From a virus (taxonomy: Duplodnaviria > Heunggongvirae > Uroviricota > Caudoviricetes): a stretch of 64,000 nucleotides of DNA. The stretch is from the IMG/VR virus record IMGVR_UViG_3300048925_000677, positions 53,569-117,568 of that record. One strand, written 5' to 3'. Numbering within the stretch: position 1 is the stretch's first letter; each line of letters opens with the position of its first letter. The notes under the pieces are model-generated. The model searched no databases, was not told where the DNA came from, and was given only the letters and a program-made list of their open reading frames with translations. A program made the position numbers and the translations under genes. Below are positions 1 through 64,000 of the stretch, in pieces.

Positions 1-161
1 CCACAGAGAAGGCGGCCCACTTGGCAACCAAGTCACCGGTGTCGAGTTCGACGAACTCGTCGGTTTCCTTCAGGGCCTCGTGTACGGCGAGTTCCTGCCA
101 CGGGTCGAGGAATAGGCCGCAATCCGCGGCGAGGTCAATAGCGTCCTGGCCAGAGGAGGAA
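1..161 (-). CDS. partial ORF running off window start; possible terminase large subunit N-terminus
   Basis: Minus-strand frame open across 1-161 (..GLFLDPWQELAVHEALKETDEFVELDTGDLVAKWAAFSV). LDPWQ-type motif and position downstream of TerS-like/HNH genes. Start codon not resolved. Confidence 0.3.
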
Positions 162-557
162 TTAGCTTCCGGGGCTAGCCAGATCCTTGGTTCCTGAATT
201 CCTCTTAGCGGCAAGTCGTTCGGCGCGCTTAACAGCGAGCTGGTCATGTGAGGACTTCTCTCCGGATGATGCCTCCGGCAATTCGGAAATGCCCATCTTG
301 GCGAGAATTGTCGTGAAGGCGCTTAGTAGTTGGCGGTGCTCGGAGATCAGCGGGTTGGCCGTCTCGGTGCCCTGCCCATTGATGACGGTGAGCCGGGGGT
401 CGAGCTGGAATTCCGCGTCGATCCGGTCCAGCGTGTCCGCCATGCGGGCGACGTTGAGGCACTGAGCCCTATGGATTGCGTCGACTGGGCGCCCCTTGAT
501 GAGGGCCTCGTACACCGCCCGGCCGCGCTCGGCGAGGACGTCGTCGAAGTCCATCAA
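162..557 (-). CDS. putative terminase small subunit (P27-like)
   Basis: 131-aa ORF. Charged helical N-terminus, C-terminal ..AKRNSG.. tail. Lies between an HNH gene and the TerL-like fragment (HNH-TerS-TerL order). Confidence 0.4.
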   Translation of the reverse strand: MMDFDDVLAERGRAVYEALIKGRPVDAIHRAQCLNVARMADTLDRIDAEFQLDPRLTVINGQGTETANPLISEHRQLLSAFTTILAKMGISELPEASSGEKSSHDQLAVKRAERLAAKRNSGTKDLASPGS

Positions 558-907
558 TCCGAGAAGCTTTCCGACCAGGCCACATGGTCGGCGGACACGT
601 GCACGCGCTCGCCACTCCAGCCGTCAAGCCAGTGGTTGCCCTTTCGTCGGGCACACTCGGAAACACGCCCACCGGCCACGGTGATCGTCGCACCGCACGC
701 GGCGCCGGGCTCCTCATTGGGTTCGAGCTGCTCCGGATGGCTGGGTAGTTGTCCTCGCAAGTAGGCCAGCCAGCGCGTGTCATCCTCGGCTCGAATTGCT
801 TCAGCTACATCGAGACTCGTGACATTTCCCTCGCCATACACTGCGATGAGTTCGTCGATGACGCGGCGAACTTGGGCATCACGGTCGGGAATGGTGATGG
901 GGCACAT
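554..907 (-). CDS. hypothetical protein
   Basis: ORF 554..1177 trimmed to internal ATG at 907 (MCPITIPDRD..). The upstream part of the long ORF overlaps gene 1026..1997 and looks non-coding. Confidence 0.45.
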   Translation of the reverse strand: MCPITIPDRDAQVRRVIDELIAVYGEGNVTSLDVAEAIRAEDDTRWLAYLRGQLPSHPEQLEPNEEPGAACGATITVAGGRVSECARRKGNHWLDGWSGERVHVSADHVAWSESFSD

Positions 908-1025
908 TAGTCCTCCTTGGTGATCACCCAGGGTTGCTCGAATGCCACACCGAGTCGCGGCACGATGTAGACCTCGCCGGCTGGGAACGTGTCGAGAAGC
1001 TGGCCAAGGAGGCTGCCTTCGAGAT

Positions 1026-1997
1026 TTAAAGGGCCCACTTGTAATCCCTGTTGAGCTTGTCGATCTTCTGCTGCAACTCCTCCACGGGCGTTGCGTTGAA
1101 GGTTTGGTAGAGGTACGGGTGTTTGGAGGCCGCCAGCATCGGGCGCAGTTCCTCCAGGCGCTCGGGAGTCGCATCAACGCCGTCGAGGACCAGAACGTCA
1201 GCCATCAGGCCGACGCCGGAGTACTTGGAGTTGGCCAGGAACAGGATCTCGCCGCCCGAGCGCAAGAACTTGATGCGCTCATTGCTGTGGGCGGTGAAGA
1301 TGCGAATGTCATCCTCGATCCAGCGCTTCCCGATATCCTTCTGGACGTCAAGGGCTTTCCCGAATCGGCTGGCGATGTATACAACTCGCTTGCCGTCCAT
1401 GGCGTGCGAGATCATCGCCTCGATCAGTCGTTCGGTCTTGTCGAGTCCGGTGACGGTGATCTCTTGAATGCCGTCGGTACCCGAGTCGTTCCACGTGCCG
1501 CTGGCTACTAGCGCCGGGAAGTTGGCGATACCCTCAGGCGCGTTGATGGTGAATTGCTGCGCATCCACCGCGGCGATAGAGCCACCGCCATTGGGCGAGA
1601 TCGTGATGAAAGGCTTCTGCGGCGTGGTGGACAGATGCCAGCCACGCTCCTTGAGGACCGCCAGCAGCTCTTCAGCCGTCGCAGTACGGGCGTCGACGAC
1701 GGGCTCAGGCTCCGGGAGCGGTTCGGCCAGATCCTCGTCGAGGAAAACTGGCTCATGATCCGCGGGCGCCGGCTCGCGGAAGACCTTCACCGAGCGCGCG
1801 AACACCGTCATCGTGACGGTGGCGCACTTACTCTTGCTTCCAACCCCTTGGACGGTGATGTTCGCGTCCTCGGGCAAGAGGACTTCCATGCCGTTGATGC
1901 GAAGGTTCGTCGCCTTAACGGGAACGGCCTCGGCGAAGTCCCGGCGGTGGGTCTCGTAGATCTCGATATCGAGCGGAGTGAATTGGTCAAGCGGCAC
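1026..1997 (-). CDS. hypothetical protein (323 aa), possible RecA-like fold
   Basis: Long ORF with good coding look. C-terminal hydrophobic-stretch-then-D segment (GVGLMADVLVLDG). No confident family. Confidence 0.5.
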   Translation of the reverse strand: MPLDQFTPLDIEIYETHRRDFAEAVPVKATNLRINGMEVLLPEDANITVQGVGSKSKCATVTMTVFARSVKVFREPAPADHEPVFLDEDLAEPLPEPEPVVDARTATAEELLAVLKERGWHLSTTPQKPFITISPNGGGSIAAVDAQQFTINAPEGIANFPALVASGTWNDSGTDGIQEITVTGLDKTERLIEAMISHAMDGKRVVYIASRFGKALDVQKDIGKRWIEDDIRIFTAHSNERIKFLRSGGEILFLANSKYSGVGLMADVLVLDGVDATPERLEELRPMLAASKHPYLYQTFNATPVEELQQKIDKLNRDYKWAL

Positions 1998-2009
1998 TAG
2001 GTGTTCCCC

Positions 2010-2420
2010 CTATTGCTGGTTCACCGCCGCCATGAAGACTGGCCAGGGCATCGCTGGCGTATATGGCGCGTCGGCTTTTGAGGTATCTGTGGGCGCGTAG
2101 GCGCGGTCGTTGAGCCCCTCGCCACGCATGCGGTTGCATTCGGCGTGGAGGAGGCGATCTGGCGGGAGCACGGGCTCACCGCGGCGCAGAGACTCCGCGC
2201 GAGACATCTTGGAGTGATCGCCCTGAAGGACGCCATTGCCCCGCCGGCCGGGGTCGGACTTGTCGTAGTCGTAGTTCAGCGTGGCGTCGAGCCACATGGG
2301 CCGGCCACACCACGGCATCGGGCACGGTGACCCGTCCTTGAAAACGGATCGCAGGTAAGCCACCGCTTGCTGGTGCCGCCAGCCGAGGCCCTTCTCGGTC
2401 GTTGTTTTCTTAGCTGCCAT
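2010..2420 (-). CDS. HNH endonuclease
   Basis: 136 aa; Cys/His spacing CPMPWCGRPMW..GDH..HAECN typical of the HNH motif. Adjacent to the terminase module. Confidence 0.75.
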   Translation of the reverse strand: MAAKKTTTEKGLGWRHQQAVAYLRSVFKDGSPCPMPWCGRPMWLDATLNYDYDKSDPGRRGNGVLQGDHSKMSRAESLRRGEPVLPPDRLLHAECNRMRGEGLNDRAYAPTDTSKADAPYTPAMPWPVFMAAVNQQ

Positions 2421-2848
2421 GGCTAGATGCCCGTCAGTTACGGGCCCCGCACGAGCAGCAGATCCCGCCGATGTGCGTTGTGTACTGGGTGCAATACAGG
2501 CAGAGCTTGAAATCGCGCACGTTGCGTTCCTTATTTTTCGAATATTTGCTGAGGCGCCATCAACGGCGAAAATGTCTCATTATTGAGATAAATCTCTTAC
2601 CCGCGGGACTTGTGCGGTAGAATCCTGCATATGCGCAGGTCAGACGCGACTTTTCTGGGAAAAACCAACGGGGGGAGAAATACCGCTGACGATCTCAGCG
2701 TACGTATGTTCGCTGAACTTTTGACCCACCCCCGGGGGTGCCTGGTGCCCACGCTGGCGCCTGTGTGGGCGTGTGTGCAGCTCCGTTGTGGGTGGTCTGT
2801 TACGTCACGTGACGCTCCACGAGAGCTGTGCGAGGTTCTAGTTAGGTA

Positions 2849-2877
2849 TTGACAACTATCGAGAATGGCTGTAGTGT
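2849..2877 (+). promoter_or_regulatory. SigA-type promoter P1 (TTGACA-17-TAGTGT) with extended -35 GTTGACAACTA
   Basis: ttgaca 2849-2854, 17-nt spacer, tagtgt 2872-2877. Upstream of the plus-strand block that starts at 3034. Confidence 0.55.
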
Positions 2878-3033
2878 AATGAACATGAATAAGAGCACCT
2901 GCAATGCAGAGACATGGGATGGCAATGTGGACGATCCGTCCTATGCATACTGCGACCTGCCTCACGCACACGCTGGTGATCATCACTACGCGCTCTAGCT
3001 CATGAACAAATCACACACAGATGGGAATCACTA

Positions 3034-3270
3034 ATGCTCACACGTATCGCACTGGCATCCATCGCCATGGCGGCCGGCATGTATGGCGCACCTACCGCAT
3101 ATGCACAGCCTGTGCATGACTCTGCAACCGTCACTGTCGATGGTGTCGACTACCCGGTGTGCGCAGAGGAGGATTGCTCCGACCAACCGGGACAGATCGG
3201 TGTGTGGACCAATTCAGAAGGTGATCGGTATCTGTCGCTTGGTGAGTACAGCCTCTACGTCAATCCCTGA
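3034..3270 (+). CDS. small secreted protein
   Basis: 78 aa. N-terminal signal peptide (MLTRIALASIAMAAGMYGAPTAYA|QP), Cys-containing mature part. Confidence 0.5.
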   Translation: MLTRIALASIAMAAGMYGAPTAYAQPVHDSATVTVDGVDYPVCAEEDCSDQPGQIGVWTNSEGDRYLSLGEYSLYVNP

Positions 3271-3305
3271 TACGCGCGATTCTGCGCAGAGATGAGTTAG
3301 TGAGA

Positions 3306-3461
3306 ATGTCCTACTTTGACGATCTGACACCTGGTCAATCCGTCACCTACTGCGAACGGTCGGCCGTATTCGTTGCACACCACTACTCCGGTGATGGGTA
3401 CGTCATCGAATATGCGGACGGCACGCTGGCGACCGTCTACGCGCTGGTGGTGAAGCGATGA
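3306..3461 (+). CDS. hypothetical small protein (51 aa)
   Basis: Hand-translated MSYFDDLTPGQSVTYCERSAVFVAHHYSGDGYVIEYADGTLATVYALVVKR. ATGA overlap with next gene. Below the 60-aa ORF-track cutoff. Confidence 0.35.
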   Translation: MSYFDDLTPGQSVTYCERSAVFVAHHYSGDGYVIEYADGTLATVYALVVKR

Positions 3462-3613
3462 GTGCAGAGCGCGCCCGTAGGGCGGACAAGATCGCCGCGA
3501 AGTTCGAAAAGCAGGGCGATATGAGCAGCGCCGGTTACTGGCGCCAGAAGGCGGAGAACTACCGGAAACTGGTCGTCGCACGTGAGGTTGTCGAGAGCTG
3601 GAGTAACGCATGA
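3458..3613 (+). CDS. hypothetical small protein (51 aa)
   Basis: MSAERARRADKIAAKFEKQGDMSSAGYWRQKAENYRKLVVAREVVESWSNA. ATGA overlaps at both ends. Confidence 0.35.
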   Translation: MSAERARRADKIAAKFEKQGDMSSAGYWRQKAENYRKLVVAREVVESWSNA

Positions 3614-3699
3614 TCCGCGCAATGGTCGCTTCGGTCATCTTCGCCGCGATTATGGCCGAGAGCTTCAATATGGCCGCAACCCTGTTGGTGGCGCGATGA
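3610..3699 (+). CDS. hypothetical small membrane peptide (29 aa)
   Basis: MIRAMVASVIFAAIMAESFNMAATLLVAR. Hydrophobic; ATGA-coupled at both ends. Confidence 0.3.
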   Translation: MIRAMVASVIFAAIMAESFNMAATLLVAR

Positions 3700-3965
3700 A
3701 TGCCCGTCACGCCCTGGCGATGCTCGACGCGAATTGGCTAGACCATCTCGCCGCGATGCCTGCCGAGGAATTGCAGCGGCTACAGCGTGAGCTGCTTTCC
3801 ATGTCGCGACACCCGTCGCTGGCCCTCAACGCTCCAGCTCGGCTCATTGCCGGCGAGCGGATGAAGGACGTCGATGAGGAGATAGCGCGGCGATTCTCGG
3901 CCATCTGGGGACACGCGGACAATGACGCGCTATCCCTCCAGATGTACCGAATTACCCGTTCATAG
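3696..3965 (+). CDS. hypothetical protein
   Basis: ORF 3582..3965 trimmed to ATG 3696 (MNARHALAML..), which is ATGA-coupled to the upstream peptide. Confidence 0.45.
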   Translation: MNARHALAMLDANWLDHLAAMPAEELQRLQRELLSMSRHPSLALNAPARLIAGERMKDVDEEIARRFSAIWGHADNDALSLQMYRITRS

Positions 3966-3968
3966 TTG

Positions 3969-3997
3969 TTGACAACTACCGTCAATCGGGATAGAGT
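3969..3997 (+). promoter_or_regulatory. SigA-type promoter P2 (TTGACA-17-TAGAGT), extended -35 GTTGACAACTAC
   Basis: ttgaca 3969-3974, tagagt 3992-3997; ATG of next gene at 4004. Confidence 0.55.
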
Positions 3998-4003
3998 AAG
4001 AGC

Positions 4004-4504
4004 ATGACGAACACAGAACGCGCAATCGAACTCTCCGGCGCTGATATCGATGCCATTGTGGCCGGTTACCTGGAATGCCAGTTGTGGGCCGGACTGGACT
4101 ATGGACACACGGGTTGTGATGACAATGCGGAATGCAGAAACTCCGCAGACCCGGAACCGCACCCTTACGATGACAACTACTCGGTTGAGAATATCTCCCC
4201 CGAATACGTCGCCAAGGTTCGCGAAGAACTGTCAGACGTTGTCACGGCGCACCCGCTTGCGGTGCGGATGTATCTTGCACACCGTTCTACCAGAGAGCGC
4301 GTAGCGGCCGGTTTCAACAGGGTTGACGCTGTAATCACGTCGGAATACTTCGGCCATGACTTCTATCTGACCCGGGAACATCACGGCGTCGGATTCTGGG
4401 ACCGTGGACTGGGTGAGCTTGGCGAGTATCTGACCAAAATCGCGAAGTCTTACGGTTCCGCCGAAACGCTCTGGGACAACGGGGACGGAGTGCTCAATGC
4501 TTGA
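4004..4504 (+). CDS. hypothetical protein
   Basis: 166-aa ORF immediately downstream of P2. Confidence 0.5.
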   Translation: MTNTERAIELSGADIDAIVAGYLECQLWAGLDYGHTGCDDNAECRNSADPEPHPYDDNYSVENISPEYVAKVREELSDVVTAHPLAVRMYLAHRSTRERVAAGFNRVDAVITSEYFGHDFYLTREHHGVGFWDRGLGELGEYLTKIAKSYGSAETLWDNGDGVLNA

Positions 4505-4724
4505 TGCCGACTCCGACGCTGAGCTTATCCGTCTAGCGCGCAGGCATCCGCGGGATATGGATGTCCGCGCCGAATTGTGGGACCGCGCCGATATGGACGC
4601 TGAATACTGCGGCAGTTCGCAGCTCGCCGCAGATCTGACCCAGATGGGAATCAACCGGCCGACCATTGTTCACGCGTCGACCGAAGCACTCACCGACCGT
4701 TATCGCAAGCGGTACGAGAACTAA
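4497..4724 (+). CDS. hypothetical protein
   Basis: 75-aa ORF overlapping the upstream stop. Confidence 0.45.
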   Translation: MLDADSDAELIRLARRHPRDMDVRAELWDRADMDAEYCGSSQLAADLTQMGINRPTIVHASTEALTDRYRKRYEN

Positions 4725-4735
4725 GGACAGGGACA

Positions 4736-4978
4736 ATGAGCATTCACGGCATCGAAGCGCTACTCGCAGAAGCGGCAACAATAGCGAATGACAATCCCGA
4801 AGATGAGGCACAGGGAGCTTGCCAAGTCGTATTGTCAAATGGCGATTCGATCTCGGGTCGAATTGACAACGTAAGTGACGGGATTGCCGTGTTTGGCGAA
4901 AACGAACACGATGGAAGGCACCCGAGTTTTCCGCTATTCATTCGAGTGAGTCACGTACTCACGTTCCAGTACATCTAA
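4736..4978 (+). CDS. hypothetical protein
   Basis: 80-aa ORF. Confidence 0.45.
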   Translation: MSIHGIEALLAEAATIANDNPEDEAQGACQVVLSNGDSISGRIDNVSDGIAVFGENEHDGRHPSFPLFIRVSHVLTFQYI

Positions 4979-5007
4979 AGCCCCCGCCAGAACAGGGAGA
5001 CAGAGCA

Positions 5008-5124
5008 ATGAGCAAGCAAGCCAATAGCTACCGCAAGGTCTATCCGTCCCGCTGGGATATCCGCGCAGAGATGAACGCGCGGGAAATGTCCCGGGGCGCA
5101 ACCGTGCGGGTGCGTGTTCGATGA
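5008..5124 (+). CDS. hypothetical small protein (38 aa)
   Basis: ATG 5008 preceded by agggaga RBS; ATGA overlap with 5121 gene. Confidence 0.35.
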   Translation: MSKQANSYRKVYPSRWDIRAEMNAREMSRGATVRVRVR

Positions 5125-5312
5125 GCGCCAGTAAAGCGAAACGTGGTCAGAGGTGTGTGGTGTATTTAGGTGACGGATCGACCGTTACCGGCACGCTCAC
5201 CGGATATCGAACCGAGAATGCGGGCAAGTGGAACGTTGCTCGATACAAGCTAATCACGCTAGACGATGGCACCGAATACGCCACCATATTACCCGCTTAC
5301 CAAAGGGTCTGA
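5121..5312 (+). CDS. hypothetical protein
   Basis: 63-aa ORF. Confidence 0.45.
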   Translation: MSASKAKRGQRCVVYLGDGSTVTGTLTGYRTENAGKWNVARYKLITLDDGTEYATILPAYQRV

Positions 5313-5313
5313 A

Positions 5314-5919
5314 ATGAACGCATACCGTACCGAGACAGTCGATACCGTGGCCGGTGAGTACGTGATCGAATTGCACTACGACGAGGACGCAAGCAATCCC
5401 CTCACCGACTGGGACCATCCCGGGATGGCTTTCTGGGTCAACTACGATTCGTCGCGGTTGGTCGAGACGGACACACTGGACGAACCGCTAGACGAGGCGC
5501 CCGCCCGTGTAATGCGCGAATTCGTCCGGCTGGACAGTGACCAGGATGCCGTGATGAACCGGTTCAACAAATGGCGCGCGATCACGGGCAGCCCATGGAT
5601 GCTAGTCGCCGGTGAGGACTTATCGTCGCAGTCCGATTACTACCGGTGGTTCGCCCTAGTCGACACTCGCGAAGACTTCGGGCCAGACGGTCACGAGGCC
5701 GCGGTGCAGCTCACGATGGATGTCTACCGCAGATGGGCCGCTGGCGAGTTCTGCGGGCATGTCGTCACCGGTCCGGATGGTCACGAGGTCGATTCGTGCT
5801 GGGGTATCGACGATGACGACTACGCACTGAGTGAGGCGCGCGCCACCATTGAGGCAGATGTGCCCGAACGTGTCGCAGCGGCAAACCGGGTCGGTAGCGG
5901 CTTTGTGGGTGTGCTGTGA
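5314..5919 (+). CDS. hypothetical protein
   Basis: ORF 5266..5919 trimmed to ATG 5314 (MNAYRTETVD..), 2 nt after the upstream stop. Confidence 0.5.
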   Translation: MNAYRTETVDTVAGEYVIELHYDEDASNPLTDWDHPGMAFWVNYDSSRLVETDTLDEPLDEAPARVMREFVRLDSDQDAVMNRFNKWRAITGSPWMLVAGEDLSSQSDYYRWFALVDTREDFGPDGHEAAVQLTMDVYRRWAAGEFCGHVVTGPDGHEVDSCWGIDDDDYALSEARATIEADVPERVAAANRVGSGFVGVL

Positions 5920-6005
5920 GCCTCATTCGCAGATGGATAGCGGCCTACCGGCGCGCGTTCCCGCCCATTGACAACTCTGACGACCGATTCAACTGGTAGG
6001 GACCA

Positions 6006-6464
6006 ATGAACGATCAAACGCTAGTCGCTGATCTGGTAGACCGTGGCGAACCGCTGGCAGAGTCGCCGGTCGACTGCTACCTAGAGGTGGACCGCGACGA
6101 CCACAAGGCGATCATTGTGTGGCGCGAACCGCTGGCATTCCATATCGAGTGGAACGGCGCCCGGTGGTCGGAACATGCCGACAGTGACGGGTGGCTGGCC
6201 AGCAGCGCTGAACTTCAGTTCGCGAACCGTCTGACCGACTACCTACGTCGTGCGGGTGTCGATGATGCCGACGTCTACACAGAGGGATACAACGGTGAGG
6301 ACGAACCGACACTCACGTTCGAAGTGGTCACGCCGTACCGTGCCGGCGAAACCTTCAAGTCTTGGTTTGACCGTATCGGCTGGCCTGTCGTCGCGACACT
6401 GACCAACGTCACGGACCCGGGCACGTTCATGAGTCCGTACCTGTTCGACATGACATCGCTGTGA
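6006..6464 (+). CDS. hypothetical protein
   Basis: 152-aa ORF. A degenerate copy of the TTGACAACT motif lies at 5968-5976 upstream. Confidence 0.5.
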   Translation: MNDQTLVADLVDRGEPLAESPVDCYLEVDRDDHKAIIVWREPLAFHIEWNGARWSEHADSDGWLASSAELQFANRLTDYLRRAGVDDADVYTEGYNGEDEPTLTFEVVTPYRAGETFKSWFDRIGWPVVATLTNVTDPGTFMSPYLFDMTSL

Positions 6465-6895
6465 CGTGCACCGCTTACGCTAGTCCCATGACAGATACGC
6501 AAACATGCCGGTTGCCAGGGTGCGACAACCCTGTTGACGTCCAGTCCGAGCAGCTCTGTATGGGTCACTATCGACGTATGCGTCGGGCCGACCGCGCCGG
6601 CCTGCCCGACTGGGACAAGACTCCGATTAAGCCACGGGCGGCGAGTGTCGCAACACGTGCCGACGCGCCCATAGACCTGGCAGAGATTCGCGAACTGTCC
6701 GGCGTTACGCCGTATGACATCGCGCGCGCCATGGGGTACTCAGGCGGCCGTGAGATGGCATCCAACGTGCGGCAGATGGAAGCGCGCAAAGACTGGCTAC
6801 TGTCCCGATTGGCGGGGTACCTGGCCGCGGTAGGTGCGACGGCCGACCTGGTGGTTAACGTCGGCGGACAAGAGCTTGTGTACGAGATTGTTTAG
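6461..6895 (+). CDS. putative DNA-binding protein with N-terminal zinc ribbon
   Basis: 144 aa. CRLPGC..CMGHYRR Cys/His cluster followed by a helical region; ATGA overlap. Confidence 0.4.
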   Translation: MTCTAYASPMTDTQTCRLPGCDNPVDVQSEQLCMGHYRRMRRADRAGLPDWDKTPIKPRAASVATRADAPIDLAEIRELSGVTPYDIARAMGYSGGREMASNVRQMEARKDWLLSRLAGYLAAVGATADLVVNVGGQELVYEIV

Positions 6896-6898
6896 GTG

Positions 6899-6927
6899 TT
6901 GACAACTACGGTCATGCCCGCTAGACT
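6899..6927 (+). promoter_or_regulatory. SigA-type promoter P3 (TTGACA-17-TAGACT), extended -35 GTTGACAACTAC
   Basis: ttgaca 6899-6904, tagact 6922-6927; gene start 6961. Confidence 0.55.
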
Positions 6928-6960
6928 AGACGTATAAGCAATCAACCGGAAGGCAAGAAA

Positions 6961-7476
6961 ATGAGCGAATCAACCGCCGAAATGCTGGCAAAGCAGGTCG
7001 ACTACGCCGCCGAGAGGATCGCCGAGTACGCGCGACAGATCGAATCGGGCGACTACGGCAACCGGTGGACCGTCACTGATTCGGAAACTGACGAAGAACA
7101 CGTCATCATTGCGCAGGATGAGGATAGCGCCATTGACGCTGTGCGTGACCTCATCCCCGGGGTGGTCAAGGATCACGAACTGCTAGCCGAGCGCGACGAA
7201 TTCGAAGTGCCGACCATCTGCGATGAGGATGGCAACGAAGAATCAATCGAGGATTGGCCCCTGGCCGTCGTCGTCAAGATCGGTCAGCCGCTCGCAGTTC
7301 AGATCGCGGTGGGCGGACCGCACATTGAGATTGTGCAGGACTTGAGCGAAGGCAGCGCCAAGCTCGCTGGCTACTGGGGTGGTGAGCGCGTTTACCGCTA
7401 TGGCGACAAGTTCCAGACCGTACTGGACTACTTCACCGACCTGCTGTGGGACGAAGCTCCGGAGGAATACAAGTGA
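6961..7476 (+). CDS. hypothetical acidic protein
   Basis: 171-aa ORF. Confidence 0.5.
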   Translation: MSESTAEMLAKQVDYAAERIAEYARQIESGDYGNRWTVTDSETDEEHVIIAQDEDSAIDAVRDLIPGVVKDHELLAERDEFEVPTICDEDGNEESIEDWPLAVVVKIGQPLAVQIAVGGPHIEIVQDLSEGSAKLAGYWGGERVYRYGDKFQTVLDYFTDLLWDEAPEEYK

Positions 7477-7634
7477 TATACGCCGAAGGCAAGATCGTGC
7501 TAGACGATGGCGAGACCATCGAGTTCTACATCGACGTCGATGGGAACATATCCCGTTGGGGCAATACGAACCGCATCCTTGGGTTATCGGTGGACGCAAC
7601 AGAGGCATTCCGCGACGCATTACTGGAGGTGTGA
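7473..7634 (+). CDS. hypothetical small protein
   Basis: GTG 7473 in GTGA overlap with upstream stop; (V)IYAEGKIVLDDGETIEFYIDVDG... Confidence 0.4.
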   Translation: MIYAEGKIVLDDGETIEFYIDVDGNISRWGNTNRILGLSVDATEAFRDALLEV

Positions 7635-7635
7635 C

Positions 7636-7881
7636 ATGGGCGTGATGAAAGAACTTGCGACCGAACTGGAATTGCATTGGCAGACGTTCCCGATTGGCGG
7701 GTACCGGCGCCAGATGCCCAACGGTGACATGGCCATGATCAAACCGGCCGGTGATCGGTGGCGACTCACCGCCGGCGAATGGCAGCTATCGGCCGACACC
7801 CTGCCCGAAGCGGTGGCGGTGGCGGGCCGGCTGGCGCGTGAGCAGCTCACGGAGATTGCAGAGACATGGGCCGCAGCATGA
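7636..7881 (+). CDS. hypothetical protein
   Basis: ORF 7507..7881 trimmed to ATG 7636 (MGVMKELATE..). Confidence 0.45.
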   Translation: MGVMKELATELELHWQTFPIGGYRRQMPNGDMAMIKPAGDRWRLTAGEWQLSADTLPEAVAVAGRLAREQLTEIAETWAAA

Positions 7882-8150
7882 TCCCCGCCGAGGACCTAGC
7901 CGAGGATGACTTGATCGACCTGGTACCCATCTTGGATGACGCGCAAGCGCACCCGTGGATCTGGCAGCCATTCGGCGAGGACGACAACGAGCGCCGCAAT
8001 GCCGTCCAAGGCGCGCGCATGATTGCCGAATGTGAATATGCGGCAGTCGAGTCGGTGGAGGTGGGCGCCGAGGCGACGGTGATCTATACCGACCAGATGA
8101 ACGTAACGGTGCCTCGCGGGTACCTGGTGAAACGGAGCGTGGACGCATGA
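7866..8150 (+). CDS. hypothetical protein
   Basis: 94-aa ORF. Confidence 0.45.
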   Translation: MGRSMIPAEDLAEDDLIDLVPILDDAQAHPWIWQPFGEDDNERRNAVQGARMIAECEYAAVESVEVGAEATVIYTDQMNVTVPRGYLVKRSVDA

Positions 8151-8350
8151 CCGAGACTTTCGGCGACACGGCGTTAGCGCCAGCGCCCAGCGATAGCGGT
8201 CGCGACAACCTCACGGATGTTGTGGACGTCTACGCACACCACAGCGACACGCATGACGGCATCAACGTCGAGATCGACGCGCCGGCCGGTGTTCGCATCA
8301 CGGTCCACGTCAACGATGGCCGCGTGGTCGATCTGGTGGTGCCGGAATGA
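8147..8350 (+). CDS. hypothetical protein
   Basis: 67-aa ORF, ATGA-coupled. Confidence 0.45.
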   Translation: MTETFGDTALAPAPSDSGRDNLTDVVDVYAHHSDTHDGINVEIDAPAGVRITVHVNDGRVVDLVVPE

Positions 8351-8586
8351 GCGAATACGGACGCGGTCGGGAATTGGGATTGGTCGACGGCTGGAATGAC
8401 GCGCTAGACGCGATGATTGACCGTCTGGGTAGCGCGGCCGAATCGCTGGACGAAATGTCGAATGCCAAATGCTCTCAGCCGGGTAAACCGCTCCCTGGCA
8501 TGACCGGAGATTATGACCGGTTGCGCGGCAAGCGCTCTGGCGTATTGCTGGCCTTGGACTACGCGCGAGGCATGAAGCACCAATAA
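8347..8586 (+). CDS. hypothetical protein
   Basis: 79-aa ORF, ATGA-coupled. Confidence 0.45.
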   Translation: MSEYGRGRELGLVDGWNDALDAMIDRLGSAAESLDEMSNAKCSQPGKPLPGMTGDYDRLRGKRSGVLLALDYARGMKHQ

Positions 8587-8614
8587 GCGTTTAGCTATTG
8601 GTATGAATTAAGCA

Positions 8615-8643
8615 TTGACAACTACGGAGAATTGACATAGAGT
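8615..8643 (+). promoter_or_regulatory. SigA-type promoter P4 (TTGACA-17-TAGAGT), extended -35 TTGACAACTAC
   Basis: ttgaca 8615-8620, tagagt 8638-8643. A second ttgaca sits inside the spacer (8632-8637). Confidence 0.5.
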
Positions 8644-8686
8644 AGTAACTGTTCGGGAAGTTCCCGAACAGGGAGGAGCAAGGGAA

Positions 8687-8776
8687 ATGATGTACCAGAT
8701 CATGGCCCTTATCCTCACCCTTCCGGGCGCGGTGGCGTCGATCCTCGTGATCGTCGACCACTTCCGCAAGAAGTAG
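8687..8776 (+). CDS. small membrane peptide (29 aa)
   Basis: gggaggag RBS at 8671-8678, then ATG 8687; MMYQIMALILTLPGAVASILVIVDHFRKK. Confidence 0.35.
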   Translation: MMYQIMALILTLPGAVASILVIVDHFRKK

Positions 8777-8840
8777 TGAGGAGCCTGTCCAGCGCTACGG
8801 CGCTGGGCAGGCGCTCCGCCCACCATTGTAGGGGGTAACC

Positions 8841-16454: not shown

Positions 16455-17169
16455 CGCAGTCGAGGCCCTGGACCAATGTCCGCTCGCCGCCGGGCAGTTC
16501 GTAGAACGCTTGGTAGTGCTTGTGATAATGCCCGTGGACGATCAGCTTCGGACGAACCGCATCGACAACGTCACGGACGCGCCGGCGGTGCTCGCTGGAC
16601 TCCTGTAGGCAGATCAGTGGGAAGCCGCTGCCGGTATTGGGCGTGCTGCCCGTACCGATTCCCGGGATATCCACGCCGAACGGGGTGTCGTGAGAGACGA
16701 TAACGTCCACCCTGCCGGGCCGCGAGGCGTATGCAATATCCTCGTCGGTCAGTAGCTCGCCAGGCCACCAGTCGCCACCAGCCTTGCGCGACAGTCGATC
16801 CACGGAGGCGGCGCCGCCCAGTGACATCCACACCTGTCCCCACCACTCCCAACGGAAGCCGCGGGGCAGGTGGATGATGTTCGGGTAGCGAGCATGTGTG
16901 GCCGTCGGTTCGCGGGAACCTTGCAGGCACTCCGTGAGGTCGTCGTGGTTCTCATGGTTTCCGTCCACCCAGTAGAGGGTGATGCCGTACTTCACGAGAG
17001 CGCGATGGACCTCACCATAGAACTGGCCCGCGTCCCAGCCGTGACCGAAGTCGCCGACCTGAACGATTGCGTCGCAGCCATTCTCAGCCGCGTACTGGAT
17101 CGCCCAGCGGGTCCAAGGGCCGTTCCCGTGAGTGTCGCCGAGCATCAGGATTCGAGTCGGTTCGATCAT
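16408..17169 (-). CDS. metallophosphoesterase (calcineurin-like)
   Basis: GDTHGN, GDFGHG, GNHENHD and later HDTPFG motifs. Confidence 0.75.
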   Translation of the reverse strand: MIEPTRILMLGDTHGNGPWTRWAIQYAAENGCDAIVQVGDFGHGWDAGQFYGEVHRALVKYGITLYWVDGNHENHDDLTECLQGSREPTATHARYPNIIHLPRGFRWEWWGQVWMSLGGAASVDRLSRKAGGDWWPGELLTDEDIAYASRPGRVDVIVSHDTPFGVDIPGIGTGSTPNTGSGFPLICLQESSEHRRRVRDVVDAVRPKLIVHGHYHKHYQAFYELPGGERTLVQGLDCDGTPLQLSSLLINKP

Positions 17170-17410
17170 CTCTCACCCCGCCCAAAAAATTCCAGTAGTC
17201 CCAGAGGGCTTCCATACGGTCGAATTGGCGTCGAAGGCTTACCTTCTGCTCGTCGGTCAGTTCGCGTTGCCACGGCCGCAGTTCCCCAGTCATTGGTCGC
17301 CGGTCATGTTGAACACTCCCCCGCGTGGACGCACCAGCGCCAAGCGCAGTTCTCGGTGTCGCAGGTACCGCCGGTCTCCAGGTCGCAGTAGACGTGAATC
17401 GGCTGGCCAC
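17084..17410 (-). CDS. hypothetical protein
   Basis: 108-aa ORF. Confidence 0.35.
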   Translation of the reverse strand: MASRFTSTATWRPAVPATPRTALGAGASTRGSVQHDRRPMTGELRPWQRELTDEQKVSLRRQFDRMEALWDYWNFLGGVRDDRTDSNPDARRHSRERPLDPLGDPVRG

Positions 17411-17476
17411 TCACCGTCATCTGCGGCTCACCCTTGTGGATCGGGTCCTCGCAGACGTGACAGATGCGCGCTAGGC

Positions 17477-17704
17477 TCACCGGCGCCCCTTCTGAAAGAT
17501 CAGGTCGGCCAGGCGTTCCCACGTGAAGTAGGAGGCCTCGTCATCCAAGGGCCACTCGACATGAGCCATGGCGGGAATACCGCGGTGGGCCGGCGTGACC
17601 CTGAGTGGCCCATCGGTGTGTGTGCGGGTGATTCGACCGTGGGCGCCGGGGCGGGCGAAAGGTTCGGCGGGAGTGCTGCGGTGTCTCACTTTTTCGGTAA
17701 TCAT
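17477..17704 (-). CDS. hypothetical protein
   Basis: 75-aa ORF. Confidence 0.35.
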   Translation of the reverse strand: MITEKVRHRSTPAEPFARPGAHGRITRTHTDGPLRVTPAHRGIPAMAHVEWPLDDEASYFTWERLADLIFQKGRR

Positions 17705-18057
17705 GCGTTCACCAGCTCTGCTTCGTCGAGGGCGATGACTTCCGCCGTCTCCCCGTCGATCCAGCCGTCGCGGACGACCTTCTCGACCTTCCAGGGCTGA
17801 TGGTGGGGCTTGAGAGCGACGCGCTTGAAGTGGCGCGACCGGAACTTGCGCCGCTGCACCTTCCGCACGGGGAGTTGAATGTCGTCGAGCAAGTCGAGCA
17901 CCTTGGCGGCGTAGTAGCCGGGGCCGTGCTTGCCGTCTTTCCCGGGGAGTGGGCTCAGCCAGCGAGGCGTGGGCACATCCTTGAGATTGGCGCCCTCGGG
18001 CACCTCAAGCGTCTGAAGGCCCTTCAGCAGTGTCTGTCGATCTTCCGAGAATTTCAT
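17701..18057 (-). CDS. hypothetical protein
   Basis: ORF 17701..18180 trimmed to ATG 18057 (MKFSEDRQTLLKGL..). Confidence 0.4.
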   Translation of the reverse strand: MKFSEDRQTLLKGLQTLEVPEGANLKDVPTPRWLSPLPGKDGKHGPGYYAAKVLDLLDDIQLPVRKVQRRKFRSRHFKRVALKPHHQPWKVEKVVRDGWIDGETAEVIALDEAELVNA

Positions 18058-18080
18058 TGTTGTTCCCCAATGAGTTTCGA

Positions 18081-18542
18081 TTAACGTTCCGCGAATTGAG
18101 TTATAACTTCGAGGAATTCCATTCGCGCGCGCAATAACGTTGTTGCGCGACTCGGCTCCTTGCAAGAGCCTTGCTCCCACTTGCCGTCCGTATAGAGCTG
18201 AAAACGCCAGTCACACGCGGGTTGCGCGATTACCCAGTTGATTCCATCCTGGGTCGATCTGATGCACGGATACTTTTCGTGACAAAGGTGACAGAGCGGC
18301 ACGAGGTTTGACGGCTCGTCAGATCCCCCGAAGGCTCGCTCGCGCAAGTGGGCGCGGTCGAGCCATCCGCCAGCTCCCGACCATGGATTACGGCCGGAAT
18401 CGTCAACTGGCGGAAGCCATCCGCAGGCGAAACAAAATGGCTCACCCCAGCCGATTTGGTAGGATTTCAAGAATTCAGGGTCTTGGCTCGACCAATACTT
18501 GACAATCCGCTCCATGCTGGGCATGTTGCGTTGTTGGCTCAT
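18081..18542 (-). CDS. HNH endonuclease
   Basis: 153 aa; CFACGW..NLVPLCHLCHE HNH signature. Confidence 0.7.
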   Translation of the reverse strand: MSQQRNMPSMERIVKYWSSQDPEFLKSYQIGWGEPFCFACGWLPPVDDSGRNPWSGAGGWLDRAHLRERAFGGSDEPSNLVPLCHLCHEKYPCIRSTQDGINWVIAQPACDWRFQLYTDGKWEQGSCKEPSRATTLLRARMEFLEVITQFAER

Positions 18543-18668
18543 CGGTCTCCCGGTGCCGATTGATATACGCGGCAGTCTGCGGGTCGCAGCCGCGAAGATA
18601 GAAGCGATAGCCGGTCAGCTCGAAAATGTCCGAGAGACTGCCCTTCGCCTTTCCGTGCCAGTCTTCGG

Positions 18669-18917
18669 TCATCCCTCTTCGATAAGACGAGTGATGGCCA
18701 TCGCGTGGATCGGGGCCATGACATCGCTCTTGGCCCACTCCGCGAGGTACAACGTGCCCTGGACATCAAGGACCAGGCCGGCGCCGTCGTTGGAGAAGTT
18801 GATCGGCTCGATGGTGCCGTCGGGCATCATGTACTCGATGACGTGCAACTCCCGTAGGGCGACAGCGCCTTCGGGGACGCAGGTGCACTCTTCGTCGTCG
18901 TCATACTCTTCGGCCAT
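18669..18917 (-). CDS. hypothetical acidic protein
   Basis: 82-aa ORF. Confidence 0.4.
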   Translation of the reverse strand: MAEEYDDDEECTCVPEGAVALRELHVIEYMMPDGTIEPINFSNDGAGLVLDVQGTLYLAEWAKSDVMAPIHAMAITRLIEEG

Positions 18918-19017
18918 TACCTATCATCCTCACGTAGTGCGCCGACAAGATGCCAGCCCTGATTGATCCACTCAGCGAGCGCAACTTCGGCGCCCGGAAG
19001 CCATGGGCTAGGCGGGG

Positions 19018-19797
19018 TCATACCGGTCGGAGTTCGGTCGAGTAGACCGAACGCTTGCCGCGCGACCAGGAACCGCAGCCGTCTTCCATGCAGCGATACC
19101 GCTGGTAGGCAAACGATGTCGTGTAGAAGAACCCACGCTTGTGGATGTTCTCCGAACCGCACTTCGTGCACCGCGGCACGCTCTGGTCGTCGTTCTCGTA
19201 GATGGCGTAGTTGACGCCAGTCCACGGCTTGAACCGCTCGAAGAGCTGCTCAGTCAGGACCACGTCCTTCTTGTTGTAGTCCTTCATGATCTTCTGGGCG
19301 GCCCGGCGCTCGGCTCGGTTGCCGTAGCGAATGTCGTGCCAGAGGTCAGTTCCGCCGTGGTGAAGCTTGCGGTCCCCCAGCCACATACGGCTGAACCAGT
19401 CCAGCTTCAGGCTGAGTTCACCGGCCTTGAAGTTCTTCTTCGCGACCTGCATCAGATCGAGGCTGCGAGCTGGTGACGGCGGGCCAAGCTGCAGCCGGCC
19501 AAAGGCTGACTGCAGGTGTTGGATGTCGAAGCGGGTCGAGTTCCAGCCGACGATGATGTCAGCCTCGTCGATCAACTTCCAGGCGGCCCGGATCATCTTC
19601 TCGAAGGCCTCGGTGTCGTCGTCTTCCCACGCGGCGTGGAAGTGGACCTTATCTTCGCCATACCACTTAGCGGCGAAGGAGAGCACGCGCTTGTCGACGA
19701 CAACACGGTCGATCCCGATGTACTTGGGCCACAGGTCGAATGACTCGACAATGGCCCTTTGGCACTCAATGTCTAGCGTGAGAATGCGAGGACTCAA
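19018..19797 (-). CDS. DEDD-family 3'-5' exonuclease with C-terminal zinc ribbon
   Basis: LTLDIEC (Exo I), GWNSTRFDIQHL (Exo II), C-terminal CTKCGSE..CMEDGCGSW. Confidence 0.65.
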   Translation of the reverse strand: MSPRILTLDIECQRAIVESFDLWPKYIGIDRVVVDKRVLSFAAKWYGEDKVHFHAAWEDDDTEAFEKMIRAAWKLIDEADIIVGWNSTRFDIQHLQSAFGRLQLGPPSPARSLDLMQVAKKNFKAGELSLKLDWFSRMWLGDRKLHHGGTDLWHDIRYGNRAERRAAQKIMKDYNKKDVVLTEQLFERFKPWTGVNYAIYENDDQSVPRCTKCGSENIHKRGFFYTTSFAYQRYRCMEDGCGSWSRGKRSVYSTELRPV

Positions 19798-19807
19798 GCG
19801 AGCCTCC

Positions 19808-20686
19808 TTAAGTTTCTAGCACTTCGGTGAACGGCGCTTGGTAGTCGTCGCGATAGGAGATTGGCCAGCCGTCGTTCTCCCCCGGGAAGGGGTCGCCCTT
19901 CTGGACGAACCAGGCGTATCCGGCGCGCGTGACGCAGATAGTGTCGTCATCGGCGGTGTGGGTAACCCGCACTCCAACCGGGACATCCGCAAGGGATTGC
20001 CAAACTCGCGGTACGGGTTCCGAGTAGGTTTCCTCGACGCGCACACCTCGGGAGAGGGGCGACTCGGCGACGTAGTCGCCAAGGGGAATCCATCCGTCCT
20101 TGAGGACGTTGCGTGTCGAGTTCATCTCCCACTCGGTGATGAATCGATAGTGGAAGCCACCGCCGGTCCAGACGTAGTCGATATTGGCCTCGTCCAGTGA
20201 CTTGATGGTCAATGGCGGCTCACGGTCATCGGTATCGACGACCTTCAGCTCGACGTGCGCCGGGACCGGATTCGGGTACTTCTCCAGGAGTGCCGCGGCC
20301 TTGACGTTCAGGTCGGCCTGCCAGTTGTCGGGCAGGCTCGGCGGGCGGTCGTCCACCCAGTTGCCGCGGAACTGACTGTCGCGCAACACCACGAGGCAAG
20401 CGATGGCCTTTACGAGATGGGACAGACCCGAGTCAGGGTCGATATCCTGACCCTCCCAGAAGGCGTCCACGTGGCGAGTGAAGGCGTCGTAGTAGACACT
20501 GGCGCGCACGCCGGCCTCGCGGTAGTTGTGGCGCCCATACTTCAGCGCGCCTTCCATCATCGCGAGTCCGACCTCGGCCATGACCTCGCGGGGCACGGTG
20601 GAGGCGGGCACCTTGGCGATGCCGATGGCGTCCTTGGGGTTGGTATCCTTGCGCTCGCTCATCGGCGGTCCAATGCTTCGATCCAT
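19808..20686 (-). CDS. dATP/dGTP pyrophosphohydrolase-like N-terminal domain protein
   Basis: 292 aa. N-terminus NPKDAIGIAKVP..EGALKYGRHNYRE resembles the phage dNTP-diphosphohydrolase N-domain family. Confidence 0.4.
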   Translation of the reverse strand: MDRSIGPPMSERKDTNPKDAIGIAKVPASTVPREVMAEVGLAMMEGALKYGRHNYREAGVRASVYYDAFTRHVDAFWEGQDIDPDSGLSHLVKAIACLVVLRDSQFRGNWVDDRPPSLPDNWQADLNVKAAALLEKYPNPVPAHVELKVVDTDDREPPLTIKSLDEANIDYVWTGGGFHYRFITEWEMNSTRNVLKDGWIPLGDYVAESPLSRGVRVEETYSEPVPRVWQSLADVPVGVRVTHTADDDTICVTRAGYAWFVQKGDPFPGENDGWPISYRDDYQAPFTEVLET

Positions 20687-20976
20687 GCGGCAATCACCGC
20701 AGCGGCTTGAATGAGTTCGACGCGCAGGAGTGCGGGGTCCGTCTCGGCGTAGGCCTCGGCGATCTCCTCATCGAGGACGTGGCGCCAGGTCCCATTGCCG
20801 GCGGCAAAAGCGGCCTGGCATCGTGCGCGCGCATCATCGGCGGAGAAAACGCTGAAGATACCGCCGGTGCCGTCGGGGTGGTTCTGCTCGCCCCACTTCT
20901 CGTCCTGGGCCTCACGCTCGGTTTGAATATCGGCGAGGACGCGGACTGTTGCGCGGTGGGCCTCAAAGGTTGTCAC
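20659..20976 (-). CDS. hypothetical protein (MazG-like?)
   Basis: 105 aa, EREAQDEKWGEQNH motif. Confidence 0.35.
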   Translation of the reverse strand: MTTFEAHRATVRVLADIQTEREAQDEKWGEQNHPDGTGGIFSVFSADDARARCQAAFAAGNGTWRHVLDEEIAEAYAETDPALLRVELIQAAAVIAAWIEALDRR

Positions 20977-21347
20977 GCGTCCACCAGCTCACGGTGGCGG
21001 TCGAGGGCGGCCTGGCCGTCGGGTTCGGCCTTGTAGACCGAACCATCCGGAAAGACAAGCGTCATCCCAAGTTTCGCGCCGACGTGCACCTCAAGGTTGG
21101 CGCCCTTGGAGTTCTCCCAGCCGGGGAGGAGCACGATCTTGTTGCACCGCTCAGCGAGCAACACCAGGTCACGACGGAGGTAGGTATCCCACGGCTGGTC
21201 CGGGCCGATCTCGGCGTCGAACTCAGCGGGATTGATCACCTCTTCACCCGCGGCGCGCAACTCGGCAGCCTTGGCGTGAAATGCCGGGTGGTTGAAATCC
21301 TTGATGCCGGACATGGGCCCGGCGACATGAACACAATTCTTTGCCAT
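20973..21347 (-). CDS. nucleoside 2-deoxyribosyltransferase-like (DUF4406-type) protein
   Basis: 124 aa; LLPGWENSKGANLEVHVGAKLG motif. Confidence 0.55.
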   Translation of the reverse strand: MAKNCVHVAGPMSGIKDFNHPAFHAKAAELRAAGEEVINPAEFDAEIGPDQPWDTYLRRDLVLLAERCNKIVLLPGWENSKGANLEVHVGAKLGMTLVFPDGSVYKAEPDGQAALDRHRELVDA

Positions 21348-21420
21348 TGCAGTTCCCCTGTGTTTGGCGAATTAAGTTGTGGCGGTTTCACTTTCGAAGG
21401 TCGGAAACGGCCGAAGGACC

Positions 21421-21675
21421 CTAGCTTTTGAAACGACTCCAGAAGTCGGTCGACATCAAGTCGTGCTTCGCGGGGCTCGGGATCGCGTTCGCCAGGTGCA
21501 ATGTCACCTGGGCGCCGACGGCGATAATGAGCAGGCGGGCGAGCACCGGATGTTTCACAATCCAGCGATCACACTCGGCGGACAGCAGTTCGCCTGGCTC
21601 GCAAGTCAATTCCCAGTGGACGATGTCGACGATGATCATCAGCCACTTCTGTTTGGCCTTCACCCGACCGGCCAC
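21421..21675 (-). CDS. hypothetical protein
   Basis: 84-aa ORF. Confidence 0.35.
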   Translation of the reverse strand: MAGRVKAKQKWLMIIVDIVHWELTCEPGELLSAECDRWIVKHPVLARLLIIAVGAQVTLHLANAIPSPAKHDLMSTDFWSRFKS

Positions 21676-21920
21676 CTCCGCGGGATGTGCGGGTAGACAT
21701 ACACCTCTTCAAGAGGTCTCTTGTCGATCTCGCAGACCCGCTGAGTGGGGGCGCTGGCCGTCAGCATCCGAAAATGGCTCGAACCCAACCAAGAGGGTCG
21801 GCCAATGCCGCAATTGGGGCATGCGTCGATAAGCTGCATGAACTGCCTCCGATTCGGAGTGAACAGAAAGAACAAAGCCGACCCATCGGGGAAGGAATCA
21901 CCCTGTGCGCACAGGGGCAA
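21660..21920 (-). CDS. hypothetical protein with CPNC motif
   Basis: 86-aa ORF; real start possibly internal (MQLIDACPNCG..). Confidence 0.3.
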   Translation of the reverse strand: MPLCAQGDSFPDGSALFFLFTPNRRQFMQLIDACPNCGIGRPSWLGSSHFRMLTASAPTQRVCEIDKRPLEEVYVYPHIPRRWPVG

Positions 21921-22311
21921 TGGGTCGGCCGGGGCGCAACCTCGACCCGCACCGGGGAGGCGCCCAAGCGCTAAAAAAGACGACCCCCCGGTAACTCAAA
22001 CAGCGCTGAGAAAGAGAGGTCGCTGGGTTCTGCTGGGGGATCGTCTTTGTTCGATGCGACTAGTCGTCGAGGATTTCATCCTCGTCTTCGTCGTCATAGG
22101 AATAACGCCCGGATCGAGCGTCTTCCAAGATGTTGTCCACGTTGTTCAATCCGGTTTGCGGATCGACATAGGGATCTCGCGGCATTGCTGTACTCCGGCT
22201 TCTGCCGGTCAACGATGCAGCTCACGAGGCTTTCCGGCCTGCCCAGGTGACGTTTGCTGAGGAACTGTTCTCCTCACCTTCGTCACCAGGGCAAATGGCC
22301 GTGACCTGCGA

Positions 22312-23037
22312 TTATTCAGTTTTTCTGATGTACGCCTTTTTCGCGGCGTCTCGTCGACATTGTTTGCACTGCGATTGCAGGCCGTCGGCATTCCTGCCAT
22401 GCGCAGAGAAGTACTGTAGGCCCTTCGACTTCTTGCAGTTGCTGCACACTTTGCGCGGACCCTCATTGACGCCGAGCAGTGGAATGTCCTCTTCCGAGGA
22501 GCCCCAGTTGTCGACGTCATCGAGGTGCCGCATCAGTGATTGACGCTCATGCAGTCGTTGATTCCTGGCCCGGTCGTTCCCGTCGTCGACCGCGGCGCAG
22601 ATGGTCGGCGAGAGGTAGGCGATATCGCCCGGGTCGACCGCGATGGCGAATGCCGAGTCCTGGGTATCCCAGTCGTTGGCGGGGTCGTACGCGTCGAGAT
22701 CGTCGTCGGAGATTAGGCCGCTCTCGTAGCCCAGCTTCTCCTTGTCGCGGGCGATACTGCGCTTATTCTCGCCCGCCGATTCTCTGAGGAGTTTGTCCGC
22801 TAGTCGCTCAAGCTCCTCGTCGGCGCCATACTTGACGACCCCAAGGTGCGCTGATTCTTCGGTCAGTTACCACTCCTCGCAGGTTGTGCCGTCCGGGTGG
22901 TCAAACCCGGACGCGATGACCTCAAAGCCAGTGAAGCTGTCGTGGACGAAAGCCCTCAATTCCCAGTAGTCGCCGACCTCGCCGCAGGCGGGGCATTCGA
23001 CACCGGGAATGAGGACGTCATCCCATGGGCGCTTCAC
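22312..23037 (-). pseudogene. 242-codon reading frame interrupted by a single in-frame TAA (22867-22869); pseudogene, readthrough or two coupled genes
   Basis: GTG 23037 (GTGA overlap with the Namat stop) through ..TTCEEW then TAA, then the same frame stays open for 185 codons to the stop at 22312. The post-TAA segment has no ATG/GTG/TTG before Met 22533. Confidence 0.4.
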
Positions 23038-24506
23038 GCCGCGGCAAGCACCGCACGGACGTTGGCGAAGTCCTGGAATTGCAGGAACTTCCCGTCCTCC
23101 CAGATGGGCTGCAGCAGCGAGTGGACCTCTTGGTACCCCTCGGCCTGCTGATGCAGCACCAACTCGCCCCCAGGGCCAGGCAGCACCGCGAGGCGCCCGG
23201 TGGCGGACTTCTTGGTGCCGTCGTCGGTGATCGGGTCCTTCAGCAAGTTCACGCCCCTGCCGTCAACCCTTGCCCAGGTGGCCTTCATTGCCGAACCGAA
23301 CGTGTCCCGCGTGTTGTACTGGTAGGTGAAGCTGCCGACGCCGAATACGACGTTGGACGAGGCCCAGTCCTGGCGTTCCAGGTTGTCAGTGATCGACTTG
23401 GCCCGCTCCACGGTGATCGAGTCGCCGTAGATGACTCCGACGTGCGAATCGAGTTCGTCGTAGCCCTTGGAGTTGGTGGTCGACCCGAAGGTCTGCTCCA
23501 GCAAGCTGAGAACGCCGAAGAAGGCGGGGCTGTCGAGTTCCGCGTCCGGATCGCCGCACAGGATCTTCTCCGGATCACCGCTGTCCGGCCGGATCACCAG
23601 CTTGCCGTCGCGCGCCAGGATCTTGTCCTTGAGCGCCGGGAGGTACTCGGTCAGCACCTTCCAGAGGTCGAAGGTGTCCGAGACGACCGACACGATGCCC
23701 GTCGGGTACAAGTCCAACAGGCGCGAGAAGGTCTCCAACTCACCGTGCGTGGCGATGCCGGTGCACATCACTGAGTGCTCGGTGGCGGCCACGCTGCCGG
23801 CGACATACTCGCCGCCGTAGTAACGGTCGATCCAGTCGAGCGCCGGCAGTGAGTCGGTGCCATTGAACGACAGCAGGTGAGCAGCGCCGGACACCGCAGC
23901 GGTCTCGATACTCGACATTCCCCGCATGGAGAAGTCGTGGATCTGCCAGTCGACGACGGCCCGGTCAACCCCAGTGCGATCCGCCGCGGCTTCCATCACC
24001 CGTCGGTACCGGTGGGCAATGGTCGCCGATGTACTGGCCTGCCAGTAGCCGGCGGAAATTCCGGTCTCGACATAGTTGGTCAGCCAGCCGAAGTCATCAT
24101 CGGTGTTCTCCACGGTGAAGCTGGGCACCCGGATTGGGACCAGCGTGCCCTCCTGGACCGCGCAGAAGCGCAACGGCAGGAATCCCTTGCGGTGCAGGGC
24201 TCGGATGTGGTCGGAGCCGATGTCGTTCGGACCGAGGATCTGCGTGGTGCGCTCCTCGTACAGGCTGCACACCAGATCCTCGTCGGCGGCGAAGAACGGC
24301 TCGAAAGCCTCGACGAGGTGGGCCTGAATGTACGCCTGCAACCCGAAGTGCACGACGCGGTCAACGCCCTCGATGCGGGACTTCCGGTTGGTGAAGTTCG
24401 AGTAGACCCGGGTGACCTTGCCGCTCAGTTCGTACTGCCGGCGGTGGTCGAGCTTGTAGGCGTCGGTCTGGAAGAGTGCCGCCACGGGGGCGAACTTAGC
24501 TGTCAT
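23034..24506 (-). CDS. NAMPT-family phosphoribosyltransferase (NadV-like; candidate Namat of NARP1)
   Basis: 490 aa; VVSDTFDLW and RPDSGDP NAMPT signature motifs. Confidence 0.75.
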   Translation of the reverse strand: MTAKFAPVAALFQTDAYKLDHRRQYELSGKVTRVYSNFTNRKSRIEGVDRVVHFGLQAYIQAHLVEAFEPFFAADEDLVCSLYEERTTQILGPNDIGSDHIRALHRKGFLPLRFCAVQEGTLVPIRVPSFTVENTDDDFGWLTNYVETGISAGYWQASTSATIAHRYRRVMEAAADRTGVDRAVVDWQIHDFSMRGMSSIETAAVSGAAHLLSFNGTDSLPALDWIDRYYGGEYVAGSVAATEHSVMCTGIATHGELETFSRLLDLYPTGIVSVVSDTFDLWKVLTEYLPALKDKILARDGKLVIRPDSGDPEKILCGDPDAELDSPAFFGVLSLLEQTFGSTTNSKGYDELDSHVGVIYGDSITVERAKSITDNLERQDWASSNVVFGVGSFTYQYNTRDTFGSAMKATWARVDGRGVNLLKDPITDDGTKKSATGRLAVLPGPGGELVLHQQAEGYQEVHSLLQPIWEDGKFLQFQDFANVRAVLAAA

Positions 24507-24682
24507 TCCATATATCCCTTGGATTTGAGTTCCCGCTTCACGCCGTCGGCGAGTCTGCGCATGAACCAGTCGAAATGTTCTTCACCCACCGATTCGCCTA
24601 GGGCGGCGGTGGGTGATCCCGCATATCGGTTGGTGAGCACCTGGCGATCTGGCGTCTCCACCCGGATCTCGAACTTCCACAT
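24503..24682 (-). CDS. hypothetical small protein between Prs-like and NadV-like genes
   Basis: ORF 24503..24865 trimmed to ATG 24682 (MWKFEIRVETPDRQ..). Confidence 0.4.
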   Translation of the reverse strand: MWKFEIRVETPDRQVLTNRYAGSPTAALGESVGEEHFDWFMRRLADGVKRELKSKGYME

Positions 24683-24699
24683 CGGCGGAGGACGCTCTG

Positions 24700-25572
24700 T
24701 CACCGCGACCTGACCATGGCCTCGTACATCGCCGTGTAGACGGGCACGATGGTGGTGGCGCACCCCACGCGGTTGTGGCCAGGGTGCGAGTCGGTTGTGA
24801 GGATGTGCTCGTAGTAGTTGCTCAGGTTGGTTGCGGCTCCCGAGAAGATCCCGTGCGTCACCCACAGCGCCAGTTGAGATTTCGGCACCCCGGCCGCCTG
24901 GGCGAGCAAGGCGAACGTCCCGCCACCATCGCAGATGTCATCCACCACGAGGTGTCGCTTTGTGGGATCGAGTTTCGGCAGGTCGTAGGACCGCAACGCC
25001 CCCGTCTCGAAGTTGCGCTCCTTGCGGGCGACGATCAGTGGCACATTCAGCTTGTCGGCGACCACGCTAGCCCGGTCAACGGCGCCCTTGTCTGGCGCGA
25101 TCACTGTGTCGAACCTGACCGACCCAACCTCGCCATCGGTGACTGACCTCAAACTCTTGAGCGCTCGCTCGATGAGTGGCCAGACGTCAACGTTGACGAA
25201 GTTCTCCACCCGCTTGGGTATCGCCGGGGAGTGAGGATCGAGAACGTACACCCGTGATGCGCCAAGGGCATTGATGAGCCTGGCGTATGCCTGCCCACCG
25301 CAGGGGATGCCGCGATCCGCGCGGGCCGCCGGAAGGTATGGCAGCATCAGTCGAAATTCGGTACCCGCCTGGGCGGCAGCCTGAGCAAGAAGGGCTGCCG
25401 CGACAAGGTCGGCCGGATCTGCGCCGCGGACATCGGCGAAGAACAATCCCTGCCACGTGGCCTCTGCGTACGTGTTCTTGAGGTCATACTCTCCGCCGGG
25501 GAACTGGAATACCTCAGCAGCCGCGTCGATAGTTCCCGTGTGAGACGAGTAGTACTTGAGGTGAACGGTCAT
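24700..25572 (-). CDS. ribose-phosphate pyrophosphokinase-like protein (Prs-like; candidate Adps of NARP1)
   Basis: ORF 24700..25911 trimmed to ATG 25572 (MTVHLKYY..). PRPP-binding loop VVDDICDGGGT. Confidence 0.65.
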   Translation of the reverse strand: MTVHLKYYSSHTGTIDAAAEVFQFPGGEYDLKNTYAEATWQGLFFADVRGADPADLVAAALLAQAAAQAGTEFRLMLPYLPAARADRGIPCGGQAYARLINALGASRVYVLDPHSPAIPKRVENFVNVDVWPLIERALKSLRSVTDGEVGSVRFDTVIAPDKGAVDRASVVADKLNVPLIVARKERNFETGALRSYDLPKLDPTKRHLVVDDICDGGGTFALLAQAAGVPKSQLALWVTHGIFSGAATNLSNYYEHILTTDSHPGHNRVGCATTIVPVYTAMYEAMVRSR

Positions 25573-26876
25573 GCCGCGCTTTCCAGGTCGATCTCCTCGG
25601 CGTCGAGGAGTTTGGTTTCGTGGAGCAGGAACGCCGGCGCCTTGGCCTTGAGGATCGTCGGGACAACGCCGTCCTGGCGGATGCAGATACCCTCGTCGAC
25701 AGTCTTCTTGTCCGACAGTGGAACTGGGGACTCGACGAAAATGGGGCCATGGGTCTGCATCTCTGCGTATCGCTTGTCCATGTACAAATTGACCATGGCC
25801 TCGACGTCGAGGCTGTTGCCAGCCGGATGCGGATGAACACCCGGGACTCGGGACAACTCTGGCGCCCACTTGAGACCCCGGGCCGTGCAGAATTCCTTCA
25901 CGCCGTCCCATGACAGGTCGGCCAAAGTGCCCTGCGCGTTGATGGTGGCCACCCGGTAGACGTACAACTCCGCCGAGCCCTTGGGCTGGTCATAGGTGTA
26001 GCCCTTCTGGATCGGCCCGCCGTCCGGGGTCCAGCCGATCAGCTCCCCGTAAACGATGTAGCCGTCCGGAATGAGGTCTGCGATCTTGCGGCCGTATTCC
26101 GTCCAGATGTCGGTGGCGTAGTAGTGCGCCTGGCGGGGGTTGTTGACGTCCTTGATCACCTTGCGGCTGCCGAAGACCGCGTCGTAGACGTGATCGGCCG
26201 TCGGGAACCAGCGGTTCAGGAACTTCTCGACGCGGCCCTTCTCGCGCAGGCAAGGCACCCGGCCGACGCGGATTGACGTCCCGTGCAGCTTCTGGGTGAC
26301 GATGGCCTCGCGGGTATCGGCGAGTAGATGCTTGTTGCGCCAGTAGTTGTCGGTCGAGATGTGCTCGGGGAACTGCTTGGTGGTGACCCGCTTGAACGCC
26401 TTCTCCAGCTTGTTCGCCGGCGAGTTCGGGTTGCCCTTGATCGGCAGCTCGTACTTGCGGCAGATCTCGTGCCCGTTGACGGTGTCGAAGGTGTCGCCCT
26501 CACGGAGGGTCGCCGGATCGATTCCGGTGAAAGCCAGCGATTCCAGCGGCATCAGCAGCGCGTCGGAGCGGTGGCCGCGGAGCTTGATCGCGCGGATGCG
26601 GCGGTTCTTCTCCAGGTAGCCGGCCTCGGTCTTGTCGGCGTTCAGCTCCGAGTCGCGGTACAGGTTGTTCTGCGACGTGAACGCTTCGGACAGTTGGGTT
26701 TCCGCGGTGAAGGCGACCTTGAGATCTCCGACCGCTACTCCGTCGCGCTGGGTCAAGGACTGGTGCCCGAGGATCGGGACGCCGACGAGGTTGTCGAGGC
26801 CGTTCAGGTCGACAGTCACTGGGACCTTCACGATCTGGGCGGCATAGTTGGCGTTCTTGGGTGCGTCAAAAGTCAT
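25569..26876 (-). CDS. ATP-dependent RNA ligase (Rnl2-like nucleotidyltransferase)
   Basis: 435 aa; motif I QKLHGTS (compare T4 Rnl2 KIHGTN), YGELIGW, ILKAKAP (motif V). Confidence 0.6.
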   Translation of the reverse strand: MTFDAPKNANYAAQIVKVPVTVDLNGLDNLVGVPILGHQSLTQRDGVAVGDLKVAFTAETQLSEAFTSQNNLYRDSELNADKTEAGYLEKNRRIRAIKLRGHRSDALLMPLESLAFTGIDPATLREGDTFDTVNGHEICRKYELPIKGNPNSPANKLEKAFKRVTTKQFPEHISTDNYWRNKHLLADTREAIVTQKLHGTSIRVGRVPCLREKGRVEKFLNRWFPTADHVYDAVFGSRKVIKDVNNPRQAHYYATDIWTEYGRKIADLIPDGYIVYGELIGWTPDGGPIQKGYTYDQPKGSAELYVYRVATINAQGTLADLSWDGVKEFCTARGLKWAPELSRVPGVHPHPAGNSLDVEAMVNLYMDKRYAEMQTHGPIFVESPVPLSDKKTVDEGICIRQDGVVPTILKAKAPAFLLHETKLLDAEEIDLESAA

Positions 26877-26879
26877 GCG

Positions 26880-27077
26880 CTACGTCCTCATTGATTCACG
26901 GATGGTGACGCCGTGGCGTCCCGCCCAGTCGCGGATGTTGTCAATGGCCGTTTCCAGCTCCATGTAGGCGTCGTCCAAGGTGACCTGGTAGTCCAGGCGT
27001 TCGATGTATCCCTTGGCTGTGTTGATATGGCCTATGGCCTGCCGAAGGGACACCTCAACGACGTCGGAGTTGCTCAT
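26880..27077 (-). CDS. hypothetical protein
   Basis: ORF 26880..27311 trimmed to ATG 27077 (MSNSDVVEVSL..), ATGA-coupled. Confidence 0.4.
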   Translation of the reverse strand: MSNSDVVEVSLRQAIGHINTAKGYIERLDYQVTLDDAYMELETAIDNIRDWAGRHGVTIRESMRT

Positions 27078-27337
27078 GCCAGCTCCAGGTAGTTCGGATC
27101 GGTAATGCCAAGGGCTTTCAGGTCTTCGACGGTCAATTGCCGCTCGTGCCCCGTGGCGAGGTGCTTGTTCCAGTAGTCGGGGTGCTCGTGATAGCCAGCG
27201 CCCTGCTTGCGGATGAGGGTTGAGACCTTGCGATTCACGATGTTGGCGCCGGCGGATTCCCAGCACATGAACTCGCCCTGCCAGCAGGCGGCATTCAGGC
27301 ATTTCGAGCAAACGGTGATAGTTGGGTCATAGATCAT
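27074..27337 (-). CDS. hypothetical protein (zinc-binding?)
   Basis: 87 aa; CSKCLNAACWQGEFMCWE. Confidence 0.45.
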   Translation of the reverse strand: MIYDPTITVCSKCLNAACWQGEFMCWESAGANIVNRKVSTLIRKQGAGYHEHPDYWNKHLATGHERQLTVEDLKALGITDPNYLELA

Positions 27338-27549
27338 TCGTCCTCCAGATCTTCTTGGAGGAGTTCAATAGCCCGAGTGAGCGCGTCCTTACGCGTCGAG
27401 CGCGTCTCGGTGTAGTCAGCACTCTCGCCCAGTGCCGGGTAAAGCACCGTGTAATCGACGTCCCACGAGATATGGGTCGCAACCGGCCTCTGTTCACCTG
27501 CCGCGCGGACATGGGTGAAGTCTTGACTGATTCGCAACGCAGTGATCAC
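27334..27549 (-). CDS. hypothetical protein
   Basis: ORF 27334..27642 trimmed to GTG 27549 (GTGA overlap). Confidence 0.35.
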   Translation of the reverse strand: MITALRISQDFTHVRAAGEQRPVATHISWDVDYTVLYPALGESADYTETRSTRKDALTRAIELLQEDLEDE

Positions 27550-27734
27550 ACACAACCTCCGTATGGGCTCCACATCCCGTGGACGCCTTCGTATCTGGGA
27601 TATCCGCAGCCTTGACAGAGGTGGCCGTACGCCCACACCCACTCGAAATCGGCCCAGGCGAAGCTGCCCAACTCGGCCGATGGATTGATACGCGTGTCGA
27701 TCAGGGTGTCGAGATAGATCGGCGTATCAGCCAA
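27546..27734 (-). CDS. hypothetical protein
   Basis: 62-aa ORF. Confidence 0.35.
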   Translation of the reverse strand: MADTPIYLDTLIDTRINPSAELGSFAWADFEWVWAYGHLCQGCGYPRYEGVHGMWSPYGGCV

Positions 27735-27936
27735 TCGTCAACTCCCACCGCAGCGACGACCCGTCGGAAAAGGTGACAACGGCAAGCTGTCGCCTTATCA
27801 CCTCTTCTTCGATTCCGAAGGTGGCGCCTGGGAAATTCTGCTTCAGCCACTCCTCGGCGGTACCGTGAAACAGCGCATGGTGAAATTCCCCGAGTTGGAG
27901 CTTGGCCTGAAAAGCTTGCTGCTGGCCGAACATCAC
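27727..27936 (-). CDS. hypothetical protein
   Basis: 69-aa ORF. Confidence 0.4.
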   Translation of the reverse strand: MMFGQQQAFQAKLQLGEFHHALFHGTAEEWLKQNFPGATFGIEEEVIRRQLAVVTFSDGSSLRWELTIG

Positions 27937-28400
27937 GCCTTGGCCTGCTCGGCGCCGACAATCACCAGCACGCTCTTGCGCTCCAGCAACGCTCGGATGT
28001 AGTCCTCACCCTCGGGGACCACGACGGCCTGTGCCTTGAGTCGCGCTGCGAGCCACTCGGTCTTGGTATTCAGCCCGGACTTAGTGGCCACCAGATCAGC
28101 GGACGCGGGCAAAGGCAGCAACTGACCCTCGTGGGCCATCTCGTGGACGCCCTTGCGCTCCTTGCCGCCCTCCTTGACGTGCTCGACCAGGATGGTCTTG
28201 GCGCCGGCGAGCGTGCGCATGAAGGTCCGCAACGAGGAGTTCGTTGAGTAGAGGTGCATCACCTTGACGTCGTCGTAGCGCGCCAGGGCGGGTGCGAACC
28301 GGGCGACCGCCTGGGCGATCAGTTCCTCGCGGCGCTGGTTCTCCTCCAGGATGATGCGGTCAGCCTCGTCGTTGTCGACGGCGAACATGGGCTCGGTCAT
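27933..28400 (-). CDS. hypothetical protein
   Basis: ORF 27933..28430 trimmed to ATG 28400 (MTEPMFAVDND..), ATGA-coupled. Confidence 0.45.
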   Translation of the reverse strand: MTEPMFAVDNDEADRIILEENQRREELIAQAVARFAPALARYDDVKVMHLYSTNSSLRTFMRTLAGAKTILVEHVKEGGKERKGVHEMAHEGQLLPLPASADLVATKSGLNTKTEWLAARLKAQAVVVPEGEDYIRALLERKSVLVIVGAEQAKA

Positions 28401-28702
28401 TCGGCCACCGGCTTGTAGACGATGGGCCATGTGGAGAGGTACTCGAACGACTCAGGGGAACTGCATCGACCCGAAGTGAGTCGATGGACGAACCACTGGT
28501 CGTTGACGCCATCGCTCACCTTGACTGCGACATTGCCGTCATCGTCAGCGCGCACCGTCCCAATGGGGTCTGGCGCACGAAGTTCGTTCAAGCAGTCGAT
28601 GAACCCTCGGGCGAGTTCTTCCCAGCCGAGGCCATCCGTCTCGTAGAGGTAATCACCGAGCTTTTCGGCCTCGTCATTGGTCAGCTCGATAGCATCGAAC
28701 AT
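28397..28702 (-). CDS. hypothetical acidic protein
   Basis: ORF 28397..28762 trimmed to ATG 28702 (MFDAIELTNDE..). Confidence 0.4.
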   Translation of the reverse strand: MFDAIELTNDEAEKLGDYLYETDGLGWEELARGFIDCLNELRAPDPIGTVRADDDGNVAVKVSDGVNDQWFVHRLTSGRCSSPESFEYLSTWPIVYKPVAE

Positions 28703-28805
28703 GGTTAATTCACCAATCGTTGAATTTCGGGGGTCGCAGTCCTTCCCAAGAGGGCTGGCCAAAGCGTCTTGGCCCCCCGTGGACCGGCGTCAGCCGGTCG
28801 CCCAG

Positions 28806-29207
28806 CTACACCGCGACGGACCCCCACGGATCTTCAGAATCCGGGGGTTTGTATTGACTGGATGTGCGACTGTCAGGAAACTGTTTAGCGTTACCCTCAG
28901 GAAACTTTTTGGGGCTCAAATGCGTCGGGATTCGAAGCTCGAACACCGCCGCGATCCGGCCCCTCTCGCCCTTGGTTCCGCGCGAGGTTTCCCACAACCA
29001 GCCGGCGGCCTTGAGTTGCTTGACCGCCTTGCTGACGGTGCCATTGCTCATGCGGCATTCCTCGGCGAGTCTGCGATAACCCGGGTGGGCGTTGGACCCG
29101 TCCTTGGAGGCGTAGGTCAGCAAAGTGACCAGCACGCGATACTCCGCGTGGGTGAGCGACGCGTGGCGCAGTAGCTGTAGGTACTTCAGCTTGTTGAACT
29201 GCGCCAC
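28806..29207 (-). CDS. winged-helix DNA-binding protein (replication-initiator/MarR-like)
   Basis: 133 aa; YRVLVTLLTYASKDG..RLAEECRMSNGTVSKAVKQLKAAGWL. Directly upstream of the primase-helicase gene. Confidence 0.55.
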   Translation of the reverse strand: MAQFNKLKYLQLLRHASLTHAEYRVLVTLLTYASKDGSNAHPGYRRLAEECRMSNGTVSKAVKQLKAAGWLWETSRGTKGERGRIAAVFELRIPTHLSPKKFPEGNAKQFPDSRTSSQYKPPDSEDPWGSVAV

Positions 29208-29219
29208 AAGTCACCCCCC

Positions 29220-30584
29220 CTAGAACATGCCCTCGGCCATCGGGGGCGGAGGCTCTTCGAGGCGGCGCTCCATCTCGAACCAGGTCGGATTGCCGAACCG
29301 ATCCTCGACACGCTTGAGCACCCCGCGGGCGACCATCGCGTCGAGCTTGCGCTCAGCCTTCTTCTTCTCGCTGCCGTTGGGACGCTTGCAGTCGTAGATC
29401 CACTGAGCGGCGGTGTCGGCGTCAAGCCCCGCCTGACCGGCGTTGCGCACGAGGACCAACAGATCGATCTTGCGAACCGAGAAGCTGCCGCTATCGGGGT
29501 CGAGAAGAATCTTCCATGGCCCGACCTCGTTGGCCGGCGTCTTGGCATGCCGGAAACGCACCTCCAGGTCGCCAGGCTCGCCGGACAATGTCACGATGGA
29601 CCCGGCGCCGGAGGTGATCCACGTTGATCCGTAGACCTCGGAGACGCTGCCGTTGCTCCCCGCGTCCTGGTTGGGCTTCTTGATGTGGTGCAGTTCGCAG
29701 ATGTTGCAGCCGATAGCCAACAGGCTCTGGCGGGCCCGGTTGTACAGGGCGCCAACCTCATCGGTGGAGAGCCCCACCGCAGCGTCCTTGAGCGAGTCGA
29801 CGTACACCACGCCCGCTCCGACGGCCTCGGCCATCCTTGCGAGCAGGGTGGGGTCGACGGCCATGTCGTTGATCGGCGGCCCCGGGCGAATGAGGAGGCG
29901 ACCCTTGGCGGCGTCCATCTCCTCGGCTGAGAACTGTCGCCGCATCGACCGGCGCAACTGCCGCGGCCGGTCCATCGCCAGGTACAGGATCGGTTTGTCG
30001 ACCTTGGCGACAGGGAGGCCGAGCACCTCGTCCTGGAACCCAAGCTGACCCCGCACAAGCTGGCCGGCCAGGGTGGACTTGCCCAATCCCTGTCCGCCGG
30101 CGAGCAGGAACGCCTCGCCTTCGGCCCAGAGGATCTCGTCGCCCTTGCCCCATAGCTCGACGACGGTGTCGTCAGCCTTGAACAGCCACTCCCCCGCGTC
30201 GACGGGCGGGTACTCGCCGAATGGGCTCGATTCCCGGGGCTCAGTGGTCGCTGGAGCGGTTTTCTCGGGTTCCGAGAGGGTAGACACCCGAGCGGGCTCT
30301 GGAGACTTCTCAGGGACCATTCTCGGGCCTTGCGCATCCGCGAAGGCGAAGCCCGAGTCAATCGTGCCCTCGACCATGTGGATGCCGTCCTCGCCGAGGT
30401 GGCCGTTCGACTCGCACGCGTCGATCAGCTTCTGACGAAGCGTGCCGCGGTCAATATCCAGCCGGCCCAGTTTGATGGCGGCGTTGTTCAGCGCCTCGTT
30501 GCGCGAACCCTTGCTGAGGCTCGCTAGTTCATCGAGTTCCTTGTCCATTGCCGCCTTGACGTAGTTGTCGGACGGCTCGACCAT
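29220..30584 (-). CDS. primase C-terminal (PriCT-like) + RepA/DnaB-like AAA_25 helicase
   Basis: 454 aa; Walker A AGGQGLGKST, Walker B VVYVDSL, RecA-like core. N-terminal helical domain fits PriCT. Confidence 0.65.
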   Translation of the reverse strand: MVEPSDNYVKAAMDKELDELASLSKGSRNEALNNAAIKLGRLDIDRGTLRQKLIDACESNGHLGEDGIHMVEGTIDSGFAFADAQGPRMVPEKSPEPARVSTLSEPEKTAPATTEPRESSPFGEYPPVDAGEWLFKADDTVVELWGKGDEILWAEGEAFLLAGGQGLGKSTLAGQLVRGQLGFQDEVLGLPVAKVDKPILYLAMDRPRQLRRSMRRQFSAEEMDAAKGRLLIRPGPPINDMAVDPTLLARMAEAVGAGVVYVDSLKDAAVGLSTDEVGALYNRARQSLLAIGCNICELHHIKKPNQDAGSNGSVSEVYGSTWITSGAGSIVTLSGEPGDLEVRFRHAKTPANEVGPWKILLDPDSGSFSVRKIDLLVLVRNAGQAGLDADTAAQWIYDCKRPNGSEKKKAERKLDAMVARGVLKRVEDRFGNPTWFEMERRLEEPPPPMAEGMF

Positions 30585-30631
30585 TGGGCCGGTGTACGTC
30601 GGGCGCTCCGGCTCTTTACCCGGGATGTTTT

Positions 30632-30949
30632 CTAGGAACCCCGTGGGAGTTCTCCTAACTGGAAGCGCTCAAAGTGGTCGCGCTTCGTCGGGGCGACGAT
30701 GGAAGACCAGTGGTCGTGTTCGGGAATCCACTGGCGGTGGCAGCGGCGGCACTGGAAGACTGGCCAACCGTTGACCTCGGTCATGCCCGTGGTCGATTTG
30801 CGGAATCGGTGGCCCCAGGCTCGGCACCGTAACGGCCCCTGATCCTTGAGCCACCCCAGGCCGGCGTTCACGCCGAACCAGAAGGCGAAAAAGATAGGCC
30901 ACTGCAACAACTGGACGTTGTCATCTAGCCACTGGTCAGCCTCGGTCAC
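30632..30949 (-). CDS. hypothetical membrane/zinc-finger protein
   Basis: 105 aa; TM segment then CRAWGH..CRRCHRQW. Confidence 0.4.
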   Translation of the reverse strand: MTEADQWLDDNVQLLQWPIFFAFWFGVNAGLGWLKDQGPLRCRAWGHRFRKSTTGMTEVNGWPVFQCRRCHRQWIPEHDHWSSIVAPTKRDHFERFQLGELPRGS

Positions 30950-31140
30950 TGATACCTCGGATCGTTGTAGTGAACGTCTTCACACAGCCACCCCTGGGTG
31001 GTGAAATCCCAGCTAGGAGGCTCCGCGTCGACGGGGTTATAACCCTCCGTCACCGCCTCATTGAGGCAGGGCCCCTGGTTCCCCCAGTAGACCCGGCCGT
31101 CGCACGTGAACTCGTAGCGGTGAAGTTCCTTGACGCCCAA
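30946..31140 (-). CDS. hypothetical protein
   Basis: 64-aa ORF. Confidence 0.4.
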   Translation of the reverse strand: MGVKELHRYEFTCDGRVYWGNQGPCLNEAVTEGYNPVDAEPPSWDFTTQGWLCEDVHYNDPRYQ

Positions 31141-31389
31141 CTAGTTCACCGGCCAGAGTGCGATGACGTCCTCAGCCTCTGGGTAGTCGGGAGCGTCGTC
31201 TGGATGGATCAGTTCGCCAGACCAGGTGGAGTCGGCGATGTACTTGTCGAGGCCGAGGTCAGCAAGGGGTGAATACCCGTTCCCCTCAGCGTCTTTGGCC
31301 ACGATGACCTTCATGTCACCAGCGGCCGGGTCGTTGTCCATCAGCGTCCCGATGGCCGAATACAACTGGCGTGCGGTTAAAGCAGGCAT
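31141..31389 (-). CDS. hypothetical protein
   Basis: ORF 31141..31590 trimmed to ATG 31389 (MPALTARQLY..). Confidence 0.4.
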   Translation of the reverse strand: MPALTARQLYSAIGTLMDNDPAAGDMKVIVAKDAEGNGYSPLADLGLDKYIADSTWSGELIHPDDAPDYPEAEDVIALWPVN

Positions 31390-31459
31390 GGGAACCCCCA
31401 GGGCTCTTGAGATGGGATGAGGATCTTGCCGTTGCCGATACGTACCAGGGCGCCGCGGC

Positions 31460-31792
31460 TCATACCCACACCCTCGTGACCGGAAAAGCGTCGGGCGGGA
31501 TGACGGATTCAGATTCGGCGACCAACTCGAAGCGTTCGCCATACCGTTCGTCGTCGGCGAATCTCGCCCACCGATGATCAACGGTCTCATCCTCGGCGAT
31601 CAACTCGTCCTCGAATAGGCCGCAGTGACTGAGCCACCGATTGATCTCGGCGATGAACTCCGCCCTGTCGATGTGGCCGTAGCCCCAGTACGTTCCACCG
31701 TCTTCGTCCTCGACCATTCCGAATACCACAGGCTTGCCGTCGGAATCGATGTCCTGCGTAACGAAGTGGTGTTCGTAGGTCAATTCGGTCAT
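31460..31792 (-). CDS. hypothetical acidic protein
   Basis: 110-aa ORF. Confidence 0.45.
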   Translation of the reverse strand: MTELTYEHHFVTQDIDSDGKPVVFGMVEDEDGGTYWGYGHIDRAEFIAEINRWLSHCGLFEDELIAEDETVDHRWARFADDERYGERFELVAESESVIPPDAFPVTRVWV

Positions 31793-32139
31793 TTCGAGAT
31801 CTCCGGTTTGTACTCACCCTGGCAGAAGTCACACTTCTTGTGCGCCTGGGCGATTGCCACCTGGGCGTCGAGTTTGTCCTTCTCTGCGAGGCGTTTCTGC
31901 TCCAGCCGCTTCGGCTTCATCTCGTGCGCCTGGTAACGAACGAACGTGAAACCAATTGCTACAGCCAGGCCGACGATGATGAACGCGGCAATCTCCCACG
32001 AGCCGAACATCGGCGGGATGACAGTGTCCGGCGGCTGGCACTGGTCGGCGGTCACCGTGATGGTGCCCTCCCCCGAATCCCTAGAGGAATTGGAGGCGAC
32101 TTCAGCGCAGTCTGGGAAGTTGATGATCAAGCTAGACAT
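31789..32139 (-). CDS. membrane protein
   Basis: ORF trimmed to ATG 32139 (MSSLIINF..). One TM helix; C-terminal KKCDFCQGEYK. ATGA-coupled. Confidence 0.45.
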   Translation of the reverse strand: MSSLIINFPDCAEVASNSSRDSGEGTITVTADQCQPPDTVIPPMFGSWEIAAFIIVGLAVAIGFTFVRYQAHEMKPKRLEQKRLAEKDKLDAQVAIAQAHKKCDFCQGEYKPEISK

Positions 32140-32573
32140 CAGGACGCCCCCTTTTCCATCCACCGGGCTGCGGCCAGGAGGGCTCGGCCCGCCGAAGCGG
32201 CCTCGGCAATGCTGAGCGTGTACTGGTCCTCGCAACGTGGGCCGATCACGATCTCGTCACGCTGAAGGTCGGCCAGTACAAACGGGTAGACATTCCACTG
32301 CAGGCGACCGTCGACGTACTCGCTCGGCTCCGGCAACTCAGTGTCGACGGTTACCGGCTGCTCATCAGAGTCGACCAATTGCAGCGCGACACAGCCGCCC
32401 TCGTCATACCCGATCCGGCCGATGTGGAACGGGTCGATCTCGGAGTCGACCATCAAGTGGTAGTCGCGCGGGTAGGCCTCGATGGAGCCGAGTTCGGTCA
32501 GGATCTCCTCGAAGAGTTCCGTCACGCGAGCGAACACCTTCAGCTCGTCCTTGGTGAGGCTATAGATCGCCAT
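32139..32573 (-). CDS. hypothetical protein
   Basis: ORF 32139..32669 trimmed to ATG 32573 (MAIYSLTKDELKVF..). Confidence 0.45.
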   Translation of the reverse strand: MAIYSLTKDELKVFARVTELFEEILTELGSIEAYPRDYHLMVDSEIDPFHIGRIGYDEGGCVALQLVDSDEQPVTVDTELPEPSEYVDGRLQWNVYPFVLADLQRDEIVIGPRCEDQYTLSIAEAASAGRALLAAARWMEKGAS

Positions 32574-32802
32574 CGAAATCCTCTTGATACTTCTTGCGCG
32601 CCCACCGATCCACCGAGGCGTTATGCCTCTCGCAGATCCACGGTTCGTGCAGCGGTGAATGGTTGACACGCTCGCTCCAGAAGCCGAACGTCATCGGGAA
32701 CCATGCGTGGGCCACGTCGTCGATCAGGCACCACGGCGAGAAAGGCTTGCAAGCGAACAGCGTCCACAGCGGCCAGGGAAGGCCGAGCAGCCAGTTCCTC
32801 AT
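32560..32802 (-). CDS. membrane protein
   Basis: 80 aa; Trp-rich hydrophobic N-terminus. Confidence 0.4.
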   Translation of the reverse strand: MRNWLLGLPWPLWTLFACKPFSPWCLIDDVAHAWFPMTFGFWSERVNHSPLHEPWICERHNASVDRWARKKYQEDFDGDL

Positions 32803-32808
32803 CGCGCC

Positions 32809-33048
32809 TCAGTCATCGAGGCCCAGGGCGGCCTCGGCCTCGTCGTAGACCTCTTCCATCCGGTCGATGAACGCGCGCAGGGCCGGCTCGTTGCCATCCT
32901 CCAGGGTGAACTGCTTCTCGTCGCTGCAGACGTAGAAGGCCGCAGCGAACAGAATCAGCTCCTCCACCGGCGTGGTCATCATCTCGGCGACTGCTTCTTT
33001 GACGTTCACTGTGCTCCCATGATTTTGGGCGAAGGCCGAACGACCCAC
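32809..33048 (-). CDS. hypothetical protein
   Basis: 79-aa ORF. Confidence 0.4.
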   Translation of the reverse strand: MGRSAFAQNHGSTVNVKEAVAEMMTTPVEELILFAAAFYVCSDEKQFTLEDGNEPALRAFIDRMEEVYDEAEAALGLDD

Positions 33049-33668
33049 GCATATCTCTTGAAATCGATCTGCGACGGGGCGCCGACCACATATCCGCCTT
33101 CGCCGCGGTAGTCGATGCCCTTGCGGACATTGGCGCGGTTACCGTTGCCGGTCTTCTCGACGTAGATGTGGAAACCCCTTGGAGTGGACACCTTCCCATG
33201 AACCTCGGGGATGACGTCGTCGCCCAACTCCCGCAGCGACGCGATGCCATCGGGCCCGTCGATGTCGATGACATCGAAGTTGATCCCGGTGGGCAGGCCG
33301 ATGTTGTACTCCGGATTCTGCGTCCACCACGCCCGAACCTGGTCGACATCCGTCGTGGCGTCGTGCAGGCCGTTTCCGCCGTCGCGCTTGCTGATCGCCG
33401 GCTGCTTCGAGTTCGGGTACAGCGGGAACACCGGCCAGCCGCGTTTGGCGTACCAAAGGGCCGAGGAGCCTAGAGAAGCCACCTTCGGCTGATTCACTAG
33501 CTTCTCCAGGCGGTCGGCCTCTGCATGATCTTCGCGGATGATCGCGTCGACGAACGCACGTGATAGCAGCTCGGCGTCCGTCTGTGGGCAGGTCGGGTGG
33601 GACTCCTGACCCACGTATGTAACCTGCAGGGGCTCTTTGCATTGCGCGCAGGTGGTGTAGGTCAGCAA
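33006..33668 (-). CDS. bifunctional DNA primase/polymerase (PrimPol N-terminal domain) with zinc ribbon
   Basis: 220 aa; CAQCKEP..CPQ; ALWYAKRGWPVFPL..NIGLPTGINFDVIDIDG Prim-Pol signature. Confidence 0.7.
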   Translation of the reverse strand: MLTYTTCAQCKEPLQVTYVGQESHPTCPQTDAELLSRAFVDAIIREDHAEADRLEKLVNQPKVASLGSSALWYAKRGWPVFPLYPNSKQPAISKRDGGNGLHDATTDVDQVRAWWTQNPEYNIGLPTGINFDVIDIDGPDGIASLRELGDDVIPEVHGKVSTPRGFHIYVEKTGNGNRANVRKGIDYRGEGGYVVGAPSQIDFKRYAWVVRPSPKIMGAQ

Positions 33669-33783
33669 ATCGTCTCCTAGATGATGGGTACCGCGAGCAC
33701 GCCGACTACCGCGAGACCGGTCGCGATCACTGAAATGGCAGCGACGGCAAGAATGATCAGCAGGATCGCGAGAGGTGTGCCCC

Positions 33784-34587
33784 TCACCGCAGGTCGTACG
33801 TCTGACGCTCTTCGAGGGTGGCGACCCGGAAGGTCGGCTTGCCGGTCTCGTAGTCCCAGCCCTCGACGATGTGGTCGCCCTCGACCAGCTCGACCGCCGG
33901 CGTACCCAGCGCGCTGAACGGGGGCAGACCGATGGATTCGTCGCCGACGAGGATCTCGCCGCCGAGCTTCTTGCCGATCTCGGCGCCGATGTCGCGGACG
34001 TTGTCCTTGGTCAGCTTGACCGACTTGAATTCGGAGGTCTTCTCGTACTGCGCGCGGAACTGTGACACGGGGGTCTCCTTCTTGGGGACGCTGGGGAGGG
34101 TGGGCTTGCCGTAACTCAGGTTGGCCAGGTGGGCGACGGAATCCCTGACCCACGCGGGCGACGCAACGCCGTAACCACCACCGCCGCCGGCGCCCCAGTT
34201 TGGACCAAGGTCGGCCTTGGCGAAGCTGTTGAAATAATCGTTCAATTGGGAATCGGTTCCCACGGATTTCACTTTCTTGCCGGTGATGATCGTGCGATCA
34301 AGGTCCTGGATGATCACGTCGCACTGCGGCTCTAGTAATGACCGCCAGCCCGGGCCGTCGGCGAAAGGCTTGTACTCCCTGAGGAGTTCGTCCGATACCG
34401 GCTGGAGCGACTGGACCTTCTGATAGTCGCGGATGAGAACGTGGCCGTTGACGACGACCTTGGCAGGCTCCGTGACGTCCGTCGGGATCGTCACGGAGCC
34501 AACGCCAGGGGTCGTGGGCTCGACGCTCAGTGGAACCAAACCCGGTGGATGCTGTCCCCCTTGCGAATTCCGCCGTAGAACACCCAA
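33784..34587 (-). CDS. hypothetical protein (267 aa; Gly-rich loop)
   Basis: Long ORF between the PrimPol and SSB-like genes; GAGGGGGYG loop. Possible recombination function (inference only). Confidence 0.45.
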   Translation of the reverse strand: MGVLRRNSQGGQHPPGLVPLSVEPTTPGVGSVTIPTDVTEPAKVVVNGHVLIRDYQKVQSLQPVSDELLREYKPFADGPGWRSLLEPQCDVIIQDLDRTIITGKKVKSVGTDSQLNDYFNSFAKADLGPNWGAGGGGGYGVASPAWVRDSVAHLANLSYGKPTLPSVPKKETPVSQFRAQYEKTSEFKSVKLTKDNVRDIGAEIGKKLGGEILVGDESIGLPPFSALGTPAVELVEGDHIVEGWDYETGKPTFRVATLEERQTYDLR

Positions 34588-34696
34588 CCGAAAAGTCGAA
34601 ACCCGAAGTTGCGCTCGCGGTTTCGCTTGCGGATGACGCCGACCAGGTGTCGGGCCTGCTCAGGGGTTATGAGGTAATCACTCACGCGGTCGACGG

Positions 34697-35419
34697 TCAG
34701 AACGGCGGCTCTTCGTCGAAGTTCGCGTTGCCGGAGACGGTTTCGGCCTGCGGCGGCTCGTCCTGGTCGTCCTTCGCGCCGACCGAGGAGGACAAGAACC
34801 GCTGCAGATCCTCGTCGAGGGCGATGGCCGATTCGAGGTCCGCCTCACCGACCTGCCAGGACTCGAAGATGGGCGAGAAGTACTTGTTCGAGCCCTTCTT
34901 CATCCCCTCCCAGCCAATGATGGCCAGGCCCGGGTCGCGGTCGAAGGACTTGCCCTTCTTGAAGTCGAAGAACGCGGAGACGCCGGCGCCGATCAGCTTG
35001 ACGTTGCCCAGCCTCCACTCGCCGCCGTCGTTGTAGGCAAGGTAGATGCTGTTGCCGAACTTGCCACCGTCGCCCTTGAGGACGTCCTTGATCTCCTCGT
35101 ACAGACCGCGGCGAAGGACGCCGTCGCGGGTCTTGACGACGAACTCCTCGTTGCGGGTGGAGCGGACCTCGTTGCTCCAGATGCCGGAGGACTTGGCGTC
35201 GCTGTAGCCGCCGATGACCGACAGAACGTCCAGGACGATGACCTTGAACGGCGAATCGGCCTCGTACTGCTTACCCTCCTCCCACGCGCCGGCGGGGCCG
35301 GTGACGACGACGTTGTCCTTGGCGTCGGAGTCGTAGTAGGTGACCGATCCGGCGGCCAGCTTCAGTTCGAAGCGACGCTGGACGGGAGAGGTGGTACCGC
35401 GGGGTTTGCTGAGACTCAT
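34697..35419 (-). CDS. SSB-like protein with C-terminal acidic DEEPPF tail
   Basis: 240 aa ending ..NANFDEEPPF, the mycobacterial-type SSB C-terminal tip. The N-terminal region is not obviously a canonical OB fold. Confidence 0.5.
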   Translation of the reverse strand: MSLSKPRGTTSPVQRRFELKLAAGSVTYYDSDAKDNVVVTGPAGAWEEGKQYEADSPFKVIVLDVLSVIGGYSDAKSSGIWSNEVRSTRNEEFVVKTRDGVLRRGLYEEIKDVLKGDGGKFGNSIYLAYNDGGEWRLGNVKLIGAGVSAFFDFKKGKSFDRDPGLAIIGWEGMKKGSNKYFSPIFESWQVGEADLESAIALDEDLQRFLSSSVGAKDDQDEPPQAETVSGNANFDEEPPF

Positions 35420-35430
35420 GTATCTCTTTC

Positions 35431-35691
35431 CTAGAGAAGGATTTCGACGCTGACCGGTTGGCCGGCGCTGTTCAATTTGATTTCGATTGCGGAGTGGTCA
35501 TACAGGGCGGTCTCGGCGACTTCGTCGTTCGAGAACGTCAAGGTGATGGCACCGACGATTTCGTCGACCTCGACGTGGGGGAATCCGCCATTGCGGGTTT
35601 CGATCACAGGACGATCTCGATGTCCTGAAAGACGTCGACGACTCGCGTCCACTTCGAGATGGTGTAATGCCCAACCTCGGTTAGGCGCCAT
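35431..35691 (-). CDS. hypothetical protein
   Basis: 86-aa ORF. Confidence 0.35.
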   Translation of the reverse strand: MAPNRGWALHHLEVDASRRRLSGHRDRPVIETRNGGFPHVEVDEIVGAITLTFSNDEVAETALYDHSAIEIKLNSAGQPVSVEILL

Positions 35692-35867
35692 GGGCCGTTG
35701 GGCCGCACCGCGACAGCGTGCACCAGGTCGTGGGATACGTCGTCGTGGTTCGGGTAGGAGACGTTGATCGCGAGGCCCGTGCTGGTGAGCGTTGCCCTGA
35801 CCGACTTGGAACCAATCTCCTTGAGGCCGTTCTTCGTCCGCTTATACAGCTTGCAGTGGAGAATCAT
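35604..35867 (-). CDS. hypothetical protein
   Basis: 87-aa ORF. Confidence 0.4.
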   Translation of the reverse strand: MILHCKLYKRTKNGLKEIGSKSVRATLTSTGLAINVSYPNHDDVSHDLVHAVAVRPNGPWRLTEVGHYTISKWTRVVDVFQDIEIVL

Positions 35868-36100
35868 TTGCCGTCCTCGCGGGACGCGTGGCCCTGTTCA
35901 TAGCCGGTGTCGAAGCCGTCCTGCCACTGCTGGTCGAACAACTCGCTGAGGCGATCCCATCGTCGCTGGATCTCATCGGGCAGCGAGGCCCAGAGCGGAT
36001 CGTGCGATTCGCGGTACTCGTAGTAGAGGTCGATACCGGTCACAGGATGCCCTGAATCTTCCAGAGCGCGTACGAGATCCAGGCGGTGATGATCTCCCAA
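35864..36100 (-). CDS. hypothetical protein
   Basis: 78-aa ORF, ATGA-coupled. Confidence 0.4.
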   Translation of the reverse strand: MGDHHRLDLVRALEDSGHPVTGIDLYYEYRESHDPLWASLPDEIQRRWDRLSELFDQQWQDGFDTGYEQGHASREDGK

Positions 36101-36119
36101 CAGGTGGGAGGGGAGTCAC

Positions 36120-36428
36120 TCACGCGTAGAACTTCTCGGGGCTCGTCGGGTGCTTGTCCGGGCTGTACACAACCTGCCATCCGTCGACCCGGTCATTCGA
36201 GTAGATGACACCCCTCGGCGTGTAGTCGGTGTTCGGGATGTGCAGCCAGCCTTCTGGGGTCTTGATTGCCATGTCGGCATGCGCGTACGCGCGCAGGATT
36301 GTTCCGTCGCGGCGTACCGGCGTCGGGGCGGTCACCAGGTCCAGAATGTCCTGAACTTGACGCCCAGTAAGGCCGACCTGTTGAGCGATGCGGTTGGCCT
36401 TGTTGGTAACTGTCACTGCATTCCCCAA
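36120..36428 (-). CDS. hypothetical protein
   Basis: 102-aa ORF. Confidence 0.45.
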   Translation of the reverse strand: MGNAVTVTNKANRIAQQVGLTGRQVQDILDLVTAPTPVRRDGTILRAYAHADMAIKTPEGWLHIPNTDYTPRGVIYSNDRVDGWQVVYSPDKHPTSPEKFYA

Positions 36429-37279
36429 TCTCGGGTGTGAATGTCGATCAACCAGTCGTTGATCCGGTCATAATCGGGTTCGTTTGGAAGCGAGGTCTCA
36501 AATTCAGCCTCTTGAATCCTCCTGCGCCACAGCGCAATCTCTTCCAACGCGTCGTCAATCGTGTACTCGCCGTTGCGCACCGCCATGAGGAACTCTCGCG
36601 GGCCATCGGCCATTGGAAGAGTCATCGCGCCGGTCGTGAGCAACTCGTAGCCCTGGATGAGGAGTCGGATCGTGTGCATCCCGGCCTTCGTGTCCCAGCC
36701 GTGCTTAGCGATCAACTCGGGCCGATTGGTCCGCGGCGCCTTTTTACCGGTGAACTGAGCTTCCATGCCGTTCGCGTAGCCGATGTGGCGGGCCGCCAGC
36801 CTCCGCGACAGGAACATCTGACGGTTATCCCGCAACCCGATCTCATCGGGGTGGAACAACAGGCGAGTGAACAACAAGGTCAGCACCGTCGGATTGCCGT
36901 CGGCGGCCAGCTTGGCGTATTTGCGGAGGCTGTAGAACGTGCCCTCAGTGTCGCCGGCGGACGCCTTGACACCCTCCTCGCGGCCAGAGTCCTTCAATGC
37001 GCCCGTGGCCTTGTCGATCCCGATCACGGCCTCAGCAGAGTCGAGGTAGATTCCGATGAAGTCGTGATCGGAGGTGGGGACGTTCAGCCCGTGGGCGAAT
37101 GAGCCCACTTCGCCGATGATGACCGGCTTGACATCTTGTCTCAGTGCATGAATTCCTAACCGACCGCGATGATCCCGGCCGAGTACTCGTCGGCGGTCAT
37201 CCTGCAGTCGCAGTTGGTGCAGAAGATGGTGTCCGACCCGGCGTACTGGGCCAGGTTGCGGGTATCGCAGCCCGGGCAT
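36413..37279 (-). CDS. Pol-beta-superfamily nucleotidyltransferase
   Basis: GEVGSFAHGLNVPTSDHDFIGIY (GS..DxD) motif. Start uncertain: the only canonical start, ATG 37279, overlaps the upstream gene by ~120 nt. The antisense ORF 36437..37102 is judged spurious. Confidence 0.55.
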   Translation of the reverse strand: MPGLRYPQPGPVRRVGHHLLHQLRLQDDRRRVLGRDHRGRLGIHALRQDVKPVIIGEVGSFAHGLNVPTSDHDFIGIYLDSAEAVIGIDKATGALKDSGREEGVKASAGDTEGTFYSLRKYAKLAADGNPTVLTLLFTRLLFHPDEIGLRDNRQMFLSRRLAARHIGYANGMEAQFTGKKAPRTNRPELIAKHGWDTKAGMHTIRLLIQGYELLTTGAMTLPMADGPREFLMAVRNGEYTIDDALEEIALWRRRIQEAEFETSLPNEPDYDRINDWLIDIHTRDWGMQ

Positions 37280-37689
37280 TTGGCGAATCGCCGAGTCTGC
37301 TTGCGGGAGATGCCGATGATTCCGTCGGCCTGATTCCAGGCCGCGCCGACCAGGAGGGCCCTGGCCACGCCGTGCTCGTGGCGAATCAGGTCAGCGATCC
37401 GCAGGCCGCCGATGTCGTCGAGCAGCCAGGCCACCAGGTCGATAACATCGACGCAGTGGACATTCAGCGGGACCGGCGCCTCGCCTTTGCCCTTCGTGAC
37501 CTTGGCTTCGTCTGACGTTCCCCATAAGCCGCCCTTGAACATCGGGAGGACCCTGAGGATGGCGGGCAGCTCGTCGTATTGGGCCTGCAGCCTTTCCACG
37601 CATCCATGGCACAGCGGTTGAGCGGTGACGGCCGATCCGTCTGGGGTGGTCGCTACGCAGCGGTCACCCGCCAGGCAGCGGTCGTTCAC
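37156..37689 (-). CDS. hypothetical Cys-rich protein
   Basis: 177 aa; CHGC, CPGC, CTNCDC clusters. Confidence 0.45.
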   Translation of the reverse strand: MNDRCLAGDRCVATTPDGSAVTAQPLCHGCVERLQAQYDELPAILRVLPMFKGGLWGTSDEAKVTKGKGEAPVPLNVHCVDVIDLVAWLLDDIGGLRIADLIRHEHGVARALLVGAAWNQADGIIGISRKQTRRFAKCPGCDTRNLAQYAGSDTIFCTNCDCRMTADEYSAGIIAVG

Positions 37690-37777
37690 GCGAACAGAAT
37701 CGCTAACACCAGGGCAACGACCAAGCAGGCCAGTAGCGGATTGTCATCCGCCCAGTTCAGGACTTTCTGGACAATTG

Positions 37778-38632
37778 TCACGCTGCCTCCTTGGCGTATC
37801 GCTCTTTCAGGGCGAGAGCCTTCAGACCCGGCCGCACTGGTATGCGCTGCCGCTGCAGAGCCCTCATGAGTGACCCGCACTTGATTCCCAACCGCTGGGC
37901 AATCCGCTCGTCGGTGAGCCCGACCTGGTCGCGCAACTCGATGTACTTCTCAACGAATGAGAGGTTGCGATCATTGACTTGAGCGGGCTGAGTATCGGGA
38001 TCGTCAATAGCGTCCTCATCCCAAGCCATGGGGGGCTCCCAGCCTTGATTGATGGCCCGGGTTCGCATCCGCATGGCGCCATTGGTGTGCAGGATTGGAT
38101 CGTCGGCCGCAGTCATCTGCAACTCATCAAAAACCGCCTTGATGGCCGCCGCGGTTGCGGCCCGAACGTAGTCGACCCGCAGGTTGATGATGATGTTGAT
38201 CTGCTCGACCCGAAGGCCGGTGCGCTCAGCGAGGAGTAGCTGCATAAAGCCCATGCGGCACAGCGCTTGAAGACGTCGGGCCGAGCCGATAGCCGGCAGC
38301 CAGGCCGTCGGCCGCGCGGTATCAGCATCGTCGGCCCGGACCGCGAGAATCATCTTCTCGTTGTGGGCCTGGATGCGCTTCTTGCGACCCATCAAGATGC
38401 GCCCGACGCTGTCCTGTGTGAGGCCGGTCTGCTCCGCGATCCGGACGTTCGTGACGCCCCGCTCGCGCAGCCACTTCATGTGAGCGATAGCCCTGGCCGG
38501 ATCAACCCACCCGGATACGGTGCGCCCCCTCGCGCGTTGCACCGCCCGCCAATGCGTCTGGCAACGCCCCGCACCTCCATTCATCGCAGCGTTCTTGCAT
38601 TTCCCGCTGCTGCAGGTCCCGCTCGTAGTCAC
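37778..38632 (-). CDS. multi-HTH DNA-binding protein
   Basis: 284 aa with at least three HTH-like repeats (IAEQTGLTQDSVGRIL; LAERTGLRVEQINII; IAQRLGIKCGSLMRAL). Confidence 0.5.
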   Translation of the reverse strand: MTTSGTCSSGKCKNAAMNGGAGRCQTHWRAVQRARGRTVSGWVDPARAIAHMKWLRERGVTNVRIAEQTGLTQDSVGRILMGRKKRIQAHNEKMILAVRADDADTARPTAWLPAIGSARRLQALCRMGFMQLLLAERTGLRVEQINIIINLRVDYVRAATAAAIKAVFDELQMTAADDPILHTNGAMRMRTRAINQGWEPPMAWDEDAIDDPDTQPAQVNDRNLSFVEKYIELRDQVGLTDERIAQRLGIKCGSLMRALQRQRIPVRPGLKALALKERYAKEAA

Positions 38633-38877
38633 GCCGCGGCGGCTTGGTTGCTCACCGGGCCGAACTTGGCGTTGCGCTCCGATGCCGTTGTCCCGCCCCA
38701 GATGTGGTTGCGTTCATAGGCGGTCTCCTCGAACTCCAGGCACTTGGCCAGACACGCCTCGCGCACCGGGCACTGCGTGTTGCAGATCCGCTTCGCCTTG
38801 AGGTAGTCACCGCCGCCGCCGGCGGTGAACCAGAGCTTCTGCTCTTCGGGCAGGTCTTTGCATGCTGGAGCCGCCAA
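38629..38877 (-). CDS. whiB: WhiB-family transcription factor
   Basis: 82 aa; four Cys (CNTQCPVREACLAKC) plus WGG turn motif. Confidence 0.7.
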   Translation of the reverse strand: MAAPACKDLPEEQKLWFTAGGGGDYLKAKRICNTQCPVREACLAKCLEFEETAYERNHIWGGTTASERNAKFGPVSNQAAAA

Positions 38878-38881
38878 CGAC

Positions 38882-39388
38882 TCACTCCTCCGTGTGGTTG
38901 GGAACGATTCGCTCCCCGATCACGGCAACGGCCGGCGGGGAGCGTAGATATTCGATTGCCCGCTCGAAGAACTCGATCTCGTCGCGGGCATGGCCGAGCA
39001 CATCGGCATTGCAGGGGTTGCACAGCAGTCCGCGTACCATGCCGGTCTCGTGGTCGTGATCGACACAGAGCGGCTTCGACAACCCCTTGGCCCGTCGGCA
39101 GATGTAGCAGGCGCCGCCCTGGGCTTTCAGGATGGCGTCGTACTCCTCGGCCGTGATGCCGTAGGTCGCTGTCCAGCGCCGCTCCCGGGCGTTCTGGCGC
39201 GTCTGCTTCTTGCGTGCGCGCTGATGGGTTACGCATCGACCGCCCGGCACTTGATTGCCGTTCTTGTCGAGTGCGGGAACTCTTTTCGAAGTGATGCCCT
39301 CCTCGACGCAATCGCAGCAGGGCTTCAGATCGGTCAGGCGGTCTTGCCGTTCAGGGCAGCCTGCAGGCTCTTGGCCAGCTTCGCCCAA
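38882..39388 (-). CDS. endonuclease VII-like (HNH-type) recombination endonuclease
   Basis: CYICRR..LCVDHDHETGMVRGLLCNPCN signature. Confidence 0.65.
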   Translation of the reverse strand: MGEAGQEPAGCPERQDRLTDLKPCCDCVEEGITSKRVPALDKNGNQVPGGRCVTHQRARKKQTRQNARERRWTATYGITAEEYDAILKAQGGACYICRRAKGLSKPLCVDHDHETGMVRGLLCNPCNADVLGHARDEIEFFERAIEYLRSPPAVAVIGERIVPNHTEE

Positions 39389-39684
39389 TCAGGGGTATTC
39401 AAGTACTTACTCCGCTCTTCGAGGATGAGAAGCGCGCCAGCAATAACGCTCTCCTCGAACTCTTCTGGGGTGAGGATGCCGTCACCGTTGTCGCCCAGTT
39501 TCCAACTGTCCGACCACTGCGCGAGTGGGAAGTTCAACCAACCGCGGCGAGTGAGAGTGACGCTGAATCTGTGAAAGCCAAAGCTTTCCTGAATGCCAAC
39601 CCGCCAGTCATACCCCTCGGGGGTCTCGGCTCGGATCTGCGCGATGGCCTTGGCTGCGATTTCGGGGGTGAATTCATCGCTCAC
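39334..39684 (-). CDS. hypothetical protein
   Basis: ORF 39334..39738 trimmed to GTG 39684 (GTGA overlap); VSDEFTPEIAAKAIAQIR... Confidence 0.4.
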   Translation of the reverse strand: MSDEFTPEIAAKAIAQIRAETPEGYDWRVGIQESFGFHRFSVTLTRRGWLNFPLAQWSDSWKLGDNGDGILTPEEFEESVIAGALLILEERSKYLNTPDWAKLAKSLQAALNGKTA

Positions 39685-39956
39685 TCCATGCCTCCCAGCG
39701 CTTCGATGACTTTGCGGGCGCCGACAACACGGGCGCACGCCGCGGCGAGAGCGTTCATGTTGCCGCCGGACCCCGCGAAGATGTCGACCTCTCGGCCCAT
39801 CTCCTGCTCCAACTCCAGGAGGATCGCCTTGGCGGCCTCAACTCGGGAGTCGCGATGCTCGACTTCGTGAATCAGATCTCGTAGCAAGATGCTCAAGTCG
39901 TCGGAAACCGTGCCTCCGTCGCGGACCATCTGGGCGATTTCGAGAAGGTCGCTCAT
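39681..39956 (-). CDS. hypothetical protein
   Basis: 91-aa ORF, ATGA-coupled. Confidence 0.45.
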   Translation of the reverse strand: MSDLLEIAQMVRDGGTVSDDLSILLRDLIHEVEHRDSRVEAAKAILLELEQEMGREVDIFAGSGGNMNALAAACARVVGARKVIEALGGME

Positions 39957-40279
39957 TGGTGAATCCCCTCATGCCCCTTGAGTAACTTGCAGGTCTTGCC
40001 GTAGGCCTTGAACTTGCACAGGTCGGCCGCGGCCACCCAGTCCTGGTCGATGAACTCGACCGTTGGGACGCCGTCGTTGAAGTGGATCTTCGCGGCGCGC
40101 GCCCCGTACCCGGCCTTCTTGAACCGGCCCCACTGGGCCTTCGCCTTACCCGGAGTGTTGTACATGCGCGCCGGCGGCTTGTAGGCGTACGAGCCGGTGT
40201 AGCTGCCGGTGTCGAGGGTTCCGTCGGCCTTCAGCTTGAAGACGACGAACAGGCCCTCACCCTGCGGGTTGTAATGCAT
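39953..40279 (-). CDS. hypothetical protein
   Basis: 108-aa ORF. Confidence 0.45.
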   Translation of the reverse strand: MHYNPQGEGLFVVFKLKADGTLDTGSYTGSYAYKPPARMYNTPGKAKAQWGRFKKAGYGARAAKIHFNDGVPTVEFIDQDWVAAADLCKFKAYGKTCKLLKGHEGIHQ

Positions 40280-40908
40280 CAGGTACCCGCCATCAGCTCG
40301 TGGTAGTTGAACTTGGTCCCGAGGGCGTCGATGATCGACACTTGATCACCCTTCAGTCCCAGTACACGGCCGTCGTAAATACGGGCATACTTCTGCACGG
40401 TCGTCTCGTCGAGCACGAAAGCCCTTCCGAGGTCGGTGATCCGCCACCAGCCGGCCTTGCCGCCGTCCGGCCGAGGTTCTGGAACCTCCTCGATCAAGCC
40501 CCACCACGACAGTTGACTGAACTCGTGGGTCTCGCTCTTTACCAACGACGCACTGTGCGCGAAACTCTGCCCGACCAACCGAAACTGCTTGATCAGGCCG
40601 CGGGCCATCGGTGAGGTGATCTTGCGCCGGTACACCTTGGCGAACTGGCTGCAGCAGGGGCACGGGGCGCCGTCGTCAACGCGCTTACGGAGCGCGGCCT
40701 TCGCCTGCTCCAGGGTGATGGTCACGCGTACCACTCCCGTTCGCCGGCGGCGTTGTGCAGATTGCCCTGGTGCGTGCCGTGGATTCTTGTGTTCAGTGGG
40801 ACCGACGTGACGTACGTGCCCTCCACATGCACAACGACGTGCGGGTGCTTCCGGTCGCGGTCGAGGTAGACGATCTGGCCGCGGTGTGGTGCCGCCATCA
40901 GAAATCAC
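40279..40908 (-). CDS. hypothetical protein (start uncertain)
   Basis: 209-aa ORF. The Arg/Pro-rich N-terminus looks non-coding; the C-terminal 150 aa are convincing. Confidence 0.4.
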   Translation of the reverse strand: MISDGGTTPRPDRLPRPRPEAPARRCACGGHVRHVGPTEHKNPRHAPGQSAQRRRRTGVVRVTITLEQAKAALRKRVDDGAPCPCCSQFAKVYRRKITSPMARGLIKQFRLVGQSFAHSASLVKSETHEFSQLSWWGLIEEVPEPRPDGGKAGWWRITDLGRAFVLDETTVQKYARIYDGRVLGLKGDQVSIIDALGTKFNYHELMAGT

Positions 40909-41830
40909 CTTCCGCGACCTGGGCGCAGTTCAGTCCGAGTTGACGCCACATGTCCACGACCTGATCTCGGTCGTCGATCACGACCCGCACGTTGTACTTG
41001 CCGCGGATGTACTCGTTGAACAGGTGGTACTTCACCTGGTAGTCGGGAAGCTTGTTCCCGCTGGCGTCCTTGGCGTCCGCTGGCCGCATGATGAGCCGGT
41101 CGTAGGGAATGTTGTGCATGTCGAGCCAGCGCTCAGTGTCCACCCGACAGGTGTCATCGCGACCCGACATGAAGATGATGTCGACCGGGGCCTCGCCGTC
41201 GGCGCGCGGAGTGACGGTGTGGAAGATTGTCCGGACCAGCCACGCGATGTTCTCGTGGACGCTGTCCTGCAACACCTTCGAGTAGTCGAAGTGTGAGCGG
41301 ACACCGTCATGGTTGGCGACGGTGCCGTCAATATCGACGATCACGCAGTCGGGCAGGTCGTCCATGTACGGGACCGGCTCGATGATGAACGGCTCCGCGG
41401 TGATCACCGGACGCTTGGCGCGCTTGGCCTGCTGCTCGATGACCTTGTCGCCGACGTACCGGCCGCCGTCGAGCATCCGCTGGTGGTCGCGCTGGCGGCA
41501 GACCGCAGGGTCTTCGATGACGTCCACGACCTCGAACTCCACCGCCAGGCGGGTAGCCTCCTTGGCCCACTTGCGGACGTACGGAGCGTGCAGGTGAGTG
41601 GCATCCACCACGACAGATACCCCAGCCTTCAGGAACGCGAAGACCGAAGCCTGCTCGGCGATGGTCACGCGGTCCTCGTCGACCTTCTTGCCCGTCCAGT
41701 AGGAGCCCAGGAGTTGCTTGCGCAGGTCGTCCCGGCACACCACCACGGCGTCGTTCTCGTCGGCGATCTCGCGAGCCCGGGTGGATTTGCCCGACCCTGA
41801 GAGTCCGCGCATGACAAAGAGTTTGGTCAT
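40898..41830 (-). CDS. pnkp: polynucleotide kinase-phosphatase (P-loop kinase + HAD phosphatase)
   Basis: N-terminal GLSGSGKST Walker A; C-terminal VIVDIDGTV DxDGT HAD motif and later VVIDDRD. Confidence 0.75.
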   Translation of the reverse strand: MTKLFVMRGLSGSGKSTRAREIADENDAVVVCRDDLRKQLLGSYWTGKKVDEDRVTIAEQASVFAFLKAGVSVVVDATHLHAPYVRKWAKEATRLAVEFEVVDVIEDPAVCRQRDHQRMLDGGRYVGDKVIEQQAKRAKRPVITAEPFIIEPVPYMDDLPDCVIVDIDGTVANHDGVRSHFDYSKVLQDSVHENIAWLVRTIFHTVTPRADGEAPVDIIFMSGRDDTCRVDTERWLDMHNIPYDRLIMRPADAKDASGNKLPDYQVKYHLFNEYIRGKYNVRVVIDDRDQVVDMWRQLGLNCAQVAEGDF

Positions 41831-42177
41831 CGTGCATCTCCCACGTTCGGGTCGGTGCAGTCCGGGAATCGCTCCCCGATATTGCAGCGCTCATAGTCGA
41901 GTTGGGTAACCTCGCGCCATCCCGTCTTGTCGCGGTCGTCGCTGCGGGTGTTCTGCAGCTTCAATCGCCACGAATCCGGCCATGGGATGATTTGCGCCGA
42001 CGTCGTGAAGCAGGTGGAAGGATTACCTGAGCAAGTCGTGCTGCCCGGGATGATCTGAATCCACGCCGGGGTGTACTCGCCGTCGATCACGTAGCCCTCA
42101 ACGGGCGGCTTGGCGCAGCCCACCAGCGCGAGTCCGGCGATCATCGTTATGGCGAGTCGCTTCATGTTGAGATCCAC
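41827..42177 (-). CDS. secreted lipoprotein
   Basis: Signal peptide with lipobox LALVGC|A. Confidence 0.55.
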   Translation of the reverse strand: MDLNMKRLAITMIAGLALVGCAKPPVEGYVIDGEYTPAWIQIIPGSTTCSGNPSTCFTTSAQIIPWPDSWRLKLQNTRSDDRDKTGWREVTQLDYERCNIGERFPDCTDPNVGDAR

Positions 42178-42836
42178 TGATCGATGAGTGCGTAGTTGGC
42201 CGGCAGCGACATTGGCGTGCGATCCCGGAGGATGAACGTCCCGTCCTTCTCACGAGGCTGTAAATGGGCCCAGTTGACGCCGACGCCGTGCAGCATGTCG
42301 TGCATGTCCCGCTGCTTTTTGCCTTGCAACTCTTTGTGAGAGAAGTGCGCGCCGGCCAACATCTGAAGGCTGTTGCGGTGCCAGTCCTGCTGGCGCCAGA
42401 TAAAGACATTCGGAGCGTCATCGCGAGGGACGTTGAACGCCCTAGCGTCGAACGTCGCTAGGCGTCCCTGGTCAACCAGGCCCGGCATCCGCCGGTTGAA
42501 GTGCGCGGTAAACAGGCTCGCCGACAGGCTGACAACCTTATTCAACTCGTAGCCGAACCAGCCCTGTGTATCAAGGTCGTCGTAATCGGTTAGCAGGAAT
42601 GTCGCCTCGTCGCTCTGGGTGTAGGCGAGCTTGAAGCCCTGCATGTCTCGCGAGGTGTCTATCGCAGCACCAACCATCGCGCCCATCAGAACGCTGTCGA
42701 ACGGGCGTCTGAAGCCCTTGGTGTAAGTGTGGAACGCCCGTCCGTCGACGCGAATGAGTAACGGGGACCGTGGAGTTAGGTGATGGTTGGATACCGATTC
42801 GTAGCGCTTGATTCGGTCGCCAAGACTGTCAGGCAT
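42162..42836 (-). CDS. Thg1-like protein (tRNA-His guanylyltransferase family, 3'-5' polymerase)
   Basis: ORF trimmed to ATG 42836 (MPDSLGDRIKRYE..). LLIRVDGRAFHTYTKGF motif. Confidence 0.6.
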   Translation of the reverse strand: MPDSLGDRIKRYESVSNHHLTPRSPLLIRVDGRAFHTYTKGFRRPFDSVLMGAMVGAAIDTSRDMQGFKLAYTQSDEATFLLTDYDDLDTQGWFGYELNKVVSLSASLFTAHFNRRMPGLVDQGRLATFDARAFNVPRDDAPNVFIWRQQDWHRNSLQMLAGAHFSHKELQGKKQRDMHDMLHGVGVNWAHLQPREKDGTFILRDRTPMSLPANYALIDQWIST

Positions 42837-42837
42837 G

Positions 42838-43149
42838 TCAGATCTTTCGGTAGCGGACCCAATCTCCGACTGCGGAGAACGTGTCGAGGCAATAGGCGCA
42901 CTCGATGTAGCCGCGGACCGCGAGGATGCGCTCAAGGACGGCCATGAGTCGGTTGTGACACTTCGTGCACTTGAACTGAGCCGGAATCTTCGGCTTGGTT
43001 GGACATTGATGCGAAAATGCCAGTACCCACTCGGCAGATGCCCCGCACGGCGGGATGTCAAGGTGGGCAACCCCTTCGCAGGGCAACTCCCGCTCCCACA
43101 TGGCCTCTAGGTCGGCGACGGGGACGCGCTCGATTAGCGGCGCGGTCAT
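42838..43149 (-). CDS. Cys-rich protein, paralog 1
   Basis: ORF trimmed to ATG 43149 (MTAPLIERVPVADLEAMWERELPCEG..). Confidence 0.45.
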   Translation of the reverse strand: MTAPLIERVPVADLEAMWERELPCEGVAHLDIPPCGASAEWVLAFSHQCPTKPKIPAQFKCTKCHNRLMAVLERILAVRGYIECAYCLDTFSAVGDWVRYRKI

Positions 43150-43430
43150 AGCGCTCGGTAGCATTCGTGAATCGGAGTATCTCCGCACGCCTCGCACGAA
43201 AGGCTCATGGTGCCTTTGTCGATGTGGGCCCGCAGCCACCGGGAGTAGCACTCGAAGCACTTGAAGTCCTCCGGCCCCGGGTCGCACGGGCACCGCAAGA
43301 TCATGGTGGCCGGCGCGTTATCCGGACAGGGGCGCTTCTCGGGGTAAATGTTTCCCCCGCAGGGCAATTCAATGGCGAACATCGCCTCAAGGTCGGCGAC
43401 GATATCGCGCTCAAGCAGTGGTGCTGACAT
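43146..43430 (-). CDS. Cys-rich protein, paralog 2
   Basis: MSAPLLERDIVADLEAMFAIELPCGG..: clear paralog of the downstream gene. Confidence 0.5.
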   Translation of the reverse strand: MSAPLLERDIVADLEAMFAIELPCGGNIYPEKRPCPDNAPATMILRCPCDPGPEDFKCFECYSRWLRAHIDKGTMSLSCEACGDTPIHECYRAL

Positions 43431-43698
43431 CCGGCGCCCCCTTCATGATTCGGCGGTAACCGCGGATGTACATCTGCCCGGGGTGCTCCTCTTCCCACTT
43501 CGTCATGCGACGTTCATGAGTGGCGAAATCTCGGGAGACGCTGAACAGAGCCGCGATAGCGGTTACCAGCCAGATGGTGCCGAGGAGGTCAATCACTTCA
43601 GCCCCTGCAGGTAGCGCGAGTACAGGACCGTGGTCCCGGCGGTGGATACGTTCATCGACCACTCTTTCGGGGACTCCACCTGCACTACGTGGTGGCAC
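43411..43698 (-). CDS. hypothetical membrane protein
   Basis: 95-aa ORF; TM segment IWLVTAIAALF. Confidence 0.35.
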   Translation of the reverse strand: MPPRSAGGVPERVVDERIHRRDHGPVLALPAGAEVIDLLGTIWLVTAIAALFSVSRDFATHERRMTKWEEEHPGQMYIRGYRRIMKGAPDVSTTA

Positions 43699-44066
43699 CT
43701 GGCCAGAACCTCGGGCGGGAGTCCGTGATCTTCGGCGCCCATTAAGTACAGGGCGTTCTCGGGATGCCAGAACCTCGACAGCGGCACCGCCCGCTCATCC
43801 AGCTCCACCCCGATCAACTGGCACCCAGTGGGCAGGTGCCCGATCAGGGCGTCGATGTCGTCGTAGTGGATCAGGGGAATGCGGTTCGGTGTATTCGACG
43901 TGTCCGAAGCCTGGTGGGTGTACCGGCGGCCGATGGTTGCGATGAAGGCCGCGTCATAGAGGAACGCCGAGCGCCACAATGTGCCAACGTTGCTCTCGTG
44001 CTTGGGGTGCCAGGCGGCGACCCCGTAGTACCCCCGGGCACTACCCTGCAGACTGCGCCTCGTCAT
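43593..44066 (-). CDS. SpoU/TrmH-family RNA 2'-O-methyltransferase
   Basis: 157 aa; YGVAAWHPKHESNVGTLWRSA, LYLMGAEDHGLP, SMNVSTAGTTVLY SPOUT motifs. Confidence 0.7.
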   Translation of the reverse strand: MTRRSLQGSARGYYGVAAWHPKHESNVGTLWRSAFLYDAAFIATIGRRYTHQASDTSNTPNRIPLIHYDDIDALIGHLPTGCQLIGVELDERAVPLSRFWHPENALYLMGAEDHGLPPEVLARCHHVVQVESPKEWSMNVSTAGTTVLYSRYLQGLK

Positions 44067-44172
44067 CGCGCTCCAGTTCGTTGATGTCGACGATGATTTC
44101 GTCGATACGAGTCATGCTCAGCGTCTTGCGGATCTCTTCACGCTGGTCCGCGGTCAGGTCCCGATGACCCAT
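44041..44172 (-). CDS. hypothetical small protein
   Basis: ORF 44041..44307 trimmed to ATG 44172. Confidence 0.3.
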   Translation of the reverse strand: MGHRDLTADQREEIRKTLSMTRIDEIIVDINELERDDEAQSAG

Positions 44173-44396
44173 CAGTGGAACCCGAACGGCAGTCCAGCGG
44201 ACACTGGTCGGCGCCCGCCGAAGTACCACTGACTGTCGAAGTTCGAGTAGCCGCCGCTGCCCGCTCGGACCAAGGTCTTGGCCGACTGGGATACCGCCTC
44301 GTGCCACGTGAGGTAGGCGCCGTGGAATGAGCCGTCAGGGCGCCACGTGATCCAACGGCCGTGACGCTTGCGGACCTTCCACCTCAGCGCCGCCAC
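44172..44396 (-). CDS. hypothetical protein
   Basis: 74-aa ORF. Confidence 0.4.
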   Translation of the reverse strand: MAALRWKVRKRHGRWITWRPDGSFHGAYLTWHEAVSQSAKTLVRAGSGGYSNFDSQWYFGGRRPVSAGLPFGFH

Positions 44397-44890
44397 GAGC
44401 GCACCTCGCGCTCAAACGCGCGGTTGCACAGACACGCCGGCGACCGCCTGGCACGGATCTCCGTGACGATGTCATCGCCGTTGTCGAAGTCGCCATTGAG
44501 GAACAGCGCCCGGGCGGCGATCAGCGAGGAGCGGTTCAGGCCCGCCTGGCAGTGCACTAGCGTGGGGCCGTCCTTGCGGTACTTGTTGACCCGCTCGGCG
44601 ATGAAGTCGTTCGCCTCGAAACCCTGATCCTCGGAGTCGAACATCTCAATGTAGTCACTGTTCTTCACGCCGGGGTGGTTCTGGTATTTCTCCCACGGGT
44701 ACAGCGAGACGACGTTGACGATGAAATCAGGTAACACGAGGCCGTTCTGGCAGCCGCCCTGCCAGAGATTCGGCGCCAACTCACTGATGAACGGAACATC
44801 GAACGGGGTGTTGCCATGTACGGCGACTCCCCGCATCCGCTTGACGGTCGGGTCGAAGTCGATGGCGAACGCGGTGTGGTCAATGCTCAC
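44384..44890 (-). CDS. dual-specificity (Tyr/Ser-Thr) protein phosphatase
   Basis: 168 aa; VHCQAGLNRSS CX5R P-loop. Confidence 0.7.
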   Translation of the reverse strand: MSIDHTAFAIDFDPTVKRMRGVAVHGNTPFDVPFISELAPNLWQGGCQNGLVLPDFIVNVVSLYPWEKYQNHPGVKNSDYIEMFDSEDQGFEANDFIAERVNKYRKDGPTLVHCQAGLNRSSLIAARALFLNGDFDNGDDIVTEIRARRSPACLCNRAFEREVRSWRR

Positions 44891-45532
44891 AGAAGTTTCC
44901 GATCTAGCTCGCGGAGGATGCCGAGTCGATTGACGACCTCGTCCGCTTTGAATTCCGAGTAGAGGCCCTTGAGTGAAGGCGGCTCCAAAGACTTGCGACC
45001 CTGCCCCGTGGGCACGAAGGTCAACGTCGACTGGCCAACGGGGACAAGGTCCTCATACTGCGCAAGGACGATCACCGTCTCCGGCGCCGCGACGCGGATC
45101 GTATGGAACTCGGCGGCCCGCATCTGATACGTCTCGCCGGGGCGGAACTGGTCGGTGCGGTACCGCTCCAGGGCCCATAGTTCGCCGCGCTGAGTGAACC
45201 CGCTACCGCCATTGAGTGGCGTGTCGTACTCGAAGACGTTGAACAGCTCAACGTCAGCCGCCCAGTCGAATACGTTTCCGTACCAACGGTTCTCGATGAC
45301 ACCGGAGTAGCACTGGGTCACGAAGTCGTAGCGATGGTCGTGCGGATTGACCACCTCACCCAGCTTCTGGCTCTCCATTCCCTCGGCGAAGAAGTACGCC
45401 TTCAGGGTCAACGCGGGAGTCCGCTTGAGGCAGATGTAATCCATGCCCTTGGCATGAAAATCCTTGTACGAGTTCGCTAACACGTCGTCGACGTCGAGGG
45501 AATCCCAGTCCACGCCCTGTAGAAGGCTCACC
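44887..45532 (-). CDS. hypothetical protein
   Basis: ORF 44887..45696 trimmed to GTG 45532. Confidence 0.45.
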
Positions 45533-45539
45533 AGTGCTC

Positions 45540-45782
45540 CTAGATGGGTTCGACCGATCCGTCCACGCCCAGTAGCACCCACGTCCCATATCTGAGGACC
45601 GGCGTCGCTCTGGGGTCGTGACTTTGGCGGACCAGCCAGCCCTTCTGGAGGGCTTCGGTTCGGTTGCTCTCGATATGCGCATGACATACCGCGCACAGCC
45701 CTAGCGCGTTCGCTGGGGTGTTGGTGATAGGGTCTCTGCTACCCCCGGCGCCGCGGGCGCGACGGTGATGATGTTGCTCCAC
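45540..45782 (-). CDS. HNH endonuclease (small)
   Basis: 80 aa; GLCAVCHAHIESN. Confidence 0.6.
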   Translation of the reverse strand: MEQHHHRRARGAGGSRDPITNTPANALGLCAVCHAHIESNRTEALQKGWLVRQSHDPRATPVLRYGTWVLLGVDGSVEPI

Positions 45783-46010
45783 CGCCGCGAGTCCGCAGCG
45801 TTCACAGGTGTCGTCAGCCCGGTCGTTGATGATCCGGCGGGTCGCCGGCGAGAACCCGGTCAGTCGTCTACACCGAGGATCGTCGCGAACGAATCCGCAT
45901 CATCCTCAGTCAGGGCCTCGCCCTTGACTTCTCGGCCCTTCTCCCCCAGGTCGTCGCCGACGAGGGTGAGCTTCGGGTGCGGGTCGAGCGAGTCTTCCCA
46001 CAAGTCGAAA

Positions 46011-46109
46011 TCATTCGCCATAGGTGTCCTCTTTCATTGCCAGACCCATGAGGAACACCAGGCCAGCTAGGGCCGCGAAGAACCACCGGATCTGGTCGTC
46101 ATACGACAC
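46011..46109 (-). CDS. small membrane peptide
   Basis: ORF 46011..46274 trimmed to GTG 46109 (GTGA overlap); VSYDDQIRWFFAALAGLVFLMGLAMKEDTYGE. Confidence 0.3.
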   Translation of the reverse strand: MSYDDQIRWFFAALAGLVFLMGLAMKEDTYGE

Positions 46110-46494
46110 GGCCGGCCATCTGCATCTCGGCGATGACCAGCTTGCTTTCGGTCTGGAGTAGCGACAACTCCTGTTCCAGATCGCTCTTTTTCTCCTTGGC
46201 GAACTGGAGGGCCTTCTCCGCGGTGACCATGTCCTCGTACAATTCCCAGTTGTCGAGTTGGGCATTGCTCTCACGGTCGGCGATGGAGCCCTTGCCGGCG
46301 TTGTCGCGCATGTGGAGTTTGGATGCCTTGGAGTAGGCGTCCTTCGCGTCGACGTAGTTGTTGCGCAGATCCTTAATCGTTCTGGTTGCGCGACTGAGGT
46401 AGAACAGAATCCATTGCATCCGGTTGACGATCTCCAGCGGAGTGCGGAGATCTTCCAGGGCCTCTGGGCCCTTGGATGGTTCGCTCAGGCTCAT
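46099..46494 (-). CDS. coiled-coil protein
   Basis: ORF trimmed to ATG 46494 (MSLSEPSKGPEAL..), ATGA-coupled. Confidence 0.45.
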   Translation of the reverse strand: MSLSEPSKGPEALEDLRTPLEIVNRMQWILFYLSRATRTIKDLRNNYVDAKDAYSKASKLHMRDNAGKGSIADRESNAQLDNWELYEDMVTAEKALQFAKEKKSDLEQELSLLQTESKLVIAEMQMAGRVV

Positions 46495-46772
46495 AGGGGC
46501 ATCACCGCGTAGTGGGTGTTGAAGTCCCACCAGGGACGTTCGCAGCCAGAGCACTGCTTGCCCCAGTTGTCCTCGAACCGCTGCTCGACCTGCCGGAAGC
46601 ACCGCTCACACACGCCGACGGCGCAGTGGTCGTTGCAGCCCTTGCACATCACGATGGCCGCCTCGGAGCAGCCCGGAGAGAAGCACTGGACCTCAAACTC
46701 GAACTGCTCGATGCTTAAATCGGCCGGCGCGATGAGTACCGAGGTCACGAGATCCCTACGCAATGGCCCCAC
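46491..46772 (-). CDS. Cys-rich (zinc-finger) protein
   Basis: 93 aa; CFSPGC..CKGCNDHCAVGVCERC..CSGC. Confidence 0.45.
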   Translation of the reverse strand: MGPLRRDLVTSVLIAPADLSIEQFEFEVQCFSPGCSEAAIVMCKGCNDHCAVGVCERCFRQVEQRFEDNWGKQCSGCERPWWDFNTHYAVMPL

Positions 46773-47074
46773 GGCTCACCGTTGTCCTGGCGAGTCTGAA
46801 CCTTCTGCAGCCAGTTGGCCTCGTCGAGATCGAGCCCGAGACCGGGGAAGCTGTCGATGCTGACGGCGTTTCTCTCAGTGCCCTCGATGGAGGAATCGAT
46901 GTAGCCGAGATTCCACAGCGCCCGGCCGATCAGACAACTCGGGGAGCCCTTATGGACATAGAGGCAGCCAAGGCCGCAACCCGCGGAATCCTCTGGCTCG
47001 TCGTAGATGAAATCTGGGTTCCCCGCCGCGACCATACGGACTTCGTTGATCAGTTTCTCGCCGACTTCACTCAT
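46745..47074 (-). CDS. hypothetical protein
   Basis: ORF 46745..47143 trimmed to ATG 47074 (MSEVGEKLINEV..). Confidence 0.4.
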   Translation of the reverse strand: MSEVGEKLINEVRMVAAGNPDFIYDEPEDSAGCGLGCLYVHKGSPSCLIGRALWNLGYIDSSIEGTERNAVSIDSFPGLGLDLDEANWLQKVQTRQDNGEPWGHCVGIS

Positions 47075-47975
47075 CTGCTTCGTGCGCCTTAATGATTCCG
47101 TCGATGTCGATGACATCGTGCTCGTAGGACTCCCACGTCTCACCCGTCCAGTGGTGGACCCGCAGGCCCTTCACCTTGACGCCGTGAACGATGAGAATCC
47201 GTGCATAGAAGGACAACTGGAGCCAGTAGCCGCCCAACTTCGAGTTCGGGACGAGCCCCTTGAAGGGCTTCTTGATCGTCTCCGATTTGTGAATGTCGAT
47301 GTTGGTCTTGAAATCGTCGACGATGACGCTGCCATCGTCGAGAATTTCGAGGCGGTCGATCTGGCCGCAGTGCCGGCGGGCCGGGTCGGCGACGAAGCAC
47401 TCGTACTTCGCTTTCCTGTCGCCGTGGATCTCGTAGAACTTCTCCACAATCGGCCGCAGGATCGGGTTCGACGAGGTTGCCGCCTCGACGCTGCCCTCCT
47501 TGGTCGCCCGGGACAACTCGGCGTACTCACCGCGGAGTTGCAGGGCCATGTGGACCGCGGTGCCTACCGTGGCAGAAGCGTCACGGTTGAGCGCCCACAT
47601 GTCGACGACCTCGTCGGCTTTGACGCCGTACTTGTCGGCGACCTTCTTCGAGACCACAGGAGTGTTGAATTCCGACTGGTATCGTCCGGCAAAAGTGGAG
47701 CCGCCCAACCACTTAACCCCGTCGGCGCCGCGGTAGACGTGCTCCACTGGGTCGAAGAAAACCTCGTTGCCGGATGCCCAGCAGGTGAGGATCTTGCCCG
47801 CCGGGGCACCGGCCGGGGCGTTGCGGTCGATATCGAGAGGCCGCTCGCCAACCAGGTCCCAGAGGACCTTCAGTTGGTTGAGGGCGTCCTGGCGGGCCGC
47901 CGCGGGAGTCGCGCCGAAGCCCTCGATCTCGGGCTGGATGTTTGCGTACTGCGCGACCGGAATGGTCGCCTTCAA
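47067..47975 (-). CDS. PD-(D/E)XK exonuclease (RecB/YqaJ-like)
   Basis: 302 aa; ..QIDRLEILDDGSVIVDDFKT.. PD-(D/E)XK motif. Confidence 0.55.
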   Translation of the reverse strand: MKATIPVAQYANIQPEIEGFGATPAAARQDALNQLKVLWDLVGERPLDIDRNAPAGAPAGKILTCWASGNEVFFDPVEHVYRGADGVKWLGGSTFAGRYQSEFNTPVVSKKVADKYGVKADEVVDMWALNRDASATVGTAVHMALQLRGEYAELSRATKEGSVEAATSSNPILRPIVEKFYEIHGDRKAKYECFVADPARRHCGQIDRLEILDDGSVIVDDFKTNIDIHKSETIKKPFKGLVPNSKLGGYWLQLSFYARILIVHGVKVKGLRVHHWTGETWESYEHDVIDIDGIIKAHEADE

Positions 47976-48037
47976 CGCGAAACGGTGAACGGTGGGTTCG
48001 GTGATGCGAATCCTTGGTGGTGTGCGCCGTCCGGCGA

Positions 48038-48451
48038 CTAGATGCTGTTGAAGACCGTGATCAGTTGCTGGGACGGGCTGACCTCGGTGGTGTCACCCTC
48101 GTAGTCGCTCAGGCCCTCGTAGGAGTTGTAGTAGCCCTGGCGCTTGAAGTACCGCTCCTCGCCGTCGACATCGGTCACGCGGAAGACGAACCAGACGTCT
48201 TCATCGCGGCCCTGCAGTTGGTCAACGTAGGCGGCTCGCCCGATGCCGGGCAGGTCGACGCCAGGCTCGATCTCGAACCGCTTCTGCCACACCTTGGAGT
48301 ACTTGAAGTAGACGGCGTCCTCGGTCCCCTCGGGAACTTCACGCCACTCACTGGTTTGCTGCGTGGCGTCCAGGAACTCACCCCAAGACCCGCTCCAGTC
48401 GGACTCTTCGTTCTCAATGGCTTCATTGAGATCGGCGATGCTGTAGGTCAT
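48038..48451 (-). CDS. paralog 1 of a 4-gene tandem family
   Basis: 137 aa; WFVFRVTDVDGEERYFKRQGYYNSYEGLSDYEGDTTEVSPSQ. Confidence 0.5.
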   Translation of the reverse strand: MTYSIADLNEAIENEESDWSGSWGEFLDATQQTSEWREVPEGTEDAVYFKYSKVWQKRFEIEPGVDLPGIGRAAYVDQLQGRDEDVWFVFRVTDVDGEERYFKRQGYYNSYEGLSDYEGDTTEVSPSQQLITVFNSI

Positions 48452-48807
48452 TCGGATTCCTCCCAGAAAGTGACAACGCGCTGAACGGCCTTCACCTCGA
48501 AGGTGGGGCCGTCGAGTTCGCCGCCGTAATGCGAGGCGTACCAGCCGTCGCGCTTGAATGTCCGGACGCCATCAGGGTCGGTGATGGTGAAGACGAAGTA
48601 GTAGCCATTGGCCGCGGTCTCGTCATTCTCGGTGCCGTCGTGGATTGTGGTGGCGGTGCCGATTCCGGGCAGGTCGACGGTCCTGTTGTACTTGCCTGCG
48701 TAGAGCAGGCTTTCCCAACCGGTGCGGAGGAGCCCATCCTCATCGACCCAGCCCTCTTTGACGACCCTGTCGACGTCCTCGACGGTGTAACTCACGCGAC
48801 TTCCCAA
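48448..48807 (-). CDS. paralog 2 of the tandem family
   Basis: 119 aa; YYFVFTITDPDGVRTFKRDGWYASHYGGELDGPTFEV. Confidence 0.5.
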   Translation of the reverse strand: MGSRVSYTVEDVDRVVKEGWVDEDGLLRTGWESLLYAGKYNRTVDLPGIGTATTIHDGTENDETAANGYYFVFTITDPDGVRTFKRDGWYASHYGGELDGPTFEVKAVQRVVTFWEESE

Positions 48808-49148
48808 TTCGAGACGGTGACCTGCTTCGGCTTGACCTCTTCGAGGCTGCCCCAGAACTCATCGTCGTCGTACGAGTCGGACTCGCCGTTCTTGCGGAAA
48901 TGCTGAACCTTGCCGTCGCGCTCGACGCGGAAGACGAAGCTGGCCTTGCCCGTTGCCTGGTAGCCGTAGGAGTCCTCCTGCGGCCGAACGTCTTCAACCA
49001 GGTAGGCGAAGCTGCCGTCGGGTAGCTTGACGGCCTCCTCGCGGAGGAGTGACCGGCGGAACTCCACCCAGGCGCTGGAATGGTCATGGAAGCCGGCGAC
49101 GAGGCGCGTCACTTCGGCAGTGGTGAAAGTCATTGGACTGTTTCCCAA
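48792..49148 (-). CDS. paralog 3 of the tandem family
   Basis: 118 aa; SFVFRVERDGKVQHFRKNGESDSYDDDEFWGSLEEVKPKQV. Confidence 0.5.
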   Translation of the reverse strand: MGNSPMTFTTAEVTRLVAGFHDHSSAWVEFRRSLLREEAVKLPDGSFAYLVEDVRPQEDSYGYQATGKASFVFRVERDGKVQHFRKNGESDSYDDDEFWGSLEEVKPKQVTVSNWEVA

Positions 49149-49456
49149 TCTGTTCGCTGGACTTCGACGGGAGTCACCTCGTTCGTCTCACCGTCGTAGT
49201 TGGACCCGAACGAATTCTCCGTCGTGGTCCGTTTGTAGAACTTGTTGCCGCCGTACTGGTGAATCTCGAAGACGAACCACGACTCTCCAGGATGGCCATA
49301 GCCAGGTACAAACTCATCGACTAGCGTGGCCCGCCGGTGGCGCGGGAAATGCACGGGGCCGGTGCGCAAATGGTGGATGAAGCTATCCCAGGGATGGTCA
49401 CCCGGCCACAAGGTGGTGACGTGAGAGTTGATGTCTTCGATGTGAGAGTCAGCCAT
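49130..49456 (-). CDS. paralog 4 of the tandem family
   Basis: 108 aa; WFVFEIHQYGGNKFYKRTTTENSFGSNYDGETNEVTPVEV. Confidence 0.5.
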   Translation of the reverse strand: MADSHIEDINSHVTTLWPGDHPWDSFIHHLRTGPVHFPRHRRATLVDEFVPGYGHPGESWFVFEIHQYGGNKFYKRTTTENSFGSNYDGETNEVTPVEVQRTDWETVQ

Positions 49457-50225
49457 TCGTCAACTCCTTGAGGTAGTTGGCATTAGCCCGGTGGTGGGCC
49501 ACGTAATCGATATCGGGCAGCCGGAACTCGTCAAATTGATCGACCAGGAATCGTGCAGATCGACCTTTGGTCAGACTCGTGATGGTCCGCCTGAGCGCCC
49601 ACTGGTACGCTCGACCAGGCGAGTAGAGGTAATCGTTTGGGATGACTAGCCTCTCAAGGGCGGTGACGTACACCTCTTCTCGAAACATCTGCACGATCCG
49701 CTCGTGCGGCATGGCCCAGACCTTCGCCATGTCCATTTGGACGGACTTGCCGTCCTTCAGGCAGTCGTCGTAGATCGGCTGGCCAGGGCGGTAGGCGACA
49801 CTCAGGTGGATCGAGTCATGGTCGTAGACGCGCTTTACGGCGTCGGCGAAGAAGTCCTCAGCCTCCTTGGTGAGGTCAACCTTCTTGGCGCCGTGGAGGT
49901 CGCTCCAGATCTCGTAGAGGACGTCGAACCATTCGGGGATGAGCTGGGCGCCGTGGCGCCGCAAAGCAAGTAGGTCGGCCATGTGCTTGTCCCAAGTGCC
50001 ATTCTTCAACTCCCAGAATGAATGTGAGTACTTGATCGTGTACAGCTCATTCGGAGTAGCGGTGCGGTCGCAGTCCCCGAGGATGGCGTACAGCCGGTCG
50101 TCCCAGAAGATGTCACCCCCGACGCCGGGGGCCTTCTCGTCGGCGAAGGCGTCGTAGTCCTTGGGCTCGCGCCAGTCCGGGAACCAGGCCTTGGCCGCGG
50201 TTGACCCGGTGACGAGGGTAGTCAC
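49449..50225 (-). CDS. hypothetical protein (258 aa)
   Basis: ORF 49449..50663 trimmed to GTG 50225 (GTGA overlap); the upstream extension looks non-coding. Confidence 0.45.
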   Translation of the reverse strand: MTTLVTGSTAAKAWFPDWREPKDYDAFADEKAPGVGGDIFWDDRLYAILGDCDRTATPNELYTIKYSHSFWELKNGTWDKHMADLLALRRHGAQLIPEWFDVLYEIWSDLHGAKKVDLTKEAEDFFADAVKRVYDHDSIHLSVAYRPGQPIYDDCLKDGKSVQMDMAKVWAMPHERIVQMFREEVYVTALERLVIPNDYLYSPGRAYQWALRRTITSLTKGRSARFLVDQFDEFRLPDIDYVAHHRANANYLKELTNG

Positions 50226-50440
50226 CAGAGCAACCGCCTTACGTCCTTGAAGTTGCAGGAGATGCACCACCGCTGCTGAACGGGGGTGCTCTTCTTGCCG
50301 TAGGCGTCGTCGAGGGTCGAGTCCTCCCAGGCGCCATACGCGTGCTGGTGCTTCGGGGCTCGTGATCGGCGACGGTACGCAGTCAGTATCCAACCGAGGG
50401 CCCAGCCGATTGCGAGCCCAATGACGGTCCCCGTGGCCAT
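50222..50440 (-). CDS. membrane protein
   Basis: 72 aa; N-terminal TM helix. Confidence 0.45.
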   Translation of the reverse strand: MATGTVIGLAIGWALGWILTAYRRRSRAPKHQHAYGAWEDSTLDDAYGKKSTPVQQRWCISCNFKDVRRLLW

Positions 50441-50772
50441 CAGATCTCCTCGGCCTCAAGGATTGTCGGGAACATCGACAGCGGGCCGACGCGGACACCG
50501 CCGGACTTGATCTTGTAGGTCTTGCCCGGCTGGATCGACCCGTACAAGTCGGCCGACTTGAATCCCGAGATGAAGTTGTCCTCGACGACGAACGTGCCAC
50601 AGTCGGTGTAGACCCGCATCTCGGAAACTCCGTCGGAGTTCGACGTCCGATCCTTGCCGCCAACTAAGCAGGTCTGGGTCTCCTGGTTGACATAGGTGCA
50701 CGCCACCCCGGAGAGGCCGACGCTCAACGCAAGGCCGATGGCGACCAGGACGTCTTTGACGGATCGCTTCAT
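50440..50772 (-). CDS. secreted lipoprotein
   Basis: Signal peptide plus lipobox LSGVAC. Confidence 0.55.
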   Translation of the reverse strand: MKRSVKDVLVAIGLALSVGLSGVACTYVNQETQTCLVGGKDRTSNSDGVSEMRVYTDCGTFVVEDNFISGFKSADLYGSIQPGKTYKIKSGGVRVGPLSMFPTILEAEEI

Positions 50773-50796
50773 GGGTAACCCCTACTCTTTGAAAGT

Positions 50797-50876
50797 TGGT
50801 GCCCCGCACAGGAGCACACGTGTTAGGACGCGAACGGACTGGCTACCGGCCACCGGGCTCTACCTGTGCGGGGATC
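50797..50876 (-). ncRNA. candidate structured RNA: 11-bp helix closing a ~50-nt loop, 3' tail CACCA
   Basis: Minus strand: CCCCGCACAGG-(51 nt)-CCTGTGCGGGG-CACCA. The continuous helix resembles a stacked acceptor/T minihelix with an encoded ..ACCA end. Confidence 0.25.
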
Positions 50877-50963
50877 AATCTCGCGCGGGGTGGTTAGTCC
50901 ACTTCGGCTGGTCGGGCTCACCCACCACGGGACTGTTGCCGCCTACTAACGCGAGAAAGTTTG

Positions 50964-50997
50964 TGCCCGATACTGGATAGCGTCGGTGCCGCGCATG
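50964..50997. repeat. 31-34-bp direct repeat copy 1 (TGCCCGATACT-n3-TAGCGTCGGTGCCGCGC)
   Basis: Matches 51272-51306 at 28/31 conserved positions. About 90 nt upstream (minus sense) of the CACCA hairpin element. Confidence 0.5.
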
Positions 50998-51122
50998 CCG
51001 GCCGCGGTGCACATGGGTTGACCCAACCCAAACGCGACCGGCTTCCGCTCCGTTTTCTTAACGATGAGGGAGGAATCACCGGCCCTGTTTATTTGTAGGC
51101 AGCTCGTTGGCGTTGAGCTTCC

Positions 51123-51191
51123 GTGGAGTGGCCAGACTCGAACTGGCGTCGCATCCGTCGATGCCGGGATAGCCGCTACCCGCACACTCCG
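51123..51191 (-). ncRNA. tRNA-like element C (~69 nt; C1xA72 mismatch; 4-nt loop where the anticodon loop should be)
   Basis: Acceptor CGGAGTG/CACTCCA+C, D-arm CGGG-TAGCGGCTAT-CCCG, hairpin GCATC-GACG-GATGC, T-arm GCCAG-TTCGAGT-CTGGC (+51131-51147). Confidence 0.35.
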
Positions 51192-51271
51192 ACCTCAAGG
51201 TCACGGGAGAGCCACTGTGCCATAGGGAAGTTGGCACAGGTGATCACCGCTTACCTAGGAAACCTTGAGGA

Positions 51272-51306
51272 TGCCCGATACTTTGTTAGCGTCGGTGCCG
51301 CGCGTG
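51272..51306. repeat. 31-34-bp direct repeat copy 2
   Basis: tgcccgatactttgttagcgtcggtgccgcgcgtg; lies ~80 nt upstream (minus sense) of tRNA-like element C. Confidence 0.5.
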
Positions 51307-51637
51307 ACGCATCTTTCCACCGTTACTCGGTTCCGTTGCGAAGCGTGCCCAGTGTTCCCCGTCCCTTACGGCGTAGCCCTGTGGCAGGCATTAGGGTCTT
51401 GCGATCCGAGTAGGGCCCGGATGTTGCCGGCGACCTTCGTTGCCAGCGCGGACTCCGCCGCGTGCTCATCGGCCGCGGCCAGCGCTCGCTGGGCCACCGA
51501 CTTCTGGAAGTTCGCCTGCGCGACCTGGTGTTCGGCGTGCTGCTCCAGCTCTGCGAGGGTGCCGTTCAGCCCCTCCGTGATGGAGGCGACCGTCTTCGGT
51601 GGCGCGATGACGGGTTGCGGGGTCTTCTTGAAGAGGC

Positions 51638-52132
51638 TCATATCATTCTCCTTGGTTGTGTCGAATCGGGTTCGACCGGATTGTCGAGAAGTGCCTGAAC
51701 GTCAGCCTCTCGACCGTGGTTGAGGTCCGAAATGGCCGCCCAAAGGCGCTCGCGATACGGAAGCAACTCGGGATCGAAAGCATTCCCACGCCGCTGGATT
51801 GACTGAAGTCTCAGCGCGAGTGCCGATTGATCCCCCTTGGCGATGAGCCAAGGCTGCACCGCTTCCAGGATCGGGACCATCGACCGACCAATTGCCCTGA
51901 CCCCATAGAGTGGACGGCCATTGCCCGGCCGCTTGCAGAAGTACACCCTCAGCCCGGTCAGGCGCGCGGCCTTATCAAGCAATGGCACGCAGGTGTTTCC
52001 GATAAACATTGAGACGTCGAACCGCACCCCTTGAGACTTGGTTAGGCGACTCGATGAAATCGAGCCCTCGCCATCGATTAGGGCTGCCAGCCATGCTGCG
52101 TCGACGTCTGACATTGTGATCTGATCTTGCAT
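51638..52132 (-). CDS. LAGLIDADG homing endonuclease (free-standing)
   Basis: 164 aa; WLAALIDGEGSI motif near the N-terminus. Confidence 0.7.
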   Translation of the reverse strand: MQDQITMSDVDAAWLAALIDGEGSISSSRLTKSQGVRFDVSMFIGNTCVPLLDKAARLTGLRVYFCKRPGNGRPLYGVRAIGRSMVPILEAVQPWLIAKGDQSALALRLQSIQRRGNAFDPELLPYRERLWAAISDLNHGREADVQALLDNPVEPDSTQPRRMI

Positions 52133-52205
52133 ATTTGGCCACTCTCAGCTAGTTGCAAGAGTGGGAACCTTCTATGCCCCCTAGGGGCGAAAGGTAGATG
52201 CGGGC

Positions 52206-64000: not shown

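What the first reader, a model, noticed from the sequence alone, without database searches (positions are those of the whole stretch)
2849..8643. Family of four near-identical promoters with an extended conserved -35 (GTTGACAACTAC-n-TAGAGT)
P1-P4 (2849, 3969, 6899, 8615) each have TTGACA, an exact 17-nt spacer, and a TA(G)nnT -10 hexamer. They also share five or more additional conserved bases immediately 3' of the -35 hexamer (AACTAC). A degenerate fifth copy lies at 5968. This is more conservation than sigma-70 recognition needs, which suggests an overlapping operator for a phage repressor (stoperator-like, compare the TGTCAA-containing L5 sites) or an anti-sigma/activator contact. They partition the plus-strand early block into four transcription units.
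Basis: seen in the sequence. Interest (0 to 1): 0.5.

Follow-up and report, generated by a model that had tools for sequence, protein, structure and literature searches.

The report
Early phage promoters with built-in operator
Four near-identical early promoters of an uncultured relative of Cluster J mycobacteriophages each appear to carry a symmetric repressor-binding site built around the -35 box; related phages have the same arrangement with their own version of the site, and it has not been described for this group in the literature I could search.

Summary
TTGACAACTA(C/T)-N12-TAGNNT occurs four times (2849, 3969, 6899, 8615), all on the + strand, against 0.00 expected. These are the only TTGACN-16..18-TANNNT sites in the 64 kb. 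The fifth copy (5968) has no -10 box and cannot be told from chance.

The window is a metagenomic phage distantly related (~67% nt) to Cluster J mycobacteriophages such as Omega. Cluster J genomes carry 4-7 homologous promoters in the fetched right-end stretches, and eight further uncultured lineages carry 3-5 each. In most lineages the -35 hexamer sits at the centre of a 16-18 bp inverted repeat (centre -33.5, span about -41 to -26). The arms differ by lineage but stay symmetric, for example CTAGGTGT-TG-ACACCTAG, TGTGCATGT-TG-ACATGCACA and CGAGAGTGT-TG-ACACTCTCG.

Deviations within a genome are rarely compensated in the other arm (2 of 48). The window copies do not fold into stable hairpins. 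This favours a dimeric DNA-binding protein over an RNA structure.

The immunity-region regulators are unlikely readers. The best candidate is a small HigA-like Xre protein encoded at 6560-6895, but binding is untested.

Verdict: sigma-A early promoters fused to an operator. This is a new member of a known kind and of moderate interest.

The parts
2843..2877 (+). P1. Operator-like element 2843-2858 (TAGGTAT-TG-ACAACTA; 5 of its 7 arm pairs symmetric), -35 at 2849-2854, -10 TAGTGT at 2872-2877. The predicted start is 2884/2885, where the ATG at 2885 opens a 37-codon ORF. The first called gene starts at 3034.
3963..4004 (+). P2. Perfect 7+2+7 inverted repeat 3963-3978 (TAGTTGT-TG-ACAACTA), -35 at 3969-3974, -10 TAGAGT at 3992-3997. 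The A of the ATG at 4004 lies exactly 7 nt after the -10, so the mRNA for gene 4004-4504 is predicted to be leaderless. The TAG at 3963-3965 is the stop codon of the upstream gene.
6893..6934 (+). P3. Element 6893-6908 (TAGGTGT-TG-ACAACTA), -35 at 6899-6904, -10 TAGACT at 6922-6927, predicted +1 at A6934. The leader carries a GGAAGG ribosome-binding site before the ATG at 6961. P3 corresponds to the Omega promoter upstream of gp211. The TAG at 6893-6895 is the stop codon of the Xre gene.
8609..8650 (+). P4. Element 8609-8624 (TAAGCAT-TG-ACAACTA; the left arm is weak), -35 at 8615-8620, -10 TAGAGT at 8638-8643, predicted +1 near 8650. It lies upstream of a 29-codon ORF (8687-8776) and the Ku-like gene (9026-9913). 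P4 corresponds to the Omega promoter upstream of the Ku gene, whose left arm TTAAGTAT is similar.
5968..5978 (+). Doubtful fifth copy, TTGACAACTCT. It is intergenic (between 5919 and 6006) but has no -10 hexamer at 16-19 nt and no left arm. It may be a decayed copy or chance.
6560..6895 (+). Candidate reader of the element: a small Xre-family HTH protein (homologue of Omega gp212; PHROG 6826). The model shows four helices plus a C-terminal beta hairpin, closest to the M. tuberculosis HigA3/HigA2 antitoxins. The gene lies in the unit driven by P2 and ends inside the P3 element.
8649..8671 (+). Perfect 10-bp stem with a 3-nt loop at the very 5' end of the predicted P4 transcript (-16.8 kcal/mol, z -4.6). 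Role unknown: it could stabilise the 5' end or be a separate palindromic binding site.

Best explanation
P1-P4 are host SigA (sigma-70-type) early promoters. Each is fused to an operator, a roughly 16-bp dyad-symmetric element centred on the TG of the -35 hexamer (centre -33.5, span about -41 to -26).

Proposed mechanism (inferred, not shown):
- On infection, host RNA polymerase fires all four promoters.
- A phage-encoded dimeric helix-turn-helix protein then binds across the -35 box and blocks sigma region 4. This shuts down, or feedback-limits, the whole right-end early block at once.
- The most likely reader is the small HigA-like Xre protein encoded at 6560-6895. It is made from the P2 unit, so the circuit would be negatively autoregulated.

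What is shown: the sequence family, its symmetry, and its lineage-specific arms.
What is inferred: promoter activity, protein binding, the identity of the binder and the sign of regulation.
For: (1) Promoter
- All four have a perfect TTGACA, an exact 17-nt spacer and TAGNNT, all co-oriented with the genes.
- In P2, and in 31 of 75 family members across 15 genomes, an ATG or GTG starts exactly 6 nt after the -10 box, so its first base lies at the 7th position, the usual +1. Four more start 7 nt after it. Roughly 3% would be expected at a fixed offset (my estimate). This arrangement is expected for leaderless mycobacterial mRNAs. Positions +1/+2 are conserved as A-T even in the leadered copies.

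(2) Dyad element
- Cluster J genomes have CTAGGTGT-TG-ACACCTAG.
- Uncultured relatives have CGTA(G/T)GTGT-TG-ACAC(C/A)TACG (L201, L219), CGAGAGTGT-TG-ACACTCTCG (L202), AAGCGTGT-TG-ACACGC(G/T)T (L220), AGGGTGT-TG-ACACCCT (L197, L218) and TGTGCATGT-TG-ACATGCACA (L198).
- For seven of the eight non-window lineage groups, the left-arm consensus equals the reverse complement of the right-arm consensus over at least the inner seven positions. L219 differs at one position.
- Within-genome identity is near 1.0 from -41 to -26, with matching dips at -39 and -28, and falls to about 0.3 outside this span and in the rest of the spacer.

(3) Protein site rather than hairpin
- Of 48 arm positions that deviate from their lineage consensus, only 2 are compensated in the other arm.
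- The window copies fold at 0 to -4.2 kcal/mol, no better than most shuffles.
- In the L204-L207 lineage the palindrome TAGACT(A/T)T-T(G/A)-ACAGTCTA appears to sit at different places relative to the predicted -10 box (about -33.5, -26.5, -19.5 and +5), as repressor operators do. Those promoter assignments are my readings of weaker sequence matches.

(4) Not the immunity regulators
- No copy lies in the immunity intergenic region of the window or of Omega.
- The immunity-region proteins of the two phages are unrelated, while the promoter arms differ at only 1-2 positions.

(5) Xre candidate
- It is the only recognised HTH family among those shared by most lineages in the early block.
- It carries PF01381 in several homologues and matches PHROG 6826.
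- The model (pLDDT above 90 over the conserved domain) best matches the DNA-bound HigA3 and the HigA2 antitoxins (TM 0.73-0.80 normalised to the target). From memory, those bind palindromes as dimers.
- The turn plus the start of the recognition helix (residues 60-68) is the only indel-rich stretch of the domain and contains several of its highest-entropy columns.
- Helix classes track arm classes. For example, two lineages with LSPxSGR(V/I)T both have GTA(G/T)GTGT arms.
Against: - No transcription or binding data exist.
- In the window itself only P2 is fully symmetric. The right arm ACAACTA is invariant in 4 of 4 copies, while three left arms keep the Cluster J-like TAGGT(G/A)T or TAAGCAT. 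The window alone would therefore not reveal a dyad.
- The link between Xre helix class and arm class is confounded by phylogeny.
- L201 and L219 have arms almost identical to Cluster J but a different helix-turn sequence.
- The 6.6-kb fragment L197 has four cassettes but no Xre gene.
- One Xre homologue (L221) sits in a 3.7-kb contig without any cassette.
- Some spacers are also similar between copies (L220 and some Cluster J copies), so part of the similarity comes from duplication.
- How these strong promoters are silenced in a lysogen is not explained if the immunity repressor does not bind them.
Confidence: 0.6

Rival explanations
1. The sites are operators of the prophage immunity repressor. 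Under this reading the immunity-region HTH protein (61051-61485 or 60641-60913) binds the extended -35 at P1-P4 and keeps the early right-end genes off in lysogens, as L5 gp71 does at Pleft.
For: - Temperate relatives must silence these strong promoters in lysogens.
- Cluster J phages are homoimmune and share the same arms (PMC3706429).
- The Cluster A Pleft operator likewise overlaps a promoter (PMC6550527).
Against: - No copy or half-site lies in the immunity intergenic region of the window or of Omega.
- The window's immunity region has its own, different palindrome, ATGTCTCAGTATTGAGAC, with a second copy at 2572-2589.
- The window and Omega immunity proteins show no significant similarity, although their promoter arms are almost the same.
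Confidence: 0.12
2. This is a plain promoter family with no trans-acting reader. The extra conservation would reflect duplication of a promoter cassette within each genome and homogenisation by recombination. Symmetry would be a by-product of the partly palindromic TGTTGACA.
For: Spacers are nearly identical in some copies, for example the three L220 copies and several Cluster J copies ending in ...GAGCG before the -10 box. This shows that the copies are paralogues.
Against: - In L198 and L202 the 8-9 bp arms are almost invariant among the four copies (L198 invariant; L202 differs at up to two outer positions), while the rest of the spacer and the flanks have diverged to background.
- Duplication does not explain why the left and right arms are reverse complements in lineage after lineage.
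- It also does not explain why the L204-type palindrome is kept at sites where it cannot act as a -35 box.
Confidence: 0.13
3. The inverted repeat works as a nucleic-acid hairpin. It would act as a terminator, processing site or 3'-end stabiliser for the upstream transcript, or as a DNA cruciform, and would only happen to be placed on the -35 box.
For: - In L198 and L202 the RNA would fold at -10.7 and -14.0 kcal/mol (z -2.3 and -3.6).
- The stop codon of the upstream gene often lies in the left arm.
Against: - Window copies fold at only 0 to -4.2 kcal/mol.
- Only 2 of 48 deviating positions are compensated, plus 9 of G-U type.
- All copies in a genome share one arm sequence, which base pairing alone does not require.
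- There is no U-tract.
- Rfam finds nothing.
Confidence: 0.05
4. The bases next to the -35 box are contacted by RNA polymerase or by a polymerase-bound factor that stimulates transcription. The factor could be a phage activator, a sigma appropriator or a host factor.
For: The right arm lies inside the promoter and is invariant in the window while the left arm is not. The upstream arm is moderately AT-rich.
Against: - The promoters already match consensus, so they should not need activation.
- Lineage-specific arms argue against a host contact.
- A symmetric site centred at -33.5 covers the hexamer that sigma must read.
- The palindrome occurs at non-promoter-like offsets in L204.
Confidence: 0.08

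Closest known systems
Cluster A mycobacteriophage (L5, Bxb1) repressor operator at Pleft, and stoperators
   Same: - It is an actinobacteriophage early lytic promoter at the right genome end, driving leftward genes.
- The repressor site at Pleft lies within the promoter (PMC6550527). From memory, it overlaps the -35 box and runs into the spacer (L5 consensus GGTGGMTGTCAAG, whose complement reads CTTGACA...).
- Site sequences differ between heteroimmune subclusters.
- A Cluster A-like pattern was seen in passing in L002 (TTGACACGTAAC).
   Different: - Cluster A sites are 13-14 bp, asymmetric and bound by a monomer. There are 20-30 per genome, mostly away from promoters and oriented with transcription, and the binder is the immunity repressor.
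- Here the element is dyad-symmetric in relatives, and I found it only at predicted promoters (4-7 per genome). The immunity regulators are unlikely binders.
Cro/CI-type and other Xre-family dimers on palindromic operators (lambda, 434, P22; HigA antitoxins; restriction-modification controller C proteins)
   Same: - A small five-helix-type HTH protein is paired with a 14-18 bp palindrome overlapping core promoter elements.
- Specificity resides in the start of the recognition helix.
- The closest structural matches of the candidate protein are HigA3/HigA2, then ClgR, C.Esp1396I, HipB and lambda repressor.
   Different: - There is one operator per promoter rather than tripartite operators.
- The operator core is the -35 hexamer itself.
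- The gene is not in the divergent immunity cassette.
- No toxin partner travels with it consistently.
Streptomyces phage phiC31 conserved inverted repeats (CIRs) at multiple early promoters (recalled from memory, not checked here)
   Same: It is an actinophage whose early region has many similar promoters, each associated with a conserved inverted repeat of about 17 bp that is bound by a phage repressor.
   Different: - In phiC31 the binder is the immunity repressor (gene c).
- The early promoters there are not consensus sigma-70 type.
- No sequence relationship was tested.
Cluster O mycobacteriophages: 8-9 strongly predicted SigA-like promoters plus more than 30 copies of a 17-bp palindrome (PMC4351075)
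   Same: - There are several strongly predicted SigA-like promoters, some leaderless.
- They include four promoters within a long leftward right-end block that encodes Ku.
- A conserved palindrome of unknown function is densest at the right end.
   Different: - In Cluster O the palindrome (TGTTCGGNNNCCGAACA) is not reported as part of the promoters.
- About a third of its copies lie inside genes.
- The sequence is unrelated to the -35-centred element here. Only the hairpin in the P4 leader shares those arm sequences.

Membership tests
SigA / sigma-70-type promoter | -35 hexamer close to TTGACA and -10 hexamer TANNNT, separated by 16-18 nt | tested here: met
   All four have TTGACA, 17 nt and TAG(T/A)(G/C)T.
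SigA / sigma-70-type promoter | Transcription starts 6-8 nt downstream of the -10 hexamer | not testable with these tools
   There is only indirect support. The ATG of gene 4004-4504 begins 7 nt after the P2 -10 box. In 31 of 75 family members an ATG or GTG is at that same position, and +1/+2 are conserved as A-T.
Cluster A stoperator/operator system | 13-14 bp site lacking dyad symmetry | tested here: not met
   The element is a 7-9 bp inverted repeat round TG in most related lineages and in window P2. Defining feature taken from PMC6550527.
Cluster A stoperator/operator system | 20-30 sites dispersed through the genome, mostly not at promoters, oriented with transcription | tested here: not met
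   The 64-kb window has four sites and whole Omega has 6-7. All lie at predicted promoters in one block. Looser matches are in-frame codon strings.
Cluster A stoperator/operator system | Bound by the immunity repressor | not testable with these tools
   Indirect evidence is against it. No site lies in the immunity region, and the immunity proteins of the window and Omega are unrelated.
Palindromic operator of a dimeric Xre/Cro-type HTH regulator | Dyad symmetry with both half-sites conserved | tested here: inconclusive
   This is met clearly in the eight related lineage groups tabulated. In the window itself only P2 is symmetric (7+2+7). P1 and P3 match at 5-6 of the 8 arm pairs from -42 to -25 and P4 at 3 of 8.
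Palindromic operator of a dimeric Xre/Cro-type HTH regulator | Site overlaps core promoter elements so that binding would exclude RNA polymerase | tested here: met
   The centre is at -33.5 and the span -41 to -26 covers the whole -35 hexamer.
Palindromic operator of a dimeric Xre/Cro-type HTH regulator | A cognate HTH protein encoded by the same element binds the site | not testable with these tools
   A candidate was found (6560-6895; Xre fold with a HigA-like beta hairpin; the specificity region is variable). Binding is untested.
Intrinsic terminator / structured RNA hairpin | Stable stem maintained by compensatory changes, followed by a U-tract | tested here: not met
   Window copies fold at 0 to -4.2 kcal/mol. 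Only 2 of 48 deviations are compensated. There is no U-tract and no Rfam match.

The most novel reading that the evidence does not exclude
The early right-end block of Cluster J-like phages would be governed by a second regulatory circuit that is independent of the immunity system. In it, an early HigA-like Xre dimer shuts off every consensus SigA promoter by sitting on its -35 box. This protein-operator pair would have diversified into at least eight distinct arm sequences, possibly mutually orthogonal specificities. The window phage would be caught part-way through a specificity switch: all four promoter-proximal arms have changed (C to A at -29, G to C/T at -25), while three of the four distal arms are still the ancestral Cluster J type.
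Probability: 0.3. Interest if true: 0.6.

Novelty: new member of a known kind. Interest (0 to 1): 0.4.

Why it matters
- It points to where transcription of the large, almost wholly uncharacterised right-end gene block of Cluster J mycobacteriophages and their uncultured relatives probably starts. The Cluster J genome paper does not use the words promoter or operator.
- It offers a set of compact, strong, probably repressible promoters with at least eight natural arm variants. These would be useful parts for mycobacterial genetics if the regulator is confirmed.
- The lineage-specific but symmetric arms, together with a candidate regulator whose variable segment is the DNA-reading turn and helix, form a natural series for studying how a repressor-operator pair changes specificity across many copies at once.
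- The concept itself, an operator overlapping a phage early promoter, is well known.

Tried and rejected
- Exact-pattern scans of genome contigs and viral contigs with TTGACAACTAC-N12-TAGANT returned only single matches in unrelated taxa, so they found no relatives.
- A protein-pattern scan of genome contigs found nothing. The metagenome-contig scan gave only four loci, all belonging to lineages already in hand.
- Near-identity BLAST against phage records found only a 75-bp match in the early region.
- Pfam found nothing on 18 early proteins apart from Ku/Lsr2. Rfam found nothing in 1-13000.
- Literal searches of the paper library for the motif strings returned only unrelated papers.
- The apparent genome-wide excess of 2-mismatch matches is rejected as a codon artefact.
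- The idea that the palindrome is an immunity operator was tested against both immunity regions and found unsupported.
- A toxin-antitoxin reading of the Xre gene (with the upstream gp213-like gene) is rejected, because that neighbour is present only in the window and the Cluster J genomes.
- The last contig look-up (P0075, giving L221) landed in a non-phage-like context without a cassette. P0083 was not on record.

Full report
**1. The observation**

| Site | -35 (TTGACA) | Spacer | -10 |
|---|---|---|---|
| P1 | 2849-2854 | 17 nt | TAGTGT 2872-2877 |
| P2 | 3969-3974 | 17 nt | TAGAGT 3992-3997 |
| P3 | 6899-6904 | 17 nt | TAGACT 6922-6927 |
| P4 | 8615-8620 | 17 nt | TAGAGT 8638-8643 |

- Each hexamer is followed by ACTA(C/T).
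- The composite pattern TTGACAACTAY-N12-TAGNNT, with up to one mismatch allowed, has four matches (all exact) against 0.00 expected in 100 shuffles.
- A scan of both strands of the whole window for TTGACN-(16-18)-TANNNT finds these four and nothing else. Every consensus-type promoter candidate in 64 kb therefore belongs to the family.
- The fifth copy (5968, TTGACAACTCT) is intergenic but has no -10-like hexamer at any usable spacing and no upstream conservation. About seven matches at 2 mismatches or fewer are expected by chance, so it cannot be called.
- The excess of loose matches (25 against 7.3) is mostly a codon effect. In 15 of 17 cases tested the match reads in frame as GAC-AAC-TAC-like codons of the longest ORF.

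**2. Where the window comes from**

- The early block is about 67% identical at the DNA level to the right-end, leftward-transcribed genes (gp200-gp238) of Omega and other Cluster J mycobacteriophages.
- The product of 6961-7476 is found with 100% identity only in metagenome assemblies: a JGI contig of 123 kb and Logan contigs.
- The window is the reverse complement of the usual Cluster J orientation. Positions 1-2420 carry minus-strand genes on the terminase/portal side. The integrase and a divergent HTH pair lie at 60.6-64 kb.

**3. The same promoter family in relatives, and what the extra bases are**

Omega has homologous sites in the corresponding block, for example cTAGGTGTTGACACCTAa-N-TAGACT upstream of gp211 and TTAAGTATTGACACCTAG upstream of Ku. 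These correspond to window P3 and P4. A scan of the complete Omega genome finds six clear copies and one degenerate copy. All lie between 101.7 and 110.5 kb on the leftward strand, and none lies elsewhere.

Seven Cluster J right ends carry 44 copies in total, 4 to 7 per genome in the stretches fetched. In Cluster J the -35 hexamer is the centre of an inverted repeat, CTAGGTGT-TG-ACACCTAG.

Uncultured relatives were reached through homologues of the 6961-7476 protein and of the Xre protein. They show the same architecture with different arms:

| Lineage | Element |
|---|---|
| Cluster J | CTAGGTGT-TG-ACACCTAG |
| L201, L219 | CGTA(G/T)GTGT-TG-ACAC(C/A)TACG |
| L202/L208 | CGAGAGTGT-TG-ACACTCTCG |
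| L220 | AAGCGTGT-TG-ACACGC(G/T)T |
| L197, L218 | AGGGTGT-TG-ACACCCT |
| L198/L199 | TGTGCATGT-TG-ACATGCACA |

- For seven of the eight non-window lineage groups, the consensus left arm equals the reverse complement of the consensus right arm over at least the inner seven positions. L219 differs at one position.
- Within-genome pairwise identity, averaged over 15 genomes, is near 1.0 from -41 to -26, with matching dips at -39 and -28. It falls to about 0.3 upstream of -42 and through the rest of the spacer, then rises again at the -10 box and at +1/+2. Positions -35 to -30, -11 and -7 are 1.0 by construction of the site list, and the list also required at least 5 of 9 symmetric pairs. The other positions were not directly selected for identity between copies.

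**4. The window is the least symmetric member**

- P2 is a perfect 7+2+7 repeat, TAGTTGT-TG-ACAACTA.
- In P1, P3 and P4 the right arm is the same ACAACTA, but the left arms are TAGGTAT, TAGGTGT and TAAGCAT. These are the Cluster J-type arms of the corresponding promoters.
- Relative to Cluster J, all four right arms carry the same two changes: C to A at -29 and G to C/T at -25. Only one left arm carries the compensating change.
- I cannot fully explain this. It fits a reader that tolerates a weaker distal half-site, or a specificity change that is still in progress.

**5. Evidence that these are promoters**

There are no transcript data here, so promoter activity is inferred.

- All four match the consensus hexamers and spacing.
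- The ATG of gene 4004-4504 begins exactly 7 nt after the P2 -10 box.
- Across the family, 31 of 75 sites (21 of 51 non-redundant sites) have an ATG or GTG starting exactly 6 nt after the -10 box, so its first base is at the 7th position. Four more have one starting 7 nt after it. Roughly 3% would be expected at a fixed position (my estimate).
- This is the layout of leaderless mRNAs, which are common in mycobacteria (established knowledge).
- The other copies have purine-rich ribosome-binding sites 20-35 nt downstream.
- No terminator-like site accompanies any promoter. 'Four transcription units' is therefore not established, and nested read-through transcripts are equally likely.

**6. Protein site or hairpin?**

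- The arms change between lineages while staying complementary, which could mean either a nucleic-acid structure or a co-evolving dimeric protein.
- Within genomes, 48 arm positions deviate from the lineage consensus. Only 2 are compensated by a Watson-Crick change in the other arm, and 9 are of G-U type. The G/T and C/A alternation at -39 and -28 occurs independently in the two arms.
- All copies in a genome share one arm sequence, which pairing alone would not require.
- As RNA, the window elements fold at -1.6, -4.2, -1.9 and 0 kcal/mol, no better than most shuffles. The L198 and L202 elements would fold at -10.7 and -14.0 kcal/mol.
- In the L204-L207 lineage the palindrome TAGACT(A/T)T-T(G/A)-ACAGTCTA occurs four times. 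By my reading of the weaker promoter elements there, it sits at different offsets from the likely -10 box: about -33.5, -26.5, -19.5 and +5. That is what repressor operators do, and at three of those offsets it cannot serve as a -35 box.
- I conclude that a sequence-specific dimeric protein is the best reader. This is an inference.

**7. Which protein?**

*Immunity regulators.* The divergent HTH pair (60641-60913 on the minus strand; 61051-61485 on the plus strand) matches PHROG 'transcriptional repressor' families.
- Its intergenic region contains a different palindrome, ATGTCTCAGTATTGAGAC (61020-61037), and no copy of the promoter element.
- The same holds for the gp100/gp102 region of Omega.
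- The window proteins show no significant similarity to Omega gp100 or gp102, although the promoter arms of the two phages differ at only one or two positions.

*The Xre candidate.* Among ORF families shared across the early blocks of nine genomes, the only one recognised as a DNA-binding protein is the family of window 6560-6895, which is the homologue of Omega gp212.
- It is an Xre-type HTH. Several homologues carry PF01381, and it matches PHROG 6826.
- Its stop codon lies inside the P3 element.
- An AlphaFold model (mean pLDDT 82.7, above 90 over residues 40-111) has four helices and a C-terminal beta hairpin.
- Its best PDB matches are M. tuberculosis HigA3 (DNA-bound) and HigA2, with TM 0.73-0.80 normalised to the target and 20-29% identity. 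ClgR, C.Esp1396I, HipB and lambda repressor follow. Foldseek E-values are modest (0.004 at best).
- The turn and the first residues of the recognition helix (residues 60-68) form the only indel-rich stretch of the domain and contain several of its highest-entropy columns.
- Helix classes go with arm classes:

| Recognition-region class | Arms |
|---|---|
| YxGGxExAS (Cluster J and window) | TAG(G/T)TGT |
| LSPxSGR(V/I)T (L201, L219) | GTA(G/T)GTGT |
| SSYAT (L202) | GAGAGTGT |
| ASYNT (L220) | AAGCGTGT |
| SDYRA (L198) | GTGCATGT |
| RGQRA (L204) | TAGACTAT |
| SATGQRT (L218) | AGGGTGT |

*Limits of this evidence.*
- The correlation is confounded by shared ancestry.
- L201 and L219 share nearly the Cluster J arms but not the Cluster J helix.
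- The short contig L197 has four cassettes and no Xre gene.
- The homologue in L221 has no cassette nearby.
- I put about 0.45 on this particular protein, and about 0.7 on 'some phage-encoded dimeric DNA-binding protein'.

**8. Mechanism proposed**

- Host SigA holoenzyme fires P1-P4 on infection.
- The Xre dimer, made from the P2 unit, binds across each -35 hexamer and excludes sigma region 4. This gives coordinated shut-off, or negative feedback, of the early right-end block.
- A site centred at -33.5 on a consensus promoter is hard to reconcile with activation.
- How these promoters are held off in a lysogen remains open.
- A 16/18 copy of the immunity-type palindrome lies at 2572-2589, 260 bp upstream of P1, and a half-like copy lies at 2902-2915. 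The immunity system may therefore act on the right end through its own sites.

**9. Comparison with known systems**

- *Cluster A.* The Pleft operator and stoperators resemble this element in overlapping an early right-end promoter and in being subcluster-specific. They differ in three defining features: those sites are asymmetric, bound by a monomer, and dispersed 20-30 per genome (PMC6550527). This is not a stoperator system.
- *Cro/CI/HigA/C-protein.* It works like operators of this type.
- *Cluster O.* Those phages have several SigA-like promoters and a separate 17-bp palindrome of unknown function (PMC4351075).
- *phiC31.* Its conserved inverted repeats at multiple early promoters are a further analogue, recalled from memory and not checked.
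- *Prior description.* The Cluster J genome paper contains no occurrence of 'promoter' or 'operator' (PMC3706429). No paper in the searchable library contains the motif strings in a phage context.

**10. Verdict**

The stoperator analogy and the proposed binders are not.
- This is a new member of a known kind, and the interest is moderate.

Noticed in passing
window 61020-61037 and 2572-2589 (also 2902-2915, minus strand): The immunity region has its own 18-bp palindrome, ATGTCTCAGTATTGAGAC. It lies in the spacer of a TTGCAC-18-TAGGAT promoter whose -10 box is followed 7 nt later by the ATG at 61051, so the repressor-like gene may be leaderless. A 16/18 copy (ATGTCTCATTATTGAGAT) lies in the non-coding stretch 260 bp upstream of P1, and a half-like copy lies just downstream of P1. 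This suggests that the immunity system also acts on the right end through sites distinct from the P1-P4 elements.
   Followed up: partly
window 8649-8671: A perfect 10-bp stem with a 3-nt loop sits at the predicted 5' end of the P4 transcript (-16.8 kcal/mol, z -4.6). Its outer arms TGTTCGG...CCGAACA are identical to the arms of the Cluster O 17-bp repeat TGTTCGGNNNCCGAACA, but are separated by 7 nt rather than 3. It occurs once in the window and is absent from the corresponding Omega leader.
   Followed up: partly
L204 281-297, 2993-3009, 5601-5617, 7899-7915; L205-L207: In this lineage the homologous palindrome TAGACT(A/T)T-T(G/A)-ACAGTCTA appears to sit at varied distances from the likely -10 hexamers. 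In two copies its core reads TTAACA, so it is kept even where it cannot be a -35 box.
   Followed up: partly
L002 315 and 2013; L203 8699, 9365, 8242(-), 6171(-): Other phage types that carry a homologue of the 6961-7476 protein have asymmetric extended -35 boxes: TTGACACGTAAC in L002, and in L203 the variants TTGACACACAACG (twice), TTGACATACAACG and TTGACACGCAACG. These resemble Cluster A operator/stoperator sequences read on the other strand. That resemblance is recalled from memory and was not tested.
   Followed up: no
window 1-3034: Minus-strand structural-side genes (to 2420) abut the plus-strand early block across a 600-bp non-coding stretch. The genome ends are therefore joined in this contig, and the cos or packaging site probably lies at 2420-2840.
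   Followed up: no
window 9026-9913: The Ku-like protein carries a C-terminal Lsr2-type DNA-binding domain (Pfam Ku 2.6e-42, Lsr2_DNA-bd 4.2e-12). The same fusion is seen in most relatives.
   Followed up: no
window 2885-2998 and 8687-8776: Very small ORFs (37 and 29 codons) lie directly downstream of P1 and P4. Omega gp229 (27 codons) is placed in the same way after one of its promoters. Whether they are translated is unknown.
   Followed up: no
Omega (L003 382-418 = NC_004688 about 110448-110484): The rightmost Omega promoter copy lies inside the annotated start of gp237. An ATG 7 nt after its -10 box suggests that the annotated start is too far upstream.
   Followed up: no

Follow-up and report, generated by a model that had tools for sequence, protein, structure and literature searches.

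Introduction

NARP1, a two-enzyme pathway of NAD+ reconstitution, has been reported in 4.3% of phages, and namat lies near 97% of the genes of the Adps clade. In Bacillus phage SPbetaL1 and Escherichia phage Bas63 it takes the form of a two-gene adps–namat operon, and homologues from Mycobacterium and Gordonia phages have already been tabulated as Namat-associated Adps or Adps-associated Namat (Osterman et al., bioRxiv 10.1101/2024.02.11.579819). Some operons carry a further gene between the two. In the NARP1-AP of Vibrio phage Gary (Adps–Adpp–Namat; bioRxiv 10.64898/2026.01.28.702374) this is Adpp, a Macro-domain ADPR-1''-phosphate phosphatase, and in the cluster L Mycobacterium phage DyoEdafos (gp77 Adps, gp78 RyDEP and gp79 Namat; MN234187.1) it is RyDEP, a 138-aa RyR-domain (PF02026) cADPR glycosidase; the DyoEdafos Adps and Namat convert ADPR into NAD+ in vitro (bioRxiv 10.64898/2026.05.28.727677). 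NARP2, as found in Vibrio phages KVP40 and VH7D, pairs Nampt with a bifunctional Nmnat.

The sequence features that distinguish the NARP1 enzymes have been described. Namat is recognized by the signature GSX-Phi1-X-Phi2-X-Phi3-TRD, in which X is aromatic (PMC12774641), and by a beta1–beta2 clamp loop that is longer than in Nampt and provides an Arg, Lys or Tyr stacking on adenine. In Adps, a remodelled donor loop (C215–S220 within the DDICDGAASF of Vibrio phage ICP1) replaces the DD(M/I)xDT(G/A)GT of Prs. Here, we analysed a window of 64,000 nt from a virus record in which the initial annotation, made from the sequence alone, had proposed a candidate NARP1 module.

Results

Gene content identifies the window as phage DNA, as does its resemblance to phages of Omegavirus and of cluster L; its source is an uncultured actinobacterial phage whose closest kin are the cluster J and L mycobacteriophages. 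The NAMPT-like and PRPS-like genes of the initial annotation, with the 59-aa ORF between them, are confirmed and lie on the minus strand. They stand in a gene string with an RNA ligase of 435 aa (25569..26876; PF09414; PHROG 968 at 409 bits), followed on the same strand by adps, coding for a PRPS-like predicted ADP-ribose pyrophosphokinase of 290 aa (24700..25572; PF00156; PHROG 619 at 240 bits), the small orphan ORF (24503..24703), namat, coding for a NAMPT-like predicted nicotinamide ADP-ribose transferase of 490 aa (23034..24506; PF04095, PF18127 and NF006629 at 499 bits), and a 56-aa ORF (22867..23037), which has no Pfam family and is called as a gene on an identical contig in Logan. The order adps to namat on one strand, with a single small ORF between them and overlapping junctions, falls within the definition of a NARP1 operon (both genes within 10 genes of each other, on one strand of a phage genome). 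The RNA ligase is a neighbour in the gene string, outside NARP1, and its adjacency to adps recurs in Gordonia phage Neville.

The initial annotation had the PRPS-like gene, the small ORF and the NAMPT-like gene all coupled by ATGA or GTGA overlaps. Such overlaps are seen at most junctions of the string: reading of the sequence places an ATGA overlap between the RNA ligase and adps, the stop of the small ORF overlaps the start of namat in another ATGA, and namat and the downstream 56-aa ORF share a GTGA. The exception is the small ORF in its 59-aa form, which begins from an ATG at 24682, 17 nt past the adps stop, and is not coupled to adps; a GTGA overlap with the adps stop arises only if translation begins instead at a GTG at 24703, giving 66 aa.

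Namat contains the NAMPT-family motifs VVSDTFDLWK and IRPDSGDPEK, as annotated, and keeps the Nampt-like catalytic core in D15, Y17, F192, R195, D218, H244, R306 and D308 (D13, Y15, F189, R192, D215, the catalytic His, R306 and D308 in SPbetaL1 numbering). Its selectivity-clamp helix (SCH) motif, at residues 391–401, reads GSFTYQYNTRD, an exact match to SPbetaL1 Namat. In the clamp loop (SCL), which is NFTNRKSRIEGVDR here and TWTPRTSRVEDIDR in SPbetaL1, R44 aligns to the adenine-stacking R40, while the Nampt loop of VH7D is 5 residues shorter. The two Namat proteins are only 47% identical overall, and 18 of the 19 NAD+-contact residues of the SPbetaL1 enzyme are identical in the window protein. 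Identity rises to 76% with DyoEdafos gp79 and to 78% with Constella gp124. HMMER gave 444 bits to the SPbetaL1 Namat structures 9W5W/9W5X versus 212 bits to mammalian Nampt. The entry 7YQO ('Pre-B cell enhancing factor related protein'), which we take to be the Nampt of Xanthomonas (Xcc), reached 200 bits. These data support the assignment of the NAMPT-like protein as a predicted Namat, much nearer to validated Namat than to Nampt.

The Nampt of NARP2 and cellular Nampt/NadV share with the window protein the Nampt fold, the D, Y, F, R, D, H, R core and RPDSG, but the NARP2 protein is only 32% identical to it and, in VH7D, has GGGLLQQLDRD where the aromatic residues of the clamp would be. We also searched for the second half of NARP2: a bifunctional NMN adenylyltransferase/Nudix partner was not found among 34 ORFs of the window, a set that included every plausible ORF of 250 aa or more except one cut by the window end (63101–64000), on a contig that extends past the window.

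In the PRPS-like protein, the PRPP loop that had been noted in the initial annotation is present as VVDDICDGGGTF and forms the donor, or PP, loop D211-D212-I213-C214-D215-G-G-G-T219-F220. The remodelled donor loop of Adps is recognizable here, with DDICDGGGTF in the window protein, DDICDGAASF in ICP1 and DDICDGGRTF in Bas63, as opposed to DDMIDTGGTL in E. coli Prs; SPbetaL1 Adps, in turn, differs from the window protein in having DDLSSFGGTF. The catalytic Lys, K184, aligns to K185 of ICP1 and K162 of SPbetaL1, both of which are essential, and lies at the start of a beta-hairpin (residues 183–197) in the predicted model, matching the PRPS-like fold with a beta-hairpin of ICP1 Adps. D211–D215, G216, G217, T219, F220 and K184 are invariant among 36 homologues. 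The acceptor-groove residues of ICP1 (R87, H121, D161, D212, D213 and D216) correspond to R84, H114, D161, D211, D212 and D215, and F18, contributed in ICP1 by the neighbouring protomer, to F24; as the acceptor-groove residues are common to Prs, they point to an active enzyme rather than to its specificity. The adenine contact F92 of ICP1 has no equivalent in the alignment, where its position is gapped owing to the shorter RF loop of actinophage Adps; it is not a family-wide residue, being M in Bas63 and E in SPbetaL1.

The AF2 model of Adps (pLDDT 91.4) adopts the PRPS fold (TM 0.74). The loss of the C-terminal alpha11–alpha12 module of PRPS, a trait described for Adps, applies here only in part. 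With 290 aa against 315 aa in E. coli Prs, the protein lacks a linker of about 22 residues and the terminal segment, but a short strand (274–276) and one helix (279–288), both absent in ICP1, remain in the model. The 'ADPR-binding insertion' that the initial annotation suggested looking for is not a feature to seek in this family, since in the ICP1 structures (PMC13586617) ADPR lies in the groove conserved from PRPS, and it is the donor site of Adps that has been remodelled. Adps is 52% identical to DyoEdafos gp77, 27% to either the ICP1 or the SPbetaL1 enzyme and 24% to E. coli Prs, the one sequence by which canonical Prs was represented in this comparison. It scored 26.9 bits against PDB 5MP7 (a Prs chain), presumably the enzyme of M. 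smegmatis. A housekeeping Prs identity was rejected, as the protein stays under every curated NCBIfam Prs cut-off: it reached 85.3 bits versus 113 for TIGR01251, and 30–59 bits versus cut-offs of 296–536 for ten equivalog and other subfamily models. The PRPS-like protein is thereby supported as a predicted Adps, much nearer to validated Adps than to Prs.

The ORF between the two genes was predicted by independent gene callers on the JGI and Logan contigs. Its GC1/2/3 values of 0.60/0.43/0.68 are coding-like, with the in-frame GC3 being the highest of the three frames, yet this GC3 is the lowest in the gene string (0.78–0.88 in the neighbours), and its ribosome-binding context is the weakest, with no good Shine-Dalgarno before the ATG. 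The only match among 5.8e9 proteins was the identical sequence itself, 1.84e9 representatives yielded repeat-protein artefacts only, and tblastn in phages returned no match; neither a Pfam match, even at E<=10, nor a PHROG family of known function was obtained. Single-sequence AF2 predicts a beta-hairpin and two helices (pLDDT 71.5), and this model has no significant fold match. We rejected the ORF as a RyDEP, which is defined by a PF02026 domain with H75, W78, H100 and D117 that would not fit into so short an ORF: PF02026 matches gp78 but not the ORF at E<=10, BLASTP gives no alignment to gp78, and hhalign against the RyDEP family yields a probability of 0.2%, aligning a local H-x-x-W alone. 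Likewise rejected was Adpp, given the lack of any Pfam match and a length (59–66 aa) far below that of a Macro domain. Among the relatives, the adps–namat slot mostly shows a direct overlap of the two genes or a real gene. It is empty in Constella, Tourach and WXIN, and the closest relative has a different 57-aa ORF together with an endonuclease VII/HNH gene.

Discussion

The published sequence discriminators of Namat and Adps all favour NARP1, and on this ground we regard the locus as very probably an operon by which an uncultured phage of actinobacteria carries out NAD+ reconstitution of the NARP1 type (with a probability of roughly 0.92). Its gene anatomy, family placement and conserved catalytic and specificity residues agree with those of the described systems. 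The closest counterpart, DyoEdafos, shares the arrangement of adps, an inserted gene and namat with overlapping junctions, but has a cluster L genome rather than that of a cluster-J-like metagenomic phage, and its RyDEP is unrelated to the orphan found here. With SPbetaL1 and Bas63 the locus has in common the clamp helix, the clamp-loop Arg, the NAD+ contacts and the catalytic Lys of Adps, while differing from them in the extra small ORF. NARP1-AP resembles it in having three genes. The two enzymes form a typical example of the known pathway and bring no new mechanism; only the very short orphan between adps and namat stands outside this explanation.

Both enzymatic activities and the anti-defence phenotype may be expected by homology to the assayed enzymes. 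A host NADase effector of the SIR2, TIR or SEFIR type would split NAD+ into ADP-ribose and nicotinamide. Adps would then use ATP to place a pyrophosphate, its beta,gamma group, on the 1'' hydroxyl of the ADP-ribose, giving ADPR-pyrophosphate (ADPR + ATP -> ADPR-PP + AMP), and Namat, gripping the adenine of ADPR-PP through a selectivity clamp of R44, F393 and Y397, would exchange the pyrophosphate for nicotinamide and form NAD+ directly (ADPR-PP + nicotinamide -> NAD+ + PPi), so that the phage could replicate despite NAD+-depleting abortive-infection defences. The initial annotation weighed this pathway against classical salvage by Prs and NadV, in which the PRPS-like protein makes PRPP, the NAMPT-like protein makes NMN from nicotinamide and PRPP, and the host completes NAD+. 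Such a salvage route is compatible with the membership of both proteins in the Prs and Nampt superfamilies, with the score of Namat above the NF006629 (PRK09198) cut-off, and with the formation of NMN from PRPP that Namat also carries out in vitro. We nonetheless consider it very improbable in view of the exact adenine-clamp motif in place of a Nampt-type one, the Adps-type PP loop with its Lys in place of the DT(G/A)GT loop of Prs, the Prs HMM cut-offs that were all missed, the kinship to enzymes proven to turn ADPR into NAD+, and the gene order. Furthermore, when SPbetaL1 Adps was assayed as a PRPP synthetase, no product could be measured, and the 34 ORFs scanned in the window include none resembling an NMN adenylyltransferase.

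As for the orphan, it is doubtful that it is merely an adps–namat spacer of 180–200 nt left open by chance. Its lack of relatives, its GC3 well under that of the neighbours and its poor Shine-Dalgarno would suit a spacer, but the GC2 is as low as in real genes, the annotated frame has the top GC3, the stop overlaps the namat start, independent callers picked the ORF, its predicted fold is ordered, and the slot in relatives is mostly a direct overlap or a real gene. The initial annotation saw in it a third component of the module. A functional accessory of this kind, broadening the input of NARP1 or protecting the pathway as Adpp and RyDEP do, could sponge or bind an ADPR-derived signal or inhibit an NADase effector. 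The position shared with DyoEdafos gp78 and the Adpp of phage Gary, the ATGA overlap with namat and possibly the GTGA overlap with adps, the coding-like composition, the ordered beta-beta-alpha-alpha fold and the presence of an extra Macro-domain gene in 15% of NARP1 operons speak for it. Even so, a three-gene pathway appears unlikely for an ORF that has neither homologues in the searched sets nor a family of known function, does not resemble RyR and shows the weakest ribosome-binding context and lowest GC3 of the string, and whose slot differs or is empty in relatives. The presence of different genes in this slot among relatives fits a site of variable insertion better than a partner kept by the family. 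The small ORF, which occupies a known NARP1 insertion slot, most likely represents an accessory or moron gene specific to its lineage; it probably belongs to the variable accessory genes and does not form a conserved third component of the module, and it is most likely dispensable for the core chemistry.

The locus adds one further uncultured actinophage to the ~4% of phages with NARP1, and its phage is predicted to withstand SIR2, TIR and SEFIR NAD+-depleting defences. That the published rules for Namat and Adps sort the locus cleanly makes it a useful check that these rules transfer to high-GC actinophages. Variable cargo appears to enter the adps–namat junction recurrently, including RyDEP, Macro phosphatase, ATPase, homing endonuclease and small orphans. 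It is quite unlikely that the orphan described here is a new NARP1 accessory that binds an ADPR-derived immune signal or inhibits an actinobacterial NADase effector; if it were, it would widen the reach of the operon, as RyDEP and Adpp do from the same slot. Orphans at this junction are reasonable candidates for anti-defence gene screens.

Gene organization of the putative adps–namat locus

The three ORFs claimed by the initial annotation are all present on the minus strand of the window. They encode a 290-aa PRPS-like protein (24700-25572) that carries VVDDICDGGGTF and matches PF00156 and PHROG 619 (240 bits), a small ORF of 59 aa as counted from its ATG (24503-24682), and a 490-aa NAMPT-like protein (23034-24506) with the motifs SDTFD and RPDSGDP and matches to PF04095, PF18127, NF006629 (499 bits) and PHROG 448 (627 bits). 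Reading the junctions directly from the sequence, we found ATGA overlaps between the upstream RNA ligase gene (25569-26876) and the start of the PRPS-like gene, and between the stop of the small ORF and the start of the NAMPT-like gene, as well as a GTGA overlap between the NAMPT-like stop and a 56-aa ORF downstream. The suggestion that all of these genes are coupled is true only for a 66-aa form of the small ORF, which is initiated at the alternative GTG at 24703 and overlaps the PRPS-like gene through GTGA; it fails for the 59-aa form, because the ATG of the latter lies 17 nt past the PRPS-like stop.

The NAMPT-like protein resembles Namat

Lan et al. (PMC12774641) determined structures of SPbetaL1 Namat, the nicotinamide ADP-ribose transferase, in complex with either NAD+ (9W5W) or nicotinamide (9W5X), and described two elements gripping the adenine of ADPR-PP. 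One is a clamp helix, recognizable by the motif G-S-X-Phi1-X-Phi2-X-Phi3-T-R-D (X being aromatic), and the other is a clamp loop, from which an Arg, Lys or Tyr stacks on the adenine. The window protein has both: its residues 391-401 read GSFTYQYNTRD, the same as in SPbetaL1, and in its clamp loop, NFTNRKSRIEGVDR, R44 takes the place of SPbetaL1 R40. In contrast, the NARP2-type Nampt of Vibrio phage VH7D has GGGLLQQLDRD at the helix site and a clamp loop that is five residues shorter. Identity to SPbetaL1 Namat extends to 18 of the 19 NAD+-contact residues, with the sole difference (A362 in SPbetaL1, S363 in the window) affecting a backbone contact, and H244 aligns with SPbetaL1 H245, which we take to be the catalytic histidine. 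When all PDB sequences were searched with HMMER, the two Namat entries scored 444 bits, compared with at most 212 bits for mammalian and bacterial Nampt. The window protein shares 47% identity with SPbetaL1 Namat, 78% with Constella gp124 and 76% with DyoEdafos gp79.

The unpublished PDB entries 9KE8/9KEO, labelled 'nicotinamide phosphoribosyltransferase', scored 379 bits, closer to Namat than to Nampt, and display a variant clamp motif, GAQTYQRNTRD; we found no paper citing them, and 9KE8 was left out of the comparison. Separately, the annotated Namat CDS of Vibrio phage JSF14 (KY883639.1, L005:3305-4624) is ~55 N-terminal residues short relative to all other aligned Namat proteins, and the missing stretch takes in the clamp loop as well as the D/Y residues that stack on nicotinamide. 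Its start is probably mis-annotated, or else the N-terminus lies inside the upstream gap that holds a 37-aa ORF.

The PRPS-like protein resembles Adps rather than Prs

It had been proposed to search the PRPS-like protein for an ADPR-binding insertion. This check turned out not to be applicable, since the structures of Vibrio phage ICP1 Adps, the ADPR pyrophosphokinase, with ADPR/ATP and ADPR-PP/AMP bound (Liu et al., PMC13586617) place ADPR in the conserved PRPS groove, and hence no special insertion is involved. In the same study, the ATP donor is bound by a beta-hairpin together with a PP loop (C215-S220) that is remodelled, K185 is essential, and a C-terminal alpha11-alpha12 module is absent from Adps homologues. 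The window protein was aligned with Adps of the ICP1-like phage JSF14, in which residue numbers agree with the ICP1 numbering of that work, and with the Bas63 and SPbetaL1 sequences listed by Osterman et al. in Table S1; E. coli Prs and four homologues from actinophages were also included. The PP loop of the window protein, D211-D-I-C-D-G-G-G-T-F220, compares with DDICDGAASF in ICP1, DDICDGGRTF in Bas63 and DDMIDTGGTL in E. coli Prs. K184 aligns with ICP1 K185 and with K162 of SPbetaL1, which Osterman et al. mutated, and both K184 and the PP-loop residues are unvarying in 36 homologues. Likewise, R84, H114, D161 and F24 correspond in the alignment to ICP1 R87, H121, D161 and F18.

An AlphaFold2 model of the protein (pLDDT 91.4, pTM 0.89) adopts the PRPS fold (TM 0.74 to human and E. 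coli PRPS, at ~21% identity), with the beta-hairpin formed by residues 183-197. Two published Adps features appear less clear-cut in the alignment and the model. The ICP1 adenine contact F92 aligns to a gap, and Bas63 and SPbetaL1 likewise do not conserve this residue; as regards loss of the C-terminal module, the C-terminus is 25 residues shorter than that of E. coli Prs while keeping a short strand and one helix (274-288).

Comparison with Prs models, another check proposed for this protein, spoke for Adps, as every NCBIfam Prs model scored far under its cut-off (85 bits against 113 for TIGR01251, and 30–59 bits against 296–536 for the remaining Prs models, equivalog or other subfamily). Sequence identity is 52% with DyoEdafos gp77, compared with 24% with E. 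coli Prs. The Prs chain of PDB entry 5MP7, presumably the M. smegmatis enzyme, matches the window protein with 26.9 bits; if that assignment is correct, adps is not a host prs captured recently.

An apparent recurrent insertion slot between adps and namat

What lies between the two genes differs among phages: RyDEP in DyoEdafos, an ATPase in Myrna, an unrelated 76-aa ORF (gp82) in Neville, a 37-aa ORF in JSF14, and the Macro phosphatase Adpp in 15% of NARP1 operons (bioRxiv 10.64898/2026.01.28.702374). In the closest relative (L010, a Logan SRR31343364 contig), whose Adps is 71% identical to that of the window, this position (L010:6840-7510) is taken by two ORFs, an acidic one of 57 aa that differs from the small ORF of the window and one of 153 aa of the endonuclease VII/HNH type (HVDHDH...CN motif). 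Together, these contents mark the junction as a recurrent insertion slot; nothing separates adps and namat in Tourach, WXIN and Constella. Neither of the two L010 ORFs is called as one gene set in the record.

The small ORF is called by gene callers on independent assemblies. Its GC1/2/3 values are 0.60/0.43/0.68, a low GC2 being typical for genes, and GC3 of the annotated frame is the highest of the three frames, yet under the 0.78–0.88 of its neighbours. A single-sequence AlphaFold2 model (pLDDT 71.5) predicts a beta-hairpin followed by two helices. Searching for relatives, we obtained only noise (E~1) with tblastn against 50,697 phage records, and 5.8 billion proteins, searched by word index, yielded only the identical sequence. 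When 1.84 billion representatives were searched exhaustively with HMMER, three matches came up, all of them proteins with multiple repeats (a junk tandem repeat, DUF5338 repeats and Ig repeats), which we rejected as artefacts because their scores are sums over weak repeated matches. A match to PHROG 10511 (E = 2e-4) covers residues 1-20 only and, as this family has no known function, is uninformative. Fold searches of the model against BFVD and PDB gave nothing usable, the best matches having E = 0.011 (TM 0.43, rmsd 12 A) and E >= 1.2.

Since RyDEP and Adpp occupy the same position elsewhere, both were tested as candidates for the small ORF. A local H-x-x-W (EEHFDWF) is similar to RyDEP H75/W78; nevertheless, a RyR/RyDEP-like fragment was rejected, given that Pfam yielded no match at E<=10, BLASTP produced no alignment with RyDEP, and hhalign against an alignment of 24 RyDEP homologues returned a probability of 0.2%. 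The negative Pfam result applies equally to the Macro domain of Adpp. The initial annotation regarded the small ORF as an unassigned third component of the module. Considering how slot contents differ among phages, it is best seen as lineage-specific cargo rather than a conserved third component. An accessory anti-defence role is possible, though unsupported.

Phage affiliation and genomic surroundings

The window is of phage origin, with its nearest DNA and protein matches in Mycobacterium phages of Omegavirus (cluster J) and Lclasvirinae (cluster L), plus Gordonia phages, at 73–78% identity at best. Contigs identical to it are present in JGI and Logan metagenome assemblies, every recovered contig being 100% identical to the window. 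Scanning 21500-31000 for promoters and terminators gave counts equal to shuffle expectation and no minus-strand terminator. Scans for Rfam families and tRNAs across the window had no matches.

Genes around the locus are related to replication, the nucleotide pool and RNA repair. The RNA-repair set spans ~17 kb, all on the minus strand (25569-26876, 36413-37279, 40898-41830 and 42162-43070), and comprises an RNA ligase (PF09414), an RlaP nucleotidyltransferase (PF10127), a PNKP kinase-phosphatase (PF25109 and PF13671) and a Thg1-like tRNA-His guanylyltransferase (PF04446). Translational coupling joins the ligase to adps, an adjacency that Gordonia phage Neville shares. This neighbourhood may represent counter-defence against anticodon nucleases. 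Downstream of namat, a nucleotide-pool cluster (19018-21675, minus strand) that is syntenic in L010 encodes DUF7427 and DUF4406 proteins, a 105-aa ORF whose L010 counterpart matches PF03819 MazG, a dATP/dGTP diphosphohydrolase N-domain protein and an RNase_H_2-type exonuclease. Elsewhere, the window encodes a Ku70/80 beta-barrel protein (8981-9913, plus strand; PF02735, E = 3e-42) whose C-terminus is an Lsr2 DNA-binding domain (PF23359, E = 4.5e-12); not far from it, at 11057-12361, lies an FtsK/SpoIIIE protein. There is also an alpha/beta-hydrolase (59638-60459, minus strand; BD-FAE / Abhydrolase_3, E = 1.6e-28).

Relation to known NARP1 systems

With the Namat clamp and the Adps loop residues present and the Prs cut-offs missed, the interpretation of the locus as NARP1 is supported. 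Purified Adps and Namat of DyoEdafos, 52% and 76% identical to the window enzymes, convert ADPR to NAD+, the ADPR in that experiment having been made by RyDEP from 2'cADPR (bioRxiv 10.64898/2026.05.28.727677). Osterman et al. (bioRxiv 10.1101/2024.02.11.579819) listed Mycobacterium and Gordonia phage proteins (e.g. from Myrna, JoeDirt, UPIE, Bantam, OneUp and Octobien14) as Namat-associated Adps and Adps-associated Namat, and found NARP1 in 859 phages (4.3% of those analysed), with Namat nearby for 97% of Adps-clade genes. In view of these relatives and counts, the window locus belongs to a known, widespread system; NARP3, composed of a PnuC-like transporter and a NadR-like enzyme, is unrelated to it.

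By homology, host NADase effectors would cleave NAD+ into ADPR and nicotinamide, Adps would use ATP to convert ADPR into ADPR-PP, and Namat would join ADPR-PP with nicotinamide, so that the NAD+ pool needed by the phage would be restored. The presence of NARP1 in such phages would be expected by a specialist, and it is already picked up by current tools for annotating anti-defence genes, DefenseFinder having identified those of DyoEdafos (bioRxiv 10.64898/2026.05.28.727677).

What the first reader, a model, noticed from the sequence alone, without database searches (positions are those of the whole stretch)
22312..23037. In-frame TAA splitting a 242-codon reading frame downstream of the NAMPT-like gene
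From GTG 23037 the frame encodes a zinc-ribbon-containing 56-aa segment (..CPACGEV..TTCEEW), hits a single TAA at 22867-22869, then continues in the same frame for 185 more codons of protein-like sequence to 22312. The post-stop segment has no canonical start for its first 111 codons (first ATG at 22533). The options are a recent nonsense mutation (pseudogene), a sequencing error, programmed readthrough/recoding, or non-canonical reinitiation.
Basis: seen in the sequence. Interest (0 to 1): 0.5.

Follow-up and report, generated by a model that had tools for sequence, protein, structure and literature searches.

The report
Two abutting phage genes, CTG start
The "split" reading frame is two separate phage genes that sit end to end in the same frame; the only oddity is that the second gene has CTG where its relatives have a normal start codon, so it is either made weakly or has just been switched off.

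Summary
On the minus strand, GTG 23037 opens 56 codons. A TAA follows at 22869-22867, then 184 sense codons run in the same frame to TAA 22314-22312. The first ATG/GTG/TTG after the stop is ATG 22533.

It is not one gene split by a stop. The 56-aa Cys/His protein is a free-standing gene in four lineages. It always ends at the same Trp, with TAA, TAG or TGA, and different genes follow it. The downstream segment is a complete member of a roughly 180-aa mycobacteriophage family (phrog_6611, E 7e-69). That family is always free-standing and starts with ATG, GTG or TTG.

In the window the two genes abut with no spacer, at a mosaic joint that falls on the stop codon. The first codon after the stop, CTG 22866-22864, aligns codon for codon with the GTG start of the phage WXIN ortholog. 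An AGGAG lies 6 nt upstream of it. Two independent Logan assemblies reproduce the junction, so it is not an assembly error.

My best reading is weak initiation at CUG, directed by the Shine-Dalgarno sequence and coupled to upstream termination (about 0.5). The main rival is a very recent loss of the start codon (about 0.3). Programmed readthrough is unsupported. Interest is low to moderate.

The parts
23034..24506 (-). Upstream 490-aa nicotinamide/nicotinate phosphoribosyltransferase gene. Its TGA stop overlaps the GTG start of the next gene (GTGA).
   Evidence: ORF list. The exact protein is in JGI/IMG, named nicotinamide phosphoribosyltransferase. PF04095 is recorded on the identical gene in L012. 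Sequence read.
22867..23037 (-). Free-standing 56-aa Cys/His (CxxC...H...C) small-protein gene, including its natural TAA stop at 22869-22867.
   Evidence: Orthologs of 55-56 aa in WXIN, L010 and L014 all end ...DHPDGTTCE(E/D)W followed by a stop (TAG, TGA, TGA-TGA). The automatic gene call in L012 gives the same 56 aa.
22873..22877 (-). AGGAG Shine-Dalgarno-like pentamer inside codons E54-E55 of the upstream gene, 6 nt (TGGTAA) before the CTG.
   Evidence: Sequence. The same GAGGAGTGG precedes the overlapping start of the next gene in WXIN (TAGTG) and L010 (TGATG).
22864..22866 (-). CTG codon immediately after the TAA. It is the candidate near-cognate initiation codon of the downstream gene.
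   Evidence: It aligns codon for codon with the GTG start of the WXIN ortholog. It is the only near-cognate of ATG between the stop and the conserved HLGxVKYG motif. It is identical in L012 and L013.
22312..22866 (-). Complete 184-codon phrog_6611-family gene. The N-terminal roughly 130 aa have no known function. The C-terminus is a Cys4 module (C141, C144, C167, C170). Stop is TAA 22314-22312.
   Evidence: phrog_6611 E 7e-69, residues 8-176 matching profile positions 12-179 of 180. It is 50-63% identical to free-standing proteins of 171-190 aa. All 35 family-invariant columns are kept.
22315..22533 (-). The 73-aa product that automatic gene callers report, starting at the first ATG. It is a truncated call containing little more than the C-terminal Cys4 module.
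   Evidence: The exact 73-aa sequence is in JGI/IMG and Logan as a hypothetical protein. It lacks 24 of the 35 invariant family residues. No Shine-Dalgarno-like sequence lies upstream of it.
22160..22300 (-). Conserved non-coding stretch after the gene: a -10-like box followed by an element with core CCGGAAAGCCTCGTG at 22237-22223. It travels with phrog_6611 genes in other phages.
   Evidence: Alignments. Among 99 loci the core is found only next to full-length phrog_6611 genes. It is present but unannotated in at least 40 cluster J records. There is no Rfam match.

Best explanation
These are two independent genes of one minus-strand operon in an uncultivated relative of the cluster J (Omegavirus-like) mycobacteriophages.

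Shown. (1) A 56-aa Cys/His protein gene has TAA 22869-22867 as its conserved natural stop. (2) A complete 184-codon phrog_6611-family gene begins directly after that stop. The two were brought together by a mosaic recombination joint that lies on the stop codon, so they happen to share a frame. At the position where relatives carry GTG, TTG or ATG, the second gene has CTG (22866-22864). An AGGAG sits 6 nt upstream, formed by the Glu-Glu codons of the first gene.

Inferred. Translation of the second gene, if it happens, starts at this CUG with initiator tRNA. It would use 30S subunits held by the AGGAG, or ribosomes that have just terminated at the adjacent UAA (translational coupling). The product would be a low-abundance full-length protein starting fMet-Thr-Glu-Glu. 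One substitution (C to A, G or T), or loss of the C to give TAATG, would restore a canonical start.

I put the two-gene part at about 0.95. I put real CUG initiation, as opposed to a silent gene, at about 0.5.
For: The stop is ancestral. Four orthologs of the 56-aa gene end at the same Trp with three different stop codons, and are followed by unrelated genes.

The downstream gene is a complete family member. The phrog_6611 match is full length at E 7e-69. The 11 database homologs (139-189 aa), the five annotated phage orthologs inspected of 55 phage records with a match, and 5 IMG/VR loci are free-standing. Every start inspected is ATG, GTG or TTG, 1-10 codons before the HLGxVKYG motif.

The CTG lines up with WXIN's GTG: CTG ACC GAA GAA TCA GCG CAC CTT against GTG GGA AGT GAG TCG --- CAT CTT.

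Cluster J phages have the same stop-then-start architecture with no spacer, TAA|ATG, so coupling to the upstream gene is usual for this family.

Homology to the closest relative, L014 (77% nt), stops at window 22869, the first base of the TAA.

The AGGAG-N6-CTG geometry is read directly from the sequence. Four-base overlaps (ATGA/GTGA) dominate gene junctions in the window, which indicates pervasive coupling.

The ORF is intact, keeps all 35 invariant residues, and has GC3 of 0.74.

The junction is identical in two Logan assemblies from different runs, which differ from the window at one base elsewhere.

CUG supports 1-2% (range 0.02-3%) of AUG-level initiation in E. coli (bioRxiv 10.1101/063800).
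Against: In M. smegmatis, a randomised start-codon selection behind a consensus Shine-Dalgarno sequence enriched ATG, GTG, TTG and ATT. CTG was not enriched (0.03% of reads), and the authors note the paucity of CTG starts in mycobacteria (PMC4633059). Output from this CUG could therefore be close to nil in a mycobacterial host.

The AGGAG is forced by the conserved C-terminal ...CEEW of the upstream protein, so its presence is not independent evidence of selection for initiation.

No relative shares this joint, so conservation of the CTG cannot be tested. An intact ORF is equally expected for a gene that lost its start very recently.

The host is unknown.
Confidence: 0.5

Rival explanations
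1. Nascent pseudogene by start-codon loss. The two genes are separate, but the downstream gene lost its canonical start very recently. The cause would be a point mutation ([AGT]TG to CTG), a one-base insertion (TAATG to TAACTG), or the recombination joint itself. The gene is now effectively silent and has not yet accumulated further damage.
For: The window gene is the only family member seen without ATG, GTG or TTG near the N-terminus. CTG was not selected as a start in M. smegmatis (PMC4633059). The linked downstream non-coding element is also atypical here: its otherwise invariant 3' half GCCAAAMAACCGG reads GCCGGAGTACAGC. The gene is accessory, being absent from the close relative L014.
Against: The 184 codons contain no stop or frameshift, and all 35 family-invariant residues are kept. 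Coding-type GC3 is retained. The joint preserves the whole ORF from codon 1, with a well-spaced AGGAG. The same sequence appears in every assembly seen. None of this excludes a very recent event.
Confidence: 0.3
2. Only the 73-aa C-terminal Cys4 module is made, starting from ATG 22533. This is what the automatic annotation assumes.
For: It is the first canonical start in the frame. JGI and Logan gene callers report exactly this product. The C-terminal module is the only part that AlphaFold2 models with confidence.
Against: No Shine-Dalgarno-like sequence precedes it (...GAGCGTCAATCACTGATG). It would drop 24 of the 35 invariant residues and the conserved N-terminal 111 codons, which still show coding-type GC3 and 50-63% identity to homologs. 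No family member is that short, apart from one 139-aa call.
Confidence: 0.07
3. Programmed or leaky readthrough of the TAA produces a 241-aa fusion of the small Cys/His protein and the phrog_6611 protein.
For: The two ORFs are in the same frame with nothing between them except the stop.
Against: No fused homolog exists in any search. The two genes are separated or unlinked in all relatives. The stop position is conserved with all three stop codons. UAA is, from general knowledge, the least leaky bacterial stop. The window encodes no tRNA. TAA ends other ORFs in the window (5 of 73). There is no unusual RNA structure around the stop (z = -0.07).
Confidence: 0.03
4. Sequencing or assembly error at the junction, for example a miscalled first base of GTG or ATG.
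For: A single-base change would make the locus ordinary.
Against: The window contig (JGI) and two Logan assemblies from different SRA runs (SRR35925732, SRR35925767) carry GAGGAGTGGTAACTGACC identically. They differ from the window at one other base, 22245. No other ORF in the window shows a comparable defect.
Confidence: 0.03

Closest known systems
phrog_6611 genes of cluster J (Omegavirus) mycobacteriophages, e.g. MiaZeal gp162, Optimus gp158, Courthouse gp156; also Gaia gp122 and the WXIN 183-aa gene
   Same: Same protein family over the full length (50-54% identity). Same C-terminal Cys4 module. Same position as the last gene before a roughly 250-300 bp gap that carries the conserved non-coding element. 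In MiaZeal and Optimus the upstream gene's TAA is likewise followed at once by the start codon.
   Different: Those genes start with ATG (cluster J), TTG (Gaia) or GTG (WXIN). The window has CTG. The upstream neighbour also differs.
Near-cognate bacterial start codons (CUG, AUU, AUC, AUA), as measured in E. coli (bioRxiv 10.1101/063800) and M. smegmatis (PMC4633059)
   Same: A single-base departure from AUG, placed behind a well-spaced Shine-Dalgarno sequence. Low output is expected.
   Different: No expression evidence exists here. In M. smegmatis ATT worked in the selection but CTG did not. Here the codon also directly abuts an upstream stop, a context those reporter assays did not test.
Translational coupling by termination-reinitiation between adjacent or overlapping genes
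   Same: Stop and candidate start are adjacent with no spacer, on one strand, in a genome where ATGA/GTGA overlaps are the commonest junction. A Shine-Dalgarno sequence lies inside the upstream coding sequence.
   Different: Described cases use canonical restart codons. IF3 disfavours non-canonical ones (PMC2268962).
Programmed stop-codon readthrough in phages (Q-beta coat/A1 protein; from general knowledge)
   Same: An in-frame stop lies between two coding segments of a phage.
   Different: In Q-beta the stop is UGA, the extension has no independent existence, and the arrangement is conserved. Here the stop is UAA, both parts are independent genes elsewhere, and the adjacency is unique to this genome.

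Membership tests
Single gene interrupted by a nonsense mutation (pseudogene) | Orthologs have one uninterrupted ORF covering both segments. | tested here: not met
   The orthologs are separate genes of 55-56 aa and 171-190 aa. They are separated by 2-3 genes or not linked at all. No protein of about 240 aa was found.
Programmed stop-codon readthrough | The in-frame adjacency of the two segments is conserved among relatives. | tested here: not met
   The adjacency is seen only in this genome and its near-identical assemblies.
Programmed stop-codon readthrough | A leaky stop context, a stimulatory RNA structure, or a suppressor tRNA. | tested here: not met
   The stop is TAA. Folding of -40 to +40 gives z = -0.07. 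No tRNA gene lies in the 64-kb window; the rest of the 123-kb contig was not seen.
Translationally coupled gene pair (termination-reinitiation) | Upstream stop and downstream start lie within a few nucleotides on the same strand. | tested here: met
   TAA 22869-22867 is followed directly by codon 1 at 22866. Family N-termini map to this point.
Translationally coupled gene pair (termination-reinitiation) | A canonical restart codon (ATG, GTG or TTG). | tested here: not met
   The codon is CTG. There is no ATG, GTG or TTG for 111 codons.
Near-cognate (CUG) initiation | A near-cognate codon at the position homologous to orthologs' start codons, with a Shine-Dalgarno sequence 5-9 nt upstream. | tested here: met
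   The CTG aligns to WXIN's GTG. AGGAG at 22877-22873 lies 6 nt upstream.
Near-cognate (CUG) initiation | Protein or ribosome evidence that translation starts there, or conservation of the codon among diverged relatives. | not testable with these tools
   No expression data are available. No diverged relative shares the joint.
phrog_6611 protein family | Full-length profile match and retention of the family's invariant residues. | tested here: met
   E 7e-69 covering profile positions 12-179 of 180. All 35 invariant columns include the window sequence.
HNH endonuclease (the name given to some orthologs in GenBank, e.g. KashFlow gp159) | An HNH / beta-beta-alpha-Me catalytic domain. | tested here: not met
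   Pfam gives no HNH hit. PHROG matches to HNH and endonuclease VII families cover only residues 113-183, the Cys4 module. Foldseek's best hit is a 39-column stretch of the beta-beta-alpha-Me endonuclease Hpy99I at E 0.9.

The most novel reading that the evidence does not exclude
The CTG is a genuine, maintained initiation codon. Because it directly abuts the upstream UAA and sits behind an AGGAG, terminating ribosomes would reinitiate on CUG efficiently enough for function. This would happen in an actinobacterial host where CUG fails in ordinary Shine-Dalgarno-led initiation. It would be a natural demonstration that termination-coupled reinitiation relaxes start-codon stringency in mycobacteria-like hosts. 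It would also mean that phage gene callers restricted to ATG, GTG and TTG systematically truncate such genes.
Probability: 0.2. Interest if true: 0.5.

Novelty: new member of a known kind. Interest (0 to 1): 0.25.

Why it matters
In practice this corrects the annotation. The public gene call for this locus is a 73-aa fragment, whereas the real unit is a 184-codon gene of a conserved mycobacteriophage family. The "split ORF" should not be recorded as a recoding event.

In biological terms it offers one clean natural test case: Shine-Dalgarno sequence, 6 nt, CTG, directly after a stop. It could show whether translational coupling lets a CUG codon work in an actinobacterial host, where reporter selections found CUG inactive. 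If the answer is no, the locus is simply a snapshot of an accessory phage gene at the moment it was silenced.

Tried and rejected
- **Close DNA relatives.** Megablast of the locus against 50,697 phage records found nothing. The wider 24-kb query found only about 73-76% patches to cluster J and Gordonia phages.
- **Relatives sharing the joint.** I tried single-protein scans of IMG/VR, the 5.8-billion-protein search with each half, and a degenerate DNA pattern for the C-terminus of the 56-aa gene in all three contig collections. The pattern scans only hit unrelated DUF333 proteins. Conservation of the CTG and dN/dS after the joint therefore could not be measured.
- **Protein search gap.** One search did not return the identical 73-aa JGI protein that exact look-up later found. 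That search can miss close relatives.
- **Other initiation routes.**
  - A GTG at 22873-22871 in another frame needs a frameshift and has no spacing from the AGGAG.
  - In-frame ATC codons occur first at residue 37, have no Shine-Dalgarno sequence, and would remove the conserved N-terminal motif.
  - Leaderless initiation needs a 5' ATG or GTG in mycobacteria.
- **Suppressor tRNA or code change.** The window has no tRNA gene, and TAA ends other ORFs.
- **RNA structure at the stop.** Folding is no better than shuffled sequence.
- **Function.**
  - Pfam, NCBIfam and PADLOC gave nothing significant for either protein.
  - The AlphaFold2 model is poor outside the C-terminal Cys4 module (pLDDT 67, pTM 0.31).
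  - Foldseek against the PDB found nothing below E 0.9.
- **Off-topic paper.** One paper on reinitiation at non-canonical codons (PMC4648390) concerns eukaryotic expression and was set aside.

Full report
**1. The observation**

On the minus strand, GTG 23037-23035 overlaps the TGA stop of the upstream 490-aa NAMPT/NAPRTase gene as GTGA. It opens a 56-codon frame, VKRPWDDVLIPGVECPACGEV...DHPDGTTCEEW. That frame ends at TAA 22869-22867. The same frame then stays open for 184 sense codons to TAA 22314-22312. The first ATG/GTG/TTG after the stop is ATG 22533, codon 112.

Third-position GC is 0.66-0.90 in this frame over the whole span and lower in the other two frames. The finding is therefore accurate as written.

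Two statistical caveats apply. Two neighbouring genes share a frame one time in three. Start-free runs of 90-168 codons occur inside other confident ORFs of this window, so the 111-codon run is not itself extraordinary. The real anomaly is that no canonical start lies at the N-terminus. In a crude census of about 110 ORFs with coding-type GC3, this is the only credible ORF with that problem.

**2. What the two halves are**

The downstream 184 codons match PHROG family phrog_6611 at E 7e-69. Residues 8-176 cover profile positions 12-179 of 180, so this is a complete family member.

tblastn finds the family in 55 Mycobacterium phage records: cluster J/Omegavirus, Gaia and WXIN. The five inspected are annotated as free-standing genes of 178-190 aa. 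The large protein database adds 11 homologs of 139-189 aa at 52-65% identity, and IMG/VR adds five loci.

Every inspected member has ATG, GTG or TTG 1-10 codons before a conserved (H)LGxVKYGxDxELExLA motif. In the window that motif starts at codon 7. The window protein keeps all 35 invariant columns of the family alignment. Of these, 24 lie upstream of Met112.

The upstream 56-aa protein has orthologs of 55-56 aa in phage WXIN, in Logan contig L010, and in L014/L015 (83% identity). All end ...DHPDGTTCE(E/D)W and then stop. The stop codons are TAA (window), TAG (WXIN), TGA (L010) and TGA-TGA (L014).

What follows that stop differs in every lineage:
- In WXIN, three small genes come before the phrog_6611 gene.
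- In L010, two genes come before it.
- In L014, lipoprotein-like genes follow and there is no phrog_6611 gene at all.

No fused protein was found anywhere. The TAA is therefore the ancestral stop of an independent gene, not a nonsense mutation inside one gene.

**3. How the two came to abut**

The window is a distant relative of cluster J mycobacteriophages, at about 73% nucleotide identity in patches. Against its closest available relative, L014, nucleotide homology of 77% runs through the NAMPT gene and the 56-aa gene. It stops at window 22869, the first base of the TAA, and resumes about 1.2 kb further on, near 21663, at the DUF7427 gene.

The phrog_6611 gene and the non-coding stretch after it therefore form a mosaic module whose left joint lies on the stop codon.

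Stop-then-start with no spacer is not unusual for this family. In MiaZeal, Optimus and the IMG/VR cluster J copies, the upstream gene's TAA is followed directly by the family's ATG. In the window as a whole, four-base ATGA/GTGA overlaps are the commonest gene junction.

**4. The residual anomaly: CTG in place of a start codon**

The junction reads GCG AGG AGT GGT AAC TGA CC on the minus strand. In gene frame this is ...GAG GAG TGG TAA | CTG ACC GAA GAA TCA GCG CAC CTT GGG.

The window's first codons line up with WXIN's as follows:
- Window: CTG ACC GAA GAA TCA GCG CAC CTT
- WXIN: GTG GGA AGT GAG TCG --- CAT CTT

The CTG thus occupies the position of the ortholog's start codon. It is the only near-cognate of ATG between the stop and the conserved motif.

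The Glu54-Glu55 codons of the upstream gene form AGGAG (22877-22873), 6 nt before the CTG. In WXIN and L010 the same GAGGAGTGG precedes a downstream gene whose start overlaps the stop by one base, as TAGTG and TGATG.

A single substitution at 22866, or loss of that C to give TAATG, would produce a canonical start in the correct frame. The present state is therefore one mutation away from ordinary.

**5. Is it an error?**

The exact NAMPT protein and the 73-aa fragment called from ATG 22533 are in JGI/IMG, on contigs up to 123 kb. Two Logan assemblies of different SRA runs, L012 (29 kb, SRR35925732) and L013 (SRR35925767), carry the identical junction. They differ from the window at one base elsewhere, 22245. 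An assembly artefact is unlikely. These may all sample one natural population.

**6. Mechanism and rivals**

The following are shown:
- There are two genes.
- The stop is conserved.
- The downstream ORF is complete.
- CTG sits at the homologous start position.
- The geometry is AGGAG, 6 nt, CTG.
- The genome context indicates widespread translational coupling.

The following is inferred. Initiator tRNA would pair with CUG on 30S subunits held by the AGGAG, or on ribosomes that have just terminated at the adjacent UAA. This would give a low level of full-length protein.

The quantitative background cuts both ways. In E. coli, CUG supports about 1-2% (range 0.02-3%) of AUG initiation (bioRxiv 10.1101/063800). 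In M. smegmatis, a start-codon selection behind a consensus Shine-Dalgarno sequence enriched ATG, GTG, TTG and ATT but not CTG, which reached 0.03% of reads (PMC4633059). Elevated IF3 inhibits initiation from non-canonical start codons in E. coli (PMC2268962). Neither reporter study tested a CUG placed directly after a stop.

I give coupled CUG initiation about 0.5.

The main rival, at about 0.3, is a just-silenced gene. In its favour:
- It is the only family member without a canonical start.
- The gene is accessory.
- The linked downstream element is atypical in the window.

Against it, the ORF shows no damage at all, although a very recent event would look the same.

Expression of only the 73-aa C-terminal module gets about 0.07. 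It has no Shine-Dalgarno sequence and drops most conserved residues.

Readthrough of the UAA gets about 0.03:
- No fused homologs exist.
- UAA is a strong stop.
- The window encodes no tRNA.
- TAA ends 5 of 73 other ORFs.
- Folding around the stop gives z = -0.07.

Sequence error gets about 0.03.

**7. Function**

Neither protein has an assignable function. Pfam, NCBIfam and PADLOC give nothing significant.

In the 184-aa protein, only the C-terminal Cys4 module (C141, C144, C167, C170) is recognisable. It resembles the zinc modules attached to phage HNH and endonuclease VII proteins (PHROG hits cover residues 113-183 only). It is the only part AlphaFold2 models with confidence (residues from about 135; overall pLDDT 67, pTM 0.31). 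Foldseek against the PDB finds nothing below E 0.9.

The "HNH endonuclease" label on some GenBank orthologs is not supported, because no catalytic domain is detectable.

**8. Verdict**

The split-gene and recoding readings are not supported. The locus is two abutting genes at a mosaic joint, and the second lacks a canonical start.

I classify it as a new member of a known kind: a near-cognate start or start-codon lesion in a coupled gene pair. Its main values are the annotation correction and a possible test of whether coupling rescues CUG initiation in actinobacterial hosts. Interest is about 0.25.

Noticed in passing
window 22160-22300 (minus strand; core CCGGAAAGCCTCGTG at 22237-22223). Also L002 ~2105-2300, L003, L004 ~2100-2285, L005 ~2105-2260, L009 ~3600-3700, L010 ~1907-2060, L027, L030.: A conserved, unannotated non-coding element lies about 80-130 nt after the stop of phrog_6611 genes. 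Its consensus is ...GCGATAGTGAGGAAGA (a -10-like box) ... CGGGGCnGCCGGAGAACCUCGCGnGC [optional hairpin] AAAGCCAAACAACCGGCA, followed by GC-rich hairpins. In MiaZeal it ends in a terminator-like stem with a U-rich tail. It is 87-88% identical between a metagenomic contig and at least 40 cluster J GenBank records whose flanking protein is only about 55% identical, and it is unannotated in all of them. Among 99 loci the core occurs only beside full-length phrog_6611 genes. An IMG/VR pattern scan finds it only in cluster J phages, Gaia and one prophage-like contig. There is no Rfam match. RNAalifold gives a GCCGG/CCGGC stem with G-C to A-U covariation and 4 compensatory pairs overall, but no settled structure. 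The window's copy lacks the conserved 3' half. It may be a small RNA, a 5' leader or a riboswitch-like element.
   Followed up: partly
window 22870-22896 (minus strand; C-terminus of the 56-aa protein); L016-L025: The last nine residues of the 56-aa protein, PDGTTCEEW, are identical to the core motif of DUF333 (PF03891) proteins (...ANPAS..C..GG.L......G.C.LPDGTTCEEWA.FRG.C). These turned up in metagenomic and genome-bin (MAG) contigs from unrelated bacterial groups. The 56-aa protein does not itself score against DUF333, so this is either a short convergent motif or very remote homology.
   Followed up: partly
window 22245: The only difference between the window and two Logan assemblies over 6.2 kb is a T/A (minus strand) polymorphism. 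It lies in the non-coding stretch after the phrog_6611 gene, 8 nt upstream of the conserved element core.
   Followed up: no
window 22315-22533 (minus strand): Public automatic annotation (JGI/IMG and Logan) records this gene only as a 73-aa hypothetical protein starting at the first ATG. That truncated entry was not returned by the homology search with the full 184-aa query, so the search can miss even identical short fragments.
   Followed up: yes
window 33006-34010 (minus strand): This is the only other ORF in the crude census with more than 100 codons (114) before its first canonical start. Its second-position GC is high (0.58) and it overlaps the better ORF 33784-34659, so it is probably partly a shadow frame. 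I did not examine it further.
   Followed up: no

Follow-up and report, generated by a model that had tools for sequence, protein, structure and literature searches.

A leftward gene block of an uncultivated phage encodes several predicted RNA end-processing enzymes, which raises the question of whether they constitute one undescribed tRNA-repair system, as the initial annotation had suggested. We analyzed a 64-kb window (the whole stretch of DNA considered here, out of a contig of ~123 kb). The window derives from an actinobacteriophage with a cluster J backbone, a distant Omegavirus relative. The seven minus-strand ORFs and their assigned superfamilies were borne out by Pfam, except that the Cys-based phosphatase (DSP) had a DSPc match below cutoff and was placed by its PHROG match and CX5R motif (Table 1). 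Motif inspection found complete catalytic signatures in all seven proteins. The genes are scattered across 28 kb of a long leftward array, in which genes for replication and recombination and genes of unknown role lie between them; the ligase, RlaP, and metallophosphoesterase (MPE) genes lie 14, 4, and 24 kb from Pnkp, respectively. Between 36 and 46.5 kb, a minus-strand search for terminator-like sites found none, and defense-system models gave no matches. A cupin gene, a lipoprotein gene, and Cys-rich ORFs are interspersed among the repair-type genes. We think it likely that the set is an enlarged complement for reversing RNA damage; its organization is that of a mosaic toolkit and not of one fixed operon.

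Table 1. Features of the window discussed in the text
Feature	Coordinates	Strand	Domain, motif, or context
Ku-Lsr2 fusion	8981-9913		
Calcineurin-like metallophosphoesterase (MPE), tentative member only	16408-17169	−	Metallophos
ATP-dependent RNA ligase, Rnl5 (DraRnl/NgrRnl) architecture	25569-26876	−	N-terminal OB, C-terminal nucleotidyltransferase
Prim-Pol	33006-33668		PF09250; placed with DnaB-like helicase, read as replication primase
RlaP (RNA-ligase-associated Pol-beta nucleotidyltransferase), predicted 3'-end nucleotide adder	36413-37132	−	
Pnkp, bifunctional 5'-kinase/3'-phosphatase, T4/Pnkp1 type	40898-41830	−	P-loop kinase, HAD phosphatase
Small lipoprotein ORF between TLP and Pnkp	41827-42177	−	MKRLAITMIAGLALVGC lipobox; phrog_4392
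Thg1-like protein (TLP), bacterial type, 3'-5' template-dependent nucleotidyltransferase	42162-42836	−	Thg1 PF04446
Two tandem paralogous Cys-rich small ORFs, SpoU-TLP gap	43146-43430 and 42838-43149 (42838-43430)	−	4-nt overlap
Minimal SPOUT (SpoU/TrmH-family) RNA 2'-O-methyltransferase, predicted	43593-44066	−	SpoU_methylase
Cys-based (PTP/DSP-fold) phosphatase	44384-44890	−	phrog_10650; CX5R motif

The ligase had been called Rnl2-like. Pfam placed RNA_ligase (PF09414, 45 bits) at residues 190 to 402, and the protein matched phrog_968 at 3.5e-122, with a weak PHA02142 OB match at the N terminus and a weak DRB0094 match at residues 70 to 204. In a Foldseek search with an AF2 model (pLDDT 82), NgrRnl (6vt3/5cot) aligned over the full length (E = 2e-13, TM 0.67 to 0.69), whereas T4 Rnl2 aligned over the NTase domain only (1e-6) and Rnl1 scored 6e-3. 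The Rnl2-type label was rejected on this basis in favor of the Rnl5/NgrRnl architecture. K196 (in QKLHGTS), E278, K410, and K412 were unchanged across 21 homologues. The predicted fold resembles nick-sealing ligases and is unlike T4 Rnl1, the enzyme that seals anticodon-loop breaks, which counts against a repair reading. According to Shuman-lab work, NgrRnl and DraRnl reportedly seal nicks, requiring an RNA 3'-OH strand and accepting a DNA 5'-P strand.

Pnkp matched AAA_33 (2.6e-24) and HAD_PNKP (1.7e-43), with 149 bits for the AAA_33 + HAD_PNKP entry, carries the motifs GLSGSGKST, RDD, DIDGT, and DDRD, and is 55% identical to the cluster J “polynucleotide kinase.” Its full-length PDB matches were Pnkp1 (4XRP, 3e-31) and T4 Pnkp (1LTQ, 4e-16), so that its nearest solved relative belongs to the Pnkp1-Rnl-Hen1 complex, which is dedicated to RNA repair. 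The TLP matched Thg1 (5e-28, 98 bits) and the Bacillus thuringiensis TLP (BtTLP; 4KGK, 2.6e-52), retains D31 and D76-E77, and is 72% identical to Kalah2 gp116; the HINNLYN motif of eukaryotic Thg1 was absent from it. BtTLP, its closest solved homologue, prefers 5'-truncated tRNAs (PMC3061083). Judged from gene layout, TLP, the lipoprotein ORF, and Pnkp are translationally coupled, with the ORF sharing 16 nt with the end of TLP and 4 nt with the beginning of Pnkp. Neither the motif nor the phrog_4392 match of this ORF gave a sign of an RNA role; in WXIN, a homologue sits directly upstream of Pnkp.

Pnkp and the ligase might instead process DNA ends. With Ku and Prim-Pol, they would circularize or repair the genome in an NHEJ-like manner, sealing breaks or short cohesive genome ends via ribonucleotide-patched nicks. 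The window does encode a Ku-Lsr2 fusion and a Prim-Pol, T4-type Pnkp enzymes accept DNA as well as RNA, and the ligase has the fold of the enzymes said to tolerate a DNA 5'-P strand. However, Pnk and ligase are found together in clusters J, E, and L, and Ku is not known from clusters E and L. The PF09250 Prim-Pol accompanies the helicase as a replication primase, and the closest solved relative of Pnkp comes from a dedicated RNA repair complex. The RNA-acting TLP, RlaP, and SpoU families are also physically tied to Pnkp, both in the window and elsewhere. We consider DNA-end processing highly improbable.

The Pol-beta nucleotidyltransferase had been proposed as possibly CCA/A-adding, which is the wrong subfamily. 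The PF10127 match (1.9e-22; 80.6 bits, with the cutoff at 23) identifies RlaP, and a CCA-adding enzyme was rejected. The protein carries GS60...D71-H-D73. Homologues align from residue 47 to 49 of the long ORF (36413-37279), and the gene as called in the metagenome encodes 231 aa; the start is probably at 37132 or 37108 rather than 37279. The corresponding position in Constella, Kalah2, WXIN, and L010 has no RlaP. A Pseudomonas RlaP adds one or two NMPs to damaged RNA 3'-OH ends, and the repaired tRNA regains aminoacylation (PMC12776372).

The SPOUT protein matched SpoU_methylase (3.2e-17, 63 bits) and has three SPOUT motifs (NxGxxxR, GAEDHGLP, and SMNVS). Its best PDB matches were the TARBP1 MTase domain (6e-5), TrmH (0.016), and a TrmL-like protein (0.02), and no NCBIfam equivalog was reached. 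Among named deposited phages, a homologue turned up only in WXIN (its TrmH-family gene, 68% identical); another match, weak and partial, lay in an unannotated metagenomic phage record. The family comprises 672 members; of its “bacterial” copies, the three examined all lie in prophages.

For the DSP, the DSPc match was 6.6e-7 (29.7 bits, under the 33.5 cutoff) and the phrog_10650 match 5.7e-74, with HC113QAGLNR119S as the active-site motif. A homologue in phage Rey (59% identical) adjoins RtcB after a 20-tRNA array. We predict that the DSP acts on an RNA terminal phosphate, although it could be a protein phosphatase. The MPE matched Metallophos (2.4e-11, 45 bits), has all five metal motifs, and is a possible 2',3'-cyclic phosphodiesterase or 3'-phosphatase. 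Its family held up but its proposed link to RNA did not: the gene occupies a distant site conserved in cluster J, where its syntenic counterparts Constella gp171 and Kalah2 gp172 are 64% identical to it, and its association with RNA genes elsewhere is at the family level only.

We then considered gene neighborhoods in viral contigs, using a panel of narrow, home-made HMMs. Across 55 dereplicated TLP lineages, with partners counted on the same strand up to 10 kb away, 18 had Pnkp, Rnl5-type ligase, RtcB, LigT, or RlaP nearby. RlaP was near TLP in 10 of the 55 compared to 1.3% of phage genomes overall, and such enrichments are only rough because the HMMs are narrow and home-made and the databases compared differ. 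tRNA genes were near 19 of 80 TLP loci, and TLP adjoins Pnkp in Kalah2-type phages, L010, and L027. The SpoU signal was weaker: 12 of 44 lineages have it adjoining MPE, RlaP, Pnkp, RtcB, or DSP, and 32 have no panel gene or tRNA array within 10 kb. The DSP family has tRNA arrays, RtcB, or other repair genes adjacent in 12 of 26 lineages (9 beside tRNA arrays, 5 beside RtcB), with panel genes and tRNA arrays missing nearby in 14. Outside the window, matches to a broad MPE HMM, built from four phage MPEs including the window's own, adjoin TLP in 12/55 lineages and SpoU in 6/44. Alongside family membership, the neighborhood data for TLP, RlaP, and the phosphatase back an RNA maintenance role.

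It could also be that only a small core (Pnkp and ligase, probably with TLP and RlaP) repairs RNA. The SPOUT protein, Cys-phosphatase, and MPE would then be unrelated mosaic cargo with jobs such as rRNA/tRNA modification to tune translation, dephosphorylation of host Ser/Thr/Tyr phosphoproteins or kinase-based defenses, and nucleotide or DNA-end processing, and their proximity would simply follow from how accessory genes usually pack in an actinophage early region. Whether an accessory gene occurs in Kalah2, WXIN, Constella, or L010 is independent of the others; none is therefore obligatory for the rest. Most SpoU lineages and roughly half of the DSP ones have no repair partner within 10 kb, the PDB sequence matches of the DSP are generic protein DSPs, the MPE keeps its distant site in every cluster J relative examined, and the interspersed lipoprotein, cupin, and Cys-rich ORFs are unrelated. 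Yet the DSP adjoins RtcB (4 nt apart) and tRNA arrays in several lineages and SpoU in another. In unrelated prophages, SpoU overlaps an MPE gene or has RlaP or Pnkp one or two genes away. It clusters with TLP and Pnkp in the window and also in L010; in the L011/L101 contig, ~10 kb separate SpoU-RlaP from Pnkp-TLP, and all four fall within ~13 kb. Recurrent pairings across different backbones are hard to attribute to packing alone. Cargo status for these three is an alternative we take seriously but do not favor.

The idea of one system did not survive, as the genes span 28 kb and the accessory ones come and go separately in the nearest relatives. Neither is the toolkit undescribed. Pnk, RNA ligase, and tRNA were described as a co-evolving, unlinked RNA-repair set in cluster J/E/L mycobacteriophages (Pope 2013; PMC3706429), and the window's Pnkp and dispersed ligase are this published pair. 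Mycobacterium phage records hold near-equal numbers of Pnkp (299) and of this ligase type (296). A Thg1-PNK-ligase linkage with a viral antidefense role was reported by Anantharaman 2010 (PMC2904730), and the phage inventories of Iyer 2021 list ligase, PNK, phosphoesterase, RlaP, CCA enzyme, Thg1, and Pth2 (PMC7824862). In deposited cluster J phages, TLP-Pnkp is already present in some and TrmH-Pnkp in one, WXIN. Activities are reportedly attributed to the Omega and Cjw1 Pnkp enzymes. What is new is the accumulation of Pnkp, Rnl5, TLP, RlaP, a small SPOUT methyltransferase, and a Cys-phosphatase in one genome. This co-residence is not chance: among 50,697 deposited phage records, the frequencies of the six families are 4.3%, 0.75%, 1.3%, 0.32%, 0.08%, and <0.01%.

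tRNA-like RNAs had also been noted, but ARAGORN and Rfam (at gathering score or E ≤ 1) recovered no tRNA or tRNA-like RNA in the 64 kb, an absence that counts against the repair reading as well, given that cluster J phages have a tRNA gene in the syntenic region. The enzymes could nevertheless mature or maintain the phage's own RNAs (a tRNA outside the window or processed transcripts) rather than mend defense damage; for example, TLP would add a 5' nucleotide, RlaP would complete a 3' end, and SpoU would modify a phage tRNA. Cluster J relatives carry a tRNA-Gly, cluster M phages sharing the DSP family have 20+ tRNAs, tRNA genes accompany TLP and DSP loci as counted above, and the window is about half of its contig. 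Against this, the window has no tRNA even in the slot syntenic to the cluster J tRNA-Gly region, BtTLP-type enzymes favor truncated, i.e., damaged, tRNAs, and ordinary bacterial tRNA maturation is not known to require Pnkp or a ligase. We regard service to the phage's own RNAs as unlikely.

Of the original proposal, the gene families and the repair reading stand; the novelty, the single system, and two subfamily labels do not. A role in the end healing, sealing, and maintenance of RNA, most likely tRNA, appears to be the best reading because of the families and motifs, the cluster J backbone, the TLP-Pnkp coupling, the neighborhood links, and the published linkages and activities. The repair genes would share expression with the replication genes as parts of a single long leftward array. 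Pnkp would act on the ends that host ribotoxins leave, turning 5'-OH into 5'-P and 2',3'-cyclic-P/3'-P into 3'-OH. TLP would use the 5'-P and restore missing 5' nucleotides in the 3'-5' direction, templated by the opposite strand of the tRNA stem, and a trimmed 3'-OH end would regain one or two nucleotides via RlaP. The Rnl5-type ligase would then close the 3'-OH/5'-P nick in a duplex or stem. The Cys-phosphatase may remove an RNA terminal phosphate, and the SPOUT enzyme may 2'-O-methylate the ribose of tRNA (or rRNA), blocking transesterifying RNases there. Such a role would be functionally comparable to that of Hen1 in the bacterial Pnkp-Hen1 “repair with immunity”; in the Pnkp1-Rnl-Hen1 complex, 2'-O-methylation renders repaired tRNA resistant to colicin D. 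The gene set looks like a richer version of a described phage counterdefense, with an unusually full complement for RNA-end mending and protection that may serve to defeat host tRNA-targeting defenses. The two little-studied accessory enzymes are additions to it that are worth testing. The Cys-rich ORF pair may be bystanders or lineage-specific partners; copies lie 3' of SpoU in WXIN and L095, but at 1 of 69 SpoU loci overall.

The window has a G+C content of 62%, and almost all genes between ~12.5 kb and ~60.5 kb lie on the minus strand. At the DNA level, deposited phages matched only the RNA ligase and the primase/helicase region, where Omegavirus (cluster J) and cluster E mycobacteriophages are ~74% identical to the window. 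At the protein level, we found clear synteny with the cluster J-type phages Constella, Kalah2, and WXIN. The shared order is RecB-like exonuclease, polynucleotide kinase-phosphatase (Pnkp), endonuclease VII, WhiB, HTH, Prim-Pol, DnaB-like helicase, RNA ligase, MazG-like protein, and metallophosphoesterase (MPE), followed on the opposite strand by FtsK and Ku. A JGI metagenome protein matches the ligase at 100% identity, and the phage recurs in a Logan assembly. Due to the protein synteny and the metagenome identity of the ligase, we assign the window, on sequence grounds, to an uncultivated, distant cluster J-like actinophage. Judging from its temperate cluster J relatives, this phage is probably temperate.

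All seven reading frames that the initial annotation had named as an RNA end-healing and tRNA-maintenance toolkit are present, with the Pfam families as named and with intact catalytic signatures in all translations inspected. Profile HMMs placed six of the Pfam families over threshold. The PTP-fold Cys-phosphatase (DSP) fell below the DSPc gathering threshold (29.7 bits versus 33.5), and its membership rests on phrog_10650 (5.7e-74) and the CX5R loop HCQAGLNRS. Gene identity, motifs, coupling, and context described here are direct results of the analysis.

Features of the window and of the comparison loci (window positions unless a locus is named)
Feature	Position or locus	Strand	Remark
Ku	8981-9913	+	Ku beta-barrel fused to Lsr2 DNA-binding domain, as in cluster J phages
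FtsK-like translocase	11057-12361	+	as in cluster J phages
MPE	16408-17169	-	
RNase H-like 3'-5' exonuclease	19018-19797	-	nucleotide-metabolism trio
dATP/dGTP diphosphohydrolase N-domain protein	19808-20686	-	nucleotide-metabolism trio
DUF4406 protein	20973-21347	-	nucleotide-metabolism trio
NamPT/NAPRTase	23034-24506	-	NAD-salvage pair
Prs-like phosphoribosyltransferase	24700-25572	-	NAD-salvage pair
Rnl5-type RNA ligase	25569-26876	-	
RlaP	36413-37132	-	long ORF to 37279
Pnkp	40898-41830	-	
Lipoprotein ORF	41827-42177	-	116 aa
Thg1-like protein (TLP)	42162-42836	-	
Two Cys-rich ORFs	42838-43430	-	tandem paralogues, zinc-ribbon-like
SpoU (small SPOUT methyltransferase)	43593-44066	-	157 aa
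DSP	44384-44890	-	
ORF269	44887-45513	-	208 aa
701-aa ORF	52206-54311	-	
Palindromic hairpin	57472-57504		non-coding gap
TLP-MPE-RlaP cluster	L047, L059, L061-L064, L067, L079		IMG/VR contigs
phrog_10650 Cys-phosphatase after RtcB and 20-tRNA arrays	L008 (Rey) 5780-7501; L166-L203		cluster M-like phages
TLP and class I methyltransferase	L009 6995-8432		Bacillus Tsarbombavirus

Pnkp has an N-terminal P-loop kinase and a C-terminal HAD phosphatase. AAA_33 and HAD_PNKP both scored over their cutoffs, the protein aligned over its full length with PDB entries 4XRP and 1LTQ, and the catalytic motifs GLSGSGKST, RDD, DIDGT, and DDRD are all present. Among solved structures, its nearest relative is Pnkp1, from the Pnkp1-Rnl-Hen1 complex (3e-31). 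Kinase and phosphatase activities on RNA ends are reported for the orthologues of mycobacteriophages Omega and Cjw1 (Zhu 2004, as cited in PMC3706429). From these homologues, the window Pnkp is predicted to act as a kinase/phosphatase on RNA ends.

TLP belongs to PF04446 (98 bits) and carries the three catalytic carboxylates, D31 and D76-E77. Of the solved homologues, the Thg1-like protein BtTLP is the nearest (4KGK, 2.6e-52; ~50% identity, judged by eye from the alignment), ahead of Thg1 (1e-10 or weaker), and the HINNLYN motif for tRNA-His anticodon recognition is absent, with WRQQDWHRNSLQ at its place. BtTLP prefers 5'-truncated tRNAs of several kinds, and template-dependent 3'-5' addition has been shown for it (PMC3061083). 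By extension from BtTLP, we infer that the window enzyme would perform the same template-dependent addition on 5'-truncated tRNA.

The Pol-beta nucleotidyltransferase had been thought possibly CCA- or A-adding, and this proved wrong. Pfam gave PF10127 alone (80.6 bits versus a cutoff of 23) and did not detect the PolyA_pol head domain (PF01743), so we rejected a CCA-adding enzyme and identify the protein as RlaP, with GS60 and D71-H-D73 in place. Translation probably begins at V50 or V58 of the long reading frame. The adjacency to a ligase on which the family name is based was not found in the window, where RlaP lies ~9.5 kb from the ligase and ~3.8 kb from Pnkp; on other contigs RlaP is associated with TLP, SpoU, and DSP. 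According to a 2025 preprint (PMC12776372), damaged RNA 3'-OH ends receive one or two NMPs from RlaP, without which heavily damaged tRNA does not recover aminoacylation.

The ligase had been called Rnl2-like. Its domain order, with the nucleotidyltransferase (NTase) domain at the C terminus (aa 190 to 402) behind an N-terminal OB module, and the fold search rule this out. A Foldseek search with a confident AlphaFold model (pLDDT 82) aligned the whole protein with Naegleria gruberi RNA ligase (NgrRnl; E 2e-13, TM 0.67 to 0.69), while T4 Rnl2 aligned with the NTase domain only (~275 columns, E 1e-6) and Rnl1 hardly matched at all. The architecture is that of Rnl5 (DraRnl/NgrRnl), an N-terminal OB-like module and a C-terminal NTase domain with motifs I, III, IV, and V. 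K196 (motif I, QKLHGTS), E278, K410, and K412 are invariant across 21 homologues. In NCBIfam the protein matched the DraRnl equivalog TIGR02306 weakly, across the OB/NTase junction and below its cutoff (25.5 bits versus 151), and PDB sequence searches, direct or by profile, returned no match. We class it as a separate actinophage branch (phrog_968) of Rnl5-type ligases, one that resembles the nick-sealing enzymes and not the anticodon-loop ligase Rnl1.

SpoU is a member of PF00588 (63.4 bits versus a cutoff of 29.7). SPOUT motifs 1 to 3 are present as N26-x-G-x-x-x-R32 (including the catalytic Arg), GAEDHGLP, and SMNVS, and 30 columns are invariant across 23 homologues. None of the position-specific TrmH, TrmL, TrmJ, or RlmB subfamilies in NCBIfam took it in (best 22.9 bits versus cutoffs of 160 to 227), and the PDB matches were weak and mixed. 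The protein consists of the SPOUT domain only, with neither the Rossmann fold nor the ligase-activating domain of Hen1, and any likeness to Hen1 would be a functional analogy at most. We rejected SpoU as a cellular gene, as all three of the "bacterial" copies examined sit in prophages. A public metagenome gene call (128 aa) starts late and drops motif 1 and the catalytic Arg; the homologues support the 157-aa ORF.

The P-loop of DSP reads HC113QAGLNR119S, fitting HCX5R(S/T), and is invariant in 4 homologues. Its 62 weak matches to PDB sequences were all described as generic protein PTPs or DSPs, and a role on RNA ends, as in the RNA 5'-phosphatases of the BVP/PIR1/DUSP11 type, is a possibility raised by genomic context. 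MPE carries the metal motifs GDTHG, GDFG, GNHE, SHD, and GHYH (PF00149, 44.8 bits) and is a tentative member of the RNA-repair set.

ORF269 is coupled to DSP, its stop overlapping the DSP start. It is confidently predicted to be a 3-His cupin (invariant H58, H60, and H137) resembling thiol dioxygenases and KdgF. Homologues are encoded by Gordonia phages, by cluster M phages, where they are 30 kb away from DSP, and by genomes of Mycobacterium, Rhodococcus, and Mesorhizobium. An AlkB/JmjC-type RNA repair oxygenase was considered and rejected, this being a generic 3-His cupin.

The genes had also been presented as one system, which the layout does not support. Only TLP, the small ORF after it, and Pnkp are tightly coupled. 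The stop-to-start overlaps along TLP, the lipoprotein ORF, Pnkp, and the next ORF are 16, 4, and 11 nt, and no terminator-like site was found on the minus strand between 36 and 46.5 kb; thus, the proximal genes around TLP and Pnkp are probably cotranscribed. The components are spread across 28 kb, with the ligase 14 kb downstream of the Pnkp group in identical orientation, and each comes and goes on its own among Constella, Kalah2, WXIN, and the IMG/VR relative L010. Unrelated genes are interleaved: the lipoprotein ORF, the two Cys-rich paralogues, and the 3-His cupin.

The lipoprotein ORF, whose signal ends in LALVGC, looks odd among RNA enzymes; WXIN has a homologue at this position. Copies of the Cys-rich ORFs also follow SpoU in WXIN and in locus L095, a lineage-specific feature. 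We rejected them as a general SpoU partner (1 of 69 SpoU loci). The ligase is coupled by a 4-nt overlap at its stop to the Prs-like gene, which NamPT follows directly downstream. In Constella and WXIN the NamPT/Prs-like pair lies near Pnkp and endonuclease VII instead, and 5 kb separate NamPT from MPE-SpoU in a Mycobacterium fortuitum-type prophage. The pair probably serves NAD+ reconstitution against NAD-depleting defenses.

Compared with the closest phages on deposit, the window carries additional genes. In cluster J phages of the Kalah2 type, TLP is followed by two small ORFs and Pnkp, and the whole Kalah2 genome holds no RlaP, DSP, SpoU, or NAD-salvage (NamPT) gene. WXIN has TrmH, four small ORFs, and then Pnkp, together with NamPT and Pth2, and is without TLP. 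In the window, TLP and SpoU both precede Pnkp, DSP is also present, and RlaP sits as an insertion among conserved backbone genes. Among IMG/VR contigs, 2825252539_000001 has SpoU and then TLP-Pnkp 10 nt apart, with DSP ~35 kb off, and 2731957755_000005 has SpoU-RlaP ~10 kb from Pnkp-TLP. With Ku and Prim-Pol in the same backbone, the kinase and ligase might be read as a DNA-end or NHEJ-like set. We consider this unlikely, since Pnk occurs together with the ligase in clusters J, E, and L, Ku is not known from clusters E and L, and enzymes specific for RNA are linked to Pnkp.

We surveyed ±10 kb around IMG/VR relatives of TLP, DSP, and SpoU, scoring neighborhoods with ARAGORN and with HMMs built from window and reference phage proteins. 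Since this panel was without Rnl1, Rnl2, Rnl3, and CCA-enzyme models, all survey counts are lower bounds. TLP has at least 572 viral relatives, and the 80 loci surveyed represent 55 lineages at 70% identity. Pnkp, the Rnl5-type ligase, RtcB, LigT, or RlaP occurred within 10 kb, always on the same strand, in 18 of the 55. By family, RlaP was found in 10/55, Pnkp in 7/55, the Rnl5-type ligase in 6/55, and MPE, for which the model was broad, in 12/55. In some cases, TLP lay directly adjacent to Pnkp (10 to 60 nt), RlaP (21 to 34 nt), or MPE (9 nt). In deposited phage genomes, RlaP occurs in 1.3% and the ligase family in 0.75%, GenBank-phage baselines that allow a rough comparison only. We therefore group TLP and RlaP with Pnkp and the ligase.

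One IMG/VR TLP lineage (8 contigs) has a conserved TLP-MPE-RlaP cluster with gaps of ~0.5 and ~2.6 kb. In loci L066 and L068, TLP and MPE are 9 nt apart, with RtcB and NamPT nearby. In Bacillus Tsarbombavirus, a short Rossmann class I SAM-methyltransferase lies one gene after TLP, another TLP-methyltransferase juxtaposition with a different fold. We rejected a conserved TLP-SPOUT pair, as the methyltransferase near TLP in Bacillus phage TsarBomba is of this class and not SPOUT.

For DSP, 38 loci gave 26 lineages. Arrays of 5 to 26 tRNA genes were within 10 kb in 9 of these, and neighbors included RtcB (5 lineages), MPE (3), RlaP (2), Pnkp (2), SpoU (1, at 128 nt), and Pth2 (1). Overall, 12 of 26 lineages had a tRNA-array or repair-gene context. 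In the cluster M-like phage Rey, DSP and RtcB are 4 nt apart by ORF-based scoring and contiguous in the annotation, right after a tRNA/tmRNA array. The DSP family has a genuine tRNA/RNA-repair context, and we found no description of this association in the accessible literature.

SpoU has 672 homologues. A single-protein pattern scan of IMG/VR for SpoU returned no match, and the 69 viral loci surveyed (44 lineages) came from an alignment-based scan. A core repair gene was nearby in just 6/44 lineages, or 12/44 counting phosphatases. Some pairings are striking all the same: two lineages and one M. fortuitum-type prophage have an MPE that overlaps the start of SpoU, a Nocardia prophage and the IMG/VR relative L101 carry RlaP at a distance of one or two genes, and Pnkp, RtcB, and DSP are near SpoU in further lineages. 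The link between SpoU and RNA repair is suggestive but loose. The core alone may repair RNA, with SpoU, DSP, and MPE as independent cargo, an explanation that we regard as a real possibility, if short of probable.

The initial annotation had also listed tRNA-like RNAs. None were detected by ARAGORN at default settings or by Rfam at the gathering score and at E≤1, the 142 hits from ARAGORN under relaxed settings were plainly spurious, and the window has no homologue of the cluster J tRNA-Gly. Judged from the visible sequence, the reading that the enzymes mature the phage's own RNAs is unlikely. Prophage-encoded defense was rejected, as PADLOC matched no component.

With enzymatic activities taken from characterized homologues, and with substrates, step order, and an anti-defense purpose inferred, a pathway can be proposed. 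Pnkp would heal the RNA ends, TLP would rebuild 5' nucleotides from the Pnkp-made 5'-P, RlaP would restore 3' nucleotides, and the Rnl5-type ligase would seal nicks within a helical context. SpoU may protect a ribose from transesterifying RNases, a Hen1-like role in a different fold, and DSP may trim RNA terminal phosphate. The gene set first described is confirmed, and its reading as tRNA end restoration against host defenses is partly supported. A more far-reaching proposal is that actinophages recruited SPOUT as a non-homologous Hen1 counterpart for tRNA immunity, together with a PTP-fold phosphatase for RNA terminal phosphates. We hold this to be rather doubtful. The vulnerable tRNA ribose would then be methylated before attack or at the repaired junction, and the partners of the Cys-phosphatase would be RtcB, Pnkp, and phage tRNA arrays. 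In a limited search of the accessible literature, we found no mention of SPOUT and PTP-fold enzymes in RNA repair. If the proposal is true, TLP at the 5' end and RlaP at the 3' end would let this phage rebuild both tRNA ends, reseal, and immunize, and no mid-sized phage of a temperate lineage has yet been seen with a fuller pathway of tRNA restoration.

The combination had been thought undescribed, which is largely wrong for the core, as core sets are already published (Pope 2013; Anantharaman 2010; Iyer 2021). Omega gp136 (Pnk) and gp162 (RNA ligase), with phage tRNAs, were proposed to repair RNA against host defenses; the two genes are not closely linked, have apparently coevolved, and occur in clusters J, E, and L only (Pope 2013, PMC3706429). 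We found this Pnkp in 299 and this ligase in 296 Mycobacterium phage records, in agreement with Pope 2013. The window proteins are orthologues of the cluster J/E/L pair, which includes Cjw1 (ligase 68% identical to Omega, Pnkp 55 to 63% to cluster J), in the same dispersed layout within a syntenic backbone, and RNA repair against defenses is proposed for both. However, the window adds RlaP, the SPOUT methyltransferase, and the Cys-phosphatase, and no tRNA gene was seen in it. TLP and the SPOUT enzyme are apart in the cluster J relatives examined (Kalah2 type versus WXIN), whereas the window has both.

As in the T4 response to PrrC by Pnkp and Rnl1, both ends would be healed and then sealed, and the window Pnkp is homologous to that of T4 (1LTQ, full length). 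The ligase differs in being of Rnl5 type, and TLP, RlaP, SPOUT, and DSP are without counterpart in the classical T4 pathway, although T4 does have an RlaP homologue, NrdC.11. The bacterial Pnkp1-Rnl-Hen1 and Pnkp-Hen1 systems likewise have a kinase-phosphatase, a separate ATP-dependent ligase, and a 2'-O-methyltransferase, and Hen1 2'-O-methylation makes the repaired tRNA resistant to colicin D. In contrast, the window methyltransferase has the SPOUT fold and not the Hen1 Rossmann fold, there is no Hen1 ligase-activating domain, and the genes are non-operonic.

The most persistent neighbor of bacterial Thg1 is polynucleotide kinase, sometimes with RNA ligase; PNK was proposed to make the 5'-P substrate for Thg1, and viral Thg1 was suggested to serve anti-defense RNA repair (Anantharaman, Iyer, and Aravind 2010, PMC2904730). 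As in these Thg1/PNK(/RNA ligase/Macro) operons, TLP is physically coupled to a kinase able to supply 5'-P. The window differs in being phage, in its bifunctional T4-type Pnkp, and in having no Macro domain. Jumbo phages carry RNA ligases, PNK, phosphoesterases, RlaP, CCA enzyme, Thg1, Pth2, and NAD salvage (Iyer 2021, PMC7824862). These inventories and the RtcB-RlaP-RtcA operons (Iyer 2021; Carruthers 2025) share with the window a ligase, RlaP/Thg1 nucleotidyltransferases, end-modifying kinase/phosphatases, and NAD salvage. The window genome, however, is mid-sized (~123 kb contig) and probably temperate, and its RlaP is not ligase adjacent. Such inventories and operons are reportedly also treated by Burroughs and Aravind in 2016. 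Taken together, the window is an unusually complete mosaic of the known phage RNA-repair toolkit and not a new kind of system.

Mycobacteria and their relatives hold very large arsenals of tRNA- and rRNA-targeting toxins, including VapC and MazF (PMC10264068), and the phage answer has been understood chiefly via phage-encoded tRNAs. The window genome unites almost every known class of RNA-end repair and offers testable candidates for two more, the actinophage SPOUT methyltransferase family and the tRNA-array/RtcB-associated Cys-phosphatase family, which are the most interesting leads. If the accessory enzymes act on tRNA, "repair with immunity" would extend from bacteria to phages, and compact tools for RNA-end engineering would result. 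If not, the window represents a well-documented, ordinary cluster J-type RNA-repair phage.

Elsewhere in the window, the 701-aa ORF encodes the protein best conserved with WXIN (81% identity), with no Pfam or PADLOC match. The trio of nucleotide-metabolism genes may hint at dNTP pool manipulation. The palindromic hairpin gives a subthreshold match to Rfam tpke11 on both strands (28 bits versus 43) and may be a terminator or an operator.

Follow-up and report, generated by a model that had tools for sequence, protein, structure and literature searches.

An anticodon-less tRNA-like element in a mosaic of structured RNA modules of a mycobacteriophage-like genome

The minus strand of the window (the whole stretch of 64,000 nucleotides analysed here) encodes a tRNA-shaped element at positions 51123-51191 in which the anticodon arm is reduced to a closed mini hairpin, and the cloverleaf is kept in three diverged relatives from metagenome assemblies (L024, L022, and L028). 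The element cannot decode, and it occupies a position equivalent to that of real tRNAs in related phages. We tentatively read it as a non-decoding tRNA mimic that may serve as a processing signal and/or persist as a stable small RNA, an explanation that we consider plausible but hold with reserve.

A gene-free island of RNA modules

The element is part of a gene-free island (approximately positions 50773-51397) in a mycobacteriophage-like genome, located between homologues of the genes for Whirlwind gp52 and gp56 and made up of structured RNA modules in a mosaic arrangement. Like the flanking genes, all of these modules are on the minus strand, and we infer that the island is transcribed, probably together with these genes; neither a promoter nor a terminator was predicted inside it. 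Indels of 1-2 nt between homologues break every reading frame in the island, which rules out a conserved reading frame, and small ORFs within it were rejected as coding sequences. The island had been predicted from the window sequence to be non-coding territory, and this is borne out by the RNA modules found there; the three features then noticed (the tRNA-like element, an 11-bp hairpin, and a repeated motif) are all present on the minus strand where the original prediction had placed them.

An island 100% identical to that of the window is present in L004 and L005, and these two loci added nothing to the comparison. A megablast search of the island against a phage collection and a search of a plasmid collection retrieved nothing relevant, and the same was true when viral contigs were scanned for the T-arm/acceptor sequence or the mini hairpin, when they were searched for related loci with the protein of a 91-aa ORF bordering the island as query, and when genome contigs were scanned with two leader patterns. 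The sole match of a single metagenome scan, L008, apparently arose by chance. Within the window, neither ARAGORN with default settings nor Rfam (gathering score as well as E ≤ 1 or 10) called anything relevant, and the 701-aa neighbour protein had no Pfam or PDB matches.

Structure and conservation of the tRNA-like element

On the minus strand, positions 51123-51191 read CGGAGUG-UG-CGGG-UAGCGGCUAU-CCCG-GCAUC-GACG-GAUGC-GAC-GCCAG-UUCGAGU-CUGGC-CACUCCA-C, and the cloverleaf is the minimum-energy fold of this sequence. The seven acceptor positions form 6 bp plus a C1xA72 mismatch, the D arm has a 4-bp stem and a loop containing GG, the variable region comprises 3 nt, and the T arm is canonical (GCCAG-UUCGAGU-CUGGC), with the acceptor stem and T arm adding up to 12 bp and the T loop intact. 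The acceptor stem, the GG-bearing D arm, and the T arm (UUCRANY, G53-C61) expected of a decoding tRNA are thus present, apart from the mismatch at 1:72 in the window copy. The 7-nt anticodon loop is absent, and its place is taken in all four homologues by the same 14-nt arm consisting of a 5-bp stem and the tetraloop GACG. ARAGORN with default settings and Rfam made no call for the element; ARAGORN at a relaxed threshold reported a tRNA, with the loop forced. The fold energy of the element alone is no better than that of shuffled sequences (z = -0.09), and it is therefore the comparison with relatives, not the single sequence, that lifts the element beyond chance. The tRNA shape with a 4-nt loop at the anticodon position, as recognised in the original prediction, is confirmed by the three relatives that keep the cloverleaf. 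Other anticodon-less tRNA-like elements with tetraloop-capped mini stems were observed at positions 14866-14960 of the window and in phage Omega, where an ORF (gp190) is annotated over one of them.

Only four variants of the element are known, in the window, L024, L022, and L028, with pairwise identities of 79%-97%. As three of them are 93%-97% identical to each other, nearly all covariation stems from a single sequence, L028. Pair counts were taken on an alignment fitted to the covariance model (MAFFT set L028 out of register); in these four sequences, 98.2% of the cells are paired and five pairs have changed on both sides, a result reached by none of 500 shuffles. Acceptor pairs 4:69 and 5:68 are exchanged in L028 by compensatory double changes, T-stem pair 49:65 is G-C or G.U, and pair 1:72 takes three forms, CxA (window and L024), U-A (L022), and G-C (L028). 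A model built without the L028 sequence (R1) retrieves it with 74.7 bits (E = 1e-11), and the Rfam tRNA model gives this homologue 27.9 bits against a gathering score of 29. The 3' acceptor strand of the window, L024, and L022 versions is one base shorter than that of L028, so that the discriminator position is ambiguous. Both the tRNA-like element and the repeated motif are conserved in relatives, as opposed to the case, considered in the original prediction, that neither repeat nor hairpins would recur in any of them.

The variation at 1:72 bears on the suggestion that C1xA72 is a feature resembling initiator tRNAs. This mismatch is lineage-specific, and further marks of a bacterial initiator tRNA are missing as well: the element has G11-C24 instead of A11-U24, its mini stem (GCAUC/GAUGC) lacks the run of three G-C pairs, and it has no anticodon, where CAU would be required. 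The covariation also weighs against an attP-type integration site, or its remnant, with a piece of a tRNA gene of the host. Phage att cores are often copies of the 3' portion of such genes, but here both acceptor strands are present and covary between lineages, indicating selection at the RNA level. In addition, there is no integrase-like gene among the seven neighbouring genes scanned, and no identical T-arm/acceptor sequence turned up in the viral contigs scanned; we regard this origin as extremely improbable.

A tRNA pseudogene in decay, which has lost 3 nt of its anticodon loop, is drifting, and is accompanied by hairpins that are functionless leftovers of a tRNA or ncRNA array, has more in its favour, although we regard it as somewhat unlikely. 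Relatives have real tRNAs at the same site, and several versions of the element show blemishes: besides the terminal CxA in the window copy, the D stem of L028 is bulged, and the D loop of L022 has GA in place of GG, one G fewer, which would weaken the elbow. L021 lacks the element entirely. Moreover, expression was reported to be undetectable for a "pseudo tRNA" located within mycobacterial GOLLD RNA or beside it (PMC6582537). Against decay, the 14-nt mini arm is identical in four lineages while the acceptor stems differ by compensatory double changes, and all stems stay paired (98% of the cells), although drift at 21% divergence would be expected to unpair positions.

The constancy of the mini hairpin could also mean that the element acts as a decoy or sponge and captures some factor responsive to the tRNA shape, such as a host defence toxin targeting the acceptor ends or elbows of tRNAs or a phage or host RNA-binding protein, with the mini hairpin as the point of contact. 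A block of 19 positions, from CCCG through the mini hairpin, is unchanged in all four versions despite 21% overall divergence, for which a post hoc calculation gives a chance of about 1% under uniform divergence, and the similar tetraloop-capped elements elsewhere in the window and in Omega suggest a recurring design. The genomic context includes no defence or anti-defence genes, however, and the candidate partner is a postulated one; we consider a decoy quite unlikely.

Modules around the element

Upstream of the tRNA-like element, leader element A (51305-51397) is a structured RNA of approximately 95 nt, composed of CCUAA-UGCCUGCCACAG...CUGGGCACGCUU, a short capped hairpin, and GAAAG...CGUC. 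RNAalifold predicted 26 pairs for it, with compensatory changes in eight of them. Leader A is 78%-84% identical to unannotated DNA located 5' of tRNA-Asn or tRNA-Tyr in Cluster M/L phages, with matches in Bongo (L006, 6245-6340; Cluster M, upstream of tRNA-Asn) and Krypton555 (L007, 2501-2590; Cluster L, upstream of tRNA-Tyr), and is also found in L021. The 91-aa ORF extends into it with its last 11 codons, a read-through tail that is absent from all homologues, which stop at about residue 80 in the protein alignment. A hammerhead or other self-cleaving ribozyme was considered for leader A and rejected, as the core does not match by eye (CAGCGGA, not CUGAUGA) and Rfam finds nothing.

Leader A is followed by the first copy of hairpin B (51273-51298; stem GC-CCGA/UCGG-GC, loop region CGCUAACAAAGUA); the second copy (50965-50989) has the same stem and the loop region CGCUAUCCAGUA, and in L024 the loop variant of the first copy is found at the position of the second. 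These hairpins correspond to the motif originally described at 51272-51306 and 50964-50997. The motif indeed has just these two copies in the 64 kb (blastn self-match of 38 nt with 87% identity, E = 6e-6), at distances of about 80 and 90 nt from the elements downstream, in agreement with the prediction. The 3-nt spacer ascribed to it is found in the copy at 50964, whereas 4 nt separate the 11-mer from the 17-mer in the copy at 51272. Homologues of hairpin B in six lineages (Bongo, Nanosmite, prophi86-1, Krypton555, L021, and Omega) differ in their stems and keep the loop (A/G)GACG(C/U)(U/C)AA. The idea that the motif is a shared promoter found no support: it corresponds to an RNA hairpin whose loop (GACGYUAA) is conserved and whose stems vary among lineages, and a search for sigma-70-type -35/-10 hexamers with 16-18 nt spacing on both strands of 50300-51800 revealed no promoter-like site. 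The motif may instead signal RNA processing or binding. Nor is the motif consistently paired with the two elements that it precedes in the window, as L024 keeps the tRNA-like element without a motif copy upstream.

Between hairpin B and the tRNA-like element, the inverted repeat and fold indicate a long imperfect hairpin C (CCUCAAGGUU...GACCUUGAGG, 51193-51270), which ends 1 nt before the element. Hairpin C is specific to the window; L024, L022, and L028 carry other hairpins there, and a long hairpin likewise lies just before tRNA-Tyr in Krypton555. On the other side, the trailer hairpin E1 (GGAAGCUC-AACGCCAAC-GAGCUGCC, 51098-51122) begins directly after the element and differs from its L028 counterpart by two compensatory pairs. 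A near-identical hairpin follows a genuine tRNA-Gly in the Cluster J phages Omega, KashFlow, Courthouse, and DmpstrDiver. Since leader A and hairpin B precede genuine tRNA-Asn or tRNA-Tyr genes and E1 follows a genuine tRNA-Gly, the tRNA-like element occupies a tRNA slot. E1 is followed in the window, L024, L022, and L028 by hairpin E2 (GGCCGG...CCUCC...GGAG...CCGGUC, 51036-51084), which has an A-rich apical loop; the folds compared resemble one another, with partial conservation of the outer stem.

Module F (CUUUCUCGCG...GUGGUGGGUGAGCCCGACCAGCCGAAGUGGACUAACCACCCCGCGCGAGA, 50879-50959) is approximately 90% conserved in L024, L021, and L028 and contains one compensatory pair (GUGGU/ACCAC vs. 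GUAGU/ACUAC). In L021 and L028, it directly adjoins the leader of the next gene (junction ...GCGCGAGA|ACACCUUUCACAG...), whereas in the window the two are separated by element G (50802-50873), a perfect inverted repeat with arms at 50802-50812 and 50863-50873 that forms an 11-bp helix enclosing 50 nt (fold z-score = -2.1). Element G lies in an inserted segment of about 77 nt (50802-50878) that the window shares with L024 alone; its interior has two substitutions, one of which keeps a predicted pair and one of which breaks one. The window contains no further copies, and a repeated mobile element was rejected on this ground. On the minus strand, element G is followed by CACCA (50801-50797), which was originally likened to the encoded CCA end of an acceptor/T minihelix. 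This CACCA belongs to the leader and ribosome-binding region (50773-50801) of a gene for a 110-aa secreted protein (CACCAACUUUCAAAGAGUAGGGGUUACCC-AUG), for which homologous leaders are found in L021 and L028 (ACACCUUUCACAGAAUGGAUUCGCUAUG) and in L022 (AACACUUCAACAGAAUGGAU), none of them with a preceding hairpin. Because L021 and L028 have this leader and no hairpin, CACC(A) belongs to the following gene and is not a CCA end, and the hairpin represents inserted sequence and not an acceptor/T minihelix. An initiator-like tRNA relative and a CCA-ending minihelix, each under a shared 31-bp promoter, would account for features that exist in the window sequence taken alone, but the unconserved C1xA72, the gene-leader origin of CACCA, the stems of the motif hairpin that covary between lineages, and the L024 element lacking an upstream motif copy together make this combination very improbable.

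Proposed role and comparison with known systems

In the non-decoding mimic that we tentatively favour, a tRNA-shaped RNA without an anticodon loop and the trailer hairpins E1 and E2 would form the core cassette. The element retains an acceptor stem that would stack on the T stem, and T and D loops of canonical type that would form the elbow. These parts may be read independently of the anticodon by RNase P, RNase Z or 3' trimming nucleases, the CCA-adding enzyme, and T-loop modification enzymes. Excised from a long transcript, the element could thus act as punctuation and as a maturation signal, and excision would set the ends of its neighbours: leader A and hairpin B on the upstream side, and on the downstream side the E hairpins and module F or, in a relative, GOLLD. 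Once released, it might persist as a stable tRNA mimic of about 70 nt. Stable hairpins lying 1-12 nt from the 5' end and directly at the 3' end are unusual for RNase P and RNase Z substrates. Pure punctuation also does not explain the unchanging mini hairpin with its GACG loop, which suggests a sequence-specific partner.

Both the tRNA arrays of phages and the giant RNAs GOLLD and ROOL are abundant. This locus ties together a non-decoding tRNA mimic, a new leader motif of Cluster L/M, a trailer hairpin of tRNA-Gly in Cluster J, and GOLLD in a close relative, which suggests that these phages employ the shape of a tRNA repeatedly, as a modular signal by which non-coding RNAs are built or matured. 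Annotation pipelines miss such elements, with an ORF placed over one in at least the case of Omega gp190. More broadly, mycobacteriophages of several clusters might encode an unannotated class of functional anticodon-less tRNA mimics with a tetraloop-capped mini stem in place of the anticodon arm, acting as decoys for host tRNA-targeting defences or as covalent handles or cargo of GOLLD-type assemblies, with the GACG hairpin as the contact; we regard this extension as unlikely. The locus offers small, concrete RNAs for assays in a tractable M. smegmatis phage system.

Among known systems, the Y RNAs are of interest for their synteny. The interval between the gp52 and gp56 homologues that holds the island is occupied in Cluster L by a Ro60-like gene and a YrlA-type RNA (38 bits with the Rfam YrlA model at the Whirlwind locus), and L030 and L031 have Ro-like DUF2828/DUF7788 genes. 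[quoted passage not shown] Like these non-decoding mimics, the element has conserved D and T arms, and one could imagine a phage Y RNA in which it forms the effector domain and draws in the Ro60 (Rsr)/PNPase machinery of the host. In contrast to the element, with its normal tRNA topology (D arm, closed stem, T arm), YrlA (RF02553) is circularly permuted (T arm, closed acceptor-like stem, D arm), and its anticodon-like stem opens into the Ro60-binding helix, with the Ro60 gene adjacent. The acceptor stem of the element is not flanked by a long 5'/3' stem bearing a Ro-binding bulge, and the YrlA model found no match in the island at E ≤ 10. No Ro60 homologue was detected in the window by tblastn with the Whirlwind Ro-like protein, nor is the 701-aa neighbour a relative of the Ro-like proteins (hhalign probability 0.05%). 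A Ro60/Y RNA module was thus rejected for this locus, and a Y RNA-like role of the element itself appears distinctly improbable.

A parallel in position is given by GOLLD RNA, as tRNAs and "pseudo-tRNA" adjoin it or sit within it in phages and mycobacterial tRNA arrays (PMC12286853, PMC6582537). A tRNA-Asn in Cluster M occupies the same place as the tRNA-like element, after the same leader element, and in Bongo it lies upstream of GOLLD (216 bits); in L022, a complete GOLLD RNA (198.9 bits) is located approximately 195 nt downstream of the tRNA-like element. HNH endonuclease genes adjoin both settings. For GOLLD itself (RF02032, with its pseudoknotted and universally conserved 3' domain), neither the gathering score nor cutoffs of E ≤ 1 or 10 gave a match in the window, and a hidden or diverged copy was rejected. 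With tmRNA, which is encoded in the tRNA arrays of Cluster M phages, the element shares an acceptor stem and T arm without an anticodon. It differs by having G3-C70 instead of G3.U70, no tag frame or pseudoknots, and a D stem with a closed mini anticodon arm, and no tmRNA was found by ARAGORN and Rfam.

Cloverleafs with a reduced or non-functional anticodon arm are also formed by mascRNA at the MALAT1 3' end (RF01684) and by the TMER vtRNAs of murine gammaherpesvirus 68. These RNAs do not decode; they are contained in a longer non-coding transcript, beside stem-loops, and their recognition by RNase P, RNase Z, and the CCA-adding enzyme fixes where the adjacent RNAs begin and end. Being of eukaryotic or eukaryotic-viral origin, they lack sequence homology to the tRNA-like element, and mascRNA has no Rfam match in the island. 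Still, the element is likewise a cloverleaf without a working anticodon arm next to stem-loops, and with its 12-bp acceptor and T arm and its T loop, the structural prerequisites for a role of the mascRNA/vtRNA type appear to be present.

Setting of the island and fold of the tRNA-like element

The window has a G+C content of ~62%. PHROG phage families and proteins from Mycobacterium and Gordonia phages provide the matches to its genes. A DNA-level search among phage records returned none that was close, the best being WXIN, which aligned to 9% of a 24-kb query at 77% identity. As every gene around the non-coding island is on the minus strand, the island is read on that strand. In transcription order, the genes for a 701-aa protein with no function assigned (52206-54311), a 164-aa homing-endonuclease-like protein (51638-52132), and a 91-aa protein (51366-51641) precede the island gap, which is followed by those for a 110-aa secreted protein (50440-50772), a 72-aa protein, and a 258-aa DUF7275 protein. 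All homologues of the 91-aa protein end at about residue 80, and the copy in the window has 11 additional codons (SQDPNACHRATP, 51366-51401) that run into a leader RNA element; a gene caller would thus over-extend this gene.

We found all features listed for the tRNA-like element in the original prediction. Positions 51123-51191 (minus strand) adopt a cloverleaf fold in which a 5-bp stem capped by the tetraloop GACG occupies the anticodon-arm position. Lacking an anticodon arm, the element cannot decode, ruling out a decoding tRNA. The single-sequence fold is statistically unremarkable (z = -0.09), and neither ARAGORN nor Rfam called the element in the window, so the decision needed comparison with relatives.

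Relatives and conserved structure

Exact look-ups yielded two contigs that are identical to the window over the island and thus uninformative. Diverged contigs, described here in the orientation of the window's minus strand, were reached in public assemblies through homologues of two flanking proteins. Contig L024 retains the tRNA-like element, differing by two substitutions in loops; its downstream part is 96% identical to the window, and its upstream part contains wholly different hairpins. In the L022 version, position 1 is U, the T stem includes a G.U pair, and the D loop carries one change; two conserved hairpins and a complete GOLLD RNA follow. In L028, the most diverged relative (79% identity), the acceptor stem is GGGGAUG/CAUCCCC compared to CGGAGUG/CACUCCA in the window, with compensatory swaps in pairs 4:69 and 5:68, while the block CCCGGCAUCGACGGAUGCG is identical in both. 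The Rfam tRNA model scores the L028 version at 27.9 bits, just under the gathering score of 29. Contig L021 lacks both the tRNA-like element and the 11-bp hairpin near the island's end, with other modules of the island present. The C1xA72 mismatch, previously read as initiator-like, is not conserved, position 1 being U in L022 and pair 1:72 being G-C in L028; the remaining initiator marks are also missing, which rules out an initiator tRNA.

A covariance model of the tRNA-like element and the first trailer hairpin, built from the window, L024, and L022, recovered L028, which had been left out of the building, with 74.7 bits (E = 1e-11). In the alignment of all four sequences, which was fitted to the model, 98.2% of the cells are paired and five pairs are altered on both sides, values matched by none of 500 shuffles, in a test comprising only four sequences, three of them close, with L028 supplying most of the covariation. 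Registers shifted by 1-3 columns gave at most one pair changed on both sides. The rival reading of the element as a drifting pseudogene was weighed on these data.

Beyond the tRNA-like cassettes, the GOLLD RNA of L022, a close relative, spans 1205-1905 (Logan SRR31343364), its 3' part scoring 198.9 bits with Rfam. It is located ~195 nt 3' of the element, at the position held by modules B, F, and G in the window and L024. In L028, the downstream region (490-880) consists of ~390 nt of G+C-rich, structured-looking sequence with no Rfam match, partly homologous to unannotated DNA that precedes tRNA-Gly in Cluster J phages (504-690 of L038, from Omega).

Modular make-up of the island

A structured leader element of ~95 nt (51305-51397) follows directly where the 91-aa protein gene truly ends, with copies in Bongo (Cluster M, 6245-6340), Krypton555 (Cluster L, 2501-2590), and L021 (2893-2990). 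It precedes tRNA-Asn in Cluster M phages and tRNA-Tyr in Krypton555, and in some Cluster L phages it occupies a gap between genes that contains no tRNA. Compensatory changes affect 8 of its 26 predicted pairs, and Rfam contains no family for it. Conservation of this unannotated RNA motif extends over Cluster L and M mycobacteriophages and the window's lineage, and most copies lie immediately 5' of tRNA genes. Trailer hairpin E1 begins immediately 3' of the tRNA-like element, covaries in L028, and is nearly identical to the hairpin after a genuine tRNA-Gly in Cluster J phages. Cluster M phages have a full GOLLD RNA (216 bits) after tRNA-Asn, and in the equivalent interval of Cluster L phages, flanked by homologues of the 91-aa and secreted proteins, are a Ro60-like gene and a YrlA-type RNA. 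Together, the shared leader, the E1 trailer, and the Cluster L synteny show that this interval is a hot spot for the exchange of non-coding RNA cassettes, in which the tRNA-like element fills the slot held by real tRNAs in related phages. An origin of the element as an attP remnant was weighed for the same locus.

Hairpin E2 (51036-51084) has a conserved CCUCC, matching the anti-Shine-Dalgarno core exactly, paired with GGAG and kept in all four homologues. In SirSheldon (Cluster M, L003 1658-2533), the GOLLD model match is limited to positions 1-62 and is followed by an HNH endonuclease gene; the linker appears to be interrupted by this homing endonuclease gene, and the GOLLD RNA of Bongo is intact. 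Both phages (Bongo, 6009-6045) have a T-arm-like hairpin, GGUCUGGGUUCGAAUCCCAG, directly after the tmRNA 3' end, with weak Rfam matches to mascRNA and permuted tmRNA.

The promoter-plus-minihelix idea of the original prediction was weighed on two further modules. The composite 31-bp motif indeed occurs exactly twice in 64 kb (50964-50997 and 51272-51306),; one copy has the proposed 3-nt spacer, and the second has a 4-nt spacer. The motif folds as a hairpin whose homologues in Bongo, Nanosmite, prophi86-1, Krypton555, L021, and Omega retain the loop (A/G)GACG(C/U)(U/C)AA on stems of unrelated sequence. No promoter-like hexamers were found, arguing against a promoter. RNAalifold also suggests possible pairing of the loop GACG with a conserved CGUC terminating the upstream leader; L021 shows one compensatory change in this pairing. 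The perfect 11-bp inverted repeat around 50 nt, followed by CACCA, is also present (50802-50873). Relatives without this hairpin read ...GCGCGAGA-ACACCUUUCACAG...AUG, and the window reads ...GCGCGAGA-UUGAU-hairpin-CACCAACUUUCAAAG...AUG; as the leader is found without the hairpin, CACC(A) is part of the next gene's leader and not a minihelix end. Judging by these sequences, the hairpin is a ~77-nt insertion common to the window and L024 only; of two interior substitutions, one preserves and one disrupts a predicted pair.

Proposed function and comparison with known systems

The tRNA-like element retains the elbow-forming loops and the stacking of its acceptor stem on its T stem. These are the features that RNase P, RNase Z, the CCA-adding enzyme, and T-loop modification enzymes recognise. 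[quoted passage not shown] The best-supported reading, although a tentative one, is that the element may serve as a tRNA-shaped maturation signal within a multi-module non-coding transcript, possibly freeing a stable tRNA mimic. The wholly invariant mini hairpin hints at an extra sequence-specific partner, as pure punctuation leaves this invariance unexplained; action as a decoy for a tRNA-recognising factor was weighed alongside.

Further elements were observed elsewhere. A second non-coding island (14750-14960, minus strand) contains two more tRNA-like elements uncalled by ARAGORN and Rfam: one (~14868-14930, minus strand) with acceptor CCCGUGC/GCACGGG, the tetraloop-capped mini stem GGGCC-GAAA-GGCCC, and T arm GCGGG-UUCGACU-CCUGC, and one (~14756-14864, minus strand) with acceptor GCGGGGC/GCCCCGC, a T arm, and a ~70-nt insert (fold z = -2.9). 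In Omega, an anticodon-less tRNA-like element (L038 362-432; GCGCACG...GGGCUGUC-GAGA-GACGGCCC-GGGGGUUCGAUUCCUC-ACGCGCGC) lies within the annotated CDS gp190, in a ~900-nt, largely unannotated region around tRNA-Gly, and is conserved in three Cluster J phages (L038, L039, L040). A perfect 16-bp hairpin with a 5-nt loop (57470-57506) weakly matches Rfam tpke11 on both strands (28 bits, E = 0.05).

Among known classes, GOLLD is ruled out by the absence of a match in the window, and YrlA by the different topology of the tRNA-like element and the absence of a Ro60 gene; a Y-RNA-like Ro60 tether was likewise weighed. The tmRNA class was rejected on its membership tests. We class the element, which lies in a phage RNA locus, as a non-decoding tRNA mimic; its significance lies mainly in the conserved way in which it accompanies tRNA and GOLLD cassettes, with similar unannotated elements also present elsewhere. 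By its proposed mode of working, its closest analogues are mascRNA, the MHV68 vtRNAs, and bacterial Y RNAs.
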